Source: Naegleria gruberi (lineage: Eukaryota). Taken from it: a DNA stretch of 64,000 nt. Below are positions 1-64,000 of the stretch, piece by piece; the first letter of the stretch is position 1; the number at the start of each line of letters is the position of its first letter. The notes under the pieces are model-generated. The model was not told the origin of the DNA. It ran no database searches and was given only the letters and a program-made list of their open reading frames with translations. The stretch is taken from the NCBI GenBank assembly GCA_000004985.1, contig GG738863.1; one strand, written 5' to 3'. The position numbers and the translations under genes are program-made.

Positions 1-151
1 TAGAGGCAATAGCGTTATCCAAACTAGCAAGATTTTGCTTCTTCTCAGCCAAGATTCCCACAGCATTAGATTGTTGAGCACTAACCGATGTAATATACAT
101 CATCATCATGAGCACAGCAGCTACAACAAGGGCAACATTAAATTTGAACAT
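1..151 (-). CDS. 5' end of a secreted or membrane protein (signal peptide), partial; runs off the window start
   Basis: Reverse strand ATG at 151-149 in an A-rich context. It encodes MFKFNVALVVAAVLMMMMYITSVSAQQS..., a hydrophobic signal peptide followed by open frame to position 1. Confidence 0.35.
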   Translation of the reverse strand, partial: MFKFNVALVVAAVLMMMMYITSVSAQQSNAVGILAEKKQNLASLDNAIAS

Positions 152-524
152 TTTTTAATGATGGTTTTTAAAATAAACTAAGAAGCCTCAATGAATGGCC
201 TTGACCCACTCTCTCATTCTCTAAAAGTCAATTGTTTAAGATTTTTAACAGACCAAATCTATTACAGTTACCAGTTTATGTGATCAGTTACTGGAAAATA
301 TTAATTCTAAATGTTTACAGCACACCAAGAACAAAGGTCTAACACTATTATTATAATTACAAAGCACGGAAGAAGAATAAAACCATCAACCATTAATAAT
401 CAAAATGTGTGATGAATATTCATTATCCAAACCAGCAGTTGGTGATGAAGATGACGAACAAAGAAATTCATCACCACTCACACAAAGAAAAAAAGTTCTC
501 TAATACAATCCAAAATATAAAACA

Positions 525-2482
525 ATGAGTTCATTCCACTGGAAATTGTTGAAGGAAAAGTTTCTCTCACCAACAGAAACCATTAAAAAGACTGTATTTA
601 CTATTATTATGGTAAATGATGTGTATGAAATGCTTCCGTAGGTTTATTGATAATGAAATATTTGTATTGATTGTATTTTCTTCATCAACCATTCTTGTCA
701 TGTTTAAATTCATTTGTGGATTTCAAAATGTTTAATGTTTAATTAATTAATACGATATATTATATTTAAATCAAAATATTTAAAATTGATGATGATCAAA
801 ATATTGTCCGATTTTAGAGATAACGATGGGTTGGGAGGATTGGCTGAATTACAAACCATCATCGAACAGGAAAAGTTCAAGAGTAGACATTGTATTGCCA
901 CATTGAATGGTGATTTTATGAGTGCTTCAACATTGGCCACTAAGTATAAGGGATATCACATGATTGATATTTTGAATCATATTGATTTGTAAGTAGAGAG
1001 TGATGATTGCTTTCGGAATAATGTAATGTGGAAATTTTTGTTGATAATTTGTGAAATAGAGATTATGTCACTTTGGGAAATCACGAATTTGATTTTGGAA
1101 CTCCAAATGTTTTGGAAAAGGTCAAGGAATCTAGATTCAAGTGGATTTGTTCAAATGTAGTTTGTCCTGATGATCATAGTAAGGTTTTACCTGGTTTGAT
1201 TCCAAAGGTTATACATGAATGTGATGGTTTTAGAATTGGTGTTTTCGGTGTTTGTACAAAGAATACTGAATACTTGTCAAGACCAGGTAAGTTATTGACC
1301 TAACCTATATTGATTCATATTATTCTTAGGTACTGAGGCTGTATTTTTGCCAAGTGTTACTGTTGCAAATAAGATGGTTAAGGAATTGAGAGAGGAAGAT
1401 AAGTGTGATGTTGTCATTGCTTTGACCCATCTTACTATTGGAGATGATAGAGAATTGGCAAGAAATTGTCCAGGAATTGATTGTAAGTTATTAATATGAT
1501 TATTGATTCATATATATTTCAGGTATTTTAGGAGGTCACGACCACACACCACATTCACAAGTACAAGGTAGTTGTTTCATTCATAAGGCAGGTCACGATG
1601 CTCAATATGTAACCAGAATTGATTTGTCCATTGAAAAGAAACAAACTCCACTCAATGGAGAAAATCTTGTCCAACTCAAAGTTTTCCCAGGCTGTAACAT
1701 GATTGTAAACAGAGGTTATAAACCAAATCAAAAGGTTTCTGAAATAATTGAAAAGTACATGAAACAATTACCAGAGGGAATTATGGAAGAAATCGGATTG
1801 ACTGTTACTAAATTGGATTCTTCAACAGAAAGTGTCAGATCAAAGGAAACTACTTATGCAAACTTTATTGCTGATATTTTCTTGGATTCATTTGGAGCTG
1901 ATTTGGCCATTATCAAGTGAGTTTTTATTCTAAATTTATTTTACTTACCATTAATACTATCACTTAATATCTCTTTACAATAGCGGTGGAGGTATTAGAG
2001 GAGATAGATTCTATGATATTTCAAAGAGAATTACTCGCTTGGATGTATTGAAGGAATTCCCATTCCCTAATAACATTTCATTGGCAGAAATTAAGGGAAG
2101 TGACTTGATGGAAGTTACAGAACAAGGTGTAGCCAAGGCTGAGTGTGTCATTGGATCTTTCCCACACTTTTCAAGAGGAGTTTGTGTACAATATGACACT
2201 ACCAAGCCACCAATGAAGAGAGTTGCCAAAATGACTCTCAATGGTGTCGATATTGATCCTAACAAGGTGTACAATATTGCAACAGTAACCTATATTCTCA
2301 ATGGAGGTGATGGATTCAGTGCATTCACAAAGGCAACACCAAAGGAACATCCTTTGAATGGAAAATCAGTTTATGATCTCGTTATTGATTGGATTGAAAC
2401 TCATAGAAAGGTTGGAGCCAAGAAGGAAGGCAGAATTTATGATGTTTCAAAGAAGAATTCTACAGCTGTTTTCAATTTTTAA
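525..2482 (+). CDS. 5'-nucleotidase-like calcineurin-type metallophosphoesterase, multi-exon
   Basis: Motifs VNDVYE, GNHEFDFG and GGHDH. Exons are joined by GTAAGT...AG introns at about 989-1059, 1287-1329, 1493-1522 and about 1915-1983. The reading frame is continuous across the ORF-track pieces 786..992, 1073..1303, 1624..1920 and 2039..2482. The first exon (ATG 525, about 525-631) is inferred; the start could instead be the ATG at 786. Stop is TAA. Confidence 0.7.
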
Positions 2483-2967
2483 TTTATTGTGAATTAAATC
2501 TCTCTACAGTTCAATCTTAATAATTCATTCTATCGGACTATTTGTGAAATAGCACAAAGTTAAATTCACGAGTTGACTGAAGACAACATGATGTTTATTT
2601 ATTATCTCAATTAACATCTCTTGATATTAGAGAAAATGCAATTGGTTGTAAGGAGCTAAACATTTAACTGAACACTCTAATCAAAATGATTAAAAACAAC
2701 CACAAACATTTATTACCTTTCCATTTCTTATTCGAATCAATTCAATATTAATAATTAAAACAAAACATCATTATCAATTATAAATATTTTATCTCGAGAA
2801 AACCAAAAAGTTAAAAACTAAATATTACCAAAAATAGACGCACTCCAAAACCAATACAAAAAAAGATCCAACTCCTCCTCTCAACTGTTTGTTCATACGT
2901 TTCTTGTAAACGACAATCTATCATCATCAACAGCCAGCATTAATCTTCTTTACAAATTAATTTCGGA

Positions 2968-4353
2968 ATGCATGCAGTTAATGATCAACAACAATCAATT
3001 AATTTAAATTCGTCATCTTGTGCTTCTTCTAATGAGAAAGAACAGCAACAACCATTAATTCATCTCTTGGAACCATTGAATATTGTCTTGGTCGGAGATG
3101 AAGGTGTTGGAAAGTCCTCATGTTTAATAACCTATTCTGAATTATTAAATAAGAAGAATGATATTACAAAGCAGCAACAGCAACAACAATTGGAATATAA
3201 ATATGATAGAGGATGTATTCCATCAGTAGTTGAGACATTGAGAAGAGAAGTGACCATTCCCAAGACATCACTTGGACATTGTAAATTTGTGAATAGTTCT
3301 GCACTGGATCAATCATTTGATTCAACTCAAAGTTTACAAAATTGTGAAGGTTTTACAATGAATGTAAATCTTATTGATACACCTGGTGAAGAGGATCAAT
3401 CAATGGATAGAGTTCAACATTATTATCCTCATGCCAATGTATTTGTATTAATATTTTCGATTAATGACATTACATCATTTGAGAAATTGGCTGATTATTG
3501 GTGTAAGGAAATTAAGAATGTATCTCCACATCCATGTATGATGATTGTGGGTAATAAGAGTGATGTTGGTTCAGAGGAAAGACACGTGACTCGTCTCGAT
3601 GGTTTGGAAATGCAAAATAAGATTGGAGCTAAAATGTATATGGAAATTTCATCCACGAGTGGAAATAATATTGTAAACATGTTTGATGCTTGTGTGAAAA
3701 TGGGCACTAAAGAACTTGATGGTCGATGCGCTCACTTACTTTACAAACAAAACGATCATTCAATTCATTTGGAACGTCGACATCATCTTCATCCTGAAAC
3801 TCTAACTTTGAATATTCCTCCAAGAGAAACTTTGGCAGCCATTAAGGAAACTCCCTCAATTCCACCATCAACTACGAGTAGCATCAATAGTAGTAGTAGC
3901 AGCAGTTCAGCTTCTCAAAAGGTTGAGACGATTAAGGAACTGAGCTCAACAACCCAATCACTCTGTGCAAAAATTACAAAACAACTTTCATTTGGGACAC
4001 CTCCTATAGTAGAGAAGGAATTTAGATTTGGAGTTGAGCTTTTACCAAAGATATTCCTAGATAATGATCCAGAAGCAGAAGTGTTGAAAAAACTAAATTT
4101 CAAAATTAAGAAAATTGTAAAGGTAAAAATTGATCTCAACATGAATCCGCTCTGTCAAATCAAGAGACAAATAATTGGTGCATTTGGAAAGGAAAATCCA
4201 AAGGTTTGGGGAAGAAAAACTGAAGAGCAATGGTTGAAAACTCTCAAAGTTCAAATATTGGATAACATTTTTAATGATTATTATGATTTGGACGATTGGG
4301 AACAGGTTATTTCTCAAAAGGAGGACAATATCAAATTACTTGTATTTTACTAA
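2968..4353 (+). CDS. Ras-superfamily small GTPase domain protein with polyQ inserts and a long C-terminal extension
   Basis: Single 461-aa ORF. G1 is GDEGVGKSS, G3 is DTPGEE, G4 is GNKSD and G5 is SSTSG. Stop is TAA. Confidence 0.6.
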   Translation: MHAVNDQQQSINLNSSSCASSNEKEQQQPLIHLLEPLNIVLVGDEGVGKSSCLITYSELLNKKNDITKQQQQQQLEYKYDRGCIPSVVETLRREVTIPKTSLGHCKFVNSSALDQSFDSTQSLQNCEGFTMNVNLIDTPGEEDQSMDRVQHYYPHANVFVLIFSINDITSFEKLADYWCKEIKNVSPHPCMMIVGNKSDVGSEERHVTRLDGLEMQNKIGAKMYMEISSTSGNNIVNMFDACVKMGTKELDGRCAHLLYKQNDHSIHLERRHHLHPETLTLNIPPRETLAAIKETPSIPPSTTSSINSSSSSSSASQKVETIKELSSTTQSLCAKITKQLSFGTPPIVEKEFRFGVELLPKIFLDNDPEAEVLKKLNFKIKKIVKVKIDLNMNPLCQIKRQIIGAFGKENPKVWGRKTEEQWLKTLKVQILDNIFNDYYDLDDWEQVISQKEDNIKLLVFY

Positions 4354-4663
4354 TCTACAGATTGTATGAAAACTAAATAAATAATGATATTTGTTACAAC
4401 TACAGTTTCGAATAAGGTTTTGACACTTAAACGAAACTACCCAAATACAAACTGCATCAAAAAATCTATTTTTATCTATGCTGACATCCATCGTTGAGAT
4501 TCTTGCTGAACCATAGTCCATACCTTTTTCTTAAAGTTCCTACTAAAAAAAATCCGCCAAATCAAACTCTAACTTTCTCAGGAAAATATAAACGAGAAAA
4601 AAACAAACCCTTTCAATTTTGCTCTCCAAATAACAACAATAACAACAACAAACTTTATACAAT

Positions 4664-5122
4664 ATGAGTTTTCTCTTCAGTAAAAAGACCCGAGTTCCTT
4701 CCATTGATATCGACCATGAAATGGATCAGGAGAATCACAAGAATTCCAAACAACAAAAACTTCAATCAACTACAACAACAACATTGAGTCGTGTTCGTTC
4801 CAAGTCTTCCGTTGATAAATTAGATAGTAGTAATAATAATAACAATAACAGCAACAATGAATCATCACAACAAGGAACATCTTCATCATGGAATGTTCTC
4901 GGAAGGGCTAGAGCCAATTCATCTAAACAAAATGCTGATCGTTTTCAAAAGGCTGAGGAAGATTTGGAAAGAGAACACTCTGGAGCAATGACTCACTTGA
5001 AGGAGAAGGGAAAGATTGGAGATTATGAAGATGAACATGAGGAGGAACAACAAGAAAAGGTTTCAAAGAGAAGGTTTAGTTTGAAGAAGAAGAAGAATGC
5101 TGAATTATTGACTGAACAATAA
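4664..5122 (+). CDS. Hypothetical S/N/E-rich low-complexity protein
   Basis: 152-aa ORF with an ATG in A-rich context and a TAA stop. No recognisable domain. Confidence 0.35.
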   Translation: MSFLFSKKTRVPSIDIDHEMDQENHKNSKQQKLQSTTTTTLSRVRSKSSVDKLDSSNNNNNNSNNESSQQGTSSSWNVLGRARANSSKQNADRFQKAEEDLEREHSGAMTHLKEKGKIGDYEDEHEEEQQEKVSKRRFSLKKKKNAELLTEQ

Positions 5123-5488
5123 GAAGGTTTTACTCGGTTTTAGTGTGTTGTGCAGAGGAAGAAACAATTCCTCTGTTGTATTTTAAAAATTGTATTAGAA
5201 ATTAGTGATATTATTATTACCCAATGTACATAAAAATTATTCCTTTTGAAATTTGTGCTTTCCTTGTGTTGTCTAGATATCAAAAGTGCCGAGCAGGTAT
5301 ATTTCTTATTAATTCCAATTTAAAGTTCAATCTATTCGAAACTAGTAAAATTTACAATTGTTAAGTAATAATAATTTAAAGAGTTAATAATTTATTTGGG
5401 AGATTATATTCAAAACCTAATTTGAATATTTCTTCTTCTGGTTGTTATTCGTTGTTTTTGTGTTAGAAAAATTTGATTGAAAACTAAT

Positions 5489-6978
5489 TTACAATTCTTC
5501 ACCTTCATCCAACATGGAATCTTCTTCAGCAACTCCTGAATCCTTTTCCAATTCTTCATAGTCCTTTTCCAAGGCAGCCAAATCTTCACGAGCTTCAGCA
5601 AATTCACCTTCTTCCATACCTTCACCAACAAAGTGATGAACATAGGCACGTTTAGCATATAACAAATCAAACTTGTCATTCATCTTGGAGAAGACTGAAG
5701 CAATGGCAGTAGAATTGGAAATCATTGAGCATGAATTGTCAACTTGAGCCATTTCAGAACCTGGCAACATGGTTGGAGCTTGATTATTGATACCAATCTT
5801 GAAAGCACATGGAGACCAATCAACAAATTGAATACTGGACTTGCTCTTCATAATCTTGACAGCATCACTGACATCCTTATTGACAACATCCTTACCACGA
5901 TACATTAAACAACATGAAATGTACTTGCCACTTCTTGGATCACATTTGGCCATCATGTTATTTGGTTCAAAGACCTTACTAGTCAATTCAGCAGCATTAT
6001 TAGTAGCATAGTATTGTTCAGCAACTGAAACCATTGGAGCCAATGAAGATAACATAAAGTGAATTCTTGGATATGGAACTAAATTAGTTTGGAATTCGTT
6101 CAAATCAACATTCAATGAACCTGGGAATCTCAATGAACAAGTCAATGATGAAACAGTTTGAGCAATGACACGATTCAAATTTCTGTAATCTGGTCTAGCA
6201 ATCTTCAAGTTTTGTTTACAGACATCATAGATAGCTTCATTGTCCAAAACAACTGAAATATCATTATGTTCCAATAAGGAATGAGTAGATAAGACTGAAT
6301 TGTATGGTTCAACAACTGAAGTAGTCAATTGAGGAGATGGATAAATATTGAAACCCAATTTGGTCTTTTTAGGGAATTCAACAGCTAATCTTTCCAAAAG
6401 CAAAGAAGCAAATCCAGAACCAGTACCACCACCAACAGAATTGAAAATTTGGAAACCTTGCAATGATTGACAATTATCAGTAATTCTTCTAATAGTATTC
6501 ATGGCACTATCCAAAATATCCTTTCCAATAGTGTAATGACCACGAGCAAAGTTATTGGAAGCATCTTCACTACCACGAATCATATAATTTGGATGATACA
6601 ATTGTTTGTATTCAGTATTCTTAATGGCATCAATGACAGATGGTTCCAAATCCAAGAACATGGCACGTGGAACATATTTACCAGAAGAAGCTTCGGAGAA
6701 ATAAACAGAAGCATCGTTACCTTGAACAGAATCAGTGGTACCATCAGGTTTGATTCCATGTTCAGCACAGAATAATTCCCAACAGCTGTTACCAACTTTG
6801 TTGAAGAAGATTTTCAAAAATTTAGATTAGAAAAATTTGATGATAAAAAGTGGAGATTGGAAAATGAATCATGTGAATAGATTAAAAATGTTAATATATT
6901 AGAGAATTGTGAAATTAGGTGTTGATAGTTACCTTGAATACCGGCTTGACCAATGTGGAGGGAGACGACTTCTCTCAT
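5489..6978 (-). CDS. alpha-tubulin (divergent), 2 exons
   Basis: Structure is join(6933..6978, 5489..6795) on the minus strand. Exon 1 encodes [15 protein letters not shown], followed by a 137-nt gtaact...ag intron, then [10 protein letters not shown]... through GEEL-TAA. Tubulin signatures GGGTGSG, VVEPYN and the C-terminal acidic tail are present. Confidence 0.9.
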
Positions 6979-7151
6979 TTTGTGTGTGAATTTGTGTGTT
7001 TTTTTGTTAGGAGTTTAGACTAGTATCAACTATCTTGTAATGAGATGATTGACTTTTTTTTTTGTTGTTGAATTTTGAAAGGTGGCAGGTTGTGTGGGTT
7101 TTTATTAGACTTTTGGCAAGTGACTTTTAAATTTTTTTAACGTTCACAAGA

Positions 7152-7170
7152 TTTTGGCGCTGGCGCAAAA
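7152..7170. promoter_or_regulatory. E2F-like GC motif pair (TTTTGGCGC / GGCGCAAAA) in the tubulin/serpin bidirectional intergenic region
   Basis: A GC-rich island within AT-rich spacer 6979-7492 between divergently transcribed genes. Similar TTGGCGC(C)AA motifs recur upstream of other genes (see findings). Confidence 0.25.
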
Positions 7171-7492
7171 AAAAACACGAATTTTTTGGTTGGGTCAAGG
7201 CGGCAAACATTACAAAAATTCTTGCGAAAGTTTCAGTGGAAAATTTGGTGCAAGTTACTACTTTAGCAATTTAACATTCAGCTGTTTAAACTATTATTCC
7301 TTCTTGCTAATTTTAACAAATATTGCAGTTTAGTTTGGTTGGTACCAAGTAGTTCAAGTCACATTGATTGTCATCACCAGCTCCTTCCTTTTTGTTTTCA
7401 GATAAGTAACAATGTAAAAAGGGAATTTAAAACCAAGTGGTTAAAAGGTAAATTGCAGTAAACAAAACTCAAAAAAACAATCAAGAATCAAA

Positions 7493-8451
7493 ATGGGTCT
7501 CTCAGCATCTACCTCTCTTGTCTCTTCACATAATAAGTTTTNNNNNNNNNNNNNNNNNNNNNNNNNNNNNNNNNNNNNNNNNNNNNNNNNNNNNNNNNNN
7601 NNNNNNNNNNNNNNNNNNNNNNNNNNNNNNNNNNNNNNNNNNNNNNNNNNNNNNNNNNNNNNNNNNNNNNNNNNNNNNNNNNNNNNNNNNNNNNNNNNNN
7701 NNNNNNNNNNNNNNNNNNNNNNNNNNNNNNNNNNNNNNNNNNNNNNNNNNNNNNNNNNNNNNNNNNNNNNNNNNNNNNNNNNNNNNNNNNNNNNNNNNNN
7801 NNNNNNNNNNNNNNNNNNNNNNNNNNNNNNNNNNNNNNNNNNNNCGATCAACAAGACACCTATGACAGCAATTTCTTTGGTGTTGATGGTGAAACCAATT
7901 GTAGATTGATGAATAAGAATAATTCAAAGGAACAATATGGTGCTGAAGGTGAATATCATTGGGTAACCATGCCATTCTCTGATGTCAAGTACAAGATGAC
8001 CATCGTCGCTGTCAAGAATCAAGCTCATCAACAAACACTTGATGGATGGGTTGCTCAAAAATTGAATCAAGGAATAGACACTGCCTTCCCAACAGTAGAA
8101 ACTAAACTCGGCTCATTTGCCTTCCCTAAATTCGAACTCTCTCAAGGAATGGAATTGAGCGACATTTTACAAAATGCTCCATTCAACATTAAGAAACCAT
8201 TTACAAATGAGGCCGATTTCTCTCACCTCCTCCAAAAGGAAAGTATCTTTATTGATAAAGTCATTCATAAGGCATCTATTAAGGTTGATGAAGCAGGTGC
8301 TGAGGCTAGTGCAGCAACTGCTATTGTGATGAGATGTTTGAGTTATGATCCAAATGAAATTAGATTTGTGGTCAATTCACCATTTGCATTTGTGTTGACT
8401 GATGATTCTAGTAAGACTGTTCTTTTTGTTGGTAAAGTCAACAAGTTGTAA
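7493..8451 (+). CDS. serpin (serine protease inhibitor), interrupted by an assembly gap
   Basis: The C-terminal 200 aa are open in one frame from the gap edge (7846) to the TAA at 8451. They carry the serpin hinge and C-terminal motifs (IKVDEAGAEASAATA, FVVNSPFAFVL, LFVGKVNKL). The candidate start MGLSASTSLVSS is at 7493 (aaaATGg), just before gap 7542-7844. Confidence 0.65.
7542..7844. other. assembly gap (N run)
   Basis: 303 N. Confidence 1.
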
Positions 8452-8608
8452 ATACAAGAAACCATTTTTCCTCATTATTTTTACTCTATTGTTTGATGAG
8501 AGTATTTAATAAATTAATTTTGATCAGTTTATTGTCAATTGAATTGTTGGCTATTGGTTGATTGGTTCTTTACTGTTCTTAAACCATTACAATGGTCAAC
8601 TGAGTTGA

Positions 8609-8679
8609 TGCTTACTAGCTCAGCAGGGAGCGACTAACTTCAGATTAGTAGGTCGGCGGATCAAGTCCACCGTAGGTAT
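8609..8679 (+). tRNA. tRNA-like gene, anticodon UCA (UGA-decoding); anticodon loop resembles tRNA-Trp (CUCCAGA) with C34 changed to U
   Basis: Manual cloverleaf: acceptor 8609-8615/8672-8678 (7 bp, two G·U pairs); U8; D-stem GCTC/GAGC with AG..GG loop; G26; anticodon stem ACTAA/TTAGT; loop CTTCAGA (U33, anticodon TCA, G37); 5-nt variable loop; T-arm GGCGG-ATCAAGT-CCACC with a good B box GGATCAAGTCC; discriminator T; TTTT at 8687-8690. Atypical features are a U1:A72 pair, A54, a C51·A63 mismatch and a 6-nt D loop, so it could be a pseudogene. Confidence 0.5.
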
Positions 8680-8686
8680 CGTCAAA

Positions 8687-8690
8687 TTTT
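8687..8690 (+). terminator. Pol III T4 terminator downstream of the tRNA-like gene
   Basis: TTTT lies 8 nt after the tRNA 3' end. Confidence 0.3.
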
Positions 8691-8749
8691 GATTGCTCGA
8701 AATCAAATAGAAAATCACACACAACAAGAGAGATCAGCAGATTAAAAAA

Positions 8750-9073
8750 ATGTCATTACAAGAGAGGGAAGATCAGCATGCTATTGCTTCATTAGAGAAT
8801 AATTTACTGGATAAACTTCCTGATGAATTGTTACTTTATATTCTGGGCTACTCGACAAGTGATCCGATCACAATTGTGCAACTCTCGCATGTAAATAAGA
8901 GAATGGAGAGGATTTTGAATTACTCTCCGATTGTTGTTTCTCAAATGATCGAATATCATCATTCTGCTAATCATCAATGGATTAGAGAAGGATACACGAT
9001 TGGAAAATTCTGGGAAAATCCTATTCGGAATGGAATTTCGGTTTTAAAACAATTTTTCAAATTGCTATACTAG
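8750..9073 (+). CDS. small F-box protein
   Basis: 107-aa ORF. The F-box motif is LLDKLPDELLLYILGYS. ATG is in A-rich context. Stop is TAG. Confidence 0.45.
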   Translation: MSLQEREDQHAIASLENNLLDKLPDELLLYILGYSTSDPITIVQLSHVNKRMERILNYSPIVVSQMIEYHHSANHQWIREGYTIGKFWENPIRNGISVLKQFFKLLY

Positions 9074-9135
9074 CTACTAGTGGACGAAAGAGGAAGAATG
9101 AAAAATCCAATGGGCATGATGATGATGAATTAATT

Positions 9136-10044
9136 GTGGACAAGTATCAAAATGTGAGGAAATATGTGGATTCTAAACAAAAGATTGTTGATTGTTTAAA
9201 ATATTCAAGATGGAATCCAATTAAGAAACTTAGAAAGATTGAGGACTTGACAACTGTCTTTGAACGAAGGCATATGAATAAGGTGTTATTTATGATTGGT
9301 ACTATGTTTTCAATGACAGCACAATTCATTGTGGGAAAGATTGGGAGCACACCAAATGACCAATGGTCTTTGGAGAAGGGTTTATGGTGGCTTCCATATG
9401 CATTCTGGCCTTTTGAAGGAGCTGTAGTGGGAATTATATTAGCATCAATGACAATTTCCATCTTTTATTCATGTAAATGTATCAGTTCATTAATTGTTAA
9501 ACCTGACAAGAAACTACGGTCGCAGGATATCAGTGTTGTTTACATGGCACCTATTTCATCAATATTTTACACCACTACTTGGAGACCTATGTTGATTTTA
9601 ATGAGATCTCTCCTTTATGAAACTGTTGGGGTTGAACTCTCCCTGCTGGAATCCATAGTAAGCAAATTATTTTATTATTCTCATTATCCTGGCCTTGCAT
9701 TCTTGGGGATTTCCTGCTTTTCTTCCTCTGTTAACTCAATTACAGACAAATTAGCTGATCCTACTTTGGGGTCTTTTATTTCCCTTTCTCTGTTCAAGTA
9801 TAGTGGAAATTTATTGAGCTTTATCCCACTTTCTCTCAGTTTATGCTTTGCGTCAATTAAGGAGATTATATCAGATATCAAATCACCAGACAAGGTGGAC
9901 CAATTTATACCTATGGCTCTATCTATTAGTACAGCTTTGGTTAGTGTTGGTCACTTCTCATATCTCACTCTTGCTCCTATTTCTTTAATGTTTGTTGGTT
10001 TAATGATTGATTCGTTCAGACCAAACAGATATCGTAACCTTTAG
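9136..10044 (+). CDS. multi-pass membrane protein, hypothetical
   Basis: 302-aa open frame with several hydrophobic helices. The ORF-track start is non-ATG. The first ATG in frame is near 9274 (MNKVLFMIGTMFSM). Stop is TAG. Confidence 0.4.
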   Translation: MDKYQNVRKYVDSKQKIVDCLKYSRWNPIKKLRKIEDLTTVFERRHMNKVLFMIGTMFSMTAQFIVGKIGSTPNDQWSLEKGLWWLPYAFWPFEGAVVGIILASMTISIFYSCKCISSLIVKPDKKLRSQDISVVYMAPISSIFYTTTWRPMLILMRSLLYETVGVELSLLESIVSKLFYYSHYPGLAFLGISCFSSSVNSITDKLADPTLGSFISLSLFKYSGNLLSFIPLSLSLCFASIKEIISDIKSPDKVDQFIPMALSISTALVSVGHFSYLTLAPISLMFVGLMIDSFRPNRYRNL

Positions 10045-10080
10045 ATTTTTGAAAACCACAAAATGCTACCAAGAATGGAT

Positions 10081-12793
10081 TTATTCAAAACTGGACAAAT
10101 CCAAGTTCAGTTTTATCTGATGATTAGAATTTGTGAGTTTCAACTTTTCCAAAATAAAGTCCTTTCTCTTTGTACAGTCAATCATCCTTTGAATGATTTT
10201 TCCAAAAGCGTTGAATACTTTAGTGAACCTCTTTCCAATCAAATTAGCAGAATAAAGATCTAGAGAAAGCATTTCATGAAAGTAGATAAACTCTTGCACA
10301 TCGATTGGAATAGCTTTGAAAAAATCATTCTCAATCTCTTCAACTGCTTCCAAATGGGATCTCCACGACTTGGACAACCCAGTCAAGAGGAATGCAGGGA
10401 TATGAGGAAATAAGGGGCTTTTAGCTAAATTTGACAGATTAGCTGCTGACTGTTTTAAAGATCTTCCTCTAAATCCCAACTCTCTAAATATCAATAATCT
10501 GTAGGATGAGACACTGATTGAAATGAGTAAATTTCCTAGTAATCTTCCCCTTTCTGGAATATTCTTCTTTGAATGATAGGCATTATACTCCTGTTCAATG
10601 GCATTCACAAAATGTAAATAGTCGGGTACATTTTCTTGTGAAATTGGCTTTTTCAAAATATTATTCAAACTATCAGGAATTACACTCTGACTAGAACTGT
10701 ATCTATATCCTTCTATCAGTTTTCTTTGCATAAAGTTTGGAATATATTGTTCCTCATTATCAACATCCCCCAATGTTAGAAGAACGAGTTGATAACCTCT
10801 CTTAAGACACATTGTAGATTCATCAAGTTGAGTTTGCTGTGAGAGAAACTTTCCAGTCGTTTCCACCAATGAAGCAGCTTCATCATTCATATAGGATGCA
10901 GCTGCAAATGATCCTAGATAACAACATATGGCAGCAATCAAATAACTTGGAGGAGATGAATAGTTATAGTCCATACACAAGAGCTCTTTTCCTCTGTAAA
11001 ATGCCCTTACAGAATTGGTATTATTTCCTGCCCTCTGGAAGCAAAACGATTGAATGGAGTAGAGTAAACTTGTGTACTGATACATGGTTCCGTACGCTTC
11101 CTTATTTACAATAATCTTGTTGAAGACATCTCTTGTTATGATTGGCACGCCAGCACTGACCATTCCAAAAAAGAGTTCAATAGTTTGTTGTTGAAGAATA
11201 ACTGGCAGGAGAAGAGTATTTCTTTCAAATGTGGAATAAACGGCATCATCTATTACTTGTGGAATGGTACTGATTGAATCTCGTACATCATTGTTTGATC
11301 CATTATTTGGAGAATTGTAAGAGGCATTTTGAGGTTGTTGGTGACTGATAAAATCAGTCTGTTGTCTCTGAATTAACATTTGACTAATAATTGGCATTAT
11401 TATTCCTGCATTTCCATTTTGAACAATTAATCCAAGAAGAGTTTCAATTGTTTGTTGATCACAATTAGTAGTGAGTACACTTCTAATGGTATTGACAAGA
11501 CTCTCAACATCTAATTGTTGAATATTCTGCATTCCGCTCATTATTGAACTATTATCATTGAAATATTGTTGTCGGTATGGTGGTTGTTGATGATAAATAT
11601 TTTGTTGTTGCTGTTGATTAGTATTTACAAGCTCTGCTCCATTGTTGATTGGAGTGGGAATAAATGAAAACGGAGGAGCATTTGCAAATAATGAAGAATT
11701 AACTTCATTATTCGAAATGGGTTGAGTAGTGGAGGTATGTACAGATGGAGGAGGTTCAGGAGTTATTTCATTATTTGTAGTCGAAGAAGATTTCTTAGAT
11801 TTTCCCACCTTTCTCTTTTTCACAGATGTTAATTGGAAATTTTCATAAGAACCACTTCTTTTTCCATTTGATTCTTGAATTGGTGGTTGTTGAATGGAAA
11901 ATTGTTGAGATTCATTAACTGTGTGACTAGTGTCAAATTGTGAAAGGGTAATATTATATCCAGAATTCTTCTTTTTAAAACTGTCAATTCCCATTATTGT
12001 CATGGTGACACTCTTCCTCTTTGGATGTTTGTTTTTACTTCCAACAGTTCTTCCACGTTTTTTTGGTTCTGGATATTGACACACCTTTCCCCTTGCTTTA
12101 CATTCCAAACAAATAGGTAATTGTCTCCCACACTATTTTCATCAATTTAAATATCCTCCAATCAGAACTGAATTAACTTACCTTTTTGTGTCCTCTTCTG
12201 CACGCTGTACATGAGATTGGGAATAAATTTGCCTCTTCTGAAATACTATTTTCCTCCACGGCTTCCTCTTCTTCTTCATGATTGACCATCTTTTTATGAG
12301 GAGAAGCTCCACATGATTCCACAGACAAAGAACTCGTAGAACTATTATCCAAATTATTGTCATTTTCATTTCCGAAATGAAACATGTTTCTTCCATGTAC
12401 GCCAATGTCCTCTCCTTTTTCCAGTAATTCCTCTCGAAGAGAAATATCCAACAAATCATTGCCATATACTGATGAATTTTTAGATAGTTGCCTTGTTTGA
12501 TTATTCCTACATGAACTACTTTGATTGGATTGTGTTTTTTGCTTTATCATCTCATCCCGAGAAGAAATATTCACGGATGATGTATCATCCAAAAATACTT
12601 GTTGCATGCTTGAATGCTGAAAGTCACTCACAACTCGTTCATCCTTCTCTGCTCTTTCATGTTGATCTCCATCACCAACACATGATGTCTCCCCACACTC
12701 CTGGTGACTGTTATTTGGAGGTTGCATTGGCGGCATTTTTGTTTGCTTTGGTTTTGTGAGAAGCAACGTTCTCCAATTCATGTGTGCAAGCAT
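10081..12793 (-). CDS. Zn(II)2Cys6 binuclear-cluster transcription factor (fungal type) with Q/N-rich regions and a fungal transcription-factor middle homology region
   Basis: Structure is join(12182..12793, 10081..12132). A 49-nt GTAAGT...AG intron (12133-12181) splits the zinc cluster CTACRRGHKK|CGRQLPICLECKARGKVC, which is a perfect C-x2-C-x6-C-x6-C-x2-C-x6-C. The middle homology region sits downstream (LLLPVILQQQTIELFFG...). Stop is TAA. The true start codon is uncertain. Confidence 0.75.
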
Positions 12794-13413
12794 TCTGTGT
12801 TGGATTTCCTCACCAAGATATTTGATAAGATGCAGCAGTTGTTTTTTGATAGGGAAATATTGAGAGTGGAGGAGTCACGTGACTAAAAATATTAATTTTG
12901 GTAAGGATTTCTTTTAGGAGAGGAAAATTGGGAGCCTTATTTCTCCAGTAACCTATGGGTATGTTATCTTACAAATGCGATAGAGCGTGAATACCCTAAT
13001 AACTATGATAGGACTTCCTATTAAACATCTGAAGAGTCAAATTTCAAATGCCAAGTAGTTCTCCCTTCTTTTCAGATGCATTTAGTGACTAATAAATGTT
13101 TTGAAATAGTTTGTAATCTTCCTCTTTCATTATTTACCTTTTATTATCATTGTCACGATTTTAATATCGCAATTAAAACTTGCTTGTTTTTTGTCCATGC
13201 CAACAGTCAAAAAGTCCATTCATAAGGTCAATTGTACGCTCAAAGATGAATGTATAAATTATTTTGTGCTCATATCTGAGCTTCAGAGTTACTGTAGTAT
13301 CTAAATTAGATTACAACAAAGACTTTATCTTCTATGATGCTATGAATACACCAGTGCAATAAACTGCTCATAATCCAACATACAAAGTCGTTGATTACAA
13401 AGTGAGCAGTCTA

Positions 13414-13425
13414 TTGGCGCAAAAA
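13414..13425. promoter_or_regulatory. E2F-like motif TTGGCGCAAAAA about 30 nt upstream of the DNAAF1-like ATG
   Basis: GC-rich motif in an AT-rich 5' region. It recurs at several promoters in this window. Confidence 0.2.
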
Positions 13426-13451
13426 TATCACTACAACTTGGGAACAGGTAG

Positions 13452-14809
13452 TTGAATTATCATCTAAAAAAAATGCTCTCCTTCTTCTCTAGGGCTCGAT
13501 CTCTCTCATCCTCAACAGAAAATAATGAAGAATCAACAACGTCTAATACAAAATCAAGTAAAATAATCATTGAGGAGATTGATTCTGAAACTGAAATAAC
13601 AACCACACCAACAACCCCACAACCTACAACAGAAACAGAAACAAGAGAAGATCCATCCCAAACTTCTCCCTCAAGCGCCGAAAAAAGGTACCACACTCCA
13701 AGAATAACTGTAGATGTTATCAGGGACTTGTGCTCTCGCCAAAGTTTGTTCCAAACACCCTATTTGAATGATAAACTCTTCCTTCATCACCGAGGCTTCA
13801 GAGTCATTGAAAATTTAGAATTATACACTGAACTGAAAGCTTTATGGCTTGAGGGTAATGCCATCACTAAAATTGAAAACCTTGGCCACTTGGATAAGCT
13901 CAGATGTTTGTATCTCAACCAGAATCTCATCACTACAATTGAAAATTTGGAAAATTTAGTGAATTTGCAAACATTGAACCTCTCCAGTAACAGAATTACT
14001 GTTGTAGAAAATTTGGAATGTTGCCCTCAATTGGAGACTTTNNNNNNNNNNNNNNNNNNNNNNNNNNNNNNNNNNNNNNNNNNNNNNNNNNNNNNNNNNN
14101 NNNNNNNNNNNNNNNNNNNNNNNNNNNNNNNNNNNNNNNNNNNNNNNNNNNNNNNNNNNNNNNNNNNNNNNNNNNNNNNNNNNNNNNNNNNNNNNNNNNN
14201 NNNNNNNNNNNNNNNNNNNNNNNNNNNNNNNNNNNNNNNNNNNNNNNNNNNNNNNNNNNNNNNNNNNNNNNNNNNNNNNNNNNNNNNNNNNNNNNNNNNN
14301 NNNNNNNNNNNNNNNNNNNNNNNNNNNNNNNNNNNNNNNNNNNNNNNNNNNNNNNNNNNNNNNNNNNNNNNNNNNNNNNNNNNNNNNNNNNNNNNNNNNN
14401 NNNNNNNNNNNNNNNNNNNNNNNNNNNNNNNNNNNNNNNNNNNNNNNNNNNNNNNNNNNNNNNNNNNNNNNNNNNNNNNNNNNNNNNNNNNNNNNNNNNN
14501 NNNNNNNNNNNNNNNNNNNNNNNNNNNNNNNNNNNNNNNNNNNNNNNNNNNNNNNNNNNNNNNNNNNNNNNNNNNNNNNNNNNNNNNNNNNNNNNNNNNN
14601 NNNNNNNNNNNNNNNNNNNNNNNNNGGCAACTCTCACATTCGAACATGCTGGTGAAGAAAAATCAATGATTGTCGATGTAAACCTATACAATTCCGAAGT
14701 TTGCAGAAAGGAATATGCCAGACTGTATCAAAATAATCAAGACAAACCATCAAAAACCCAACTCTACTCTCCTCACATCGTTTCACTGTGGCTTAGAGAA
14801 TTGAAATAA
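13452..14809 (+). CDS. DNAAF1/LRRC50/ODA7-like axonemal dynein assembly factor (LRR), interrupted by a gap
   Basis: FQTPYLNDKLFLHHRGFRVIENLELYTELKALWLEGNAITKIENL...LRCLYLNQNLITTIENL...LNLSSNRITVVENL. This closely parallels the DNAAF1 N-terminal LRR block. The C-terminal part resumes after gap 14042-14625 and ends with TAA at 14809. Confidence 0.6.
14042..14625. other. assembly gap (N run)
   Basis: 584 N. Confidence 1.
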
Positions 14810-14872
14810 AAACCGTTGCCGCTTTTTTTTCAAAAAGCTAACCGTTTAGTTTAATTTAATCACAAAAAAAAG

Positions 14873-16367
14873 ATGCAACAACACTACTCTTTCAACCAAC
14901 AACAAGTTCTGCATCACAATTCTTTTCACAATAATTTCACCACAGGTGTTGCCCAACAGCAACAACAACGAATGTACCAGAACCTTGTACCAGAACAACA
15001 AACACCATTCCAAGCCGATCCATCATCACTCCACAATATTCTCTACTCTCAACCACCAACAACAACAACAACAATACATTCCCGGAGGAACAACTAGCAA
15101 TTCCAAGACACCAAACAAGACTACCAATGGTTATCAATCCTACTTTTCCCAACAACAACAGCAGCAACAACAAAATACTTCCTTCAGCAATAAGGAAAAT
15201 ATTGATATCAATGCCATGATCATGATGTACAGTAGTAATCAACCAAAAACTCCAGGCAGAAACAACTCCTTCCAACAAGCTAACAATGATGGTATGAATA
15301 TTTGTAACTCGACTGGAAAATCCACATCCATCACACCTGGTAAGTCATTGAGAAAGGAATCATTGTGTAGAACTGGTGAGAAGAAATTCTTGGCCTCTCC
15401 TAAACGACCAACCCCTAAACAATTACGTAATGCACAAGCTTATTCAAATAATAATAATAATAGCGGCCTTACAAGCAGTTTGAATACCAGTTACAATGCA
15501 TCATCAAGCATGTTAAACAGTAGCATGATAAGTGGTGGAAACAGTATTAATAGCAATAGATCATCCATGCACCACCATCATCATCAAAATAATACAATGA
15601 ATAGGTCCACAATTAGTAGTTCCAACACCACCAACTCCTCCTCTAGTAGAATCTCCTCAAACCATTCCAATACAACTAAATCTACTACTGTTGGTAGTCA
15701 AAAAAGAACTAATTCAGTCAGAAGAAACAATGGTAAAACACCTACAACTCAACACAGGAACTTATCTCAGCAACAAAAAAAGAGCGCCAAGAAGGCCACA
15801 AACTTGAGTTCAGACATGAATAATTTCCTTACCTGCACCACCTCCTCAACTACCTTATTTGATGACGATGATACATTAATGGGAAATTCAAACAATGGTT
15901 GTGAAATTACCAATTATTTGAATAATCAACTTCATAAGTATTCAAAGAATGAATTGAGGAATATTCTCCAAAACTATCTAAAGAAAATGGATGATGTATC
16001 AAACAGTAGTAGTTTTTTACAAAGTACCTCCTCCTCTAGCAGCAGTAATTCTGGAGTGAGTTGCCAATTTCCAACGTCCAACCCTTATCAAGACATGAAC
16101 CTCCTCAATACATCCCTGAACAGTAGTAGTGGGCAATCAATCGTGGGTTCGTCCACCTCTAATATTCCAACAACAGTTGTTGGTGGATCCACCAATCTTA
16201 ATAGCAGTGGCTTCCAAACAATGCATACTGCAACTGCTCCTCAACACCAGCAAAATAATCCTAGATCCTCAATCTATCAAAGGTATGAACCTAGTGATCT
16301 GATCAAGAAGTTATTGATGGAAGAAGAATCCAGATCAAGATACTCCCAGAATGCGTACAGAAAATAG
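14873..16367 (+). CDS. Q/N/S-rich low-complexity nuclear-type protein (polyQ, polyN, polyH, poly-S)
   Basis: The ATG at 14873 (aaaagATGc) opens frame A, which closes at 15097. A frame shifted by +1 continues from the (CAA)n tract near 15050 to the TAG at 16367. The join is either an unrecognised intron or a repeat-length indel. Confidence 0.4.
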
Positions 16368-16755
16368 ATAATCAAGTTTATCCTATACTGAAAGTACGTT
16401 AGTAGCAATTGATCAACTTATAACTGATAATATTTGTAAATGCTTAATAAAATGAATCCCATTCGTATTGACTATAAAGTAGAATGATGTGCTCGTATTG
16501 ACTCTGAATGGGCCTAGGCAACGAACACCTGTTTCCTGTAGTCTCCTTATTCAGTCCAAATACGATGAATAAGGCAAATATTTTCAGAGTAAGGTATGGC
16601 ATTCTGTCACTTCGCGTTTAATAATACGCCTATTCTTGATCAATTACTGTGCTTCTTCATCCTTAATTGCTTAAAAAGCACACCTTAGCAAGTACAACAG
16701 TCACAACACTACACAAAAAAACAACTCAACACAATCCACAAATCCTCCTCTCAAG

Positions 16756-17475
16756 ATGCCAGCTCCATCAATAACCGAAGAAGAACATTTTAACATATGG
16801 AAGCAATTAAAGACCAACCACCTCGATAGATATCAACTCCAACGCATGGACTCGAGGGATGATTTGGACTCACAAGTCACAGATCAGAGAAGAGTCTCTC
16901 TTCCTGGTGCTTATGCTCAAGTGCAACCATCTACATCATCCAATAATAGAAGACTGTCAATAGTGCAGGATCCTTTCTCTACTGATATAACCAGTTTTTT
17001 CAACGCCAATCACAAACAAGCCACAGCAGGTAGAAGGTATTCAGTTGCTGCCTCACAGATAAACTCTAGCTCACTTTATCCTGGGTATGATCTTTCATCA
17101 GTTTATAATTTAAAGAAAGATGTTGAAAACACTAGAAGAGACGTTGTGATAAAGGACGAGGGTATCATTCTCTATGGTGACTTGAAGAAGAAGAAACTCT
17201 TAGACTCTCTCACATGGCAAGTTCCAGTCTATGAAGAAATAATCATTGAAAGAATAACAGGACATGGAAAACTCTACTATTGTAATTACTCTTCATCAGA
17301 TAAGCTTAAGAAGATTTACGATAGCGCCTCAATATCTCAGGAGGATGGCTCTCTAACTTGCAACACCAAATTCCTCCAATTACACAACAGTTCAACCTAC
17401 TTTTTCAAATTTGTAAAATATAGTCCTCAAGATACCATCACCTTCTCCTTTAGAAACAAATCTGTAGGACTTTAA
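16756..17475 (+). CDS. hypothetical protein
   Basis: 239-aa ORF. ATG is in A-rich context. Stop is TAA. No recognisable domain. Confidence 0.4.
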   Translation: MPAPSITEEEHFNIWKQLKTNHLDRYQLQRMDSRDDLDSQVTDQRRVSLPGAYAQVQPSTSSNNRRLSIVQDPFSTDITSFFNANHKQATAGRRYSVAASQINSSSLYPGYDLSSVYNLKKDVENTRRDVVIKDEGIILYGDLKKKKLLDSLTWQVPVYEEIIIERITGHGKLYYCNYSSSDKLKKIYDSASISQEDGSLTCNTKFLQLHNSSTYFFKFVKYSPQDTITFSFRNKSVGL

Positions 17476-17617
17476 ACAGCACTACAAAATTCCAAGCGAA
17501 AAAAGTGACTTCGCTATTATCGTAGAAATAAAGTTTGAATGTGAGCAATCTCTGAGTGGGAGATTCATCTAATCGTAAATAACAGTAAAACCATGACCTT
17601 AATTGAAATTGACTTAT

Positions 17618-18447
17618 TTATTTTCTTCTTTTGCTCTTCTTCGCCAATTGAGTGGAACTTCCACTCAATTTGTAAAGCAAGAAGGAATCGTGTTTATCTT
17701 TGAAACAATATCTATGCATTGGACCACATACGCTACAACCAGTAGAGGCACTATTCCTCACCTTCTCAAGTTTATGACAAACAACACAATGAGCAACTCT
17801 ACCAGAATAGCCCAGTTCACGAACCGTAATTAATTTGTGTGCTGAGGCAAGTTTGATTGGTGACAACTGTAAACAAAGTTGATCCACAAAATCATTCTTT
17901 GTAATGGATGATTTTTTAGCCAATTTGAAGGCGACGAATGCATTATGAATCATCATACTAAAATACCAATACAATAAACCAATTCTCCAACGATACTTTC
18001 GGTAAGGGAATTTAGTTTGGAGGCGGAATTATTAACTTGGTCAATATGACCTGCTTCACTGAAATATCTATTAACAAGAGTGGGAACAACTTTACCTTGA
18101 AGAGTGAAATCCGTTGTTTCCAAATTATCCATTTTCTCTTGACGAATGACAAGGTTTCCATTTTCGAAATCTATTGGAATAGTTGTCAAAAAATTCAAAA
18201 TCTTACCCTCATTATTCTTAATACAAAATACACCAAATNNNNNNNNNNNNNNNNNNNNNNNNNNNNNNNNNNNNNNNNNNNNNNNNNNNNNNNNNNNNNN
18301 NNNNNNNNNNNNNNNNNNNNNNNNNNNNNNNNNNNNNNNNNNNNNNNNNNNNNNNNNNNNNNNNNNNNNNNNNNNNNNNNNNNNNNNNNNNNNNNNNNNN
18401 NNNNNNNNNNNNNNNNNNNNNNNNNNNNNNNNNNNNNNTTTCGACAA
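17618..18447 (-). mobile_element. piggyBac-type transposase-derived sequence (fragmentary or pseudogenised)
   Basis: The C-terminal cysteine-rich domain HCVVCHKLEKVRNSASTGCSVCGPMHRYCFKDKHD (C-x2-C...C-x2-C...CF..KH) follows WYFSMMIHNAFVAFKLA. Both are characteristic of the piggyBac C-terminus. The upstream ORF 17953..18447 holds further transposase-like sequence and is out of frame by one nucleotide, with a 22-nt overlap. The locus is interrupted by gap 18239-18437. Confidence 0.4.
18239..18437. other. assembly gap (N run)
   Basis: 199 N. Confidence 1.
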
Positions 18448-18893
18448 TCAGGAAATTGAACTTCCCAAAGAATGTAAAAAGAGAATAGTCACTTGGGAAA
18501 ATCAAGCTAGACAAATCATACGTGAAGCCAAAAAATATGAGCAAACTGGCTCACTAAGTTCATTCAATTCCTACAGGATTGTGATGAAAAAATAAATGTA
18601 CTTTACAATGAAACTCTTCAATTCAACAACATTAGCTCAATGTTATTCTCATCAAGATTTATCTGAGAGAAAATCTCAAGTTAGTAACAAATGGAATAAA
18701 TGCGCACGTACAAACTTTCCTTACCGATAGAAAAATCGAAATGCTTCGGGTTTGCAAATTGCAAAAAACCAAATAAATAGAATGAACATGTCGAGTGATG
18801 AAAGAAAAACACAAAAAAAAAATCGATAAGCATCAATCTCTATCGGATCAATAGATTAAATCAAACCCTAATTAAATCATAGTTAATAGAAAA

Positions 18894-19703
18894 ATGTCTG
18901 CTAGAGCTCCTTCATTGTTTGTTTGCCATGGTGGTGGTCCTCTTCCAGTGCTTGGTGACAAATCACATTCATCTCTTATTGAATTCTTCACTACAAAAGC
19001 ACAGCAAATCTTCACTCCGAAACCAAAAGCCATCGTGATGGTGACTGCTCACTGGGAAGAGTCACAACCATTCATTTCATCAGGTGCTAAACATGATTTA
19101 TTATATGATTATTATGGATTTCCATCAGAATCTTATAAGATTCAGTATAAAGCAAGTGGTTCACCACAAGTTGCTCAACAAGTTGCTGATCTATTAAGAA
19201 AGGCAGGGTTTTCACCAGAAATGGATTCAAAGAGAGGATGGGATCACGGCACTTTTATTCCATTGAAAATGATGTTGCCAGAAGCAGATATTCCAATTGT
19301 CCAAGTGTCAGTATTATCATCACAAGATGCTGCAGCTCACTACAAAATGGGAAGAGCTTTGGAATCACTTCGTGATGAGGGAGTTGCAATTGTTGGAAGT
19401 GGAATGATCCCTCACAATTTCTCATACATTAGAAAATTCATGGCTGGAGGTAGTTCAAAACCTTGGGGAGTTGCATTCGATGCAGCTCTCACTGAAGCAT
19501 GTGCAATTGAGGACGTGGAAGAGAGAGAAGCCAAGCTTTTACAATGGAAGACAATGCCAGGTCGAGAGGAATGTCAAGCACTTGGAGCTGCTGAACATTT
19601 AATGCCATTATTTGTTGTGGCTGGTGCTGGAGGCTTTGGTAAGGGAAAGAAGGTTGATGCTTCTCCATTGATGGGCTCAGTTGCATCTTCATTCCTGTGG
19701 TAA
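18894..19703 (+). CDS. LigB-family class III extradiol ring-cleavage dioxygenase (DOPA 4,5-dioxygenase / YgiD-like)
   Basis: Single-exon 269-aa ORF with CHGGGP near the N-terminus, HWEE, and His/Asp-rich conserved blocks. Stop is TAA. Confidence 0.7.
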   Translation: MSARAPSLFVCHGGGPLPVLGDKSHSSLIEFFTTKAQQIFTPKPKAIVMVTAHWEESQPFISSGAKHDLLYDYYGFPSESYKIQYKASGSPQVAQQVADLLRKAGFSPEMDSKRGWDHGTFIPLKMMLPEADIPIVQVSVLSSQDAAAHYKMGRALESLRDEGVAIVGSGMIPHNFSYIRKFMAGGSSKPWGVAFDAALTEACAIEDVEEREAKLLQWKTMPGREECQALGAAEHLMPLFVVAGAGGFGKGKKVDASPLMGSVASSFLW

Positions 19704-20179
19704 AATTGTTTCCTCTCCTTTTTGTACATAAACTCAGTCCAATAAATCATTTATTCAACCATGTATTGTCAGCTCTGTATATGAATTAATTGCATTCTTA
19801 AAGACTATAATGGTAACAAACAAAAGCTTAATTCTTATGAAAATGTTATCAACCCAATCTGCTAAATGCGGTGATATGTTGTTTGTTGAGGAGAAAATAT
19901 GATTATAATTATATGAAAATGACCTCCCAACCAAAATGGTAATTGGTATTCGATAAAGCAGTAACATTCTCGGCCTTGCATGAAGTAATGGCACATCTTT
20001 TTGTTATTATCCTCTGAATTCAGAACCGGCTTTCCTAATTATTTCCTCTACTCATGAAACATCATAGATTTACGCATAAAAAATCGTTTGTCCTACATTG
20101 ACATGTCAATGGTTAATAAACAAAGTTTCGAATAATATCTCCAGTGCTTATTGGATTTTTATCTATCTAACATTAAAAA

Positions 20180-21472
20180 ATGTCTTTAGATTCAACAAGA
20201 CTCTTTCGTTCATTATCACTGTACAGTATTTCTCCAGTAGTGGTCATTCAAAAAATCGATCCAGAACAATTGGCAAACAGTACTCATGAACAGTTGGCCA
20301 AATTTTTTCCTCAGATGGAAGAAAATATTCCCTCACTGGTCAATTCAGGTATTTTCTTAGTTTCCTATCTGATTGTGATGGTGATTATGGGAGTGATTGT
20401 GGCTAGATATTGGAAAGAAATGAAAAGGAATCAGAAAGTAATTTACTTTGCTGTTTTTTGGTGTATTCTGCAACAATCGTTCGGTTTAATCATGAGAACG
20501 AGTTTTAATTCATTAGCTTTGTGGATGAATCAATTTAGTGACTATACGAAAGTGGAAAACATGTCAGAGAAATTGATTACACTCGCTGTACTGTCACTGT
20601 TAGAGAGTTTGGCTGTTTATGGGCAGGGAATGACAGTTGTAATCGTAGTTGGGTTGATTTTGAATATGTTGTAAGTTTTTATTATTCAAGTTTCAATTGT
20701 TCGAATTCGAATATTGTTTAGTATGGATACCATTAGAAACGCTGGAGGATTTACTTCGAAAACTTATCTCACTATGAAGTATATTCTCAATGCCCTGATT
20801 GGGATTAGTGCATTCATTATTGGAATTTGTATCTTGTTGAATATTGGTATTGAACTGGCTGAGAAACTTGTCGGCATTGATGTGGAGGTATTACCAATCC
20901 TTGTGGTTATATTTCTTACATTTATTGTAATCTTAGTATTGGAGAGTATTGTTTTTATTGGAATGGGTATCAAACTCTTTAAAATTATCAAGAGATCTCA
21001 TCACGTCACTCAATTGAATAAGCAACTTCACTTTCTTCAAAAACCTGAAACGAAAATTATGGGTCTAATGATTGGAATGTTATTGAGTGCCTACATGCAA
21101 ATATTGGCAGCTATTGTCTCTGTCATTACAGGAGAGGTTGCATCATATCTTCACGTAATTGATTACTTTTTACAAGCAAGTGGAATTCTCCTCTTTTCAA
21201 TCTTTGTACTCCTAGTTCACAATCCATTGCTTTCATTTAATTTGGATAAGAGTGCAAAACAACAACAAGATATTCCACTCTCACAAATGTCCTCCTCAGA
21301 CAAGCACAGGCAAACACCTCGAAGACAATCTCAACATTACTCTCCCAAACAAGTAGTGGCCATTTCAAAGGATGATTTCAAAGAAGAGAATCCAAGTGTT
21401 GTAGAAGAGCTCCCATCACCATCACCATCATCAACAACTGAACAACCACAACAACCAAGTGATCAAGTTTAA
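20180..21472 (+). CDS. seven-transmembrane (GPCR-like) membrane protein with a S/P/Q-rich C-tail
   Basis: Structure is join(20180..20670, 20722..21472). A 51-nt GTAAGT...TTTAG intron joins the two ORF-track pieces in frame. There are seven predicted hydrophobic helices. Stop is TAA. Confidence 0.6.
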
Positions 21473-21972
21473 TTGTAGTATCAATTATAGTTGGACCAAG
21501 TTTTGGATGGCCAAGACAGAAAGTCTTCAAATTGAATTGAAGCAGATCATTAGCCATGCAAAACGTGAAAATGCTACAGAAGTGAAAATCAAAAAGAGTG
21601 TTGAACAAAGTATAAAATTTATGTTGTAAAACAAGAATTCACATAGTTCAACAAAAAAACTTGTTTGCGATAATTTTGGCCCAATTTGCTTTTTTTAAAA
21701 GAAATCAAAAAGAATAACATCACACAAATCTTTAGGTTGCATGTTAATCGAAAGGAAACATTAAATTACCAATTCAATTGCACAACCACTACTTGCATTA
21801 ATCCCACTTATATCAGTCCTATCCTCATAGTCAGTCCCTATTCAATAATAGATCTTGATTTGAATATTAATAGGTTATCAAAAAAAGAGCATCACCACAG
21901 AGATTCAAACAATTTAATTCCTTTTCTCATATTGCTACTGCTGCAAGACTACTTCAACAACGTAGAATAATA

Positions 21973-22883
21973 ATGCGAAGAATTCCAAGAACACCTTCTT
22001 CATCATCGAATAATAATCAACACAATTTACCAGTGATTGTTATTGATGATTCCACTGATGAGGATACAAGTATTTTACTTCCAGAAACTCCACCAAGAAG
22101 AGTTGTCGAACAACAGCAACGACAACGGGAAAATCTACCTATTGCTGTCTCTGATGATGAAACAACTCTGAATCCCTTCTCTCCAGGAGGTTCACCTTTA
22201 TATGCACCTTCTTCACCACAACTTCCTCTCAATTCTTTGGATTGGTCAGATTCAGAAGACTCCTCCGAATATGAATCATCATCTGATGAAGATGAAACAC
22301 CAAACCACAATAATATTGATGACTTTCTTGATAGATTAACAAGAGAAGAAGAAAGAGAAAGAGTCACCACTCACCAAACTCACCCACCAGTTGTACAATA
22401 CCCTTCAGTAGTGAATAGTAATAATAATTATAATAATTATAATTATTTACAATCACGACTGATCAATAATACTAACAGTAATAATAATATCAACTTGACT
22501 CTTCCCTTCGTGAATAACAATAATAATAGTAGTAATAATAGTAGTAACAGTAGTAGTAGTAATAATAATTCTAACAGAAATCTATTGCATCAACATAGAT
22601 TGCAGTCAACATCAGCAATAGCAGCAAGAATTCCAATTCAAGCATCCCGTAGATTTATAACTCCAACTACTTCTTCTACAAACAGAAATACACCTTTCGC
22701 ATCAGCATCTAATCATGCAAATCATCACCATCATCAACATCTTTTCACTAATAGAAATAATATCATAGGAATTCAAAGAAACAATGACCACCATGATACA
22801 CCATTTGAAAGAATGGTTGAAGAACATATTTTAGCCCAAGTTATTGCACGAACCCAACGTCACCAAGTGGGAGGAGCTATCCA
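21973..22883 (+). CDS. 5' part of an N/S/H-rich low-complexity protein, truncated by the assembly gap
   Basis: ATG at 21973 with open frame into the gap. PolyN and polyS runs. Its relationship to the post-gap gene is unknown. Confidence 0.35.
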
Positions 22884-24948
22884 NNNNNNNNNNNNNNNNN
22901 NNNNNNNNNNNNNNNNNNNNNNNNNNNNNNNNNNNNNNNNNNNNNNNNNNNNNNNNNNNNNNNNNNNNNNNNNNNNNNNNNNNNNNNNNNNNNNNNNNNN
23001 NNNNNNNNNNNNNNNNNNNNNNNNNNNNNNNNNNNNNNNNNNNNNNNNNNNNNNNNNNNNNNNNNNNNNNNNNNNNNNNNNNNNNNNNNNNNNNNNNNNN
23101 NNNNNNNNNNNNNNNNNNNNNNNNNNNNNNNNNNNNNNNNNNNNNNNNNNNNNNNNNNNNNNNNNNNNNNNNNNNNNNNNNNNNNNNNNNNNNNNNNNNN
23201 NNNNNNNNNNNNNNNNNNNNNNNNNNNNNNNNNNNNNNNNNNNNNNNNNNNNNNNNNNNNNNNNNNNNNNNNNNNNNNNNNNNNNNNNNNNNNNNNNNNN
23301 NNNNNNNNNNNNNNNNNNNNNNNNNNNNNNNNNNNNNNNNNNNNNNNNNNNNNNNNNNNNNNNNNNNNNNNNNNNNNNNNNNNNNNNNNNNNNNNNNNNN
23401 NNNNNNNNNNNNNNNNNNNNNNNNNNNNNNNNNNNNNNNNNNNNNNNNNNNNNNNNNNNNNNNNNNNNNNNNNNNNNNNNNNNNNNNNNNNNNNNNNNNN
23501 NNNNNNNNNNNNNNNNNNNNNNNNNNNNNNNNNNNNNNNNNNNNNNNNNNNNNNNNNNNNNNNNNNNNNNNNNNNNNNNNNNNNNNNNNNNNNNNNNNNN
23601 NNNNNNNNNNNNNNNNNNNNNNNNNNNNNNNNNNNNNNNNNNNNNNNNNNNNNNNNNNNNNNNNNNNNNNNNNNNNNNNNNNNNNNNNNNNNNNNNNNNN
23701 NNNNNNNNNNNNNNNNNNNNNNNNNNNNNNNNNNNNNNNNNNNNNNNNNNNNNNNNNNNNNNNNNNNNNNNNNNNNNNNNNNNNNNNNNNNNNNNNNNNN
23801 NNNNNNNNNNNNNNNNNNNNNNNNNNNNNNNNNNNNNNNNNNNNNNNNNNNNNNNNNNNNNNNNNNNNNNNNNNNNNNNNNNNNNNNNNNNNNNNNNNNN
23901 NNNNNNNNNNNNNNNNNNNNNNNNNNNNNNNNNNNNNNNNNNNNNNNNNNNNNNNNNNNNNNNNNNNNNNNNNNNNNNNNNNNNNNNNNNNNNNNNNNNN
24001 NNNNNNNNNNNNNNNNNNNNNNNNNNNNNNNNNNNNNNNNNNNNNNNNNNNNNNNNNNNNNNNNNNNNNNNNNNNNNNNNNNNNNNNNNNNNNNNNNNNN
24101 NNNNNNNNNNNNNNNNNNNNNNNNNNNNNNNNNNNNNNNNNNNNNNNNNNNNNNNNNNNNNNNNNNNNNNNNNNNNNNNNNNNNNNNNNNNNNNNNNNNN
24201 NNNNNNNNNNNNNNNNNNNNNNNNNNNNNNNNNNNNNNNNNNNNNNNNNNNNNNNNNNNNNNNNNNNNNNNNNNNNNNNNNNNNNNNNNNNNNNNNNNNN
24301 NNNNNNNNNNNNNNNNNNNNNNNNNNNNNNNNNNNNNNNNNNNNNNNNNNNNNNNNNNNNNNNNNNNNNNNNNNNNNNNNNNNNNNNNNNNNNNNNNNNN
24401 NNNNNNNNNNNNNNNNNNNNNNNNNNNNNNNNNNNNNNNNNNNNNNNNNNNNNNNNNNNNNNNNNNNNNNNNNNNNNNNNNNNNNNNNNNNNNNNNNNNN
24501 NNNNNNNNNNNNNNNNNNNNNNNNNNNNNNNNNNNNNNNNNNNNNNNNNNNNNNNNNNNNNNNNNNNNNNNNNNNNNNNNNNNNNNNNNNNNNNNNNNNN
24601 NNNNNNNNNNNNNNNNNNNNNNNNNNNNNNNNNNNNNNNNNNNNNNNNNNNNNNNNNNNNNNNNNNNNNNNNNNNNNNNNNNNNNNNNNNNNNNNNNNNN
24701 NNNNNNNNNNNNNNNNNNNNNNNNNNNNNNNNNNNNNNNNNNNNNNNNNNNNNNNNNNNNNNNNNNNNNNNNNNNNNNNNNNNNNNNNNNNNNNNNNNNN
24801 NNNNNNNNNNNNNNNNNNNNNNNNNNNNNNNNNNNNNNNNNNNNNNNNNNNNNNNNNNNNNNNNNNNNNNNNNNNNNNNNNNNNNNNNNNNNNNNNNNNN
24901 NNNNNNNNNNNNNNNNNNNNNNNNNNNNNNNNNNNNNNNNNNNNNNNN
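22884..24948. other. assembly gap (N run)
   Basis: 2065 N. Confidence 1.
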
Positions 24949-27261
24949 TTGGAACTATTCTCACTGGATGAATTTTTAAAATTGTTGTCTAATGTGACTT
25001 CACCTTCAATTATTACAAGAATGGAGGTGAATGATTCTGCAAGTGGAGAACAGTCAATCGTCTATCAGACAACTGAGGAAAATTTTCAATTATTGACAAC
25101 ACATCTGCTAATGACTTGGGAGAGTTTACCTTCATCAATAGTAATTGTTATTTTCAGACTGTTATTTATGGTCTTTCTAATATCTTTACTTCCGCTTTGT
25201 ATTATTTACAGAAAGAGAGAACCCATCAGAAGAAAGTTACCAGTATCATTTTCTATTCTAATATTGGGTCTCTGTACTAACTCGAGATCTTTAATAGAGT
25301 CTATTCCTGTTCGAAAGATAATATTCTTACAGTACTGGAATCAATATTTGGAGGCGAAAACGAAGATGAATCCTTTCGAGTTTTTCGAAAAGTATTCTCA
25401 AAATGGTATCCCAGATTGGATGTTTAATATTACATATTATGAGAATATCATGTGTTACTCAGTTACTTTTGGTATTGTAATAATTTACATATTTTCAATC
25501 GTACTTTACTTTACTCACATGACCAAATTCATGTTGGACAGAATCATTACTAAGAAAAAAATGACCCTTAAGGATTCATTAGACAGAATCAAAGAAAAAG
25601 GAGCGAAAACAGTCATGTCGAATCAACCGCAACCAACCACTACCGTTCAATCAACCAATGACATTACACTGGTTCCTAAAAGTGTTGAAATTGAATTAGT
25701 GGAAAATGATCCTGCTATTTCCGTAACACTTAATACTATTGAGAATTCCACAATAGGAGACAAGAGATATCCCACATTAACAGTTGAAAACTCAATAGAA
25801 ATTGACAAAAATCTAGTAGCTCCAGAATCAACCGGTCAACTCACTACCATGACTAATGATACTTCCTTGACTACATCTCAACAACAAGGGGGTGGTTCAA
25901 CTAATATTCACATATCTTTCAGTGATGATACAGAGGATGACTTAACTTCAAGTGCTATAACAGATGCTGATGAAATATTTCTTACTGATGTAGACACTTT
26001 TGGGACAGAAGACAAGGAAAATGGATTAGCAACGGAAGGATATGAAAACTTTACAGAGAATACTAAAGCACTGAAAGTAATGCAATTTATAGAAGAGAAG
26101 AAGGTTATTCAAATAGTATTTTCTGTTGGATTGTTTCTAATTTGGTTTATCATTGCTGCTCTATTATTATTGTTTTGGAAGCAGGCGGGCCAATTTGTTT
26201 CTCTTTTTCCTGTTTTTGAGACGATCCAGGGAGTGTGTACTTCTGAGAAAAGATCAACCATTGGGACATTTTGTCTCTTGTTTGGACTTTTATTCCCAAT
26301 TGTATTCGTTTTTGTGTATTCTTTGGATATTTATCAATCAATATCTGAATATAGAATACAAAAGGACACAATTAAGAGGAATAGCCGGCAAGAAAATATG
26401 CCAAACTTTTTCATATACTACTTTATTGACACCGACTTGTTTCTCTACAGGTTAGAATGCTCATTGTTATTTTTATTTGGTGCTTTGTCTGTTTGCTTAT
26501 ATGTCATATTTTGGGATCCATCAGGAGATGACAAGATCAAAGGTTTGATATCACATCTGATATCCCTTTTTGGTATTGAATTTTTTATGATTGTAATTAT
26601 GCCTGGAATTTCAATTTTTGCAACAATTTACAGAACTTGGAAAGAAAAGAAATTGTTAAACAAACAAGATGAAAATTTAGATCAAATGACTGTATTGAAT
26701 TTGAAAAGGTTTGCACCTGGTATTGAATGTATAGATTTTATTCTAACACATCCAATAGAGAGACAGTTGTTTTACAAGTATTTGACTTCTGAGTTTTCTC
26801 AAGAAAATCTTCTCTTCATGGAGGATATTATGAGATTTCAAAGAATACCTCCCCAAAAACTTAGATATAAGATTATGAAATTGAGAGAAATAATAACACT
26901 CTATCTCATTCAGAATAGTTCTGTATTCGAGGTCAATATTTCTAAAAAATTGATTGACTCTGAAATACAGTCCTACATTCTTATTGAGCACATTCTTCAC
27001 CATCACTCAATTAAAATGATCAATCTTCCAAAATTTATCAAGGAAACACCCAAGATTAACTCATTCCCTGAACCGCTTCAACAGAACGACACAGACAGAG
27101 AATTACTACTCAATGCATTCAAGGAAATCAATCATCCAGATTTCATGAAAGGAATTATTACAGAAGCTTACTCTAATTTACTGGATTCTTATCTCAGATT
27201 CATAAGTAGTAGAGTGTGGCTAATACATTTGGAGAAAGTGAAACAATTTGGAATATTGTAA
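24949..27261 (+). CDS. multi-pass membrane protein with a C-terminal RGS domain (7TM-RGS architecture), 3' portion after the gap
   Basis: At least seven hydrophobic helices are followed by the RGS domain ...FILTHPIERQLFYKYLTSEFSQENLLFMEDIMRFQ...LYLIQNSSVFEVNIS.... Stop is TAA at 27259-27261. Confidence 0.6.
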   Translation: MELFSLDEFLKLLSNVTSPSIITRMEVNDSASGEQSIVYQTTEENFQLLTTHLLMTWESLPSSIVIVIFRLLFMVFLISLLPLCIIYRKREPIRRKLPVSFSILILGLCTNSRSLIESIPVRKIIFLQYWNQYLEAKTKMNPFEFFEKYSQNGIPDWMFNITYYENIMCYSVTFGIVIIYIFSIVLYFTHMTKFMLDRIITKKKMTLKDSLDRIKEKGAKTVMSNQPQPTTTVQSTNDITLVPKSVEIELVENDPAISVTLNTIENSTIGDKRYPTLTVENSIEIDKNLVAPESTGQLTTMTNDTSLTTSQQQGGGSTNIHISFSDDTEDDLTSSAITDADEIFLTDVDTFGTEDKENGLATEGYENFTENTKALKVMQFIEEKKVIQIVFSVGLFLIWFIIAALLLLFWKQAGQFVSLFPVFETIQGVCTSEKRSTIGTFCLLFGLLFPIVFVFVYSLDIYQSISEYRIQKDTIKRNSRQENMPNFFIYYFIDTDLFLYRLECSLLFLFGALSVCLYVIFWDPSGDDKIKGLISHLISLFGIEFFMIVIMPGISIFATIYRTWKEKKLLNKQDENLDQMTVLNLKRFAPGIECIDFILTHPIERQLFYKYLTSEFSQENLLFMEDIMRFQRIPPQKLRYKIMKLREIITLYLIQNSSVFEVNISKKLIDSEIQSYILIEHILHHHSIKMINLPKFIKETPKINSFPEPLQQNDTDRELLLNAFKEINHPDFMKGIITEAYSNLLDSYLRFISSRVWLIHLEKVKQFGIL

Positions 27262-27742
27262 TCAGTTATTTGAAACTTTGAATCCAAGTCCTATTACTGA
27301 GGTTAAATAATATGTACTTAAATGACTGAATGTATACCTTTCAGCTTCTTAAACAGTACCTTTACAAATTAGAATGAACCAACAAGTTCAGAACAAAAAC
27401 TTTATCATGGACAATAAGGGCCCTTTTTCAGGTTTTCTCCCAACCCAAGGAAAAGGAACTTTGCAGTATTACTCAGCCAATTATGCAAGAGACACTATGT
27501 TGAGACACAAAGAATCACAACAAATTCAATCACCGTCACAGACCACTTTTTCCAATATTTTCCAATCTATAATAATATATACTAAGGGGAGATGAGGTAT
27601 CTTATGAGAGGCAATGAAAGGAGGTGATAAAGAGGGACCGATGACCCAATAGCGTTCAATTGAAACACTTTTGAGAGGGAGAGACAAATTTGTATGTTAG
27701 GATGAGAAAATATTGTTGGAGGCCAAATTTTTGAAACCTTTG

Positions 27743-27752
27743 TGGCGCCAAC
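27743..27752. promoter_or_regulatory. E2F-like motif TGGCGCCAAC upstream of gene 28083
   Basis: GC-rich palindromic core in an AT-rich spacer. Confidence 0.2.
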
Positions 27753-28082
27753 GCTTCTAACGAGCATTTGATGCTGCTTTGCAACTAAGGCCGTTCAACG
27801 CTTTTTGAGCAAAACTACAATTGTAAAAAAATAGGCCCACTTCATCTTGGTTATTTTGACCCTGTAAATTTCTCAAATTCATCTCTCTATATCTTGTTGG
27901 TGGCCTTTCATCTACTTCAGCTGTTGATTGGAAAACGTATAGAGAAGGATTTCATATCATTAGTATTAGGAATTTTGTCTAACTACTAGTAAAATTTAAT
28001 TAGAGAACGTTTTGAGCAGAAATTAACGTTCTTTCCTAAGGAACCTAATGTATTTTTAAGAATATCAACTATATAATTTATA

Positions 28083-28667
28083 ATGGGAATATGTGCTTCG
28101 AATATTGGCACAACAACTCTAGAGCCAGCTTCTCCTCAAGAAGAAGGACAGCAAAATAAGTTTATAGGGGCTTCACCCTCACGAGTTTCTCTTAAACAAC
28201 CAGTTGAAAAACAACCTATAGCTCCACGAACAGATAAGCATGAGGCCCTTTCGGGACAGGATCAGAAACATAGAGATTCAAATGTTGACCCCACGCAGCA
28301 AGGTCAAAATGGATCAGCAGCAAAACCAAATGATGAAAGCTCAAAAGATCCTTCAAGGAGGACGACAGCAGCCTCAGGAAATCAACAACCAAATGGTGAT
28401 TTTAAAATATCTTTCTCAGAACAAGGGGATAAATACATGAATGTGCAGAAATGGTTAAACGAATGTATATTGAATGACAAAACACCAAATCCAATTATGC
28501 CAATAGGTGGAGTTATTGTTCACAATATGCCAACACCAGAAGAGATGGCAAAAATTGGTCAAGTTAACTCGTCGACGCAAGTCTCAACAACAGAGGACAA
28601 TACTTTAGCAGGACTTAAAAGGCATAAGAGTATGATGCCCAGCACTAAACAATATCAAATATCATAA
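28083..28667 (+). CDS. hypothetical protein with an N-terminal MGxCAS (possible myristoylation/palmitoylation) motif
   Basis: 194-aa ORF. ATG is in ataATGg context. Stop is TAA. Confidence 0.45.
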   Translation: MGICASNIGTTTLEPASPQEEGQQNKFIGASPSRVSLKQPVEKQPIAPRTDKHEALSGQDQKHRDSNVDPTQQGQNGSAAKPNDESSKDPSRRTTAASGNQQPNGDFKISFSEQGDKYMNVQKWLNECILNDKTPNPIMPIGGVIVHNMPTPEEMAKIGQVNSSTQVSTTEDNTLAGLKRHKSMMPSTKQYQIS

Positions 28668-28689
28668 CATTGAATTTATTAAAAAAAGT

Positions 28690-31600
28690 TTAAACAATAC
28701 GAGAAAGGGCTAATTGTCTCTCTCTGGTTAACTCAAGAGTATTAACTTGTTCTTCGTCACTTGGTGCTTGTTCACTTGAGCTAGCATCATTGTTGGATTC
28801 AGTAGTTGAAGCAGTATTGTTGGATTCAGAAGTGGCAGCCGATGAATTTTTGGATTTGGTAATGATATAATTCTTTGGAGTGGATTCGACAAACTTTTGT
28901 ACAACACTAAGGATAAGATGCATGACGGCTTCTTTTTGAGAATCAATTCTCTCAGATGAAGCAATTAATAGTCTGAGAATATCATACTTGATCATCAAAA
29001 TTGCCAAATGATTAGGGTTAGAAACTGAAAGAGCCAATTGAAGGAGGAATGAACCGATGAAGGTTATTATCTTATGTGAACTTTCTATTTGCAAAATATT
29101 TGAAATTTCATTGAATACCAAATGTGGTTTCTTTGAGCAAATTTCAATAAGCAGAGAAGTACCACCAACAGTACTTTGTGGATCCATGAAAGAAGTAAGA
29201 AGGAAGTGAATAAACTTATTATCTCCCTTCATATTGGAATCCAAATTATCATTGGTATATTCAATGAGGCTTTCATACAAATCACAAGCACTAACAAAGG
29301 TGCCTAAAACTTCCAAATAGATTCTAGATTCTTTTGGTTTTTCAATAATGTATGAAACAAGTTTGTACAGTAAAGTCTTGGCAGTCTCACCATTTGAAGA
29401 GGATGACTGTGTTGCAGCTTCTTCAGTAGGAGCATCCTTTGTCTCAATAAATCTGTTTCTATTGATTTGGAACATTTCCTTGACAAGCCCAAAGAAAATG
29501 GATGGATTTCTCTCAATCAGAGAGGCATTTTCAGCAAGGAACAAGCGAACTGTAAGACGACTACCTGCAGTCTTTGGATGTCTTCTCTTCAAAATGTTTC
29601 TCATGATGGATTTTGTGTTATCCTTATCACAGACAATATTCAAGAGAATTTGTTCAATAGTTTGAGCATTAGATGCCTTCAATACCAATTCAAAGTGTGG
29701 AGAATTAAAGAGTTTGGTGCAGCNNNNNNNNNNNNNNNNNNNNNNNNNNNNNNNNNNNNNNNNNNNNNNNNNNNNNNNNNNNNNNNNNNNNNNNNNNNNN
29801 NNNNNNNNNNNNNNNNNNNNNNNNNNNNNNNNNNNNNNNNNNNNNNNNNNNNCTTGAACATTCTTTGGTTCATTTGTAAGTCTTTCAATTGCAGCATTCA
29901 CTACGAAATCCTTCAATGTATCCTTCTTCTTAGCAAATATACTGAGCACATCAATACAGGCATAGGCTAAACCCTTGGTAAAAAGTCTAGCGGTGAGCCA
30001 TTTATCACTCTCTTCTTCAAGAACGACTGAATAATCTGTCTTGTCCTCTTCATCGTTCATCATTCCAGATTCTACCATAGACATTCTAATAGCTTTACTT
30101 AATTCGTCTTCATCTTCTTCCTCCTCCTCTTCTTCAACCTCTTTTGGAATGGTATTGTTGAGAATCCACTCTGCAGCTACCATTACATCATTATTGGCAC
30201 CTCTGAGAGCGGCACGAGCATCTTTTTGAGTAAATCCCATTTCCATCAATTGGTTGACCTTATCTTCGTCCTCTTTAACAGGTGAAGTTTCCTTCTTGCT
30301 TGTATCACATCCCTTGATAATATGACCAACAACATTGATGAGACAAATCAAGAATGTAGTACTGCCCTTCTCAATATTCTCATGATTCCATACCTTGGCA
30401 ACAGCTCCAGCAACCTTCTTTTGGACTTTAGTGGTGAGCTCAGAAACTTTGAAACCATCAAGAGCAAACAATTTGGCAGTTATTGGTGATTGAGCAGCGT
30501 AGTTGGCTGATGTAATCTTTTGGAGGAATGCTGTAAAATCTTCCAAACATGCAGAAGCAATACCATATTCACTTGATTCATATTCAAAAAGATAGATAGG
30601 ATCGGCTGATTCTGGTTTGCTTGGTTTTTTGACATCTTGTGACAAGATTAAATTTACAAGATCAACATAAAGCTTCATGATAGAATCAATAACACCCTTA
30701 CTAAGCATATTGTCAAGTACAAGAGTATTCAAATTTCTATAAGTTTCACTGATAACAACACTATAAATTAATGTCATTAAAGAATGTACATGAGCAGCCT
30801 TGACTGTCCAGGAAAGGTTTTCATCATTGAGAACCTTTTGAGCTTCTGTAACAGAGACTGAGAAATTTTGAACTAAAAGGCCAGCAATCTCTTTGGCTTT
30901 CAAAATAGATTCTGCTTGACCATCATGTTCAATAAGCTCGAAAATAGCTCTTTGAAGAGATTGATAAAATCTGAAAATTAGGGTCAAATATGAGCTAATG
31001 GTATTGTTGTTAAACTTTCTCAATGATCTGGCACCAATCTCTTCTTGAGTTTCCTCAACAGGTTTAGTTTCAGCAGAAGAGGAGGCAGCTGAGGAGCTAG
31101 AAGTAATGGATGTTGTAGATGTGTCCAGAGTCTTTTCTTCAGAGACAATAGGTTTCTTTCTCTTAAGGGCTGCAATTTCATCCTTCAAAATTTGAGGCTT
31201 GGATTTGGCAATATAGAGTCTAACTTTTGATTCCAAACGTGCTAAATCAGTTAAAACATCACCTTTCTTATTTTTCCATACTTCCACAAATGAATCTTCT
31301 GATTGTTCAAAGCAATTACTCATAATTTCAATAATAGTTGTAAGAGCGAAAATAGTCTTAATAGTACTGAATTTCTCAAATTCCAATTCTCCTGCATTCA
31401 ATGCACCCAGCTTGGAGTTTAAAATCTCGGACATCCCTTCATACACCAAAGTACTATGGCTTCTAATTAAATCCTTGAATACCACAATATATCTCATTGG
31501 TTCGATGGCGTTTTGAGTAGATGGCACAAGAGACAAATCTGTAATCTTCAACAACACTGGGAAAAATCCCTTATCAACGAAGAGAGTAGCATTATCATGT

Positions 31601-33906
31601 ACAATAATACCAATGGCCAATACAAACTGGGAAGCCAACATGAAAATAGGATGGCCATTCTTTCCTTCTTCCAAGTTTGCTTGCTCTAGCTTTTCTAAGA
31701 GTTCATTCATAATTTTTACAACTGAATTTACAATATTTTCCTTCAAGGCAGGATAAGTTTTGGACAAGGCAGCAATTTCAGAACCAATTGAAAAACCGAC
31801 ATCTTTCTTGATTGCCTTCGAATACTTTTCATTCAAGAAAATCCTCAAATAATTGTAGAAAGTGTCATCTGAAGCAAGCTTTTCCCTGAAATCTTGATTG
31901 AGGCAAAGTGAGTTAATTAAAAGTAAAATATTGTGTAAAACTTTGGCATAAGGAGGAACCCCATTTTTAGCAATATCCAAAATCAAATCAAATGTTCCAA
32001 AGCTTCTAATAATTGAAATGTTAGCAACATCCTTTGCAATCAAAGTGTATATTAAATCAATAATGCAAGCAAAATTTGCTGGACCAAACCAAGTGTAATT
32101 CTTTACAACAAAGTTGATATTATTCATTTGCCTTTCTTCCAGTATTTCTGTATTAGTTGTATCGTGTCTTGAATAGGCACTGGAAATAATTCTCAAAAGA
32201 CTTGAAAGAGTTGGAGATTGATATGGGCTGAGTACTTTGAATACAATTGTATTGGATGAACCATCTGACTTTTCAGTGTTGGATTCTTCCAACTTAGTAA
32301 TTTTGGATTGAGATACCTCAATAATATCTGAAAACAATTTAATGCAATCAGAAAGTACTGTAGGTGCTGTTTGTACTCCAGACTTTGGATCCAAGAATAA
32401 TTCTACAATAGAAATACATTTCATAACTACCAACTCATCTTTTGCATAAAGTAAAGTAGTAATCTCATTAGCAATCCCAGAGTCATTTAAATGTTTTGAA
32501 CCATTTGCTGTTCTAGAAATAGAAACAAATAAGTCCAAAAGTGTTTCTAAATACAATCTATCTGTAATGTAATCTGAAGGGTCTGTGACTTCTCCGTTTA
32601 CATAAACATTAATTAACTTTTGAAGCCAACCTTGAAGAAGACCACTGTAAATATTTGTGGTCAGTGTTAAAGTTTGAAGAGCAGCAGTTTGTAATCTAGA
32701 ACTCTTGAATACAGATATAGAAATATAGAACTCAAGCAAACTTATAGCAACTTCCTTTGGAAGTTTAAGTTCTCCACGTTTGTCTTTTTCAATACTTTTG
32801 CTCACTTCTGGAATGATTTCAAGAGAAGTTAAGTCCTTCTTTGAAACATACAATAACACTGAGAATGAATTGAATCTACTGACTAGGAACTTTCTTCTAG
32901 TTTCCAAGTTATAGAATGCATAGGCCATACGAATTCGCGTCCACAAGTCAAACTTTTTGTTGATAGTAAGCTTGCTGACAATAGAGCCTTCCTTTTTGAT
33001 TAGATCATTCCAAAGTGTTAAAGCATCTGGTGCTGTTTTCTTTACATCCTCAATAACAAGTTCTTCTTCTTGCAATTCCTCAGATCTAAATTCATGTTCA
33101 AGATCTTCAGTCACAACTTTAAACTTGACAGAGGTTCCCAACTTGAGAGTTTCATCAGAAATAGTTTCATCATAGCAAAATTGAGTAGAATCCTTTCCGT
33201 ACCCCTTAGCAATAAAATTTAATTTATGAATAAAGGTAGGTGGATGCTCAACAACTCCTTTAGAAATCATACTATTCTTTTTGAAACATGATAAGCAAAT
33301 TTGTAAAACTAAATGCAAAATGTCCAAATTTTCAGAGTTGAGTAAATATGTAAGTCTCTGATCATGTTGTTAATTTGATGTTATAATTGTACAACAACTT
33401 ACATCCAAAGAACTATACTGAGAATATCCGATTTTTGTGTTTTTTACAATCATCAAAGACATGTCCAAAATTGATAAGATCATTTCTGTGTGTGGTGTTT
33501 TTTGACATTGTTTTTGTTCCTTTGATGTTTGTTTTTGTTTCTTTGATGACTTTTCTCCGAATGATAGAATATTACTCTTGGTGATAATCTTTTCTAAAAT
33601 TTCATCGAATTTGTTCAAAATATCAGACCATTGCTCAAGCACAGTCTAACCAATTACGATCATCCTTGAATTAGTATTATTATGTTACATACCCGTTTGC
33701 AAGCCATCAAAAATTCATCACTCGATTCCGTTATGATTTGTTTGATTACTTTACTCAAATCCTCTGGTTTAGAAGGTAAAATCTTTTGTGTATATAATTT
33801 AATTTCATCGTCCTAACATATTTGATATTATTGTATGAGTATGATGATAGAATTAAAATCATCAACTAACCTGTTCCCAAGTTTCTTCTTTCTTGCTGAT
33901 CAACAT
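28690..33906 (-). CDS. HUWE1/Tom1-like N-terminal ARM-repeat protein with UBA and UIM, about 1650 aa; no HECT domain found in the locus
   Basis: Structure is join(33871..33906, 33693..33782, 33403..33645, 28690..33357), with introns of 88, 47 and 45 nt (GT...AG). The N-terminus MLISKKEETWEQ...DEFLMACKR...WSDILNKFDEIL parallels the HUWE1 N-terminus (..WVDLLDRFDGIL). A UBA domain (LMEMGFTQKDARAALRGANNDVMVAAEWIL) is followed by an acidic stretch and a UIM (DELSKAIRMSM). Internal gap at 29724-29852. Stop is TAA. Confidence 0.6.
29724..29852. other. assembly gap (N run)
   Basis: 129 N. Confidence 1.
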
Positions 33907-34044
33907 GATGAATTTTTTTTGATTTATTTTTAAATTTTTCTTCCAAATTTTGAGCGCTCAACAAGCAAACTTTTTTCAAGGAATTCTGATAAACATTTTT
34001 TGAAATTAAGCAAATAATAATTAAATATTAATTGATTTCATGTT

Positions 34045-35720
34045 TTATTGGACAATATTGTTATTCACTATGGTTTTCAATTCCTTTTCCTTTGAAGTTA
34101 CATCTTTCAAAATGTTGGAAAGTTTCAATTTGAGATCTGTTATCTCCACAAGATCATTCATTGATTTGATTTCTTCTTCTGAAAGTGAAAACTTTTCTGT
34201 TGAAATTTTTTCCTTTTCTTTAAGGTTGTCCTCAAGTTTATCCAACTTTCGTTTTTGTAAACGCACAAGCTTTTGAAGCATTCTATATTCGTTTTCTTCA
34301 CTAATAGTCATTGAGCTTTCAGATGTAATTGGTTGACTATTCTGTTTTCTTTTGATTGATTCCAGTAAGAAGAAAATTCCAGAAGGATTATCAATTCCCA
34401 AGTCAAGGAAGAGACATTTTAAACTTTGAACCGAGTCAGAACTATTGATTGTTGTAGGTTGTTGTGAATTTTTCTTTGACACCTCCTCAAACTCTTTCAT
34501 CTTTTCTCTCAAAAAACTATCCACTGGATTGGTTACATTGTGACTATTCTCTATTGAAGTAATTATATTTTCAATTCCAAGATTTTTGAATGTGGATAAC
34601 ATTCTTCCTCTTACGAATCCATCCTGTGGACATGAAACCATTGAACTGATGAGAGAAAAGACTTTTGCTCTATAGAGATCATCTCTTTGCCAGGCCATTG
34701 AATCTAACATTTCATCGAATGGATGTTTCAAAGTTTTTGTATGTTTCGTTTTAAATGTTTCAAAAAATCCAGTTAAAACAATCCAAAAACCCTCCTCAGA
34801 ATGATTACAAATGAGGAATAGAATATCTAGAATGTACTTTCGGGTTACTAAACTTTCCTTCTTATCTATCAGCTTTGTGAGTGAGGAAATAAAGGCAACA
34901 GAGTCAGCATTTGTGAATGGAGCAAAGACTTCCTTCTCCAACAATATCAGTAAACAGTAAATGTAATTTCCCTGTATGAATTTGTGTTTTTGTGTTCTGT
35001 AAACATAATTCAGTTTTGCAATGATTTTACCAATAAGTGTGACGCCTCCCATGTTTGAAAAATCTTGGCACCAAGTCAAATCTTTAAATTTAAATATCGA
35101 CGCAAGTGTAGAAATATATTCTGGGTCATTCTTATTGAGTTCTGTAGTGAGTCGTGAGAGAACAAATCCAACACTCACTTGCTTTAATTCTTCAATAATT
35201 GAGCTGGTTTTGAAAAGTCTATTATCCCTATTACCAGATGAAGAAGAGGATGACTTCATTCTCTTATGAGTTGAAAGAAGTGGTCCTTCATAGGAGTGTC
35301 TTTCCAATAATTCTGAAATTTTGTAAAACGTGTCACAAATAGCATGAATATCTAAGTTATTTACAAGTGTCGAGACATTCCACTCGGGGTCAATATTAAA
35401 CAATTCTCTACATTTATCTAGGAAGAATTGAATATTATTTTCAATGAGAGTTGAATTTCCCTGTGGTTCCAATGAAATGGAAGCCAAATGGTCTCTTGGA
35501 TTAATGTTTGCAATATTACAAATTAATCTATTATAAAAATTATTAGAATAATGAATTTTCTAATAAAAACAACCTACTTGACAAGAACAACTCCATCCTT
35601 GAGTAATAAATGTAAATCATCCGAATCAGATTTGCTCTTCTTATCGGGCACTAATTGACCAAGCCAGTCTTTAATCATAAGACGTTGCAACTTGGTAAAG
35701 TGTTGATGGCATTCAGTCAT
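34045..35720 (-). CDS. armadillo-type protein resembling a formin GBD/FH3 region plus a coiled coil; no FH1/FH2 present
   Basis: The 480-aa ORF 34045..35487 has a non-ATG ORF-track start. An upstream ATG exon near 35576-35720 (MTECHQHFTKLQRLMIKDWLGQLVPDKK...) joins only if an approximately 18-nt GTAGGT..TTAG segment is removed. The coiled-coil C-terminus ends with TAA. Confidence 0.35.
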
Positions 35721-36087
35721 CTTGCAATGGGTTACTGTGTGGTCTTTTTGTTTTTAAATTGTGAAGAGGCCAACCGCATAAGAATGGTGATTGATGATAA
35801 AATTTTCCCAAATAAAACTATTGAAAATTCTGCATTTCTCAATTATCATTCTCAAATAGGAGTGTTTAATTTACACCTCTCCAATGTATTTGTTGATTAC
35901 AATCACTTGTATGGAGACTATTAAATTGTCTAAATTAATACTAGCCTCATCTTTCATTTGACCTCAGCATTTACATTTTTATCTGATAGCAAACCAAATG
36001 TTATAATGAGTTCAACCTTAAATTAATAGTTTGATTTTGAGGGTGCGTGTACAATTAAACGCCAAATGGATTTTTTAAACTACAACA

Positions 36088-36100
36088 TTGGCGCCAAAAA
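36088..36100. promoter_or_regulatory. palindromic E2F-like site TTGGCGCCAAAAA about 155 nt upstream of ARL3. Two further copies: ACGCCAAA at 36058-36070 and TTGGCGCC at 36155-36162.
   Basis: TTGGCGCCAA is the classical palindromic E2F/DP core. The three copies lie within 110 nt. Confidence 0.3.
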
Positions 36101-36255
36101 TGTAACAGTCCAATACAAAGAAGACTGTGTTGAAGCTTCTAATGGAATTATTTGTTGGCGCCTTGTTGCCTTTACTGACAAAAAACACTTACGAAAAAAT
36201 AACTCTACAACAACACTGATTGTACTAGTGATATACAACAATAATATACAACAAA

Positions 36256-36813
36256 ATGGGTTTGCTTGATTTTATTAGAGGTCTCAGAAAGTCTGATAAG
36301 GAAGCTCGTATTCTTATTCTCGGTCTTGATAACAGTGGTAAGACTTGTTCCTTGAAGTGTCTTGCTGGTGAAAAGGAAGAAATTTCCACAGTTATGCCAA
36401 CCCAAGGCTTTAACATTAAATCTGTTCAAACCGGAAACGTTAAACTCAATGTCTGGGATATTGGAGGTCAAAAGGCTATTAGACCATACTGGCCAAATTA
36501 CTACAAGAATGCTGATGCCATCATTTACGTTGTGGACTCTACTGATAGAAACCGTTTTGAAGAAGCAGGTTTTGAACTTGATTGTTTGCTGAAAGATGAA
36601 AATCTTGATGGTATTCCATGTTTGGTTTTCGCTAACAAGCAAGATATTCCACTCATTGCTGCAAGTGCTGCTGAAATTGCTAAGGTTTTGAATTTGCACG
36701 CTATTAAGGGAAGAGATTGGCACATCCAAGCTTGTTCTGCTAAGACAGGACAAGGTCTCGATGAAGGTATCCAATGGGTTCTCGGAAAGCTCGATCTTGT
36801 TGATTCTAAATAA
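36256..36813 (+). CDS. ARL3: ADP-ribosylation factor-like GTPase ARL3
   Basis: Single-exon 185 aa: [12 protein letters not shown]...[12 protein letters not shown]...[12 protein letters not shown]...[10 protein letters not shown]...IRPYW...FANKQD...LNLH. These residues are diagnostic of ARL3 rather than ARL2. Stop is TAA. Confidence 0.85.
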
Positions 36814-37196
36814 TTTGTATACTATCAAAATAAAAACATTAATTCAAAACAATACAACTCTAGGATTTAAATATCATAGAAAATAATATTAATAAATTAG
36901 AAATATTATTTAAAAAGAGAAAGTAGGGAATATCAATTCTAAATTATTATTCTCACTGCCAAACTGTTCTTGCGCACTTCATCTCTTCATAACAAACGAG
37001 AGGCATTATCCAGGTTTGACGACAATTTCCTACCCTGTCAAAAATCATCACACGCCAATTACCCAATTTGTTCCTGTGATCCCATGCTCAGTAGATCCTC
37101 TTTGAAACAATTCATAATTCGAAAAAACAAGAATACACAACCCATTGACTTGTTTCTCATTCGATTGGCGTCATCGTACAAACAACAACTTCATCA

Positions 37197-37832
37197 ATGG
37201 GACAGAATAGTGCTTGTGAGCAAGATAGAGACTTTGCACAAGGTCAAATTTTTACACGTTTCGACAAGTATCACCAGAGAGAACAAGAACAGAAACGAGC
37301 TTTTGGTCAGCTTCGTCAGGTTTCTTCCACCAATGGTCTAGAATCAGCCAGTGCTCTCTCCAAGAAACAGAGAAAGAGCATTCACGGAACAAGATCCATC
37401 TCTAATCCTTCCTCTCCAGGTGGATCACAATCATATTCGAGTAGTTTTGGTTCTTCAACAGAGTACCAACATCATCATCCTGTAAATATCAGCATCACAC
37501 ATACAAATAATAATAATTTAGGAGAAGTATTTAATTCTCTGCCAAACATTGTTGGAGGAGGTGATTCACCTAATTCACTCTCTCCAGCAACTCCACAATC
37601 AGCATCAACTGCATCATCGAGGAGAAGAGGACACTCCTCAGCATCACCACAATCTAACTATTTTGTAAATAATAATCAAACTCAATTAATGATTAATCAG
37701 GACGTTATTGAAGTAAAGAAGAGAAATGATCAGGATTCTGATGATGAGGAAGAGGATCCAGCTATTCAGAGAAGATCAAGAAGAAAATCATTATCACTTT
37801 TTAAGAATGCTAAAAAAGTTGACATGTTTTAA
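37197..37832 (+). CDS. hypothetical S-rich protein with an MGQNSA (N-myristoylation-like) start
   Basis: 211-aa ORF. Stop is TAA. Confidence 0.4.
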   Translation: MGQNSACEQDRDFAQGQIFTRFDKYHQREQEQKRAFGQLRQVSSTNGLESASALSKKQRKSIHGTRSISNPSSPGGSQSYSSSFGSSTEYQHHHPVNISITHTNNNNLGEVFNSLPNIVGGGDSPNSLSPATPQSASTASSRRRGHSSASPQSNYFVNNNQTQLMINQDVIEVKKRNDQDSDDEEEDPAIQRRSRRKSLSLFKNAKKVDMF

Positions 37833-37917
37833 TGTACATAAAATTACAATTTCCATTTAAAGAATAATTCTTTATTAAATTGTGAATAATTTGAGGAATA
37901 TTTAATATGAAAAAAAC

Positions 37918-38493
37918 ATGCTAAGATCAAACGATATTCGAAAATTAATTTCAAAACCCTCATTGAAAACTTCTCCATTTGTTGTGAGAGCAATTCTTTC
38001 AACTAATTCTGTTAGAAACCTTCAAACTAAGCTTCCTGTTCATACTGGCTTCTTTGATGATGTTGCTGGAACTTATAAAACATTGCAAAATCCTCCAAAC
38101 TTTGCAAAACAATTCAAATTAAGTATGAAACCATTCGAATTCAGACAAGGACAACCTTTCTGGTAAGTTTTTAAAAAACAACACTAATTATCAACACTCT
38201 TAAAAGGTTCTTTAACTTTGCAGGTGTTCTAATCACATCCTTCTCTATTGCCTTTGGTTTCATGTATTTAATGTACTTTATTGTTTGGTACTTTTATTCT
38301 AATCCTTTCGTTCAATCTCCATTCAATTTGTATAATCCTCATCCATTCTTGGAGATTAGAAATGGAAAAGATGCAGCCAAAACCTATGATCCATTGAGTA
38401 AATTCTATGTTTACTGGAGTCCAGCAAGAGGTGAAGATAAAAAGACCATGTTTTACAGAGAATTAAATTTGGCCAAGGATCATAGACTTTAAA
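37918..38493 (+). CDS. small two-exon protein with a presequence-like N-terminus and one TM helix (possible mitochondrial inner-membrane subunit)
   Basis: Structure is join(37918..38162, 38207..38493), joined in frame by a 44-nt GTAAGT...AAAAG intron. The N-terminus MLRSNDIRKLISKPSLKTSPFVVRAIL is amphipathic and basic. Stop is TAA. Confidence 0.4.
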
Positions 38494-38599
38494 TTATTAA
38501 AGAATTTATGATGATTACACAATTTCAGTCCAAAGTATTTGGGAATCAAGTTAGTTAGAGGTCGAGAAAAATTACATTGTAAACAAATTCAATAAAAAC

Positions 38600-41500
38600 A
38601 AGATTAAAAAAATTTTATTTCAGTGTAGCTGATCCCAATAGGATCATGAGGTATTATCTTGAATTAAGAGAACATGAGTAATATTTTCTGTGTGCTTTAC
38701 CAACAAGTAGTGATAATAGACTTTGAATTTCATGCCAATTATCAATGATTTTAGGATTATAGGATTTAACTAAAATAATATTTAAAGCCTTAATAAAGCC
38801 TCTATGATTTAAATTGAGAATTGAATTGTGTCTATCCCAAAAAGTGTCATGGGGACGAAGCTTACAGGATGCTCCTGTAAGATTCGTGAATTTAGTTAAG
38901 AAATATCTTCTAAAACATTCGGTTTCTTCACAGTAGTATATGAAATGTTCCAAATCCACTTCACATTCACAGTTATCACAATAAACTTGACGAAATTGTC
39001 TAATATGTGAGTCGGTCATGTTTCTCCAAATTGACAATTTGGTTTCAGTGTCAAATCTTTGATCCATATATTTCAAATTGATATTAGTGAGGGACTGACT
39101 TTGGTTAAAAGGTAAGTCAGATTTATCCTCAACAATATCTAAATATTCTTTTCTCTGGATATCTTTGATGTATTTTCTATAGTCAAAGATGATTGTTTTC
39201 TTATTAGTATTAATTAAAATCTTTTGGTTTTGGGATAATAGTTTGGTAATATCAATCATATTTTGTCCTTGTGCACCTTCTTTTGCTAATTTATCAACTA
39301 TAATATTCTCTGGATCTTCATGCCCTTTCACTTTAACTAGATGGATATTTAAATGTTTATCCTTAATGGTACCAAAGAATTCTTCTTGAAATCCTTGAAA
39401 GTCTCCTCTGTAACTCTTTTTTAAAACTTCAATAGCAACTTGACTATCAGTATGTACATTAGCATTGGAATGATTTGGCAGCATTTTGATTGCTGTTAAT
39501 ATAGCCATGATTTCAGCCACGTTATTGGAATATTCTTCATGAATCTTGAAGGAATATTTGAAACTTCTATTTTCTGAATTATATATATTAATTCCAAATC
39601 CCACTTGGTTTTCAATTTTTGATCCATCTGTGTGAATATTAAATGAATGACCCTCCATTTGATCCAAATTAATATCATTGTCAATATCATTACATTCCTT
39701 CAATTCGATATTATATCGTTTCATAGTTTGTAGAATACTATCAAAGATATTGCTAATTCTCTTCTTTTTACCAGCATGTTTGATCCCATCTTTAATTGCC
39801 TCTCTTACTAGAGGGTTTCTACTATTTGTTAAATATAAAATAGAGTTAATATTAATTCTTTGAATGAAATCATTACAGTTAGGAATACCCAATCCTCCAT
39901 ATTCAATAGGTAAATGGAACCAATGAGTGTGACTTCTTAAATCTAAATGAGCTCTTCTTCTAATACATTTCCTAATAGCAGTATCTATTTTATCACCTAA
40001 AGCTGCTGGTATGATATTACATCTAGATAAATGTGTGAATAAACTGATACATTTAGCATGTATCACTTTTCCAATATTTGGAATTTCCATTCTCATAATA
40101 GGCATATATTTCAGTGATAGTTGAAATTTAGCAATCTTATTCATAATGTCTTCTTTTACCATTTTATCATCCCATGGATAGTGACCAAGAACTCGTACAT
40201 TTTCTTCAAGTGGTATTTTGGTATCATTAATTTTTGGTTTCATTTTCTTAATTTTCTTAGTAGGGTTCGGTTTCTGTGTTGCAACTGATTTGGATGGATT
40301 GATCTTTAGTGATAATTTCCCAAGCCATCTATTTAGGTCTTTTAATCTTGAATTATAATTGCAATTTTTAGTCGCTGTTAAATTTAGGTCATCAGCAAAA
40401 CATAGAATTCCAATATCATCTGCTTTGAGTTTTTTAGGTTTTACGGGAATATCCCACTTGTCTATACATTTATCAATAATTAATTGAGTAATACAATCGT
40501 AAACCAGGGGAGCTAATGGACAACCTTGTGGGATGCCCCTGGTTTTGTGAATGGGTCTAGATAATGAGTTTCCTATCTCTAAGCTTAATAAATGGTCTTT
40601 GTACGAGTTGAGGATAAATTCAATTAATTCATTAGGGAATTTACAATGATGTAGAGCTAATTCAATTACCTTCAGTTCAACAGAATCATAAGCACCTTCT
40701 ATATCCAAGTTTACAATTAATAGAGGGTCTTTTTCTCTATTGGCTTTATGTGCTAAAGCTGATAATACTATTCCATGATTCATTGTACTTCTGTGTGAGA
40801 TAAATGCTTGTTGTCTAATATTTATGTTCCTACTAGCCCATCTTCTTAATTTAAAAGCAATAACATTGAATAATAATCGGTAATAAATTGGTAAGATGGT
40901 TATTGGGCGAATATCATTCAATTTCTTAACTTCTCGCTTAGGTACTAATTTTACCCACCCTTGTTTCCATTCTAAGGGAATATTTCTTGTTTGGAGACAT
41001 TCATTAAATTTTTCTACTAACAGCTTTAAATTATCATCTGATAGTTTCTTAATAATATTAAATGATATAAAATCTAGTCCAGGTGTGTTAGATTTCATTC
41101 TTTGAATAGCTTTCTTAACAGAATTCATAGTTATTTTGATTTTTGATGGGCCCTTTGAAATAGTAGATGGGGCACAATTAAATTGAATTGAATCGGTTTT
41201 AGATTGGAACTTTTGCTCAAAGTAGTCAATCAATTCCTCTTCTTCAAAATCAACTTGTTTCCAGTTAATTGACTTCTCCTTAATATGTCTATCAAATTGA
41301 TATATTAATGATGAATCGTATCGATTAAATGATTCAGAAATCTTTCTCTTAATTTCCTCTGCACATCTATGATAAAGGTCTTTAATTTCAGATCTAACTC
41401 TTTCTATTTGGTCTGTATCATTGTTCTCTGAATTAATGAGATCATTCAATTCCTCTTCTTTCGACTTAATCTCTTGTCTTAATTCTGATTCATTAGTTTT

Positions 41501-43870
41501 AATTCGAATTCTATCATTCTTTCTTAAATTTTCAATAATAAAGGATTTAATTTTGTTATCTAATTCATTAAAGCTATCAGGAACTTCTCTGTTAATAGAT
41601 TCAATAAATTTTTGAATCTTTGTTGGACTAATATATGGTCTCCATGTATCATTAGTCTCTAATTCAATATCAATATAGAATGGTTGATGATCATTCTTAG
41701 TTATTGATGGTAAAATCTTCTTATTTCTAATAATAATATTATTTGAAACGAATATATGATCAGGGTGAGTTTTAGTTGTACCATCTCTTGTTTTTCTAAT
41801 GTAGGTGTATTCATCAGGAGCTATAGATTCATAAAAATTGAAAGTATCAAAGAATTCACACCACATTCTATCTCTCATTGAAGTGGGATTAATGGTATTT
41901 ATATTCGGATCTCCCGATATAATGAAATATTCTCCTTGATGTGCACTTATATACTCTATCATGGTACTTAGTATTTTATCATCATATGATTCACTCTCCT
42001 CATCATTTCTAACACTTATATAGACTGTAAAGATATTAATTGGTTTTCCTCTTGTTTCAAACTTTGTTAATTGAAGTAATCCTGGAATAAGATTGGTATT
42101 ACATAACAATCTTTTCCTTCGGTTGTTAATAAAATGTAGCAATGCAGTGCCTTTACAAGCTTTTCTGGTTCCCATTAATGAATTAAAAAAGAAATGTCCT
42201 CTTCCTGATTCGAAAGCCCTTTGTTGATCTTCTAATTTGTTAATGTGAGTTTCGGTAATGCTTATAATTTGAATATTATGTTGGTGACAAATTCCCTTAA
42301 TAGCATGAGTTAGGATCTCTTTAGTTTCTGTTTTAATAAGACCATTCACATTAAAACATCCCACTCGGAAATTGCATTTTGGATTAATCATTGGCATGAT
42401 ATTTTAGTTGTGGTTCATCCTCATCATCTATATCATCATGCTTTCTTCTTACTTGAGGATTTGGAGCCATTCTAACATCTCTAATTTCTTCATCTTCTAC
42501 CATCTTCTCTAACATGTTATCAATATGATTTCCAATCAGTTCTAATTCTTGGTTATCAATAATATTATTTGGTTGGTTTTGTAACCATATTGGAATTTTA
42601 TCCATTAAATTTTTGAATTCTTTTTCTGTGTTTTTAACAACTACATTAATTTCATTGAATTGTTCTTGTAATTTAGTATAATTCATTTCCAATAAATCAA
42701 GTCTTTCCATAATTCTATCTAATTTGCTGTCATTATTAATTGAGGTACTATCAGGTTGTTTGTTCACTTTATATTTCTTTGTAAGATATTCAGCAGTGGA
42801 TACAAATTGAATAAAGTGCATGATACCAATAGGATCTCTCTTTGGAAAAACCACTTTAGTAAATCTATAAACTTCATCGTCAGATTGTAATCTAATATTA
42901 ATAATATAATTATTATTTAATAGTTTACTAATTTTAATATTTTCTTTTTTAATAGTAATATTAGATCTTTGTTCAATTGTTTTAATTGATTCAGACACTT
43001 GTTCCTCTGTGAAGTTCTTACTCATAACAATAGATACATCTAAGGAGCTTTCATTAATAATTTCTTCAATTTTACGATAGGTTTCAAACTTATTTTGAAT
43101 TAAATAATTAATTTTAGTGTTTGTTAGGAGAGAAACTCTCAACTTGTATTGTGAAATAGATTTGTTTGAGTCATAGTTTAAACTAACATTAATTTGATCA
43201 ATATCAATATCATTAGAATTAATAATTAATCTATATTTTTCCATAAATTCTTTTTGATTCTTGGTATAGTATTTTACAGCATGTTCAGTAGCATTAAAAT
43301 TCATAGGGGAAGCAAAGTATTTAGCAGGTGCTTCCTTAATAACTTCTTGATTAGTAAGTATTTTCATAGCTTTGATAAAGTTATCTCTATTATTAATAGC
43401 TAATTGAAATATAAATTCTTATTTACAGGGATGTAATAATAATCACATAGATGTTTACCTTACTGAGGAAAAATTCAGCAATAGTCTCAGTAATGTTGGT
43501 TTGACAATAGATAGAAATGCTAGTGCTATAATCAATAGTCTTTTGTCTCTTGTGTGACATTTTAAGATTTTCTTTTTGTTTAAGATTTCCATTCCGTTTG
43601 TTTTCGTTTAAATTAGATTCGGAAATATTTTTAGCAACCACCTTAATTTTCGGAATTTTCTCTTCACTTGCTGGAGCTTTGGCAACTTCCACATAGGTAG
43701 GTTTAATTACTTCCGAGTTATTTTTAGTCTCATTGGGGGGCTTTATCATCGGAAGCATGTTTTCAATAATAGACTTATACGTATTGATCATTACAGTCTG
43801 CCGCTTTATTAGGTCGACAAGCGAAACAGGTTGGAGGTGTAGACTCATTTTTTTTGAACTCAACAAGATT
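38600..43870 (-). mobile_element. apparently intact non-LTR (LINE) retrotransposon: ORF0 43423-43866, ORF1 42384-43367, ORF2 38654-42397 (APE endonuclease, RT, RNase H, C-terminal Cys motif)
   Basis: The 1247-aa ORF2 contains an N-terminal exo/endo-phosphatase-type endonuclease, RT motifs including FADD, RNase H (HTDGS...VAEI...), and a C-x2-C...C-terminal motif. ORF1 overlaps the ORF2 start by 14 nt. The element is more AT-rich than neighbouring host genes. The ends are approximate. Confidence 0.85.
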
Positions 43871-43874
43871 AAAA

Positions 43875-44983
43875 AAATGCCTCCACCAAGCCCTCCACCC
43901 TCTCAACCCATCAATATTTATTCATCATCCTCATCTAATACACCTACTACTCATGGATTATCGACAACAATTCAAATATCAAAATCGTATTCACCTCCGA
44001 GATATTTTATGAATAGAGTGATCAGTCCTACAACACCCAATATAAATAATAATAATACTTCGGGAAGTGGATTAACGTTCAATCCTTCATTTATGAATCC
44101 TCCGATAATTGATGAAAATCAAAATGAATTTTTGGAATTAATTGAAGCTGAAACCTATGTTGATATTGAAAGATTAAGAGATATGTCTAGACATGGCATT
44201 CCTGATGATTTGAGAGCTTCAGTGTGGAAATATCTTCTTGGTGTTAACCCAGGTGACAAGGCAGAACAAATGAAAAGAGAACATATTTATTTTCAATCTG
44301 TGAAACAACAACAATTACAAAATAATTCTTCATTGGGATTATTCTACTACTCAAAGAGACAAAATATTATTTTATCAGTGGTGCAACAATCACTAAATCA
44401 GTCAAAAATCAAACACTACACCATTGAAGAGTTATTATATCTTTTGAGGCCTTTTGAATCTGTTTATATGAGCGACCCAATACAACCAAATGATGGAAAG
44501 GATTTGGAAAAGAATATTCACGATATGTATAGATGTTTTGAAGTTTTCCTTCAGAAGAATTATTTCAAAGAAAGTCTTTCCTATCAAGTTGCCAAATTGA
44601 TTACTCTTTTCAAATGTACACAACCAGACTTGTATCAATATTTTGTCAATGAAGAAGTAGAACCAAATGAATGGTGCCTTCCATGGATAAAATACTTGTT
44701 ATCGAAACAATTACCTTTGGATTGTGTTAGAAGACTTTGGGATACCTATTTTTCCACAAACGATTTTGATTTACATATTTACGTTTGTCTGGCAATATTA
44801 CAATACTACAATGAAACTCTTATGGAATTGGAATATAGTGAAATCAAATACTTTTTGAATAACATTTATACTATTGATAAGTCGACAGAAGATGGAGAAA
44901 ATAGTTTGATAAGAATTATTCCACACATTCTTAAACAAGCATATAATTTTAGAGCTTATGTGAAATCAAGGCAGTTAATTTAA
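43875..44983 (+). CDS. TBC (Rab-GAP-like) domain protein, possibly non-catalytic (TBC1D7-like)
   Basis: The ATG at 43875 (aaaaaATGc) sits immediately beside the LINE 5' end. A P/S-rich N-terminus is followed by the TBC motif IPDDLRASVWKYLLG. Clear IxxDxxR / YxQ catalytic fingers are not evident. Stop is TAA. Confidence 0.55.
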
Positions 44984-45227
44984 TTGTACAATATTTACTG
45001 GTTGTCTTTGAGTGTCACTTCAAATGGTATAGCAAGTTAACGAGAATGAATCTGAGAGTAGTATTCAATTTTTAGTTGAATCCAAGAGTATTACTGAAAT
45101 TAATCCTCGTCTGTTCCCAGAGAAATTGTATCATTTTCATTAAACAAGTTCTTCTTAATGTCTTCCAAAATGTTGTCGTCAGACCATGAGAATTCTATTA
45201 TTTTGTTTTTGAGATTCTATTATTGAC

Positions 45228-46256
45228 TTACAACCTACCTTTACAAAACTTCTCCATCTCTCTCAGTTTATACTGATGTATTTGTGTTTCTTTTTTCAAA
45301 CCAAAAACTAGCTTGTCTATCAAGGCCTCTCTTCTATCCAGCTCTTTCCTATATTCAATCAATTCCTTTAAACGGTCTAATTTGGAGAGTTCTATTTCAT
45401 CCTTTGATAAGGAGTTGTCAAGTTCTTTGTGAGGAGTAATTGTGATTGTTTTTTCTGGGATTAAGTTTACTTGTCTTTCTGGCTCATCAAAATTGAAAGA
45501 GTTGTATGAATTATCAATGTGTTTGGAGAATGAGTTACTACCTCTTAAATCAATACCAGCTCCATAAATTTGTTCATCAAGACTTGCAATTTCTTGTTCC
45601 AACTCCTTTTCCAAATCAGCATCATCTTCATCGAAATCTGAGGATGATCCATTGTGAGAATTATCCAAGGGTTCCATATGCTCATACTCATCCTCTTCAC
45701 CATCGGAAATGTTAGAAATATTAGATAAATTTGTTGCTGGACTTTGAGCTGTCTGCTGCTTGGCATTATTTGGAAGCTTGTTTTTCAAAATTTCCAAGCT
45801 CTCTAAAAATTTTCTTGATCTTTCCCTATTATTTGGTTTTTGAGGACTGGAATTAGAGGAATTGTTGCTGGAGGTAGGAAGAGAAGGAGGTTGCTTTGTC
45901 GGAACTTGTGGTTTGTAAGTTGAATACAAATCATCCTCATCCAATTCATGTACCATTTGATTGTACATGTTTGATTTCATATTTGACATTTTCTTAAACC
46001 CACTCTGTAAAACCTCCAAAGACATTTTCTTTTTCTGCAACTCTTCCAAATTATTCTGTTTGTTTGTTTCCTTTATATTATGTCTGGTATGTTGATATTT
46101 TGATATAAATTTCTTCTTTGAATCACCTGATGAGCCGTTATTATTCCCTAAAGCCGTTGCTGCAGAGAGAATACTACCGATGGTAGTTCTTTGCTGTCCA
46201 CTAAGGTTCCCTCCCGACGAAGATAACGAGTAAGACGAAGATGTTCTTGAGGACAT
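45228..46256 (-). CDS. hypothetical S/N-rich protein with a C-terminal coiled coil
   Basis: 342-aa ORF with TAA stop. A possible extra 3' exon lies downstream of a GTAGGT donor near 45230. Confidence 0.45.
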   Translation of the reverse strand: MSSRTSSSYSLSSSGGNLSGQQRTTIGSILSAATALGNNNGSSGDSKKKFISKYQHTRHNIKETNKQNNLEELQKKKMSLEVLQSGFKKMSNMKSNMYNQMVHELDEDDLYSTYKPQVPTKQPPSLPTSSNNSSNSSPQKPNNRERSRKFLESLEILKNKLPNNAKQQTAQSPATNLSNISNISDGEEDEYEHMEPLDNSHNGSSSDFDEDDADLEKELEQEIASLDEQIYGAGIDLRGSNSFSKHIDNSYNSFNFDEPERQVNLIPEKTITITPHKELDNSLSKDEIELSKLDRLKELIEYRKELDRREALIDKLVFGLKKETQIHQYKLREMEKFCKGRL

Positions 46257-46467
46257 TTTTTAAATGTAAAAAATTGGCGGTAATTTATTTAACGTTAATT
46301 TCTATTTTGAAAATTTCAAAGCTTTTAGACCCAACCTATTCAATGGTGCTAAAGTGATGTCAAACCTTAATACAAAGAATAACAAATTATTTGAAATGCA
46401 AATAATAAACACTTCAATTCCACAATACAACCAAAGTACTTCAATTTCGTAATTTAAAAATAAAAAA

Positions 46468-48345
46468 ATGAAACAAGCAAGAAAGCTTTTACGTGAGAAG
46501 GAAGAGAAGGCTCTTGCTGAAAAGTTGAAGAAGATCGAGGATGAAGAAGATTCCTATGTTGACAATAGGAGAAATAATTCCTCTTTTAACGCCTTTTCTT
46601 ACTTGGAAGAAGAGGAAAATGTGGATGAAATGTACGGAGAAGATGTTTTGGACATGATTGATCAACAAGAAAAATCATCACAAAATGATGAAGAAGAAAT
46701 TACATCATACGTCAACACAGCAAAGCCAAATAATAAGAAGAACAAGAAAAAGAAGAAGAATGCCAAAAAGAAGGAAGATACACTTACTGATGAGGAATTT
46801 TTACAACAACAAATTCAACAAATGGGTTTGGATGAAGGTGGAAGTGCAACTGAAGGTTCTGCTACAACTTCCTCTGCAAGCCACAATGTTTATGACTTAT
46901 TTGAAATTTCCGATGTGAAATCTTTAAATCCAGAAAATGAATTCAAGAGAATTTTCGGAAGTGAAGCCATTTCTCAAACCAATGCCGCTGTGAGTGCTAA
47001 CTATGAAGAAAGTTTACCACGTGTACTCAGAAACAATCCACACTATGTCGGAAAGAGATCTGTAGTTATTGGTAAAAAGAAGAATGAAACCATCTTGAAT
47101 TTATTCGTCTCGGCCAAACCACATTGGCCTCATTATAGAACTCTCTACATGACCACTCAACTCAAAAGCACCAAACCAAATAATGTCGAAGTTTATGAAG
47201 TTGTTGAACAAAAAACTGTAACAGGAGGCACAACAGGTCTATATGCTCAAATTCAAGAGCAATACGAAAGAGCTCTACAAAGTGGAGATCCAAACAGCTT
47301 TATCTATATTTTACAACAAGTCCATCCATATCACGTTCACACCTTGTTGCAAATGAGTGAAGTTTTCAGAACCATGCAAGGAGAAAACGATCAAGCCCAA
47401 GATCTCAATGAAAGAGCCCTCTTTGCCATTCAACATATTTTGAACAATCAACAATTTGTAAATGGATTGGTGAAGGGTACATCTAGATTGGACTCGAGTC
47501 AAGAAATGTCCAAAGCAATCTACTTGTCCATTCTGAGTAGATTGCATGCTCTTGCTAGAAGTGGTGCCCACAACACTGCTTTTGATTTATCCAGAGTACT
47601 TCTTTCTCTTTCATGTGACTCTAGTAATCCTTCTCTCAATATTGCTGATCCAACCCACGTTCTCCTATTTATTGACTATTATGCCATTAGAATTCGTAAA
47701 TTTAGATTTGTCTATCACGACCTTGTTGAGAACTTTATTTTGAAACACCAAGAAGAATTACAATACCTACCAAACTTGATGTATAACAGAGCTTTGAGTT
47801 TGTGGCAAGATAATCACCTCTCTGAAGCTAATGATATACTCCAGAGAGCTCTTAAAATATGGCCAATGGTTGTTGTTGGCTTATTGACAGAAACCAAGAC
47901 ATCAAGATTTAGTGAATTCGAATCCAGAATGAGAAATACCTTCTTTACCAACAAGATTTGTTCCTCCCCAATATTTTCTAAACTCATTTCTGCATACGTA
48001 CGAAGGAATGTTGAATTTTGGAAGAATGATGATGTGTTGGATTGGCTCAAGTATAATATTGAGGAAATTTTGGACAATGGTGGTTCAAGCGATGATGATC
48101 TTCGTCAAAGCTGTTATTCACATCCAGTATTCTCCACCAATTATAGTGTTATTTATGAAAAGGAGGTTTTGGGAGAAGTCTTACCAGATCTCAACCAAAA
48201 CAACAACCAACCAACAAGAAGTAATGCTGGAAGAAACCCATTCCTCTACTTTTTAGAATCACTCATGCCATGGAGTGGAGGTGGTGTTAATTTAAATCAA
48301 TTCTTCGGTGCAGGCAATGATGACGAAGAAGATGATATCGAATAA
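46468..48345 (+). CDS. TCF25/Nulp1 (Rqc1-like) family protein
   Basis: Single exon, 625 aa. A basic K-rich N-terminus is followed by conserved blocks LNPENEFKRIFGSEAI, KPHWPHY and VHPYHVHTLLQMSEVFRTMQGENDQAQDLNERALFAIQH, which match the TCF25 core. Stop is TAA. Confidence 0.75.
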   Translation: MKQARKLLREKEEKALAEKLKKIEDEEDSYVDNRRNNSSFNAFSYLEEEENVDEMYGEDVLDMIDQQEKSSQNDEEEITSYVNTAKPNNKKNKKKKKNAKKKEDTLTDEEFLQQQIQQMGLDEGGSATEGSATTSSASHNVYDLFEISDVKSLNPENEFKRIFGSEAISQTNAAVSANYEESLPRVLRNNPHYVGKRSVVIGKKKNETILNLFVSAKPHWPHYRTLYMTTQLKSTKPNNVEVYEVVEQKTVTGGTTGLYAQIQEQYERALQSGDPNSFIYILQQVHPYHVHTLLQMSEVFRTMQGENDQAQDLNERALFAIQHILNNQQFVNGLVKGTSRLDSSQEMSKAIYLSILSRLHALARSGAHNTAFDLSRVLLSLSCDSSNPSLNIADPTHVLLFIDYYAIRIRKFRFVYHDLVENFILKHQEELQYLPNLMYNRALSLWQDNHLSEANDILQRALKIWPMVVVGLLTETKTSRFSEFESRMRNTFFTNKICSSPIFSKLISAYVRRNVEFWKNDDVLDWLKYNIEEILDNGGSSDDDLRQSCYSHPVFSTNYSVIYEKEVLGEVLPDLNQNNNQPTRSNAGRNPFLYFLESLMPWSGGGVNLNQFFGAGNDDEEDDIE

Positions 48346-48380
48346 AACTTTTTGAATCGAAAGGCTTCAGAGAATTCTAC

Positions 48381-48388
48381 TTCGCGCC
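48381..48388. promoter_or_regulatory. E2F-like motif TTCGCGCC upstream of gene 48474
   Basis: TTTSGCGC-type site in a 5' intergenic region. Confidence 0.2.
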
Positions 48389-48473
48389 ATTGGTCGAACT
48401 CAAACTTTAAAAAAACTGCCCAACACTTTCCATTTTTTCTTCTCATTCAAATTTTTCTTGTGACCAGCTTTGT

Positions 48474-49997
48474 ATGCAAACAATAACAACCCCTGCCATT
48501 AGATCCGAACCTCGGACTACATCACAACAAAAGCCTTGTACAGATATTGTTGTTTCTTGTTCTAAAGTTGAAGCAATTTTACGCGAAAATTTCAACCAGG
48601 TTTTTGAACATATTGATGATGAATGTAAGGAAAATTAATTATTATAATACTCATGATTCAATTATTATCATCACATGTTGGTTAAAAATAATATTTCGGA
48701 TGAAACATCAGATGAAAAGTATTTAAATTCAATGAGGAATGTGCTTGAACTAGTACTATCAAATAATTCAATCAAAACAATTTCTGCCAGTTTCAAGAAG
48801 GTGTGGTATCAATTACTTTTAAAATCGACTAGTGACCATGAAGTTTGTGGACTCTACAAAATTTTGTGTTGGATTTTAACGTACACAAAATCAAATCAAC
48901 AACTTGCTGAATTCCACAAATCTTTGATTGCTGACTTTCACCCAGATTTTTATAATACCACCTCTCGATATGTTAAACAAATAGGTTCTGATAGGTGGAG
49001 GAGCTTTAATGATGACCAATATGAAGTAATACTCATGTTGGATGGTAAAGTACCAAGTCAAACCTCCAATGTAAAATTGAAACAAACACCAATTAAAAGT
49101 GAGTCAAATAAGGCAAAGGAGGAACCCCCAAAATCTCAACAGGATCCATCTAAGGTAAAGAATGAAAAAGTGTCATCAAATTACACAAATGACACACCTC
49201 AACCATCTCACACAAATAGAATGCCAAGCCTCAAAGCAGCACTTGCTCAAAGTTCAACTGTAAAACCAGAAAAAACAGCAGCTCCCTCTAAATCTCAACC
49301 ATCTAAAGTGGAAAATTTAAAACAAGAAAAGATGATACCTCCAAAAACAAGTATTCCACAAGTTAAACCTGAAAAAACAGTTCAAAAAGAAAGTATTCCA
49401 CAAGTCAAACCTGAAAAAGTAGCACAATCTAAACAAGTTTCTAAACCAAACAATATAGAAACTAATACTTCAAAAATCCCACTCAAGTCTGAACGGCTTA
49501 ATAATTCTACAATGTCTTCACCATCAAAACCTAAAATCAAACCTGCAACTCCAAGGAAAGTATTGACCACCCCTCCAATTCAAAACACTCAACCAATACC
49601 CACCAATAGAACTCCTGTTAAGCAAACTTCAGTGACAAAGCCTCGAATGATGTCGGCCTTTTCACAAGATGAAGAATCTCCAACTACCAAAAAGCGAGAA
49701 AGAAAATGGAGAAAGGAACACAATGAAAAATTAATGGATTACCTTTCTAACCGTCCTCATTTGGCCAATAATTCCTTCTTTGAAAGTGACAAATTAATGC
49801 AACAGTTCATAGAATCGTATGACTTTGCTGTTCCTTTATCAATACCAACCTTAGCAAAGAGAAAATACAAATACGATCAATTCTTCAACGCTATCATGCA
49901 AGCTACTCAAACAGTTATCAAAGCTGAAAAGGCAAACACTAACAAGAGAAAAGATCCACCTTCAAGCTCCTCCACTGCAAAAAGACACAAAATGTAG
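48474..49997 (+). CDS. hypothetical P/K/S-rich protein with imperfect (I/V)PQVKPEK(T/V) repeats
   Basis: An ATG at 48474 opens an exon that reaches a GTAAGG donor at about 48627. The acceptor ...CATCAG at about 48718 continues in frame into ORF 48675..49997 (internal ATG 48675 is an alternative start). Stop is TAG. Confidence 0.45.
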
Positions 49998-50050
49998 ATT
50001 TTCAGATAATCATTGAACAGTGAAAAGTTAGTGGATTTATTTTGGACATA

Positions 50051-51060
50051 TTAAACAAGGTTGGCAGGAAGTGGAATATTAGGAATCACAATATTATCAT
50101 CTTGTTGATTAGGGAAGACAGTATCGTGCGAAATTGGAGTTGGAGAAACAGCTTGAGGAACGAATACTCTTGGGATACGTGGGACATTATCATCGATAGG
50201 AGTTGGTTGAGGAAGTACAATTTGAGCATACTCAACTGGATCAATTTTTGGTTGTTCATACCGTATGGGTTCTTCATAAGCAGGTGCAAGAGGCTCCTGT
50301 TTATCATAAACATTGGTTTCTTGTTGCTTTGGATTGTCTTGCTTGAGATTAATTTGATTAGTTGTTTCTACGTGGACTTGGATTGGATCAACTTGTTCTA
50401 TATCATCATAGTCATTGTGATGATATTGAACTGCAGTGTCCTCGTTCTTTGCCTCTTGCTTAGCATTTGTTGATGCTGTAGTTGTTGCTACTTGGGTATT
50501 AGTGGCATTGTAATTATAATTATAATTTTGGATTGGTTGTTGATTGGTGGCAGTGTGGTGATGAGGAGTAGTTTCTGATTCGCTAGCTGGTTTTCCACAA
50601 TCAAGTTTTGAAATGGCATCCTTAATATTCTTAATAAATCTAATTGCCAAATATCCGATTTCACGAATAGTTTCAAAGAAAGTGTTTACCATCAATGGAA
50701 TTGTAATTCTTTGTCTTTTAGATCTGAGTTTGTGTAAATAGAAAGATCCAAAGAATGCCAAAATTAGACCTGCAGCAATGCATCCAATAATAATTCCAAT
50801 GATATCACCTTNNNNNNNNNNNNNNNNNNNNNNNNNNNNNNNNNNNNNNNNNNNNNNNNNNNNNNNNNNNNNNNNNNNNNNNNNNNNNNNNNNNNNNNNN
50901 NNNNNNNNNNNNNNNNNNNNNNNNNNNNNNNNNNNNNNNNNNNNNNNNNNNNNNNNNNNNNNNNNNNNNNNNNNNNNACCCAGGCATCATTCACTGTCGA
51001 TTGTAGAGTTTCATTGCATTTGAAATGTGAGAAGAGAGAACATCATTAGTTATCACTGTT
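50051..51060 (-). CDS. single-pass membrane protein with a Y/N/Q/P-rich cytoplasmic tail, interrupted by a gap
   Basis: The TM helix IIGIIIGCIAAGLILAFFGSF is followed by the basic stop-transfer KLRSKRQR. The ectodomain part is lost in gap 50812-50977. Stop is TAA. Confidence 0.35.
50812..50977. other. assembly gap (N run)
   Basis: 166 N. Confidence 1.
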
Positions 51061-51091
51061 GCAAAAATTCTGTGTCTTGAGAACAATGAAT

Positions 51092-52026
51092 TTATTGTGA
51101 AAGTTCATTAAGGTAGGGAAAGACATACTTGTGGAATGGCTGATGTCTTTTGAGGTAATCTAATGGAGTTTCTCCATTGATATCTTTTGCTTGAACGTCG
51201 ACATTGTATTTGAGGAGGAGAGGAATGAGACACCATCTTGTGGCTATCATGCAGATTTGATGGAGAGGAGTGATTCCTTCATTGTCAGCAATATGAATCA
51301 AGAGAGGCTGTTTTTCAATAATGGTAACAATTGAATCACTGGTAATTCTTTGATTTTCAATTGCAAAATGGAGTGCAGTGGCTGATAGAATCTTTGTTGA
51401 TTTGACTTTTAGCGATTTTTCCAACAAGCTCTCAGGAGGTAAATAATTCAGAATGTATGAGAATGCAACACCATCCATACCATCACACATGATATTTACC
51501 AAGTTTGTTTGGAAATGTTGATCAGCATAGAAACCGTATTGGAAAGGTTTGAATAATTCAACCTTCTCCTCAGGAGAGCAGTGTTCGCAAAGGAAGGCCA
51601 TTAATCTACAATTCTTATTGGTATTAATAATGGTGGCCAGGTTTGTTTTCAATTTTGGAATATCTAATTTACACAGATTTTGTTTTAATAAACGTGACCA
51701 GTGATCCAACAATACTTGTCCAAAATCAGGTCCCAAACATGAGAAAATTTGTACTACTTGGTTTGAGATATCCCACCCACTATGAATTAATAGAGCTACA
51801 TTTTTCTCTGATAAATTTTGGGTACTACTCAAGAAAAGCTCACCATTATGATAAGTATTACAGAGATAGATAAAATATTGTAATATAGCAAACTTTCTAG
51901 GAGTAGAAACAAAATTGGCCAATTGGTCATCGATATTTAAAACTACATGAAATAAGATATCGCTAAGAATAAATACTTACTGGCTGGAGGATATCTGGTG
52001 AGGACAAAAGTGGCAATATCTTTCAT
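51092..52026 (-). CDS. ankyrin-repeat protein
   Basis: Structure is join(51981..52026, 51092..51942). A 38-nt GTAAGT...TAG intron joins MKDIATFVLTRYPPA to ...LNIDDQLANFVS.... Ankyrin repeats are near the C-terminus (GITPLHQICMIA...NGETPLDYL). Stop is TAA. Confidence 0.55.
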
Positions 52027-52192
52027 AGTTTCAATAGAGCATTGGCCTTCATTGGAAACAATACTGAATAATCCTTTTGTTGAATACCATGGATTGTTAG
52101 ACTTTTGGATATCTGACATGTTGATTGAAGAAATATAAATGCTACGCTCTGATGTTGGGATATCTTGCACTTTTTCTGAATTTACATAGATA

Positions 52193-53578
52193 TTATGATT
52201 TGGAAAGGTTGCAAACAATATAGGCAATCTCTGTTGTGTCCACAATCACCTTAAGGAATATGGTTTTCACACTTGAAAGCTTTGCCAACATTGCAAAAGT
52301 ATTACCAATCACTGAAAGTCTTTCGAAATAGGTAACTGTAACACTCTCCAAACTTTCCAGAGTTTCTTCGTGAACATAATTAATAAAGAACATCATATTT
52401 CTGCCTCCCTCATACATATCATAACATTCCATTTCTAATCTTTCAATCTTGTTCAATTTGGAAACAATTTCAGCTAAGAGGAGTGGGCTACTCATATCTG
52501 AAACGCAAATTTTGAGGGCTTTTACATAATCATTCATATTATCATTTGTCATTTCAGCCATTTCAAGTTCTTCATCTGTATCCTCGTCCATATTCTGAAA
52601 AGTTTGGCACACTTCATAGTAGGATAGTGCCGAGTGTATCTCTCTTCTTGTAGTGCTTTGGGTTCCTTCCAATGTTTTCCATGTACTTACTGGTGAAGAT
52701 TCCTTTTTGAATTTAGGTTTGAAATTCCCTACTGTTGTATACAACTCTTCAACAAGATTCTTCTCAATGGCCTCTAGTTCATCTAAATTCATTGAATTTA
52801 AATCAATTTTATCATCAACAGATGTTGTATCATTTTGAGTATCTGAATCATCTTGCATTTCTCTAAATTCAGGATAGATTGGATCCTTAAGTGGTTTCTG
52901 TGTGTCTGGTGTTGGAAGGTTGAAGAATTTATAATCAGTACTCTTTTCATCCAAATACTTATTCTGCATTTCTAATAAATATTTAATGACCTTCACTCTA
53001 TACGAATATAATATAGGAGAAATAGAGTTGAGGAAAACTGTAAGATCAAGAGTTTCATCCTTCATTCTTTTAAACATTGATTGTTCTAAATGATTTCTTA
53101 CCGATTGTGAAACCAATCGATGTTTGATGTATGTGAAAAACCATGGATCCCTTACGGAGATGGTTTTTCTAATAGCACCTCTCTTATCATAATATGTAGC
53201 TCCACCATAAACATTAGAGTAGGTTGGAATGAAGGAAATAATTTCAATCTTCACATCCAGTGGCAAAACTGTCAATGTTGATGCCGTAATATTTTGATCA
53301 TCAGCATTATTATTGACAGAAGAATGATTTTGTAAAAGATCCTTCAATATCCACAATCTTGCTACCTTCAAACAATCTCTGTACGGAGAGAATTTAGTTT
53401 GAATATCAAGCTTATCCTCCTGAACAACATTTTGCAAGGAATTCTTCATGGTGGCCATGCAATTTCTTTGGATGAGCTTTTCCATCAATTCTCTATTCTC
53501 CTGAATACCTAGCAAATTATGCCTTGGTGTGCCTGGTCCTCCTGTTGACTTTCTAGCTGTCTGTCTTGTTCTTGCCAT
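52193..53578 (-). CDS. protein of unknown function whose N-terminus copies the histone H3 tail (MARTRQTARKSTGG...)
   Basis: ATG in aaaaaaATGg context. Residues 2-14 (ARTRQTARKSTGG) match H3 (ARTKQTARKSTGG) except for K4R. The remaining ~445 aa show no histone fold. Stop is TAA. Confidence 0.55.
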   Translation of the reverse strand: MARTRQTARKSTGGPGTPRHNLLGIQENRELMEKLIQRNCMATMKNSLQNVVQEDKLDIQTKFSPYRDCLKVARLWILKDLLQNHSSVNNNADDQNITASTLTVLPLDVKIEIISFIPTYSNVYGGATYYDKRGAIRKTISVRDPWFFTYIKHRLVSQSVRNHLEQSMFKRMKDETLDLTVFLNSISPILYSYRVKVIKYLLEMQNKYLDEKSTDYKFFNLPTPDTQKPLKDPIYPEFREMQDDSDTQNDTTSVDDKIDLNSMNLDELEAIEKNLVEELYTTVGNFKPKFKKESSPVSTWKTLEGTQSTTRREIHSALSYYEVCQTFQNMDEDTDEELEMAEMTNDNMNDYVKALKICVSDMSSPLLLAEIVSKLNKIERLEMECYDMYEGGRNMMFFINYVHEETLESLESVTVTYFERLSVIGNTFAMLAKLSSVKTIFLKVIVDTTEIAYIVCNLSKS

Positions 53579-53906
53579 TTTTTTCAAAGTGAATAATCAG
53601 CAACAAGGTAATGATGACTACATTTTTTGATATTAATTTTTTGTAGTGTTACGATTTTTTTCGTTTCCTCCAATACCTTGAAATTCTTACCTTGAAACAA
53701 TATATTAAATAATATTGTTAATATTTAATTGAAGAAAAGAAAACCTTACAAGAAGAATCATCATTTTGAACTTAAATTTAGAAGAGTGATGCTCCTTCCA
53801 TTTATCTTCTATTGGTAAGTCATTAAAAGAAAAAGCCTCCATTAGCAGAATCCTCACAAAATTCACATTAAAAAATGTACAATACCCAACAACAATCTTC
53901 CCCGCA

Positions 53907-56439
53907 ACAACCAAGACTTTCATCAAAGGTTGAATTGCACATTTCATGCAGAGGATTGAAGAATGTGAGTTGTTTATGTGAAGATTTGCAATTTAATAAT
54001 TATTCGTTAATTTGTGATGATTTTGTTGATTTTATTAAATGATCATCTAATGATGATTTTATTAAATAAGATGGATTTACTTTCAAAGTCAGATCCAAAG
54101 GTTTTAGTTTATGCAGGATTTCCTCCGAATAATCCACAATACGTAAGTAAATAATTAGAAATTTCTAGAAATATTATTGGAAAGGCTTGGAAATTATTGG
54201 GCGAAACTGAATGCATCAAGGATAATTTAAATCCAAACTTTTCAACTACTTTTACAGTTGAATATTGTTTTGAAGAACTTCAACACTTGAAATTCTGTGT
54301 CTATGATATTGATAATAATACTGCCACATTATCGGATGATGATTTTATTGGAGAGACAACTACAACACTAGGTGAGTATTGAAATCTTAAGAGTTTAGAT
54401 ACCAATTTATTGAATTAAAATACAGGTGAAATTTGTGGAGCTAAAGGACAAAAATTAATTAAACATCTCTATGCCAAGGGTTCAAAGGTTTCAAGAGGTA
54501 CCATCATTGTAACTGCCGAGGAAGTTAATTCAAATGCCACTGATGATGTGGAAATTGCCTTGGCAGGTGTTACACTTCCAAAGGTATGTGTTAAATAATT
54601 TCACAGAAACTTATTCTACAATTTATTATTTAATCTTACAATAGATGGATTTTTTTGGAAAGGCAGATCCAGTACGTAATTAGTTATTAGCAGATTTATC
54701 TAACATTTGTCAAGTTTTATGTTGTACAAAAAGCATCTGAAAGTGGTCAATTCCTTTCAGTTTATCAATCTGAAACCATCATGAATAATTTAAATCCAAT
54801 TTGGAAGCCAATGCGAATTTCTTGTGCCAAATTGTGTAATGGAGATTATCATAGAAGTTTGAAAATTTCTGTATACGATTGGAATAAGCACTCTGCTCCA
54901 GATTTTATCGGAGAGGTTGAAACTAATTTGGATGCTCTTCTTAAGGCTAGTGTTTCTCTTAAACTACAAAATCCAGCAAAGAAAAAGGGAAATCATGGCG
55001 ATCTTATTGTCAAGTCCTCCAAGATTACTAAAAATCCAACCTTCTTGGAATTTTTGGCAGGTGGAATGAAAATGAACATGTTGGTTGCAGTTGACTTTAC
55101 TGCTTCAAATGGTCAACCAGAATTACCTCAATCTTTGCACTACAATAGACAAGGACAAATGAACCAATACGAACAAGCTATTAGATCTGTTGGACAAATT
55201 ATTTCTGACTATGATAGCGACAAATTGTTCCCATCTTTTGGTTATGGAGGATATTTACCAAATGGTATTACATCACACTGCTTTGCTTTGAATGGTAATC
55301 CACAAAAACCAGAATGTTTTCAAGTTGACGGAATTCTTCAAAGTTATAGACAAGCACTGTATACCGTAAAACTTTCAGGACCAACTCATTTTGCTCAAAT
55401 TATCAAAACAGCCTGTCAATATGCTTCTGTTCCAATAAGTCAATCAAACCAAGAATATTTTGTCTTGCTCATTTGTACTGATGGTATGATTAATGATATG
55501 CAGGAAACTATTGATCAAATAATTGAAGGATCAGGACTCCCACTTTCAATTATTATTGTTGGTGTTGGTGCAGCTGATTTCAGCTCTATGGAAACACTGG
55601 ATGGCGATAATGCTGCCCTCAGATCTGGCCGTACTGGAAGAACAGCTCTTCGTGATATTGTCCAATTTGTACCATTTAACAAATTTGCATCAATGCCATT
55701 TACTGCTCTCAGTAAGGAAGTTCTTGCTGAAATTCCAACCCAAGTAACTCAATTCATGAAAATGAAAAATTTAATGCCAAACCAAAGAGTAGTTATTCAG
55801 GAATATGTTCCACCTGAACCAAGCACTCCATCCACCACAACTACTCAAATGTATCCAAGCAATGATCCACCAAGAGAAAGAAGTATGTCAGAAAGTTTCA
55901 ATCCAAATACTTCCAATTCCAATCTTAATTCCATTCCAAACCAAGTTCCACAACAAGGTATTCCACAACAACAAGTTCCACCAACTTATGGAGTTCCTCC
56001 TCAACAAGGTGGTTATCCACAACAGGGTTATCCTCAACAACCAACTGGTCAACCTCAACAATATCCTCAACAACAAGGTGGTTATCCAATGCAACCTCAA
56101 CAATTTGGTGGATATCCTCAACAGCCTGTTGGTGGACAACCTCAACAATTTGGTCAACAAGTTCCACCTCAACAATATGGCCAAATCCCTCCTCAACAAT
56201 ACAGTCAAGTCCCTCCACAACAAGGTTACCCACAACAAGGTGGATATCCACAACAGGGTTATCCTCAACAACCAACTGGTCAACCTCAACAATTTGGTCA
56301 ACAAGTCCCTCCACAACAATATGGCCAAATCCCTCCTCAACAATACAGTCAAGTCCCTCCACAACAAGGCTATCCTCAACAAGTCCCACGTAATCCTCAA
56401 CAACCTGAAAATCCAACCATCCCTCAATACAAAATTTAA
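53907..56439 (+). CDS. copine (two C2 domains plus a vWA domain) with a long Q/P/Y-rich C-terminal tail
   Basis: Six exons are joined by short GT-AG introns (about 53997-54070, 54145-54186, 54367-54423, 54582-54642, 54671-54767). C2 motifs are [34 protein letters not shown] and NNLNPIWKP. The vWA block is [13 protein letters not shown]. Stop is TAA. Confidence 0.8.
56011..56400 (+). repeat. tandem duplication (~231-bp unit repeated about 1.7 times) encoding the [39 protein letters not shown] tail of the copine
   Basis: 56011-56241 and 56242-56400 are near-identical at the nucleotide level. Confidence 0.55.
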
Positions 56440-57047
56440 TTTATTGTACTTTATTTACCAATTCCTTTCATTTCTATCGAATACATATGTCAATTTGAAC
56501 CAATTTATGTACTGCAATAAAATCAGCTTTGATTCAAACATAGAAATAAAGAAAGGTTTCACCTGTCTGTTGATTACTAGTGATACAATGCACCAAATAT
56601 GATGATTGCTTCAAGCCGCTCCAATATTTTTTTGATGAACTTTTAAATCTCCATTTGAACTTGTTCAATGTAATTTTCATTAAGGAGTGCCAAGCTATTT
56701 ATTCATGTATAATACCTCAACTAAGTGTAAGACAAATCACTAGTAGGATATTGTTTTTCTTGAATACTATTTTGATAATATTATCATCATATAATTAATC
56801 TCAAAATTTGTCTTGTTTCCATATAGGGCAATAAATACTCTTAGTGGAGTGGTTTGATTAATTATACATCCTAAAAATTATAAAATCTCCTATTAAGGAC
56901 GTTTTTTCAGTTAATTTCTATCTTCACTTTGCGCAACAAGCACCATTATTTAATAACCCTCTCAAATAAATTAGATCTATAAATTCAACCACCACTCGCA
57001 GAGTATTTGTGTTCAATGATTACGGAAAAGTTTTTAAACAAACGAAG

Positions 57048-59006
57048 ATGAAGGTAACGCCCGCAGGAAGTAATCATTTTAATAATAACACTCAATCATC
57101 ATCATCCTTTCTCAGTCGACTCTCTTATATGAGAGCCTTTGAGGAAGCAATTCCAAACCAAACAGCAGGAGGGCTGTTCAACACAGGAAGAGGATATTGC
57201 ATCGATTCAATATGTTCCATCAAGGCTTTTGTTATTATGTTTTTAGTTTTGACAATATTCATCACTTGCGTTGTGATTTGGATTATTATCATGGTTTTAA
57301 TATCATCACAGGTGGAAATAACAATGGCAATCGCCTCAATAATTGTGTGGTGTACATTTGTTGTATCGATCACAATCTTCTCTATACTATTAGCAGTGGG
57401 GGTACACTTTTTGATAAAAAAGCCACTATTTGTACTAACAAGACAACTTGGTACCATGAAATCACTCCGATTTGATGCAATCCAAAAACTTTCCTCAATT
57501 CTCTATGAATTCATACCACTCTATGTGGCCTTTAATGAATTGAATAATTTAATGAAGGATATAAGGCCCTTCATTCCAGAATCCATTACAAGACAATCTG
57601 ATGAAGAAGTACTGGACTTGGATGAAGAAGAACGGAGAAACAAGCAAATGATCGAAATGAGAAAGAAATTAATGCCAATTGCTAAGAAAATTGCAGCTCA
57701 ACAGAAACCAATTACAAAGGTAATAACGGTACAGAAATCAAAATCGAGAGTTGATTTGAACACTCTCAAACCAAACATTAATGAGCAAAAGACAAACGAA
57801 CAAAAACCAGTTGAATCAATAACTCCACAACAAAAACCACAACAACAAACGCCAATGGCAAGTTCATTATTGGATCCAAACTTGGAGGAGAGGCCAAACT
57901 CTGCAGTGGACAAATTAAGGAACGCAGTTTCCAAGGCAGTTGCCAAAGCAACAAAACCAAGAATCGAAGGTTCTCTCTCTTTGCAAATCAATGTCAACCT
58001 TCATGATAATATGTCTGAAGTTAGTAGTGTCTTTAATTCTTCAAGAGAGTTTGGCTCCAACTTGGGAAGTGGATTTTCACCTGAATTTAAAAAAAATTTT
58101 GGGTTAGGGTTGACTTCACACATTACAACAATAATTATTATTCAATTTAGAAACTTTGACGGAAAGAGTTATCCAAATACTGCAGATTTATTGTCAGTAT
58201 TTACATTGCTTTTCCAAAAAGTCCAAAGCGTTAGCAGGCAATTCAGAGGAAGAACGGCTATCATCACTCCAAAGGTTCTCATGATCAGTTTTGAAGTTGG
58301 TAAAAACGCGGAAAGAAATGCCTTACTATGTGCTCTTCAATTAGAAAAACAAATGCAATCAGTCAATACACAGCTCACAGAACAGGTAAATCTTCCCCCA
58401 GTAGAATTTGGAATTGGTGTTTCGAGGTCTGAATGTTTGGTGGGTAATATTGGTACGGCTGCTGTGAGATATTCTGCATTGATTGGAGCTTGTTCAAGCA
58501 ATGCATTGCGATTAGCTGCTCTGTGTGCATACTTTGGTACTTCAATTCTTACCGATGAGTCGCTAACGCTTGCTCTTAACATTGGTTTCATTACACGTGC
58601 TGTCCACTTTATGCACAAGAAATCAATCCTTGATGAAAAATTGTGCCTCGATGATGATGATGTGAATAAGCAAACAATTTTTCAATTGTTGGGCGAGAGA
58701 AAGATTTTGGATGATGAATGGTTTTACGAAATTCAACAACAAGAACAAAATAACTTGTATAAGGAATTCGATCAAGCATTTGAATTATTGAGAGGAGATG
58801 TTAACATGACCTTGTTGAAAGAAATATGTGGAGTGTTTGAAGCCTATTCAAGTAAGCATCCAACTGATAAGGTTGTTTCATTGCTTTATGCTCAATTATC
58901 AAAATATTTACAATATGATGCTGAAGAAGTTGTGGAAGCAATAAGAGCCTTTAGTTTAGAAAAGACCGATATCCCACTTCACACTGATCCATCATTCATT
59001 CTTTAA
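57048..59006 (+). CDS. membrane-anchored class III nucleotidyl cyclase homology domain protein (possibly catalytically divergent)
   Basis: ATG at 57048. Two N-terminal TM helices are followed by a cyclase-homology-like region (IIQFRNFDGKS...ECLVGNIGTAAVRYSALIGACSSNALRLAA). The Asn-x3-Arg is retained, but the canonical metal-binding Asp positions appear substituted. Stop is TAA. Confidence 0.45.
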   Translation: MKVTPAGSNHFNNNTQSSSSFLSRLSYMRAFEEAIPNQTAGGLFNTGRGYCIDSICSIKAFVIMFLVLTIFITCVVIWIIIMVLISSQVEITMAIASIIVWCTFVVSITIFSILLAVGVHFLIKKPLFVLTRQLGTMKSLRFDAIQKLSSILYEFIPLYVAFNELNNLMKDIRPFIPESITRQSDEEVLDLDEEERRNKQMIEMRKKLMPIAKKIAAQQKPITKVITVQKSKSRVDLNTLKPNINEQKTNEQKPVESITPQQKPQQQTPMASSLLDPNLEERPNSAVDKLRNAVSKAVAKATKPRIEGSLSLQINVNLHDNMSEVSSVFNSSREFGSNLGSGFSPEFKKNFGLGLTSHITTIIIIQFRNFDGKSYPNTADLLSVFTLLFQKVQSVSRQFRGRTAIITPKVLMISFEVGKNAERNALLCALQLEKQMQSVNTQLTEQVNLPPVEFGIGVSRSECLVGNIGTAAVRYSALIGACSSNALRLAALCAYFGTSILTDESLTLALNIGFITRAVHFMHKKSILDEKLCLDDDDVNKQTIFQLLGERKILDDEWFYEIQQQEQNNLYKEFDQAFELLRGDVNMTLLKEICGVFEAYSSKHPTDKVVSLLYAQLSKYLQYDAEEVVEAIRAFSLEKTDIPLHTDPSFIL

Positions 59007-59236
59007 GTTGTTGTATGTGACAGGTAGCTACCAAGTACTTTGCAATCACAACCGTTTTATTCAATGATATTAAAACAAAGAGCCGATCCAAAAACAGAGT
59101 TCTAACAAAAAAGCAGAAGTTAAACTAATGAAAATAGCTTGGGACAAACTTCTAATACTGAAATTCATCAAATATTTTGAGGAAGATAGTGAAATTATAA
59201 ATGATTTTACTTCAAAATTTAATTTATTGTTTAAAT

Positions 59237-60874
59237 TTACAATCCTTCATTTCTATCGAGATACATGTCGAGCTGATCTAATTGATCATCAGTAGCAAAT
59301 TCTGACAGAACCATATCTACCATTTTGAAATTTCCAGCTACAGCATCTATGATTGGCTGGTTGGTTTGAATGAATGTATCTTCCAAATATAATTTTCTTA
59401 GTGTGTGATTTTGTTTTACAATCTTTACAATAGAGTCCACAGATTCGTCGTCAATACGTGCATTAAAACTCAAATCTAACTCTTGAAGGCAAGTATTTTC
59501 GAGAATTGCATTCGATAACTCTTCAACATCATCGTTTGAAATATTCTTGTTTTGTAAATTTACAGATTTGAGCATTGGGTTATTCTTTTTCAATTCCTCA
59601 CAAATAACTCTAACATTACCATCCTTAATCAGTCTTTGAAGAATGATCATTTGTTGTCTTTCCTTTTCCTTTCTGAGCTTTTCAGCTGCTTCTTGTTCTA
59701 AACGTAATTGAGCCTCTTCACGTTTCTTCTTTTCTGTGACTTCAATTTGTTTGATTTGTTCATCCATCTTCTCTACCTCTGACTTTGGCAGGTAGATTGG
59801 ATAAATATTCTTTATACGTTCCTTCATGAGTTCAATTTCGTAAGGTTGTAAGAATTTCTCTGGATCTTTTTGTTTTTCAATGAGAAAGTTCAGGCTCGAG
59901 TTGAATTCTGTTCTCTTTGAGGATTGATTATGATTCAAATCTTTAGCTTGCTTCAATTCAGTCTTGAGCATGGAAACAAGTGACATTTTAGATTCTACAG
60001 ATTTGATCCACTCTCCTAATTTTCCAGATTCATTCATTTCGGACATGAGATTGGCAAATTGTTGGGATAGTCTTTCCTTTTCATCATCGAGCTCCTGTTT
60101 TGCTCTTCTATCTTCTTCTTCTTCTTGTAAACGTTGGAGACGAATCCTTTCTTCAACTTCCTTCTTTTTGGCTTCTTCGATTCTTTCCCTTTCCAATCTA
60201 TTTTCTTCTTCAATTCTTTCCAATTCTTTTTGTTTTCTTAATTCTTCTGCCTTTTCCAATTCAGCTTGTTCTTGTTCTCTCTTCAATGCAGCTTCTTGTT
60301 CCAATTTACGTTGTTGTAACATTAGTGACGAGTCAGATTGCTGAGAGGATTGATCTCTGGCAGATTTTTTAGAACGTGTGGAATCCAAATCAGAATCAGA
60401 TTCATCCATGAGCATTTTCATCTTTTCTTCCAATTCCTTCTTCTTTCTCAATCTTTCCTCAATTTCTCTTTGATGTTCCTCTTCACGTTCCTTATCTTCT
60501 TGTTCAGATTTAGCTTTCAATTTTTGGTAGAGGGACATTTGTGAATCGGAAAATCCTGGAACGTTTAAACCAGGCACTGGGGAGTGAGTACTATCTGTCA
60601 CAGATGCACTATCTGTCGAATGAGTATGATGATGAACTGTTGAAGCATTATTTGTAGATTCAGATGTCATTGAATCAGTATCCTCGTGTGTTGATTCATC
60701 TGTTGCAGTATGACTGTTATGAGTAGTTTCCTCTTCGTGTGTTGTTGAAATATTATTGGCTGTTGGGGTTGGACTGTTATCATTAACAATTTTTGAAAGG
60801 AGTTGTGGATCTTCTGGTGCTCCAGAGAATAAACTATTTCCTCTCTTTCTTTCAAGATTTTTCAAATCTGCCAC
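59237..60874 (-). CDS. E/K/R-rich coiled-coil protein with a C-terminal RNI-like leucine-rich repeat cap
   Basis: 545-aa open frame with no in-frame ATG near its 5' end. The frame stays open about 60 nt further upstream without a start codon. Stop is TAA. Confidence 0.45.
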   Translation of the reverse strand: MADLKNLERKRGNSLFSGAPEDPQLLSKIVNDNSPTPTANNISTTHEEETTHNSHTATDESTHEDTDSMTSESTNNASTVHHHTHSTDSASVTDSTHSPVPGLNVPGFSDSQMSLYQKLKAKSEQEDKEREEEHQREIEERLRKKKELEEKMKMLMDESDSDLDSTRSKKSARDQSSQQSDSSLMLQQRKLEQEAALKREQEQAELEKAEELRKQKELERIEEENRLERERIEEAKKKEVEERIRLQRLQEEEEDRRAKQELDDEKERLSQQFANLMSEMNESGKLGEWIKSVESKMSLVSMLKTELKQAKDLNHNQSSKRTEFNSSLNFLIEKQKDPEKFLQPYEIELMKERIKNIYPIYLPKSEVEKMDEQIKQIEVTEKKKREEAQLRLEQEAAEKLRKEKERQQMIILQRLIKDGNVRVICEELKKNNPMLKSVNLQNKNISNDDVEELSNAILENTCLQELDLSFNARIDDESVDSIVKIVKQNHTLRKLYLEDTFIQTNQPIIDAVAGNFKMVDMVLSEFATDDQLDQLDMYLDRNEGL

Positions 60875-60949
60875 AAATTTACCAAAATCTTTGTTTTTCT
60901 GAATTTGTGTTTCTCTTGTGTAGGCATCTAATTACGAATTATTAGAAAT

Positions 60950-61819
60950 TTACATTATTCGAAACAACATACCCTTATAGAATTTTAACAATAATTTAGC
61001 ATCTTCATCACCATTCAGGGCCATATTTTGAACATCCATTGCCAAGGTATAGGATTTTCTTCCACTTCTTCTTCTGAGAGCAACTCTTTCCTCACTTATA
61101 CCTCTCTCATGATGTGCTTCGGCAGCAGTTGATTCTCCACCAACACCAACACTGCCTGGTTGTGATTTACTCACTTCAGACAAATCCAATTTTCCCAACG
61201 AATTTCCACCCATCAAAATTGCATGTGATTTAGAACCCTGTTGATGTGTTGCTGTTTCAAATGATGAATTAATATCACCATCATCCGAATCAGAATCTTC
61301 ATCCATCTGTGAGTCCTTTCTCTTGAAAAAGTCAAAGATACTCTTTCTACGTTTCTGATGTCTTCTTCTATTGGTATTTCTACTTGGTGAGGAATTATTG
61401 GATGATGATGTTGCTGCTGAAGTATTATTCGAAACATCTCCCTGTGAGTGATTCAATGATGAGGAATTTGCTGTTGAAACAGCAACATGATGTTGTTGAC
61501 TGTGAGAACCAGCAATTGTATTACTTCTTGGCGTTTTACTGCTGCTTGGTATTTCGGAGGATGATATTTCAGAGGAGGAATTGTGAATGACTGGAGAGGT
61601 TGTGGTTGTTGTATTGGAACGTGGTGAAGCTATGAAAGCAACAGATTTTCTTCTGTCTTTTTCATTGGTGACTTCCTTCTTTTTGAATAGTGACTTGATG
61701 CCAACCATTTTTAAGTAGTGTACTAGGCTGTTATGGAGAGAGCTAGTGAAGAGGGTTGGCAGGTGAAGGTTTGTTTTTTTATTTTTTTTATTTTGAAGAT
61801 AAGTTTGATTGGTTGACAA
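60950..61819 (-). CDS. hypothetical S/T/N-rich protein
   Basis: 289-aa ORF with TAA stop. A probable start is MVGIKSLFKK at about 61711. Confidence 0.4.
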   Translation of the reverse strand: MSTNQTYLQNKKNKKTNLHLPTLFTSSLHNSLVHYLKMVGIKSLFKKKEVTNEKDRRKSVAFIASPRSNTTTTTSPVIHNSSSEISSSEIPSSSKTPRSNTIAGSHSQQHHVAVSTANSSSLNHSQGDVSNNTSAATSSSNNSSPSRNTNRRRHQKRRKSIFDFFKRKDSQMDEDSDSDDGDINSSFETATHQQGSKSHAILMGGNSLGKLDLSEVSKSQPGSVGVGGESTAAEAHHERGISEERVALRRRSGRKSYTLAMDVQNMALNGDEDAKLLLKFYKGMLFRIM

Positions 61820-61955
61820 GTACCTCAGATGGTGTGCATTGAAGTAAATGGGGTATTCGATAACTTTTTAGGGTCATTAAGAGTGCCATGGATTCGAATC
61901 AGTTATTCGATACAATATAGGAATGTTCTGTTAATAAATGTGTAATGTTAAAAAT

Positions 61956-63050
61956 TTAATTCATTCTTACGAGATTGGAATCAACAAGGAAAACTTTACA
62001 AATGAGGGGACCTTGGATTGTGTAGGCAATCTTTTTGTAAGGACGCCAACGAAGACCAACAGAATGTTTACCTTGAGGGAGCTTGGCAGTAACGTAAGAA
62101 ATTGGTTGTGTGAAGGCAAACTCCAATCTTGAAATTTTGACTTCTGACATTTCTACAAATTCAATACCTGAAAGAGCTGGGTGTGGTTTTTGGTTGACTC
62201 CATCCAAGACAATTACATAATCACCACAAGAGTCTGCAATATAATATTCAATTAATAAATTTCCTTCTCTTGGTACATCAATTTCAACAATTGATGATGG
62301 AATAACTTGCATTTCTTCAATTCCTGGATTTGCAGTAAAAAGTGGTTGATTGGTATTCTTCACATGGAGAGCAAGTAATTGAATTCCATTAATATTACTA
62401 GTAGATGAAGGAGTAATTGTTGGTTGTTGAAGAGAAGGAATAATTGGATTAATTACTGGTGATTGTTGTTCTTTAACAATTGGAATAATTGGTTGTTTTT
62501 GTTTTTCAATAGCAGATCCTAATTCTTCCAATCGAAGATGACAAGCAGTAATCAAATCATCCAATCTATAAAAACGAGCCTCGGATTTTAATCTGAGTAA
62601 TTGTTTTACAGTCAAATTATTAATACTAAGTTCAGGAACCTTACTATATCTAACCCAATCCAAAATTGCTTCAAATAATTCACCATTCAAATCAACAAAT
62701 AAATTTCCTGTTTCATCATATCCGAAATAATCACCAAATGGAAAACTTTTATCATTAGATTGATTGATAGATTGAATTGTTTGGAATGGGTTTGATTGTG
62801 TTGTTGTATTTGGTTTTCTACTCTTTAACGTTGGAATATTATTCAATTCTTTAAATATTGGGATGGATTTTAAAGTCTTGATGGTGGTTACAAATTTTCT
62901 TCCACCAACATTGATCTCTACTGATTCACCCGAAGGTTGAATAGATGACGGTGATGAGGAAGAAGGTGGTTGTTGAAGAGGTTGAATAGTTGGTTGTGGT
63001 TGATGTGATGGTACAATAGGATTAAAACGCTGAAGATTGAAAGGATCCAT
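61956..63050 (-). CDS. BTB/POZ (T1, K-channel tetramerisation-type; KCTD-like) domain protein
   Basis: ATG in aaaaaaaATGg context. A P/Q/S-rich N-terminus is followed by VEINVGGRKFVTTIKTL...LFEAILDWVRYSKV. Stop is TAA. Confidence 0.6.
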   Translation of the reverse strand: MDPFNLQRFNPIVPSHQPQPTIQPLQQPPSSSSPSSIQPSGESVEINVGGRKFVTTIKTLKSIPIFKELNNIPTLKSRKPNTTTQSNPFQTIQSINQSNDKSFPFGDYFGYDETGNLFVDLNGELFEAILDWVRYSKVPELSINNLTVKQLLRLKSEARFYRLDDLITACHLRLEELGSAIEKQKQPIIPIVKEQQSPVINPIIPSLQQPTITPSSTSNINGIQLLALHVKNTNQPLFTANPGIEEMQVIPSSIVEIDVPREGNLLIEYYIADSCGDYVIVLDGVNQKPHPALSGIEFVEMSEVKISRLEFAFTQPISYVTAKLPQGKHSVGLRWRPYKKIAYTIQGPLICKVFLVDSNLVRMN

Positions 63051-63196
63051 TTTTTTTAATTATAATTTTATAAAAGATAATTTTCATCATCTAACTTTGA
63101 AAAGCAAACTCTTATTATTAATCCTTGTGCTGTTTTGAGAACTATTGGCCATGTTACATTGATGAGTTAGTTTATAAAGATGACTTTACAAAAAAA

Positions 63197-64000
63197 ATGT
63201 CAAGACTTGATCAATTGCCTGTAGAGGTTATGGATGAAATTGTTAATTTTCTGGCTGATTCCAATAGTGATGTAATTAATTTTTCATCATGCAGAAAGTC
63301 TATCAGAGAGGAATTACTTGAATCAAATGTATTGGTAATTTCATTGAAAATTTCTTCCGATATTAGAAAGGTGGGGAATATGAATTTGAAAAGATTGAAA
63401 GCAATAGAAAAGAAGAAGAATCAAGCAAGCAAAGAATATGAGATTAAACAAGAGGAGAAGGAAACTAAAAAGAGAAAATTTGATGAATATATTACACAAG
63501 ATAAGGAAAATCAATATATAACTCGCTATAACAAGGAAGAGGATAGAGAACCACTCGTCCAAATTAAAAAGGCCTTCTCATTAATAGATTACCGTAAACG
63601 AGAATCTAATACAGCATTTCCAGGGTATGAGTTTGAGAAATTACTAATTACTCAAACTCAGAATAATATGAATGTCTCTAAAATATTTACAAAGAAAATT
63701 GATGCAATTATTGAAACTCAAGATATCAAGAAATATTGGACTCGTCTACTGAAAGACTATTTTTATTTTGAATGTGGAGAGGAGAATTGTAAAATTATTG
63801 TTAACTGTGTTTTTCAAAAGGTTGAATATACTTCTTGGACCTTTAGGAAGGTGTATGATACCTATCCAAGCTTTGTCATTCATAAGGGAAAATTTAACAT
63901 TGAATCGGATAATTTTTCATTTAAATCACAGGAAAATGAGGAAAGTAAGTTTCAATTTAGCATATTTCTTAAATTTTTATCAGAAGGAGGAAGTTGGCGA
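63197..64000 (+). CDS. F-box protein, 3'-partial (open to the window end)
   Basis: ATG at 63197 in aaaaaaaATGt context. The F-box motif is LDQLPVEVMDEIVNFL. There are 268 codons with no stop up to position 64000. It is absent from the ORF track because no stop is reached. Confidence 0.5.
   Translation, partial: MSRLDQLPVEVMDEIVNFLADSNSDVINFSSCRKSIREELLESNVLVISLKISSDIRKVGNMNLKRLKAIEKKKNQASKEYEIKQEEKETKKRKFDEYITQDKENQYITRYNKEEDREPLVQIKKAFSLIDYRKRESNTAFPGYEFEKLLITQTQNNMNVSKIFTKKIDAIIETQDIKKYWTRLLKDYFYFECGEENCKIIVNCVFQKVEYTSWTFRKVYDTYPSFVIHKGKFNIESDNFSFKSQENEESKFQFSIFLKFLSEGGSWR

Follow-up and report, generated by a model that had tools for sequence, protein, structure and literature searches.

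Dictyostelium discoideum, an AT-rich protist with the standard genetic code, ends its genes with a strong preference for TAA, and TGA is generally the least-used or leakiest of the stop codons. Nuclear codes in which UGA has become a sense codon are known as well, with UGA read as Trp in Blepharisma and Blastocrithidia and as Cys in Euplotes. A long variable arm sets tRNA-Sec apart, together with a size of ~85-95 nt and, in eukaryotes, a 9/4 acceptor/T-stem geometry and a 6-bp D stem; eukaryotic tRNA-Sup predictions mostly stem from ordinary tRNA genes, as mutated copies with low scores. For Naegleria, two papers report SECIS-dependent recoding of UGA as selenocysteine together with the selenocysteine machinery (PMC4561486, PMC8038987), as well as a TrxR that carries a pre-terminal UGA (PMC4561486; PMC8038987, citing da Silva et al. 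2013); since such recoding is reported, UGA in this genus would have its normal dual role.

The window analysed here is a 64-kb stretch of Naegleria gruberi nuclear DNA (64,000 nucleotides), in which alpha-tubulin matches the NCBI protein at 100% identity over the ORF and 11 ORFs equal annotated N. gruberi proteins letter for letter. It resembles the Dictyostelium type of TAA bias in having ~90% TAA, rare TGA and TAG, no in-frame stops and TGA far under its non-coding triplet frequency, and no difference from that type was found in the window, N. gruberi being known here from 33 gene ends. A very TAA-biased genome like that of Dictyostelium, the alternative allowed by an earlier sequence-only reading, was the best fit (91% TAA, no in-frame stops). 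With UGA-reassigned nuclear codes, some of which occur in lineages with a cognate or adapted UGA-reading tRNA, the window shares the lack of TGA gene ends; those codes, however, have frequent in-frame TGA at conserved Trp or Cys positions, where the window has none in 14,780 codons, and sister species of N. gruberi terminate at TGA. We consider it very probable that the window is ordinary N. gruberi nuclear DNA with the standard genetic code and TAA-biased stops, TGA being a rare but legitimate terminator.

Gene ends in the window

The sequence-only reading had counted about 33 TAA, 4 TAG and no TGA; the zero held on recounting, which gave 30 TAA, 3 TAG and 0 TGA at 33 gene ends (TAA share 91%), with all three TAG stops at 10042-10044, 16365-16367 and 49995-49997. 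The gene ends are listed by stop coordinates, strand and stop codon:

2480..2482, +, TAA: multi-exon 5'-nucleotidase-like gene (last exon 1955-2482; PF02872)
4351..4353, +, TAA: small GTPase EFC45340, identical to annotated protein
5120..5122, +, TAA: EFC45341, 152 aa, identical to annotated protein
5489..5491, -, TAA: alpha-tubulin (100% identity to N. gruberi alpha-tubulin P0001)
8449..8451, +, TAA: serpin gene (annotated 180-aa P0133, 100% identity, 100% coverage; PF00079)
10042..10044, +, TAG: F-box gene 8750-10044, with intron
10081..10083, -, TAA: gene 12793->10081, with GTAAGT..TAG intron 12181-12133
14807..14809, +, TAA: LRR gene across N-gap 14042-14625
16365..16367, +, TAG: ORF 14850-16367 (coding score 129)
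17473..17475, +, TAA: EFC45344, identical to annotated protein
17618..17620, -, TAA: true end of frameshifted transposase-like gene (P0260 contiguous over both frames)
19701..19703, +, TAA: LigB-family dioxygenase gene
21470..21472, +, TAA: membrane-protein gene 20180-21472 (apparent TAA at 20672 lies inside intron 20671-20721)
27259..27261, +, TAA: large RGS-domain ORF 21973-27261, crossing a 2-kb N-gap
28665..28667, +, TAA: EFC45347, identical to annotated protein
28690..28692, -, TAA: DUF913/UBA (HUWE1-like) gene
34045..34047, -, TAA: Drf-like gene
36811..36813, +, TAA: ARL3 (EFC45348), identical to annotated protein
37830..37832, +, TAA: EFC45349, identical to annotated protein (C-terminus ..MF* kept in N. 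fowleri-group contigs)
38654..38656, -, TAA: retrotransposon pol gene (RT + RNase H)
42384..42386, -, TAA: EFC45461, gag-like ORF with 14-nt overlap with pol, identical to annotated protein
44981..44983, +, TAA: RabGAP-TBC gene
45228..45230, -, TAA: ORF 45228-46256 (stop sits in a GTAAGT motif)
48343..48345, +, TAA: TCF25 (EFC45352), identical to annotated protein
49995..49997, +, TAG: EFC45353, identical to annotated protein
50051..50053, -, TAA: ORF 50051-50986 (coding score 101)
51092..51094, -, TAA: ORF 51092-51976
52193..52195, -, TAA: ORF 52193-53578
56437..56439, +, TAA: copine gene, exons from 53875
59004..59006, +, TAA: ORF 57048-59006
59237..59239, -, TAA: LRR gene (contig L002, 99% identical, shares this stop)
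60950..60952, -, TAA: ORF 60950-61867 (also in L002)
61956..61958, -, TAA: BTB gene EFC45465, identical to annotated protein (also in L002)

All TGA-ended ORFs are explained as N-gap artefacts, GTGAGT donors, antisense or overlapping frames, or the frameshifted transposase-like gene. Seven ATG-initiated ORFs of at least 120 aa end in TGA; in five the frame runs through N-gaps, and two are antisense or alternative frames of bigger genes. The short TGA-ended ORFs with coding signal at 1314-1499, 1507-1920, 53872-54042 and 54155-54382 are internal exons rather than gene ends, the TGA of 1507-1920 and that of 54155-54382 being part of a GTGAGT splice donor. ORF 17953-18238(-), with a TGA-TGA end at 17950-17955, is not a true TGA terminus; the homologue P0260 aligns unbroken across it and the next-frame ORF ending in TAA at 17618. 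The sole free-standing TGA-ended ORF with a weak coding signal (27374..27595, +; 73 aa, coding score 19.6, unannotated) has no Pfam match, is absent from the protein collection and is not supported as a gene. A hypothetical 37-nt intron in ORF 45228-46256 would shift its stop to TGA 45179-45181, and no annotated protein equals the spliced or the unspliced product; such an intron is doubtful because the two confirmed introns measure 49 and 51 nt.

Absence of in-frame TGA and under-use of terminal TGA

In-frame TAA, TAG and TGA each occur 0 times in 14,780 codons, and over the same coding sequence the two other frames hold 364 and 754 TGA triplets. TGG occurs 91-102 times (102 in these codons) and Cys codons number 178; no in-frame TGA with coding sequence on both sides was found in the window; and the genes for tubulin, ARL3, copine, TCF25, serpin and the small GTPase are complete without one. 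Were UGA a Trp codon it should be common, because in the R-ending pairs checked (AAR, GAR, CAR, UUR and AGR) the A-ending codons account for 47-87%. These counts bear out the sequence-only reading in its view that Trp is not commonly encoded by UGA here. Its further suggestion that UGA may be unassigned or rarely reassigned found no support, since TGA flanked in frame by coding sequence is lacking and relatives end conserved C-termini at TGA; the selenocysteine recoding of UGA described for Naegleria in PMC4561486 and PMC8038987 also counts against it.

The avoidance of TGA as a terminator, which the same reading had raised, did by comparison find support, as TGA lies far below both local composition and downstream in-frame stops. 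TGA makes up 36% and TAA 47% of stop triplets in the non-coding DNA of the window; at the former frequency, the probability of 0/32 TGA would be 8e-7. The next in-frame stop in the 3' flanks is TGA in 8 of 32 cases (25%) and TAA in 53%, and gene ends differ from these stops in TGA use (P = 0.005, Fisher). TAA at primary stops, at 91%, is correspondingly far above the neutral expectation of 47% (non-coding) or 53% (next in-frame). TGA triplets are twice as common as TAG in non-coding DNA, yet they are more strongly depleted at gene ends.

TGA as a terminator in related species

In the same gene families, TGA stands at 6/36 gene ends in N. fowleri, 1/9 in N. lovaniensis and 1/24 in Willaertia magna, so that in these relatives it is a rare but genuine terminator. 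Two of the N. fowleri TGA stops fall at conserved C-termini, and in PSF1 of that species TGA comes one residue past the position aligned with the last residue of yeast Psf1. The Drf-like orthologues end in ..IVQ-TAA in N. gruberi, ..QQQ-TAA in N. lovaniensis and ..MQQ-TGA in N. fowleri. One further annotated N. fowleri TGA stop, left out of the 6/36, is a homopolymer frameshift artefact, and other annotated TGA ends may thus be artefacts too. For N. gruberi itself we infer UGA termination from these relatives, the window showing no TGA-ended gene.

The absence of TGA is not clearly beyond chance when set against related species (P = 0.053 against the pooled relatives, 8/69; P = 0.43 against Willaertia). 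Against N. fowleri alone (0/32 versus 6/36) the nominal P = 0.026 means either that N. gruberi uses TGA less than N. fowleri or that mild luck in sampling produced the zero. The TGA share climbs with GC content, from 4% in Willaertia (23-27% GC) to 17% in N. fowleri (37% GC), and N. gruberi, with GC of ~32% and coding GC3 of ~28%, falls between them. If TGA ended 4% of genes, 0/32 would have a probability of 27%; for 5% the value is 19% and for 8% it is 7%, and for 32-34 gene ends at 4-8% TGA the probability of finding none is 6-27%.

The tRNA(UCA) gene and competing explanations

The only tRNA gene in the 64 kb has an anticodon cognate to UGA:

8609..8680, +: tRNA-like gene, anticodon UCA (ARAGORN; Rfam tRNA local scan)

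It is 72 nt long and folds into a standard cloverleaf with a 5-nt variable loop, a 4-bp D stem and a canonical 7-nt anticodon loop (CU-UCA-GA). The acceptor stem is unusual in having U1-A72 and two G.U pairs, the T stem has 5 bp with a C.A mismatch, position 54 is A and the discriminator is U. A and B boxes are recognisable from the sequence, with a TTTT run 7 nt downstream. In a local scan the gene scored 42.1 bits against the Rfam tRNA cut-off of 29, and it was missing from the whole-window Rfam gathering scan. No related tRNA(UCA) was found in pattern scans of JGI metagenomes and IMG/VR, and the Naegleria and Willaertia loci compared carry no tRNA gene of any kind and hence have no bearing on its conservation. 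To judge by these features the locus is real as a tRNA-like gene, with a putative function only.

ARAGORN labels the gene tRNA-SeC, and it shares with tRNA-Sec the anticodon UCA and a genus for which Sec machinery is reported in PMC4561486 and PMC8038987. We nevertheless reject this identity, because at 72 nt the gene folds as a standard cloverleaf whose variable loop has 5 nt in place of a long extra arm, and its D stem of 4 bp and T stem of 5 bp also differ. Further pairs (G8607-C8680, A8608-U8679) would lengthen its acceptor helix to 9 bp, which alone is not enough for Sec-likeness. The gene also resembles tRNA-Sup predictions, being a single copy of low score with a stem mismatch and a stop-cognate anticodon in a standard-code genome, but no parent isoacceptor was identified for it. 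The low score, C.A mismatch, G.U pairs, U1-A72 and A54 would fit a decaying or anticodon-mutated tRNA copy. U73 and G37 resemble tRNA-Cys, which we take to be a lead, not a test. The standard-code account takes the UGA-cognate anticodon of the window's only tRNA gene as a coincidence.

Under that account, an AT-rich genome (~32% GC, GC3 ~28%) would drive gene ends overwhelmingly to TAA, as would the standing of TAA as the most efficient terminator, and TGA, as the most read-through-prone stop, would be selected against. TGA would stay a legitimate stop and would encode selenocysteine in a few SECIS-bearing genes; as the stop of no more than a few percent of genes, it could easily be missing from a sample of ~33 genes. 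The window itself demonstrates the lack of in-frame TGA and its sparing use at gene ends; a selective cause in the avoidance of leaky termination, and a TGA frequency that is low across the whole N. gruberi genome, are what we infer here.

An alternative interpretation is that the cell expresses an opal-decoding tRNA(UCA), which may carry Cys or a different amino acid, and that read-through selects against TGA stops without making UGA a regular sense codon. The complete cloverleaf, the canonical loop and the score above cut-off argue for it, as do the A and B boxes with TTTT and a depletion at gene ends that is stronger for TGA than for TAG despite the non-coding frequencies, but we consider it very unlikely: the gene's low score and structural irregularities, its absence from the whole-window scan and the lack of relatives in the JGI metagenome and IMG/VR scans speak against it, Willaertia is similarly TGA-poor and N. 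fowleri and N. lovaniensis are TGA-rare, all explicable without such a tRNA, and TGA ranks generally as the least-used or leakiest stop. The fuller claim that N. gruberi expresses a functional, canonical-shaped opal tRNA(UCA) distinct from tRNA-Sec, that UGA is partly read through and that TGA scarcity marks an early or intermediate stop-codon capture under the standard code is slightly harder still to credit.

Pure sampling luck, with TGA at 10-20% of N. gruberi gene ends as in N. fowleri and none here by chance, would accord with the 6/36 annotated gene ends of that species, yet the probability of 0/32 is 0.3% at 16.7% TGA and 2.4% at 11%, lower-GC Willaertia has just 1/24, and further N. 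fowleri TGA stops may be artefacts like the one outside the 6/36; we judge it very improbable. That UGA is unassigned or reassigned in N. gruberi, as Trp or as Cys, could draw on the zero TGA gene ends and the UCA-anticodon tRNA, but regular reassignment is untenable from the in-frame counts (0 TGA against 102 TGG and 178 Cys codons, none flanked by coding sequence); moreover, the 11 ORFs predicted with TGA as a stop equal annotated proteins exactly, sister species end conserved proteins at TGA, and recoding of UGA as Sec is reported for the genus in PMC8038987 and PMC4561486. We give this reading next to no credence.

If the ordinary reading holds, the finding carries little weight, N. gruberi being one more AT-rich protist with TGA as its least-used terminator, with ~90% TAA stops, and a reminder that scarce TGA among few genes is no sign of a code change. 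Only an expressed and charged tRNA(UCA) would give it importance; a culturable free-living amoeboflagellate that keeps the standard code and has selenoproteins along with a second UGA-reading tRNA would then be a useful system for the onset of stop-codon reassignment.

Stop codons at gene ends in the window

Besides the alpha-tubulin ORF, 11 more ORFs are exact letter-for-letter matches to annotated proteins of N. gruberi NEG-M (EFC45340, EFC45341, EFC45344, EFC45347, EFC45348, EFC45349, EFC45352, EFC45353, EFC45461, EFC45465 and the serpin P0133). The window DNA has a GC content of about 32% and six N-gaps, and GC3 of its coding sequence is 28.5%. Introns in the window are few and short, measuring 49 and 51 nt in the two that are confirmed, with boundaries GTAAGT...TAG. 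The main features discussed here are as follows.

5489-6661 (-): alpha-tubulin ORF, 100% identity to the NCBI protein "alpha-tubulin [Naegleria gruberi]"
7845-8451 (+): serpin gene, directly upstream of the tRNA-like gene
8609-8680 (+): tRNA-like gene with anticodon UCA, the only tRNA gene in the 64-kb window
17618-18238 (-): split gene that we take to be transposase-like
34045-35559: Drf-like gene
38654-43367 (-): retrotransposon, between the ARL3-side genes and the TBC gene

A mechanical scan for ATG-initiated ORFs of at least 120 aa, before manual correction, returned 34 that end in TAA, 3 in TAG and 7 in TGA. Five of the seven TGA-ending ORFs were artefacts that cross N-gaps, and the remaining two were the copine gene's alternative frame and the LRR gene's antisense frame. 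Shorter ORFs with coding signal that end in TGA (1314-1499, 1507-1920, 53872-54042 and 54155-54382) were discarded as internal exons of two multi-exon genes; the in-frame TGA of 1507-1920 and of 54155-54382 is contained in a GTGAGT splice donor. The TAA triplets at 12173 and 20672 were likewise removed as true stops, since they lie inside GTAAGT donors and their ORFs run on into the next exon. The corrected tally for the window is 30 TAA, 3 TAG and 0 TGA at 33 gene ends, which confirms the observation of the sequence-only reading that no gene here ends in TGA and leaves its count (about 33 TAA, 4 TAG and 0 TGA) essentially right. The nucleotide after the stop is A in 16 and T in 13 genes (29 of 34), and C in only one.

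Donors of the GTGAGT or GTAAGT type often give an in-frame TGA or TAA at the exon end or a few nucleotides from it, so that translation of an unspliced transcript would end immediately and a simple ORF scan picks the wrong stop codon. Five such stops were recorded.

1918-1920
54380-54382
12173-12175
20672-20674
45228-45230

None of the three remaining candidates is supported as a TGA-terminated gene. ORF 17953-18238(-), which adjoins the N-gap at 18239-18438, reads into TGA-TGA. When the ORF in the following frame was compared with 1.8 billion representative proteins, it matched P0260, a 238-aa homologue that aligns with this query over residues 139-231 (E 6.5e-11) and with the TGA-ending ORF over residues 50-141 (E 5e-19). 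Because P0260 is contiguous over both frames, this is one frameshifted gene with its true end at the TAA at 17618, and it is either a pseudogene or the product of a 1-nt error in the assembly close to the gap. Its motifs resemble those of piggyBac, but Pfam did not bear this out, and on its motifs the gene is called transposase-like only. In ORF 45228-46256(-) the terminal TAA lies within GTAAGT, and a hypothetical intron that would move the stop to a TGA at 45179 would be 37 nt long, implausibly short against the two confirmed introns; neither the spliced nor the unspliced product is among the annotated proteins. The third candidate, ORF 27374-27595, would encode 73 aa; it is missing from the annotation, and Pfam gave no match for it.

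Across 11.7 kb of non-coding sequence, counted on both strands, TAA occurs 758 times, TAG 287 times and TGA 578 times (TGA, 36%). In the 3' flanks of the genes counted, the first stop to follow in frame is TAA in 17, TGA in 8 and TAG in 7 cases. These comparisons, together with the contrast between TGA as primary stop (0 of 32-34) and as secondary stop (8/32; Fisher p 0.002-0.005), show that TGA is specifically under-used as a primary terminator. At gene ends TAG, too, falls short of expectation (9% versus 18%), and TAA is in excess (91% versus 47% expected). The under-use of TGA is thus real relative to neutral expectation. On the window alone, the frequency of TGA stops in N. gruberi has a 95% upper bound of about 8-9%.

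UGA in coding frames and the UCA-anticodon tRNA gene

The absence of TGA, taken with the UCA-anticodon tRNA gene, had raised the possibility that UGA is rarely reassigned, and the evidence against reassignment is direct, from in-frame counts. Coding frames in the window contain no TGA, TAA or TAG in 14,780 codons, while TGA occurs 364 and 754 times in the two other frames, in keeping with the earlier view that UGA is not a common Trp codon. The coding frames hold 102 TGG, 137 TGT and 41 TGC codons. A-ending codons account for 47-87% of the R-ending pairs checked. With UGA as an ordinary Trp codon, in-frame TGAs would be expected to number on the order of 100 or more. When only TAA and TAG were treated as stops, no in-frame TGA in the window had coding-like sequence on both sides, so the window has no candidate selenoprotein or read-through gene. 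UGA is not a sense codon.

The tRNA gene at 8609-8680 forms a standard 72-nt cloverleaf, with an acceptor stem of 7 bp that includes U1-A72 and two G.U pairs, a D stem of 4 bp, an anticodon loop of CU-UCA-GA, a variable loop of 5 nt, a C.A mismatch in the T stem, a T loop of AUCAAGU (A54) and a discriminator U; a TTTT run lies 7 nt 3' of it. A local Rfam scan of 500 bp scored it at 42.1 bits, where the cut-off is 29, and it is absent from the output of the whole-window gathering scan. ARAGORN labelled it tRNA-Sec, but it cannot be one because, unlike tRNA-Sec, it is canonical in shape and has no long extra arm; that its acceptor helix can be drawn with 9 bp (within 8607-8681) is regarded as coincidence. 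U73 and G37 resemble tRNA-Cys, which we take as a lead only. Searches for relatives matched nothing in JGI metagenomes with two degenerate patterns or in IMG/VR with one, the approximately 170 kb of Naegleria and Willaertia DNA examined contains no tRNA genes, and no second copy was found elsewhere in the window or in the relatives' loci examined. These features are most economically read as those of a tRNA gene that has a mutated anticodon and is decaying or of low activity; the gene may be expressed.

No orthologue of the adjoining serpin was found in a search of other Naegleria species, and its closest relatives are metagenome serpins with 31-41% identity; it may be a lineage-specific acquisition. 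A giant-virus origin of the serpin-tRNA region was rejected, as the serpin has no viral relative.

TGA termination in Naegleria and Willaertia

Stop codons of genes in relatives' loci
Species; loci; TAA; TAG; TGA
N. fowleri; L001, L003, L006, L009; 26; 4; 6
N. lovaniensis; L005; 5; 3; 1
Willaertia magna; L008, L010; 21; 2; 1

The N. fowleri count leaves out one further annotated TGA stop (L003 10887-11369, VFQX01000030.1), which was rejected as a frameshift arising from a 1-nt A-run difference from L004 4253-4732; the other frame has a conserved ..RRKS..MF-TAA C-terminus that is also found in N. gruberi EFC45349, and the TGA end is likely an assembly or annotation error. Two other TGA stops of N. 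fowleri are demonstrably real. PSF1 aligns through the last residue of yeast Psf1 (208/208), with one residue more before the TGA, and the Drf-like gene, syntenic with the window gene at 34045-35559, ends in ..NIVMQQ-TGA, compared with ..NNNIVQ-TAA in N. gruberi and ..NIQQQQ-TAA in N. lovaniensis. Within the genus, a conserved C-terminus can therefore be followed by either TAA or TGA, as expected of two functional terminators.

Synteny with the relatives is conserved in part: N. fowleri (L003) and N. lovaniensis (L005) have the gene order Drf-like, ARL3, small ORF, copine, LRR gene (34-61 kb) in common with the window; in Willaertia magna (L010) TCF25 adjoins copine, and the alpha-tubulin gene has changed position relative to the compared relatives. 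N. lovaniensis ARL3 (L005 10001-10423) is annotated as 140 aa with a TAG end, compared with 185 aa for its orthologues in N. gruberi and N. fowleri; the short length probably reflects an overlooked intron or a truncated model. The retrotransposon, absent from the syntenic position in L003 and L005, has a 327-aa gag-like ORF (EFC45461) and a 1247-aa RT/RNase H ORF that overlap by 14 nt and both stop at TAA. A 4.2-kb contig labelled as metagenome (ENA ERZ929261, PRJEB11402), with TAA stops in 3/3 genes, has approximately 99% identity to the window at 59.2-63.3 kb and thus shows that a public metagenome assembly includes another strain or haplotype of N. gruberi.

Probable basis of TGA under-use

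TGA appears to become more frequent as GC content increases, from 4% in the Willaertia loci (23-27% GC) to 17% in N. fowleri (36-37% GC), and an intermediate value would be expected for N. gruberi at 32-34% GC. The probability of observing 0 of 32 is 27% at a TGA frequency of 4%, 19% at 5%, 7% at 8% and 2.4% at 11%. TGA use in the window does not differ from that in Willaertia (p=0.43), is borderline against the pooled relatives (p=0.053) and is nominally lower than in N. fowleri (p=0.026).

The sequence-only reading had also considered UGA possibly unassigned. Selenophosphate synthetase SPS2 and the Sec machinery are reported from Naegleria in PMC4561486, which cites da Silva et al. 2013, and PMC8038987 describes Sec as predicted in its large thioredoxin reductase via a pre-terminal UGA; such recoding, as reported there, gives UGA its usual dual role and argues against an unassigned codon. 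A literature search found neither N. gruberi stop-codon frequencies nor an eRF1 alignment. The explanation is very probably an ordinary one: the standard code in an AT-rich genome with a strong TAA preference, in which leaky TGA would be avoided and TAA preferred at gene ends. Sister species and the Sec-recoding literature suggest that TGA still terminates in the lineage.

Follow-up and report, generated by a model that had tools for sequence, protein, structure and literature searches.

The gene at positions 8609–8679 (plus strand) of a stretch of Naegleria gruberi nuclear DNA raises the question of what a tRNA whose anticodon, UCA, is complementary to the stop codon UGA may be doing in that genome. 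The original prediction, made from the 64-kb stretch (the window in what follows), had offered a UGA suppressor or a UGA=Trp decoder derived from tRNA-Trp and, as an alternative, a decaying tRNA-Trp paralog.

Detection and architecture of the tRNA gene

ARAGORN, which had been proposed as a check, returned a single tRNA in the 64 kb, at 8609–8680, with the anticodon tca at 8640–8642. The gene itself, TGCTTACTAGCTCAGCAGGGAGCGACTAACTTCAGATTAGTAGGTCGGCGGATCAAGTCCACCGTAGGTAT, is 71 nt long including the discriminator U73, and aligned with positions 1–71 of the 71-position Rfam model RF00005 at 42.1 bits (gathering score 29). With E-values of 7e-8 (300 nt searched) and 1.5e-5 (whole window, both strands), this match is not due to chance, and it was the sole RNA-family match in the window. 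A default Rfam scan of the whole window with curated filters did not pick up the gene at 8609–8679, which suggests that its primary-sequence signal is weak. The two programs concur that the tRNA-like gene is complete, and the locus is a genuine tRNA gene with the anticodon UCA, present in one copy in the window. The structural details of the original prediction (acceptor stem, D, anticodon and T arms, C51·A63, A54 and U1:A72) were all recovered by ARAGORN and Rfam.

In the ARAGORN cloverleaf the acceptor stem pairs UGCUUAC (8609–8615) with GUAGGUA (8672–8678) through U1-A72, G2·U71, C3-G70, U4·G69, U5-A68, A6-U67 and C7-G66, that is, seven pairs including two G·U and three A-U, with pair probabilities of 0.77–1.0. 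The region T8–G19, TAGCTCAGCAGG (8616–8627), would by our own reading fit the A-box consensus; it contains the 5′ strand of the 4-bp D stem (8618–8621) and the 6-nt D loop AGCAGG (8622–8627), in which G18 and G19 are present and positions 20 and 21 are absent, seen as a D-loop deletion in the Rfam alignment. The anticodon arm (8633–8649; Rfam and ARAGORN) has the A-U-rich stem ACUAA/UUAGU, with a single C-G pair beside four A-U pairs, and the loop CUUCAGA, which carries the anticodon TCA (8640–8642). In the RNAfold ensemble the canonical anticodon stem has a probability of ~0, owing to competition from a shifted helix that includes the variable loop. The variable loop, AGGTC (8650–8654; Rfam and ARAGORN), is 5 nt long, as in a class I tRNA, and its C48 can form a putative Levitt pair with G15. 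The T arm GGCGG/AUCAAGU/CCACC (8655–8671; ARAGORN) includes the B-box region GGATCAAGTCC (8658–8668) and carries A54 in place of T54 and the C51·A63 mismatch, which Rfam marks as a non-standard pair. CCA is not encoded, the bases after 8679 being CGT. As predicted, a TTTT run starts 8 nt past the discriminator (7 nt between), at 8687–8690, and may act as an RNA polymerase III terminator. The discriminator U (8679; model position 71 in the Rfam alignment), a base relevant to amino-acid identity, had been left unremarked in the original prediction.

Eukaryotic selenocysteine tRNAs, which are ~87–90 nt long, have a long variable arm and a 6-bp D stem. Their defining features are the anticodon UCA, G73 and a 9/4 fold (PMC8450103). 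The UCA anticodon (8640–8642) fits, and so does the host with its Sec machinery, N. gruberi being one of the species with selenoproteins that are cited in connection with the Sec training set of tRNAscan-SE (PMC8450103); by our reading of the sequence, the leader and trailer could also lengthen the acceptor helix to 9–10 bp, with a G next. ARAGORN labels the gene 'SeC', a label given, however, to any tca anticodon. Against these points, neither the fold nor the discriminator, the variable arm or the length is that of tRNA-Sec: the gene has 71 nt, a 7-bp acceptor stem with a 5-bp T stem, a 4-bp D stem, a 5-nt variable loop and U73, and the general tRNA model was its best retained match within the Rfam tRNA clan. 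The identity of selenocysteine tRNA was rejected on this structure, and we regard its probability as virtually nil. The product is a 7/5 class-I cloverleaf and not selenocysteine tRNA, in keeping with the earlier judgement that the gene is too short and of the wrong architecture. For annotation this is a warning, as ARAGORN names the gene 'tRNA-SeC' and the curated-filter Rfam scan overlooks it.

Amino-acid identity of the gene body

The original prediction placed the anticodon loop one change (C34 to U) from the tRNA-Trp loop CUCCAGA. This is true for the animal tRNA-Trp loop, but the human tRNA-Cys and tRNA-Arg loops are equally close, each being one substitution from CUUCAGA. Human tRNA-Arg genes with the loop CU[A/U]CGGA are taken here to be ACG and UCG isoacceptors. 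Their loop and that of human tRNA-Cys, CUGCAGA, have the same context CU-NNN-GA as the Naegleria gene (sequences from PMC6379413). The eukaryotic Trp identity set comprises A73, G1-C72, U5·G68 or G5-C68, and C34, C35 and A36 (PMC9976931, Table 1); of this set the gene has C35 and A36 alone, with U73, U1-A72, U5-A68 and U34 instead of the others, and at its acceptor end none of the published rules for eukaryotic tRNA-Trp identity is obeyed (A73, G1-C72 and the 5–68 pair). The gene resembles tRNA-Trp(CCA) and its opal-suppressor derivatives at G26 and in part of the anticodon stem, whereas its D arm and variable loop are nearer to those of tRNA-Cys. The UGA=Trp eukaryotes that have been studied have tRNA-Trp(CCA) with a 4-bp anticodon stem and no nuclear tRNA-Trp(UCA) (bioRxiv 10.1101/2023.10.09.561518), compared with a 5-bp stem in the Naegleria gene.

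U73 is the major determinant for cysteinyl-tRNA synthetase (CysRS; PMC9976931). The gene has this base at 8679 and keeps C35 and A36 of the anticodon, with G34 replaced by U34. The core determinants G15:G48 and A13:A22, tabulated for eukaryotic tRNA-Cys (PMC9976931) but of uncertain generality across eukaryotes, are absent, the corresponding pairs being G15:C48 and C13-G22. Two known systems combine cysteine with a UCA anticodon. Euplotes tRNA-Cys(UCA), the cognate of UGA=Cys, is likewise a nuclear class-I tRNA, and the Naegleria U73 is a Cys-type determinant; however, the Naegleria gene is without the Cys core pairs and has low scores, and UGA is a frequent sense codon in Euplotes, with none in the Naegleria window. 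The bacterial selC* opal tRNA-Cys described by Mukai et al. (PMC5389517) also has U73 and UCA, and some members, with a weak first pair A1:U72, insert Cys at UGA (PMC5389517). These tRNAs have a Sec-like 8/4 fold with a long variable arm and are linked to extra selB and cysS copies, whereas the Naegleria gene has the eukaryotic 7/5 fold and a 5-nt variable loop.

Isotype covariance models were built from the ACE-tRNA library. They gave 44.1 bits for Cys, 41.4 for Trp and 40.0 for Arg, a spread of less than 5 bits from models that are weak discriminators. As a control, E. coli tRNA-Trp scored 52.0 on the Cys model and 49.8 on the Trp model; given this misassignment, the models are not reliable at separating isotypes, and, crude as they are, they are unable to separate Cys, Trp and Arg for this gene. 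Identities over the 71 nt with human, fly and yeast tRNAs (Trp 39–47, Cys 43–45, Lys 45 and Arg 38–44) are not discriminating. The gene body is not recognisably that of a tryptophan tRNA. With an acceptor end that is not Trp-type, a loop equally near to Cys and Arg, and isotype models that do not single out Trp, the proposed derivation from tRNA-Trp is not supported.

Preservation and genomic setting

The gene departs from a canonical elongator tRNA in A54, the missing A21, the short D loop and the C51·A63 mismatch in the T stem, as well as in its weak acceptor stem with two G·U and three A-U pairs and its A-U-rich anticodon stem. In eukaryotic initiator tRNAs, A54 does not prevent the T loop from folding. 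Of the nucleotides given as invariant in tRNAs (G18, G19, A21, U33, U54, U55, C56 and A58; PMC11687900), the Naegleria gene has G18, G19, U33, U55, C56 and A58; it lacks A21, its D loop being 6 nt long, and has A at position 54. With the same tool, RF00005 gave 54.0–69.1 bits for five E. coli tRNAs, the 42.1 bits here being 12–27 bits lower. [quoted passage not shown] The RF00005 score lies under these 50–55-bit lines, although the models differ and the Rfam score is only a proxy; the isotype-model scores are 40–44 bits. The tRNAscan-SE thresholds were tuned on metazoans and plants, and its authors warn of losing legitimate but unusual tRNAs of unicellular eukaryotes (PMC8450103). The cloverleaf lies 6.7 kcal/mol higher than the structure of minimum free energy, which is weak evidence only, a gap as large or larger being found in 7 of 45 reference tRNA genes.

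Although substandard, the gene is not heavily decayed. It keeps 20 of its 21 stem pairs, and U8, A14, G15, G18, G19, U33, G53, U55, C56, A58 and C61 are intact, with the A and B boxes and the T4 run in place. Its GC content is 51%, compared with 27–31% in the flanking intergenic DNA. The three non-Watson–Crick pairs, G2·U71, U4·G69 and C51·A63, are each one GC-to-AT transition from a Watson–Crick pair, a direction that we infer to be the expected one in a genome of 33% GC. An old neutral relic in such an AT-rich genome should look worse than this gene, so that the gene is either recent or held by some constraint. The description of the gene as atypical (A54, short D loop, C51·A63 and U1:A72) was borne out and a decaying paralog is still a live reading, an origin in tRNA-Trp not being supported.

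Naegleria mitochondrial DNA is very AT-rich, and an insert of mitochondrial DNA in the nucleus was rejected on composition, the gene having 51% GC.

The gene lies between two protein genes on the same strand. The 3′ part of a serpin gene (7906–8451, plus strand; Pfam Serpin, 8e-34) ends with a TAA stop 157 nt upstream; this ORF has 100% identity to a predicted protein of N. gruberi and matches only itself. Downstream, the ATG of an F-box-like gene whose C-terminal part resembles a membrane protein (8750–10044, plus strand; Pfam F-box-like, 1.2e-5) follows 70 nt past the tRNA, the only relative found being an N. gruberi paralog with 42% identity. No ortholog was found for either gene that could serve as a synteny anchor. 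The alpha-tubulin ORF in the window is 100% identical to an N. gruberi protein. No tRNA was found in 87 kb covering the Naegleria fowleri alpha-tubulin ortholog locus, a second N. fowleri tubulin locus, an ENA contig, a Willaertia magna locus and a JGI metagenome contig; the order of genes differs across these five loci. Patterns of the anticodon arm, the D arm with the loop, and the loop with the T arm had 0 matches in metagenome and viral contigs and in bacterial and archaeal genomes, and BLAST against phages gave only two short matches with non-significant E-values; from these searches there is no sign of a prokaryotic or viral origin. The literature search found no paper describing the Naegleria locus at 8609–8679 and none linking Naegleria to a suppressor tRNA or a changed code.

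UGA usage and competing explanations

Read with the standard code, the long ORFs of the window are unbroken. There is no in-frame TGA in its ~11,000 ORF codons, and none that joins two ORFs of at least 80 aa in the 64 kb. The apparent TGA stop of one real gene (1918–1920) falls in a GTGAGT 5′ splice site, and the frame of this gene resumes at 1984 with a conserved N-GGGIRG motif. TGA is the stop of 0 of ~29 real-looking ORFs of at least 150 aa in the window, and UGA stop codons appear to be scarce in the N. gruberi genome; of 30 annotated genes in N. fowleri and W. magna, 4 terminate with TGA. With in-frame TGA absent, the ORFs intact and the relatives stopping at TGA, there is no support for a code in which UGA means Trp or Cys. 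The idea of a UGA=Trp decoder is likewise unsupported, and UGA in frame at conserved positions of the host genes was not seen in the 64-kb window.

The explanation that we favour, at a probability slightly better than even, is a diverged copy from the large tDNA pool whose anticodon is now UCA, and which is inactive or a weak, tolerated opal suppressor, with no reassignment of the code. N. gruberi has 924 tDNAs, of which 41 were called pseudogenes (PMC2888827). A spare copy would have drifted from this complement until its anticodon came to match UGA. The A- and B-box-like internal sequences and the downstream T4 would make transcription by RNA polymerase III plausible, and the combination of U73, C35 and A36 suggests that, if any enzyme charges the product, it would be cysteinyl-tRNA synthetase. 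The gene would then be either inactive or a weak suppressor competing poorly with eRF1; such a suppressor could plausibly be tolerated, since UGA stops appear scarce in the genome. What survives of the suppressor proposal is thus at most a weak opal suppressor, and the route from tRNA-Trp is at odds with U73, U1-A72 and U5-A68.

It is rather unlikely, in our estimate, that the gene is instead a working UGA-decoding tRNA under selection. Such a tRNA would be transcribed and aminoacylated, Cys being the most plausible amino acid (through U73, C35 and A36) and Trp the alternative, and would serve low-level or programmed readthrough or mark an early 'ambiguous intermediate' of UGA reassignment in a genome with hardly any UGA stops. 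The intact cloverleaf in a GC-rich island, the plausible promoter-like boxes with a T4 run after them, and the absence of TGA stops among the ~29 ORFs would agree with such a role, as would the CysRS determinant U73 (PMC9976931), the charging of tRNA-Cys(UCA) by some CysRS enzymes (PMC5389517) and the cognate tRNA-Cys(UCA) reported for Euplotes (bioRxiv 10.1101/2023.10.09.561518). Yet the ~11,000 ORF codons hold no in-frame TGA and the sister taxa stop at TGA, the model scores are low, the isotype is ambiguous, A54 and the missing A21 are atypical, and G34 (Cys) or C34 (Trp), itself an identity element, is lost (PMC9976931); moreover, a Cys-charged UCA tRNA would misread UGG by wobble (Euplotes, PMC4967479). 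The bolder form, a working nuclear tRNA(UCA) with a Cys-type discriminator in a standard-code N. gruberi with selenoproteins, so that UGA would mean stop, Sec and low-level Cys or Trp, is distinctly improbable. If true, it would be a living 'ambiguous intermediate' toward a Euplotes- or Blepharisma-like code in a lineage without a known code change.

Two other readings place the gene outside cytosolic translation. A tRNA-derived repeat (a SINE head) or a tRNA-like 3′- or 5′-end processing signal, perhaps co-transcribed with the serpin and F-box genes, would be consistent with the shared strand and the short distances to the serpin stop (157 nt) and the F-box ATG (70 nt), with the low score and with the unusually large tDNA count (PMC2888827). 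We consider it very unlikely, as the 64-kb window holds neither a second copy nor flanking repeats, there is no extended conserved tail, the gene has its own T-run, and the retroelement ORF of the window is 30 kb away. Still less probable, and only barely credible, is that the nuclear gene supplies mitochondria with a tRNA for decoding UGA as Trp, by analogy with the edited tRNA-Trp(UCA) of Leishmania mitochondria (cited in bioRxiv 10.1101/2023.10.09.561518). Naegleria belongs to Discoba, as do kinetoplastids, and only 21 structural RNA genes are present in its mitochondrial DNA (PMC5421314), from which we infer that some tRNA import is needed. On the other side, N. gruberi has retained its mitochondrial RF2, the published description says no more than that TGA stops are not used, and nothing points to TGA as a mitochondrial sense codon (PMC3472500); measured against the published rules (PMC9976931), the acceptor end is not Trp-like.

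If the favoured diverged copy is inert, it would be one more orphan among ~900 tRNA genes and mainly an annotation warning. Were it expressed and charged, it would rank among very few nuclear UGA-cognate tRNAs of canonical size in eukaryotes, and would offer a tractable amoeba for studying how a stop-codon suppressor is tolerated beside eRF1 and a selenocysteine system. Suppressor-anticodon tRNA genes do occur in standard-code genomes, mouse tRNA-Sup-TCA being among the detected cytosolic tRNA groups (PMC10787195). The tRNA-Sup-TCA genes that tRNAscan-SE calls 'possible suppressor' resemble the Naegleria gene in canonical length, UCA anticodon and standard-code host, and differ in that its body is not assignable to one isotype. 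In Condylostoma, a tRNA(UCA) has also been predicted, with a low score (PMC4967479, Fig. S4D legend).

Detection and fold of the tRNA(UCA) gene

ARAGORN detected a single tRNA in the 64-kb window, at 8609-8679(+), and called its anticodon as tca (8640-8642), in agreement with the original prediction of a tRNA with a UCA anticodon. The gene aligned with the Rfam general tRNA model over positions 1-71 of 71 (42.1 bits, gathering score 29), with E-values of 7e-8 in a 300-nt search and 1.5e-5 across the whole window on both strands, and was the only Rfam family match with E ≤1 in the window. A default whole-window Rfam scan with curated filters and gathering thresholds returned nothing: the gene was dropped at the sequence-only prefilters, and was recovered at 42.1 bits with permissive filters. 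The speed filters of Rfam scans can thus lose atypical tRNAs.

The ARAGORN call and the end-to-end Rfam alignment support the complete cloverleaf drawn from the sequence, with its coordinates. The 7-bp acceptor stem consists of U1-A72, G2.U71, C3-G70, U4.G69, U5-A68, A6-U67 and C7-G66, and is followed by a D arm (stem GCUC/GAGC, 6-nt loop AGCAGG), an anticodon arm (5-bp stem ACUAA/UUAGU, loop CUUCAGA), a 5-nt variable loop AGGUC, a T arm (stem GGCGG/CCACC, T loop AUCAAGU) and the discriminator U73. The predicted TTTT run is present at 8687-8690, starting 8 nt past the discriminator. The acceptor helix is extendable by three pairs (A-U, G-C and U.G) using the leader and trailer nucleotides 8606-8608 and 8679-8681, giving a helix of 9-10 bp and then G or U. 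These pairs could be a coincidence or a pre-tRNA feature, and they do not rescue a Sec-type fold.

Conserved nucleotides that are intact include U8, A14, G15, G18, G19, U33, G37, C48, G53, U55, C56, A58 and C61, and 20 of the 21 stem pairs are kept. The gene contains A-box-like (TAGCTCAGCAGG) and B-box-like (GGATCAAGTCC) segments, and has a GC content of 51%, compared to 27-31% in the flanks. The atypical features listed in the original prediction are all present: U1-A72, A instead of T at position 54, a single C.A mismatch (C51.A63) in the T stem, and a short D loop that lacks positions 20/21 and hence A21. Only two acceptor-stem pairs are G-C, and four of the anticodon-stem pairs are A-U. 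A single GC-to-AT transition separates each of the three non-Watson-Crick pairs from a Watson-Crick pair, which would fit relaxed constraint in an AT-rich genome.

The scores of the gene are substandard, as five working E. coli tRNAs gave 54.0-69.1 bits with the same Rfam tool, versus 42.1 bits here. In tRNAscan-SE, a pseudogene is flagged by an overall score <55 bits together with a low primary or secondary sub-score, and the high-confidence set requires a general score ≥50 bits and an isotype score ≥70 bits; for unicellular eukaryotes, the tool's developers caution that such thresholds are overly strict (PMC8450103). In RNAfold, a shifted helix involving the variable loop out-competes the canonical anticodon stem (−16.0 kcal/mol for the cloverleaf versus −22.7 kcal/mol for the minimum free energy structure), a gap that is equalled or exceeded in 7 of 45 reference tRNA genes and is given little weight.

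Amino-acid identity

In eukaryotic tRNA-Sec, a UCA anticodon is combined with a 9/4 fold and a G discriminator (G73) as the defining features (PMC8450103). The tRNA(UCA) gene has a 7/5 fold, a 5-nt variable loop and U73, which excludes tRNA-Sec identity, in line with the original reading, and leaves the selenocysteine reading a practically negligible probability; the ARAGORN label 'SeC' derives from the anticodon alone.

The eukaryotic Trp identity set comprises A73, G1-C72, U5.G68 or G5-C68, C34, C35 and A36 (PMC9976931), of which only C35 and A36 are found in the gene. The loop CUUCAGA, originally described as tRNA-Trp-like, does differ from CUCCAGA at position 34 only, but this resemblance is not specific to Trp: the human tRNA-Cys loop CUGCAGA and the human tRNA-Arg loops CU[A/U]CGGA are likewise one position away (ACE-tRNA library, PMC6379413 supplement). 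With A73, G1-C72 and the Trp-type 5-68 pair all absent, and the loop also near those of Cys and Arg, the proposed derivation from tRNA-Trp is not supported.

For Cys, the major CysRS determinant is U73 (PMC9976931), and the D stem and variable loop AGGUC of the gene are identical in human tRNA-Cys. Against Cys, G34 is lost, the core G15:G48 and A13:A22 are missing, and U1-A72 is unusual. The acceptor end argues against Trp and fits Cys, but the body of the gene is not assigned to an isotype by the comparisons made. Identity to reference tRNAs ranges from 36 to 47 of 71 positions over the isotypes (Trp 39-47, Cys 43-45, Lys 45, Arg 38-44). Covariance models built from the ACE-tRNA library gave 44.1 bits for Cys, 41.4 for Trp and 40.0 for Arg, the models being poor discriminators; in a control, the Cys model gave E. 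coli tRNA-Trp a higher score than the Trp model did. The anticodon cannot bias this comparison because all library sequences carry tca. The human tRNA-Arg genes with CU[A/U]CGGA loops are taken, by their native anticodons, to be ACG/UCG isoacceptors.

Genomic setting and UGA usage

The window is draft nuclear DNA of Naegleria gruberi (~33% GC, six N-runs, gene-dense, with short GT-AG introns). The tRNA(UCA) gene sits within an intergenic gap of 298 bp and shares its strand with both neighbours; it is 157 nt past the stop codon of a serpin fragment (7906-8451(+), with 100% identity to a predicted protein of N. gruberi) and 70 nt ahead of the ATG of an F-box-like gene (8750-10044(+)), with no repeat or mobile-element flank around it. 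A total of 924 tDNAs is reported for N. gruberi, of which tRNAscan-SE 1.23 classed 41 as pseudogenes (PMC2888827); at ~1 tDNA per 44 kb, one tRNA in the window is the expected density. Close orthologs of the serpin and F-box-like genes were not found, and five heterolobosean loci (87 kb in total) contained no tRNA and did not keep synteny. Pattern scans for the gene gave zero matches in metagenomic, viral and prokaryotic collections, and phage BLAST returned two short, non-significant matches only.

Several other features were observed in the window. An alpha-tubulin gene at 5489-6826(-), with its ORF at 5489-6817(-), shows 100% identity to an alpha-tubulin protein of N. gruberi. Its identity is only ~60% to animal alpha-tubulins and 74% to the alpha-6 tubulin of Naegleria, making it a divergent tubulin paralog, and an upstream exon of its own seems to carry the first few codons. 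At 10081-12793(-), an intron of 49 nt (GTAAGT...AG, 12181-12133) interrupts the gene for a fungal-type Zn2Cys6 cluster protein, with the spliced motif CTACRRGHKKCGRQLPICLECKARGKVC. At 38654-43367(-), large ORFs encoding reverse transcriptase (RVT_1) and RNase H domains form a retrotransposon-like element, the window's one retroelement, which is ~30 kb from the tRNA and therefore not tRNA-associated. Imperfect tandem repeats at 55947-56383 encode the Gln/Pro/Gly/Tyr-rich C-terminal tail of a copine (C2 and Copine domains) gene. The GC dip to 15-18% at 22-26 kb arises artefactually from a run of 2,065 N (22884-24948); the six gaps hold 3,447 N in all, over which spurious X-residue ORFs are listed.

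Nothing suggests that the host reads UGA as sense. Long ORFs run uninterrupted under the standard code, and the window ORF scan found no TGA joining two open stretches of at least 80 codons; the shorter TGA-split cases inspected were out of frame with real genes or antisense to them, as within the 56970-59006 gene. The one TGA that looked like the end of a real exon (1918-1920) sits in a GTGAGT 5' splice site, and downstream of the intron (1917-1983) the open frame continues into an N-GGGIRG motif conserved in 5'-nucleotidases (spliced reading AII-N-GGGIRG). This 67-nt GTGAGT...AG intron belongs to a 5'-nucleotidase/metallophosphatase-like gene with exons at roughly 786-2482(+). TGA ends 4 of 30 annotated genes in N. 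fowleri and Willaertia magna loci, and the group therefore uses UGA as stop. A UGA=Trp or UGA=Cys code is thus supported neither by the window nor by related taxa. Real-looking ORFs of at least 150 aa in the window end in ~25 TAA, 4 TAG and 0 TGA, in a small sample where some ends are introns, and the two TGA-ended ORFs of this length are both off-frame inside the copine gene 54691-56439. Stop-codon use in the window is extremely TAA-biased and UGA stops seem scarce, so the cost of a weak suppressor would be lower.

Interpretation and relation to known systems

The gene is real, has a tRNA shape and a UCA anticodon, is not Sec and fails the Trp acceptor rules. The original interpretation of a real, atypical, non-Sec UCA tRNA gene is therefore retained, without its tRNA-Trp origin. 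On balance, we lean towards a diverged copy out of a very large pool of tRNA genes, either silent or acting as a weak, tolerated opal suppressor. The internal A- and B-like boxes would probably direct transcription by RNA polymerase III, stopping at the T4 run, to give a transcript whose fold would be less robust than that of a standard tRNA. As a substrate it would be poor for CysRS, with U73, C35 and A36 present and G34 missing, and worse for TrpRS. At UGA it would compete weakly with eRF1, and through U34 wobble it could also read UGG.

The main alternative is a selected, functional UGA decoder, for which the best support is that the locus is a well-paired, GC-rich island and not a decayed relic. 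However, UGA sense codons were not seen in the window and the gene scores are substandard, and we consider this unlikely. A functional decoder inserting Cys or Trp at UGA, coexisting in Naegleria with eRF1 and the Sec system, is quite improbable. The chance that the locus is a tRNA-like element is slight, and that of import into mitochondria slighter still; N. gruberi mitochondria retain RF2 and are described only as without TGA stops (PMC3472500).

The gene can be grouped with the 'possible suppressor' tRNA genes reported by tRNA finders in standard-code genomes. In mouse, tRNA-Sup-TCA belongs to the tRNA groups that sequencing detected (PMC10787195), and a low-scoring tRNA(UCA) has been predicted in Condylostoma (PMC4967479); by contrast, a study of ten phyllopharyngean ciliate genomes reported no suppressor tRNA genes for the five with the standard code (PMC11687900). 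It fails the defining features of the Sec and Trp families and is therefore a member of neither, and its 5-bp anticodon stem differs from the 4-bp stem of tRNA-Trp(CCA) in the UGA=Trp eukaryotes studied so far. Functionally, the nearest described cases are the Euplotes tRNA-Cys(UCA) and the bacterial selC* tRNA-Cys(UCA), which carries U73 (PMC5389517).

What the first reader, a model, noticed from the sequence alone, without database searches (positions are those of the whole stretch)
28690..33906. HUWE1/Tom1-like giant E3 N-terminal half (ARM repeats, UBA, UIM) encoded without any HECT domain in the locus
The 4-exon gene reproduces the N-terminus, ARM-like DUF908/DUF913-type region and the UBA-acidic-UIM module of HUWE1/Tom1 ligases. 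It terminates with TAA at 28690. The next 600 nt hold an unrelated plus-strand gene, and no HECT-like ORF exists anywhere nearby. That leaves two options: a scaffold/adaptor derivative of HUWE1 that has lost its catalytic domain, or the catalytic half is encoded elsewhere (split gene).
Basis: partly seen in the sequence, partly recalled or inferred. Interest (0 to 1): 0.5.

Follow-up and report, generated by a model that had tools for sequence, protein, structure and literature searches.

The report
HECT-less HUWE1 N-terminal homolog, Naegleria
This Naegleria gruberi gene is real and conserved, and it encodes only the substrate- and ubiquitin-binding front three-quarters of a giant HUWE1/Tom1-type ubiquitin ligase, stopping exactly at a natural domain boundary, so the catalytic HECT part is either encoded by a separate gene or has been lost.

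Summary
The window is Naegleria gruberi. Pfam finds DUF908, DUF913 and UBA; a UIM aligns with that of human HUWE1. No HECT lies in the 64-kb window.

The truncation is not an artefact. N. fowleri (1854 aa), N. lovaniensis (1839 aa) and an environmental relative (at least 1674 aa) end at the same place. In three taxa the same small convergent gene follows the stop directly.

Profile-profile alignment (99.3%, E 2e-20) maps the post-UIM region onto HUWE1 ARLD2-C plus ARLD3, up to ARLD3's last helix. So the protein is ARLD1-ARLD2(UBA/UIM)-ARLD3 and stops where the acidic disordered linker begins. It lacks UBM, ARLD4 and HECT.

The euglenozoan Entosiphon keeps the fused 3,553-aa form, so the Naegleria state is derived. 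Other, unidentified protists have stand-alone N-halves and C-halves broken at this same boundary.

I could not find a Naegleria C-half. A published N. fowleri expression table does list a gene whose best Swiss-Prot hit is TOM1 (E 1e-69), too strong for the N-half. A split E3 is slightly favoured over a HECT-less scaffold. This is a new variant of a known kind, of moderate interest.

The parts
33871..33906 (-). Exon 1 (ATG at 33906-33904; MLISKKEETWEQ)
   Evidence: gene model. The N-terminus 'M[IL]I..' matches N. fowleri and N. lovaniensis.
33693..33812 (-). Exon 2 (..KILPSKPEDLSKVIKQII..)
   Evidence: The homologous exon is present in the environmental relative at L002 2091-2240.
33403..33645 (-). 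Exon 3 (QWSDILNKFDEILEKII.. the most conserved N-terminal block; start of DUF908)
   Evidence: The homologous exon is at L002 2259-2504.
28690..33357 (-). Exon 4, running to the TAA stop (28692-28690). It encodes the rest of ARLD1, ARLD2 with its UBA-UIM insert, and ARLD3.
   Evidence: It is collinear with human HUWE1 92-687 and 1236-1405 and with vertebrate HUWE1 1435-2249.
31684..32340 (-). DUF913 match (protein residues 473-691)
   Evidence: Pfam PF06025, E 8e-20, 71.6 bits against a cut-off of 24.7.
30163..30273 (-). UBA domain (residues 1162-1198)
   Evidence: Pfam PF00627 E 5e-9 and PF22562 E 1.4e-8. It aligns with the human HUWE1 UBA.
30064..30117 (-). Acidic run plus UIM-like motif (..EDEDELSKAIRMSMVESG)
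   Evidence: It aligns with the human HUWE1 UIM 'EEDQMMRAIAMSLGQ' and is invariant in the three Naegleria proteins. The Pfam UIM model did not report it.
29724..29852 (.). Assembly gap (129 N) inside the coding sequence. It hides roughly 120-170 residues of the ARLD2-C/ARLD3 region.
   Evidence: The orthologs have about 170 residues here.
28690..29723 (-). ARLD3-equivalent C-terminal solenoid, followed by a Ser/Asn/acidic tail and the stop
   Evidence: hhalign gives 99.3% probability, E 2e-20, to vertebrate HUWE1 up to the last ARLD3 helix. The family HMM matches full-length relatives collinearly. The AF2 model of the N. fowleri ortholog is all-helical, with ARM-repeat fold hits.
28675..28680 (-). 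AATAAA hexamer 10 nt after the stop codon
   Evidence: Read directly from the sequence. Its function was not tested.
28083..28667 (+). Convergent neighbour NAEGRDRAFT_79455 (194 aa, MGICASN.. N-terminus). It blocks any 3' extension of the gene.
   Evidence: Exact match to EFC45347/D2VCQ2. Orthologous ORFs sit directly after the gene in N. lovaniensis (L001 15896-16102) and in the environmental relative (L002 7639-8073).

Best explanation
SHOWN. The locus is a genuine gene under long-term purifying selection in the Naegleria lineage. It encodes ARLD1, ARLD2 (with the UBA and UIM ubiquitin-binding insert) and ARLD3 of a HUWE1/UPL1/Tom1-type ligase, and it terminates at the ARLD3/acidic-linker boundary. 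It has no UBM (DUF4414), no ARLD4 and no HECT. The fused gene is the ancestral state, because the euglenozoan Entosiphon and all other supergroups sampled have it.

INFERRED. The gene arose by fission of the ancestral gene inside the long disordered linker. Its product is the substrate- and ubiquitin-binding three-quarter ring. This most likely docks non-covalently onto a separately encoded linker-UBM-ARLD4-HECT polypeptide, re-forming the closed solenoid. Substrates held by the ARM grooves and by UBA/UIM would then be presented to a HECT domain supplied in trans. In the human structure these two blocks are already joined only by about 920 disordered residues and pack against each other at the ARLD3/ARLD4 junction and at the ARLD1/ARLD4 ring-closure interface. 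Cutting the linker therefore need not destroy the assembly.

The confidence of 0.5 refers to the inferred trans-assembly. The shown part (a real, conserved gene that is HECT-less in cis and ends at ARLD3) I hold at about 0.95.
For: The gene is real and conserved:
- Intact orthologs of about 1,840-1,850 aa exist in N. fowleri and N. lovaniensis (37-38% identity, same Pfam set, no HECT).
- An environmental relative has an ortholog of at least 1,674 aa.
- All of them end within about 35 residues of the same 'LELT' position.
- The convergent small gene follows the stop in N. gruberi, N. lovaniensis and the environmental contig.
- No HECT lies within 10 kb in N. lovaniensis or in the 64-kb window.

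The boundary:
- PDB profile hits to human HUWE1 92-687 and 1236-1405 (E 8e-20) and to Tom1.
- The family HMM is collinear with full-length relatives up to their positions around 1,900-2,300.
- hhalign gives 99.3%, E 2e-20, ending on the last ARLD3 helix.
- Domain limits are taken from Hunkeler et al. 2021 (PMC8476073).

Ancestral fusion: Entosiphon sulcatum P0156 is 3,553 aa and carries HECT.

Precedent for fission at this same point:
- C-half genes begin in the acidic linker, with an in-frame stop upstream and no N-half on the contig (P0306/L003 and P0308/L098).
- A transcript-like contig carries a 2,270-aa N-half ORF that stops right after ARLD3 (P0195/L004).

A TOM1-like HECT gene elsewhere in Naegleria:
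- A table of N. fowleri differentially expressed genes lists a gene whose best Swiss-Prot hit is TOM1_ASHGO at E 1.29e-69 (PMC11682717 supplement).
- The N-half reaches only E 8e-18 against fungal Tom1-like proteins, even in a tiny database.
- Grau-Bove et al. 2013 (PMC3673628) imply that excavate class VI HECTs carry DUF4414 but not DUF908, DUF913 or UBA.
Against: - No Naegleria C-half sequence was recovered. The word-indexed protein searches appear to be length-limited and were swamped by candidates. An AT-biased HECT-motif scan of metagenomes found no recognisable heterolobosean contig.
- The published TOM1-like hit carries no gene ID. Its E-value (1e-69) is weaker than expected for an orthodox HUWE1-type HECT (around 1e-120), so it could be another class VI HECT.
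- The family-wide His-Gly of the ARLD1 ring-closure motif (human Y355-H356-G) is Y-[S/N]-G, or F-S-G in the environmental relative, in all four heterolobosean sequences. The stand-alone N-halves of other protists keep the His. This is compatible with a lost or remodelled ARLD4 contact.
- Trans-assembly itself is untested.
Confidence: 0.5

Rival explanations
1. HECT-less scaffold or ubiquitin receptor. After the fission or a C-terminal deletion, the catalytic half was lost, or it diverged into an unrelated role. The ARLD1-3 solenoid with UBA and UIM then survives on its own as a non-catalytic adaptor. It would bind ubiquitylated or unfolded clients and hand them to other E3s, to the proteasome or to segregases.
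For: - The protein keeps two ubiquitin-binding elements and the ARM grooves and is conserved across the genus.
- The conserved His of the ring-closure motif is replaced in all heterolobosean sequences.
- No C-half was found in any search here.
Against: - The searches able to find a C-half were weak, so absence is not shown.
- An N. fowleri gene with a TOM1 best hit exists.
- Other protists with the same break keep a C-half.
- No stand-alone function is known for HUWE1 ARLD1-3 (my own knowledge).
Confidence: 0.35
2. Artefact of assembly or annotation, or a transcript-level join. In this reading the real mRNA continues to HECT exons, through a mis-assembled scaffold, a very long intron or trans-splicing.
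For: The window is a draft scaffold with six N gaps, one of them inside this gene. No RNA data were available.
Against: - The same stop region and the same convergent downstream gene occur in three independently assembled genomes or contigs: N. gruberi, N. lovaniensis on a 676-kb contig, and a metagenome contig.
- The N. fowleri protein ends likewise.
- An AATAAA follows the stop.
- There is no HECT within 10 kb downstream in N. lovaniensis or within about 28 kb downstream in the window.
Confidence: 0.04
3. A decaying remnant (pseudogene) of a HUWE1 gene that lost its 3' half.
For: HECT is absent. The gene appears to be unannotated in the N. gruberi record, because the flanking genes have consecutive accessions and the protein is not in the protein collection.
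Against: - Uninterrupted reading frames of about 5 kb persist in four taxa that are only 35-38% identical to N. gruberi.
- Hundreds of columns are invariant, including the UBA, the UIM and the N-terminal motif.
- The missing annotation is explained by the internal N gap.
Confidence: 0.02

Closest known systems
Human HUWE1 (PDB 7JQ9, 7MWD, 9PLR; Hunkeler et al. 2021, PMC8476073)
   Same: - Collinear ARLD1 (DUF908/DUF913), ARLD2 with a UBA-UIM insert, and ARLD3.
- The conserved N-terminal 'W..LN+FD.IL' block.
- The Tyr of the ring-closure helix-loop-helix.
   Different: - Ends at the equivalent of about residue 2,250 of 4,374.
- No WWE, HWA or BH3 inserts, no Tower, no UBM (DUF4414), no ARLD4 and no HECT.
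- The ring-closure His356 is Ser/Asn.
Plant UPL1/UPL2, fungal Tom1/Ptr1 and other full-length family members (for example Chlorokybus P0131, Luapelamoeba P0137, Entosiphon P0156)
   Same: These are the best full-length relatives. Homology is collinear over the whole Naegleria protein. UPL1 and the protist forms share the UBA-UIM position and also lack WWE.
   Different: All of them continue for about 1,200-2,000 further residues (acidic linker, UBM, ARLD4, HECT) in the same polypeptide.
Naegleria fowleri 'unnamed protein product' (P0001) and N. lovaniensis C9374_003001 'UBA domain-containing protein' (P0002)
   Same: These are orthologs, with the same architecture, the same end point and the same downstream neighbour.
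   Different: They are 37-38% identical and have a 30-35-residue longer acidic tail. They are annotated only as hypothetical or UBA proteins, and their relation to HUWE1 and the missing HECT have not been noted in any paper I could find.
Stand-alone halves in unidentified protists: N-halves P0195, P0202 and P0270 (2,244-2,510 aa) and C-halves P0306, P0308 and P0309 (1,894-2,102 aa). These probably correspond to the 'DUF4414-HECT only' families HECTHe3 and HECTAl1 of Grau-Bove 2013.
   Same: The break falls at the same ARLD3/acidic-linker boundary.
   Different: - The lineages are different (GC 53-65%).
- Both halves are seen in databases, though I have not shown that any pair comes from one organism.
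- Their N-halves keep the ring-closure His.

Membership tests
HUWE1/UPL1/Tom1 family (HECT class VI, giant solenoid E3) | DUF908 (ARLD1 N-part) | tested here: met
   PF06012, E 4.4e-10, 40 bits against a cut-off of 34.7.
HUWE1/UPL1/Tom1 family (HECT class VI, giant solenoid E3) | DUF913 (ARLD1 C-part) | tested here: met
   PF06025, E 8e-20. PDB profile hits to HUWE1 (E 8e-20) and Tom1 (E 7e-11).
HUWE1/UPL1/Tom1 family (HECT class VI, giant solenoid E3) | UBA plus UIM inserted in ARLD2 | tested here: met
   UBA: PF00627, E 5e-9. UBA and UIM align with human 1236-1405. The Pfam UIM model itself did not fire.
HUWE1/UPL1/Tom1 family (HECT class VI, giant solenoid E3) | ARLD3 solenoid following ARLD2 | tested here: met
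   hhalign 99.3%, E 2e-20, to vertebrate HUWE1 1435-2249. The family HMM is collinear with many full-length members. The AF2 model has low confidence (pLDDT 60) and gave only generic ARM hits.
HUWE1/UPL1/Tom1 family (HECT class VI, giant solenoid E3) | UBM repeats (DUF4414) and ARLD4 | tested here: not met
   There is no Pfam hit. The protein ends before this region.
HUWE1/UPL1/Tom1 family (HECT class VI, giant solenoid E3) | C-terminal HECT domain with catalytic Cys | tested here: not met
   Absent from the protein, from the 64-kb window and from the N. lovaniensis locus. The gene is therefore a homolog of the family's non-catalytic part, not a HECT ligase.
Split (two-gene) HUWE1 | A separate gene in the same genome encoding linker-UBM-ARLD4-HECT | tested here: inconclusive
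   Not recovered. Indirect support comes from an N. fowleri gene with a TOM1_ASHGO best hit at E 1.3e-69 and from the statement in Grau-Bove 2013.
Split (two-gene) HUWE1 | Physical association of the two polypeptides | not testable with these tools
   This needs co-IP/MS, or an AF-multimer run once a C-half sequence is in hand.

The most novel reading that the evidence does not exclude
The giant HUWE1 ring is naturally encoded as two genes in Heterolobosea, and independently in at least two other protist lineages. In each case the cut falls at the same ARLD3/disordered-linker boundary, and the active ligase is assembled in trans from an ARLD1-3 substrate-binding subunit and an ARLD4-HECT catalytic subunit. 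If so, the 900-residue linker of animal HUWE1 is dispensable as a covalent tether, and there would be a natural two-component HECT E3.
Probability: 0.4. Interest if true: 0.6.

Novelty: new variant of a known kind. Interest (0 to 1): 0.45.

Why it matters
HECT ligases are regarded as single-chain enzymes whose N-terminal regions bring substrates to a C-terminal HECT. Grau-Bove et al. stress that the HECT is always C-terminal in one polypeptide. A conserved gene that holds only the ARLD1-3/UBA/UIM part of HUWE1, cut exactly where the human structure has a disordered tether, is one of two things. It may be a natural two-subunit version of a giant HECT E3, which would help in dissecting how the ring feeds the HECT and in making the 480-kDa enzyme tractable as two pieces. 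Or it may be the first case of the HUWE1 solenoid used as a non-catalytic ubiquitin-binding scaffold.

There is also a practical point. The gene appears to be missing from the N. gruberi reference annotation, and HECT-centred surveys cannot see it.

Tried and rejected
1. Word-indexed protein search with the whole protein returned only two Naegleria proteins. I later realised the tool seems to return only proteins within about 1.75x of the query length. It therefore says nothing about full-length relatives. The exhaustive HMMER search supplied those.

2. A search with the human HUWE1 HECT and one with an X-padded Entosiphon UBM-ARLD4-HECT query were meant to find a Naegleria C-half. Neither returned a Naegleria entry. 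The first was saturated by animal fragments and the second by low-complexity candidates.

3. An AT-codon-biased DNA pattern for 'P..HTCFNQ.D.P' was scanned over metagenome contigs and gave 92 loci. The AT-rich HUWE1-type hits were anaerobic-fungus-like (L022, L065) or ciliate-like (L045, L054). Several others (L010, L025, L074, L082, L096) share only the C-terminal HECT motif with otherwise unrelated proteins. None came from the sample that yielded the heterolobosean N-half contig.

4. A sequence search of the post-UIM region against PDB found nothing. An AF2 model from a 3-sequence alignment was weak (pLDDT 60), and Foldseek gave only generic ARM repeats. The region was assigned instead by family HMM and hhalign.

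5. P0312 looked like a divergent stand-alone C-half, but it contains the ARLD3 end and is simply cut by the contig end.

6. Supplements of the Naegleria pangenome paper and the BMC Biology genome paper held no usable HUWE1/TOM1-type entries. The supplements of Grau-Bove 2013 are not held.

7. The N. gruberi annotation could not be displayed, because the gene-position index lacks that assembly.
Full report
**What is there**

The window is an AT-rich (about 33% GC) draft eukaryotic scaffold with six runs of N. Two of its ORFs are exact matches to Naegleria gruberi proteins: NAEGRDRAFT_79455 at 28083-28667 (+) and NAEGRDRAFT_79456, an ARL GTPase, at 36256-36813 (+). Both sit on a 467,654-bp scaffold.

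On the minus strand, a four-exon model (33906-33871, 33812-33693, 33645-33403, 33357-28690) gives an in-frame CDS of 5,067 nt ending in TAA at 28692-28690. The exon junctions are validated by continuous alignment with orthologous proteins and by the same exon layout in a related environmental contig.

The orthologs have about 170 residues there, so the true protein is probably about 1,800 aa. An AATAAA lies 10 nt after the stop, and the convergent gene NAEGRDRAFT_79455 ends 22 nt from it.

**Family assignment**

- Pfam finds DUF913 (E 8e-20), DUF908 (E 4e-10, above the cut-off), UBA and UBA_7, and no HECT.
- A profile of the three Naegleria proteins hits human HUWE1 at residues 92-687 and 1236-1405 (UBA and UIM; E 8e-20), and yeast Tom1 (E 7e-11).
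- An exhaustive HMMER search of 1.84 billion representatives with the N-terminal 1,125 profile positions finds 327 relatives. The long ones are HUWE1/UPL1/Tom1 proteins of 3,000-4,600 aa with a C-terminal HECT.

**No HECT in cis**

Pfam scans of the 20 longest ORF segments of the window found a reverse transcriptase (RT/RNase H ORF), RabGAP-TBC, Tcf25, copine, tubulin, a Ras-family GTPase, an RGS domain, a BTB domain and others, but no HECT. tblastn with the human HUWE1 HECT found nothing in the window or in the N. lovaniensis locus.

**The truncation is real and conserved**

- N. fowleri (1,854 aa) and N. lovaniensis (1,839 aa) have orthologs with the same domain set and no HECT.
- All of them end shortly after the same 'N(S/T)LELT' position. 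The other two species have a 30-35-residue longer acidic tail.
- In N. lovaniensis (676-kb contig) the gene is followed, after 84 nt, by a minus-strand ORF whose C-terminus (..PNPILPIGGVFVHNMP..LKRHSSMLPSTKHYEIS) is the ortholog of NAEGRDRAFT_79455. No HECT gene lies within 10 kb.
- A metagenome contig (L002) from an uncultured relative carries a fourth ortholog (at least 1,674 aa). It has the same exon layout and the same end point. The same 'MGICASN..' convergent gene starts 22 nt after its stop.

Mis-assembly, mis-annotation and pseudogene decay are therefore excluded for practical purposes.

The N. gruberi protein itself is absent from the 15-billion-protein collection. The flanking genes have consecutive accessions (EFC45347, EFC45348). 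The gene therefore seems to be unannotated in the reference, probably because of the internal gap. This is an inference.

**Where the protein stops**

Published domain limits for human HUWE1 (Hunkeler et al. 2021, PMC8476073) are:
- ARLD1: 1-840
- ARLD2: 841-1610, with UBA/UIM inserted at 1317-1390
- WWE: 1611-1683
- ARLD3: 1750-2259
- a largely disordered 2259-3179, containing the Tower and UBM elements
- ARLD4: 3179-3989
- then HECT

The ring closes through an ARLD1/ARLD4 interface.

The post-UIM region of the Naegleria proteins has no direct PDB sequence hit. A four-sequence family HMM nevertheless matches it collinearly to full-length relatives, for example Luapelamoeba 1588-2126, S. cryophilus Ptr1 1366-1786 and Tilletia 1665-2224.

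hhalign against an alignment seeded on vertebrate HUWE1 gives 99.3% probability and E 2e-20, covering 1435-2249. It skips the WWE, HWA and BH3 inserts. It ends on the last ARLD3 helix pair: '..[24 protein letters not shown]' aligned to '..LSLDHPSASSTVNYLLSTIDICLK'.

An AF2 model of this region is all-helical but of low confidence, and it matches only generic ARM repeats.

The protein is therefore ARLD1-ARLD2(UBA, UIM)-ARLD3. It stops where the acidic disordered linker begins, and it lacks UBM, ARLD4 and HECT.

**Polarity and precedents**

Entosiphon sulcatum (Euglenozoa, in Discoba like Naegleria) has a fused 3,553-aa protein with HECT. The Naegleria state is therefore derived.

Other, unidentified protists show both stand-alone pieces with the same break:
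- C-half genes begin in the acidic linker, with an in-frame upstream stop and no N-half on the contig. Examples are P0306 on a 13.7-kb contig and P0308 on an 8-kb contig.
- An intronless, transcript-like contig has a 2,270-aa DUF908-DUF913-UBA ORF that stops just after ARLD3.

This fits the 'DUF4414-HECT only' heterokont and alveolate families in Grau-Bove et al. 2013. It also fits their remark that, under an excavate-first root, DUF4414 but not DUF908/DUF913/UBA is recovered for class VI (PMC3673628).

**Is there a Naegleria C-half?**

I could not retrieve one. The protein index searches were length-limited or saturated, and a codon-biased metagenome motif scan found no recognisable heterolobosean HECT contig.

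There is indirect support. A published table of N. fowleri differentially expressed genes lists a gene whose best Swiss-Prot hit is Ashbya TOM1 at E 1.29e-69 (PMC11682717 supplement). The N-half reaches at best E 8e-18 against fungal Tom1-like proteins, even in a 52-sequence database. That entry must therefore be a HECT-bearing gene.

Against a conserved trans-interaction, the ring-closure motif argues the other way. It is Y355-H356-G in human and 'HG' across the family, including the stand-alone N-halves. In all four heterolobosean sequences it is Y-[S/N]-G, or F-S-G in the environmental relative.

**Verdict**

The best-supported account is a gene fission at the ARLD3/linker boundary. It produced a conserved ARLD1-3/UBA/UIM protein that most likely works with a separately encoded ARLD4-HECT half (about 0.5). 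The alternative is that it works alone as a ubiquitin-binding scaffold (about 0.35). It is a homolog of the non-catalytic part of HUWE1, not a HECT ligase by the defining criterion. I rate it as a new variant of a known kind, of moderate interest.

Noticed in passing
window 38657-42403 (-): A 1,249-aa ORF with reverse transcriptase (RVT_1, E 3e-28) and RNase H domains, that is, a retroelement. It is inserted between the ARL gene and the RabGAP-TBC/Tcf25 genes, which are syntenic with N. lovaniensis.
   Followed up: partly
window 34045-35487 (-) and 28690-33906 (-): An FH3-like/coiled-coil ORF of at least 480 aa and the HUWE1-N gene both lie between genes with consecutive GenBank accessions (EFC45347, EFC45348). 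This suggests about 7.6 kb of unannotated coding sequence in the N. gruberi reference.
   Followed up: partly
representative proteins P0152, P0163, P0166, P0172, P0174, P0187, P0204 and P0226, and HECT-only P0122, P0125 and P0126: Eight HECT-less Tom1-like representatives of 2,776-3,732 aa all end at the same motif '..LRSLRALDYLMTGR'. Of these, only P0152 was traced to a taxon: it is from the smut fungus Tilletia. Ustilago, Sporisorium and Malassezia have HECT-only proteins of 556-585 aa. This looks like a second apparent split, or a systematic annotation break, just before the HECT domain.
   Followed up: no
L003 1453-7137, L098 1378-7539, L004 269-7081: Stand-alone C-halves (acidic start, UBM, ARLD4, HECT) and a stand-alone N-half transcript occur in unidentified GC-rich protists. 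They break at the same ARLD3/linker boundary as the Naegleria gene.
   Followed up: partly
L010 6266-9223, L025 8525-11464, L074 7980-11195: AT-rich metagenome contigs carry ORFs of about 980-1,070 aa. These share only the extreme C-terminal 'LP.SHTCFNQIDLP' HECT motif, inside otherwise unrelated proteins. They may be giant-virus-like.
   Followed up: no
window 21973-27261 (+), gap 22884-24948: A large gene for a multi-pass membrane protein with an RGS domain is interrupted by a 2,065-nt assembly gap. Its N- and C-terminal parts are joined only through N-derived X residues.
   Followed up: no
window 43697-44980 (+) and 46453-48342 (+); L001 1-2752: RabGAP-TBC and Tcf25 genes lie upstream of the HUWE1-N gene in both N. 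gruberi and N. lovaniensis, but in a different order and with different intervening genes. The region is broadly syntenic with local rearrangement.
   Followed up: partly
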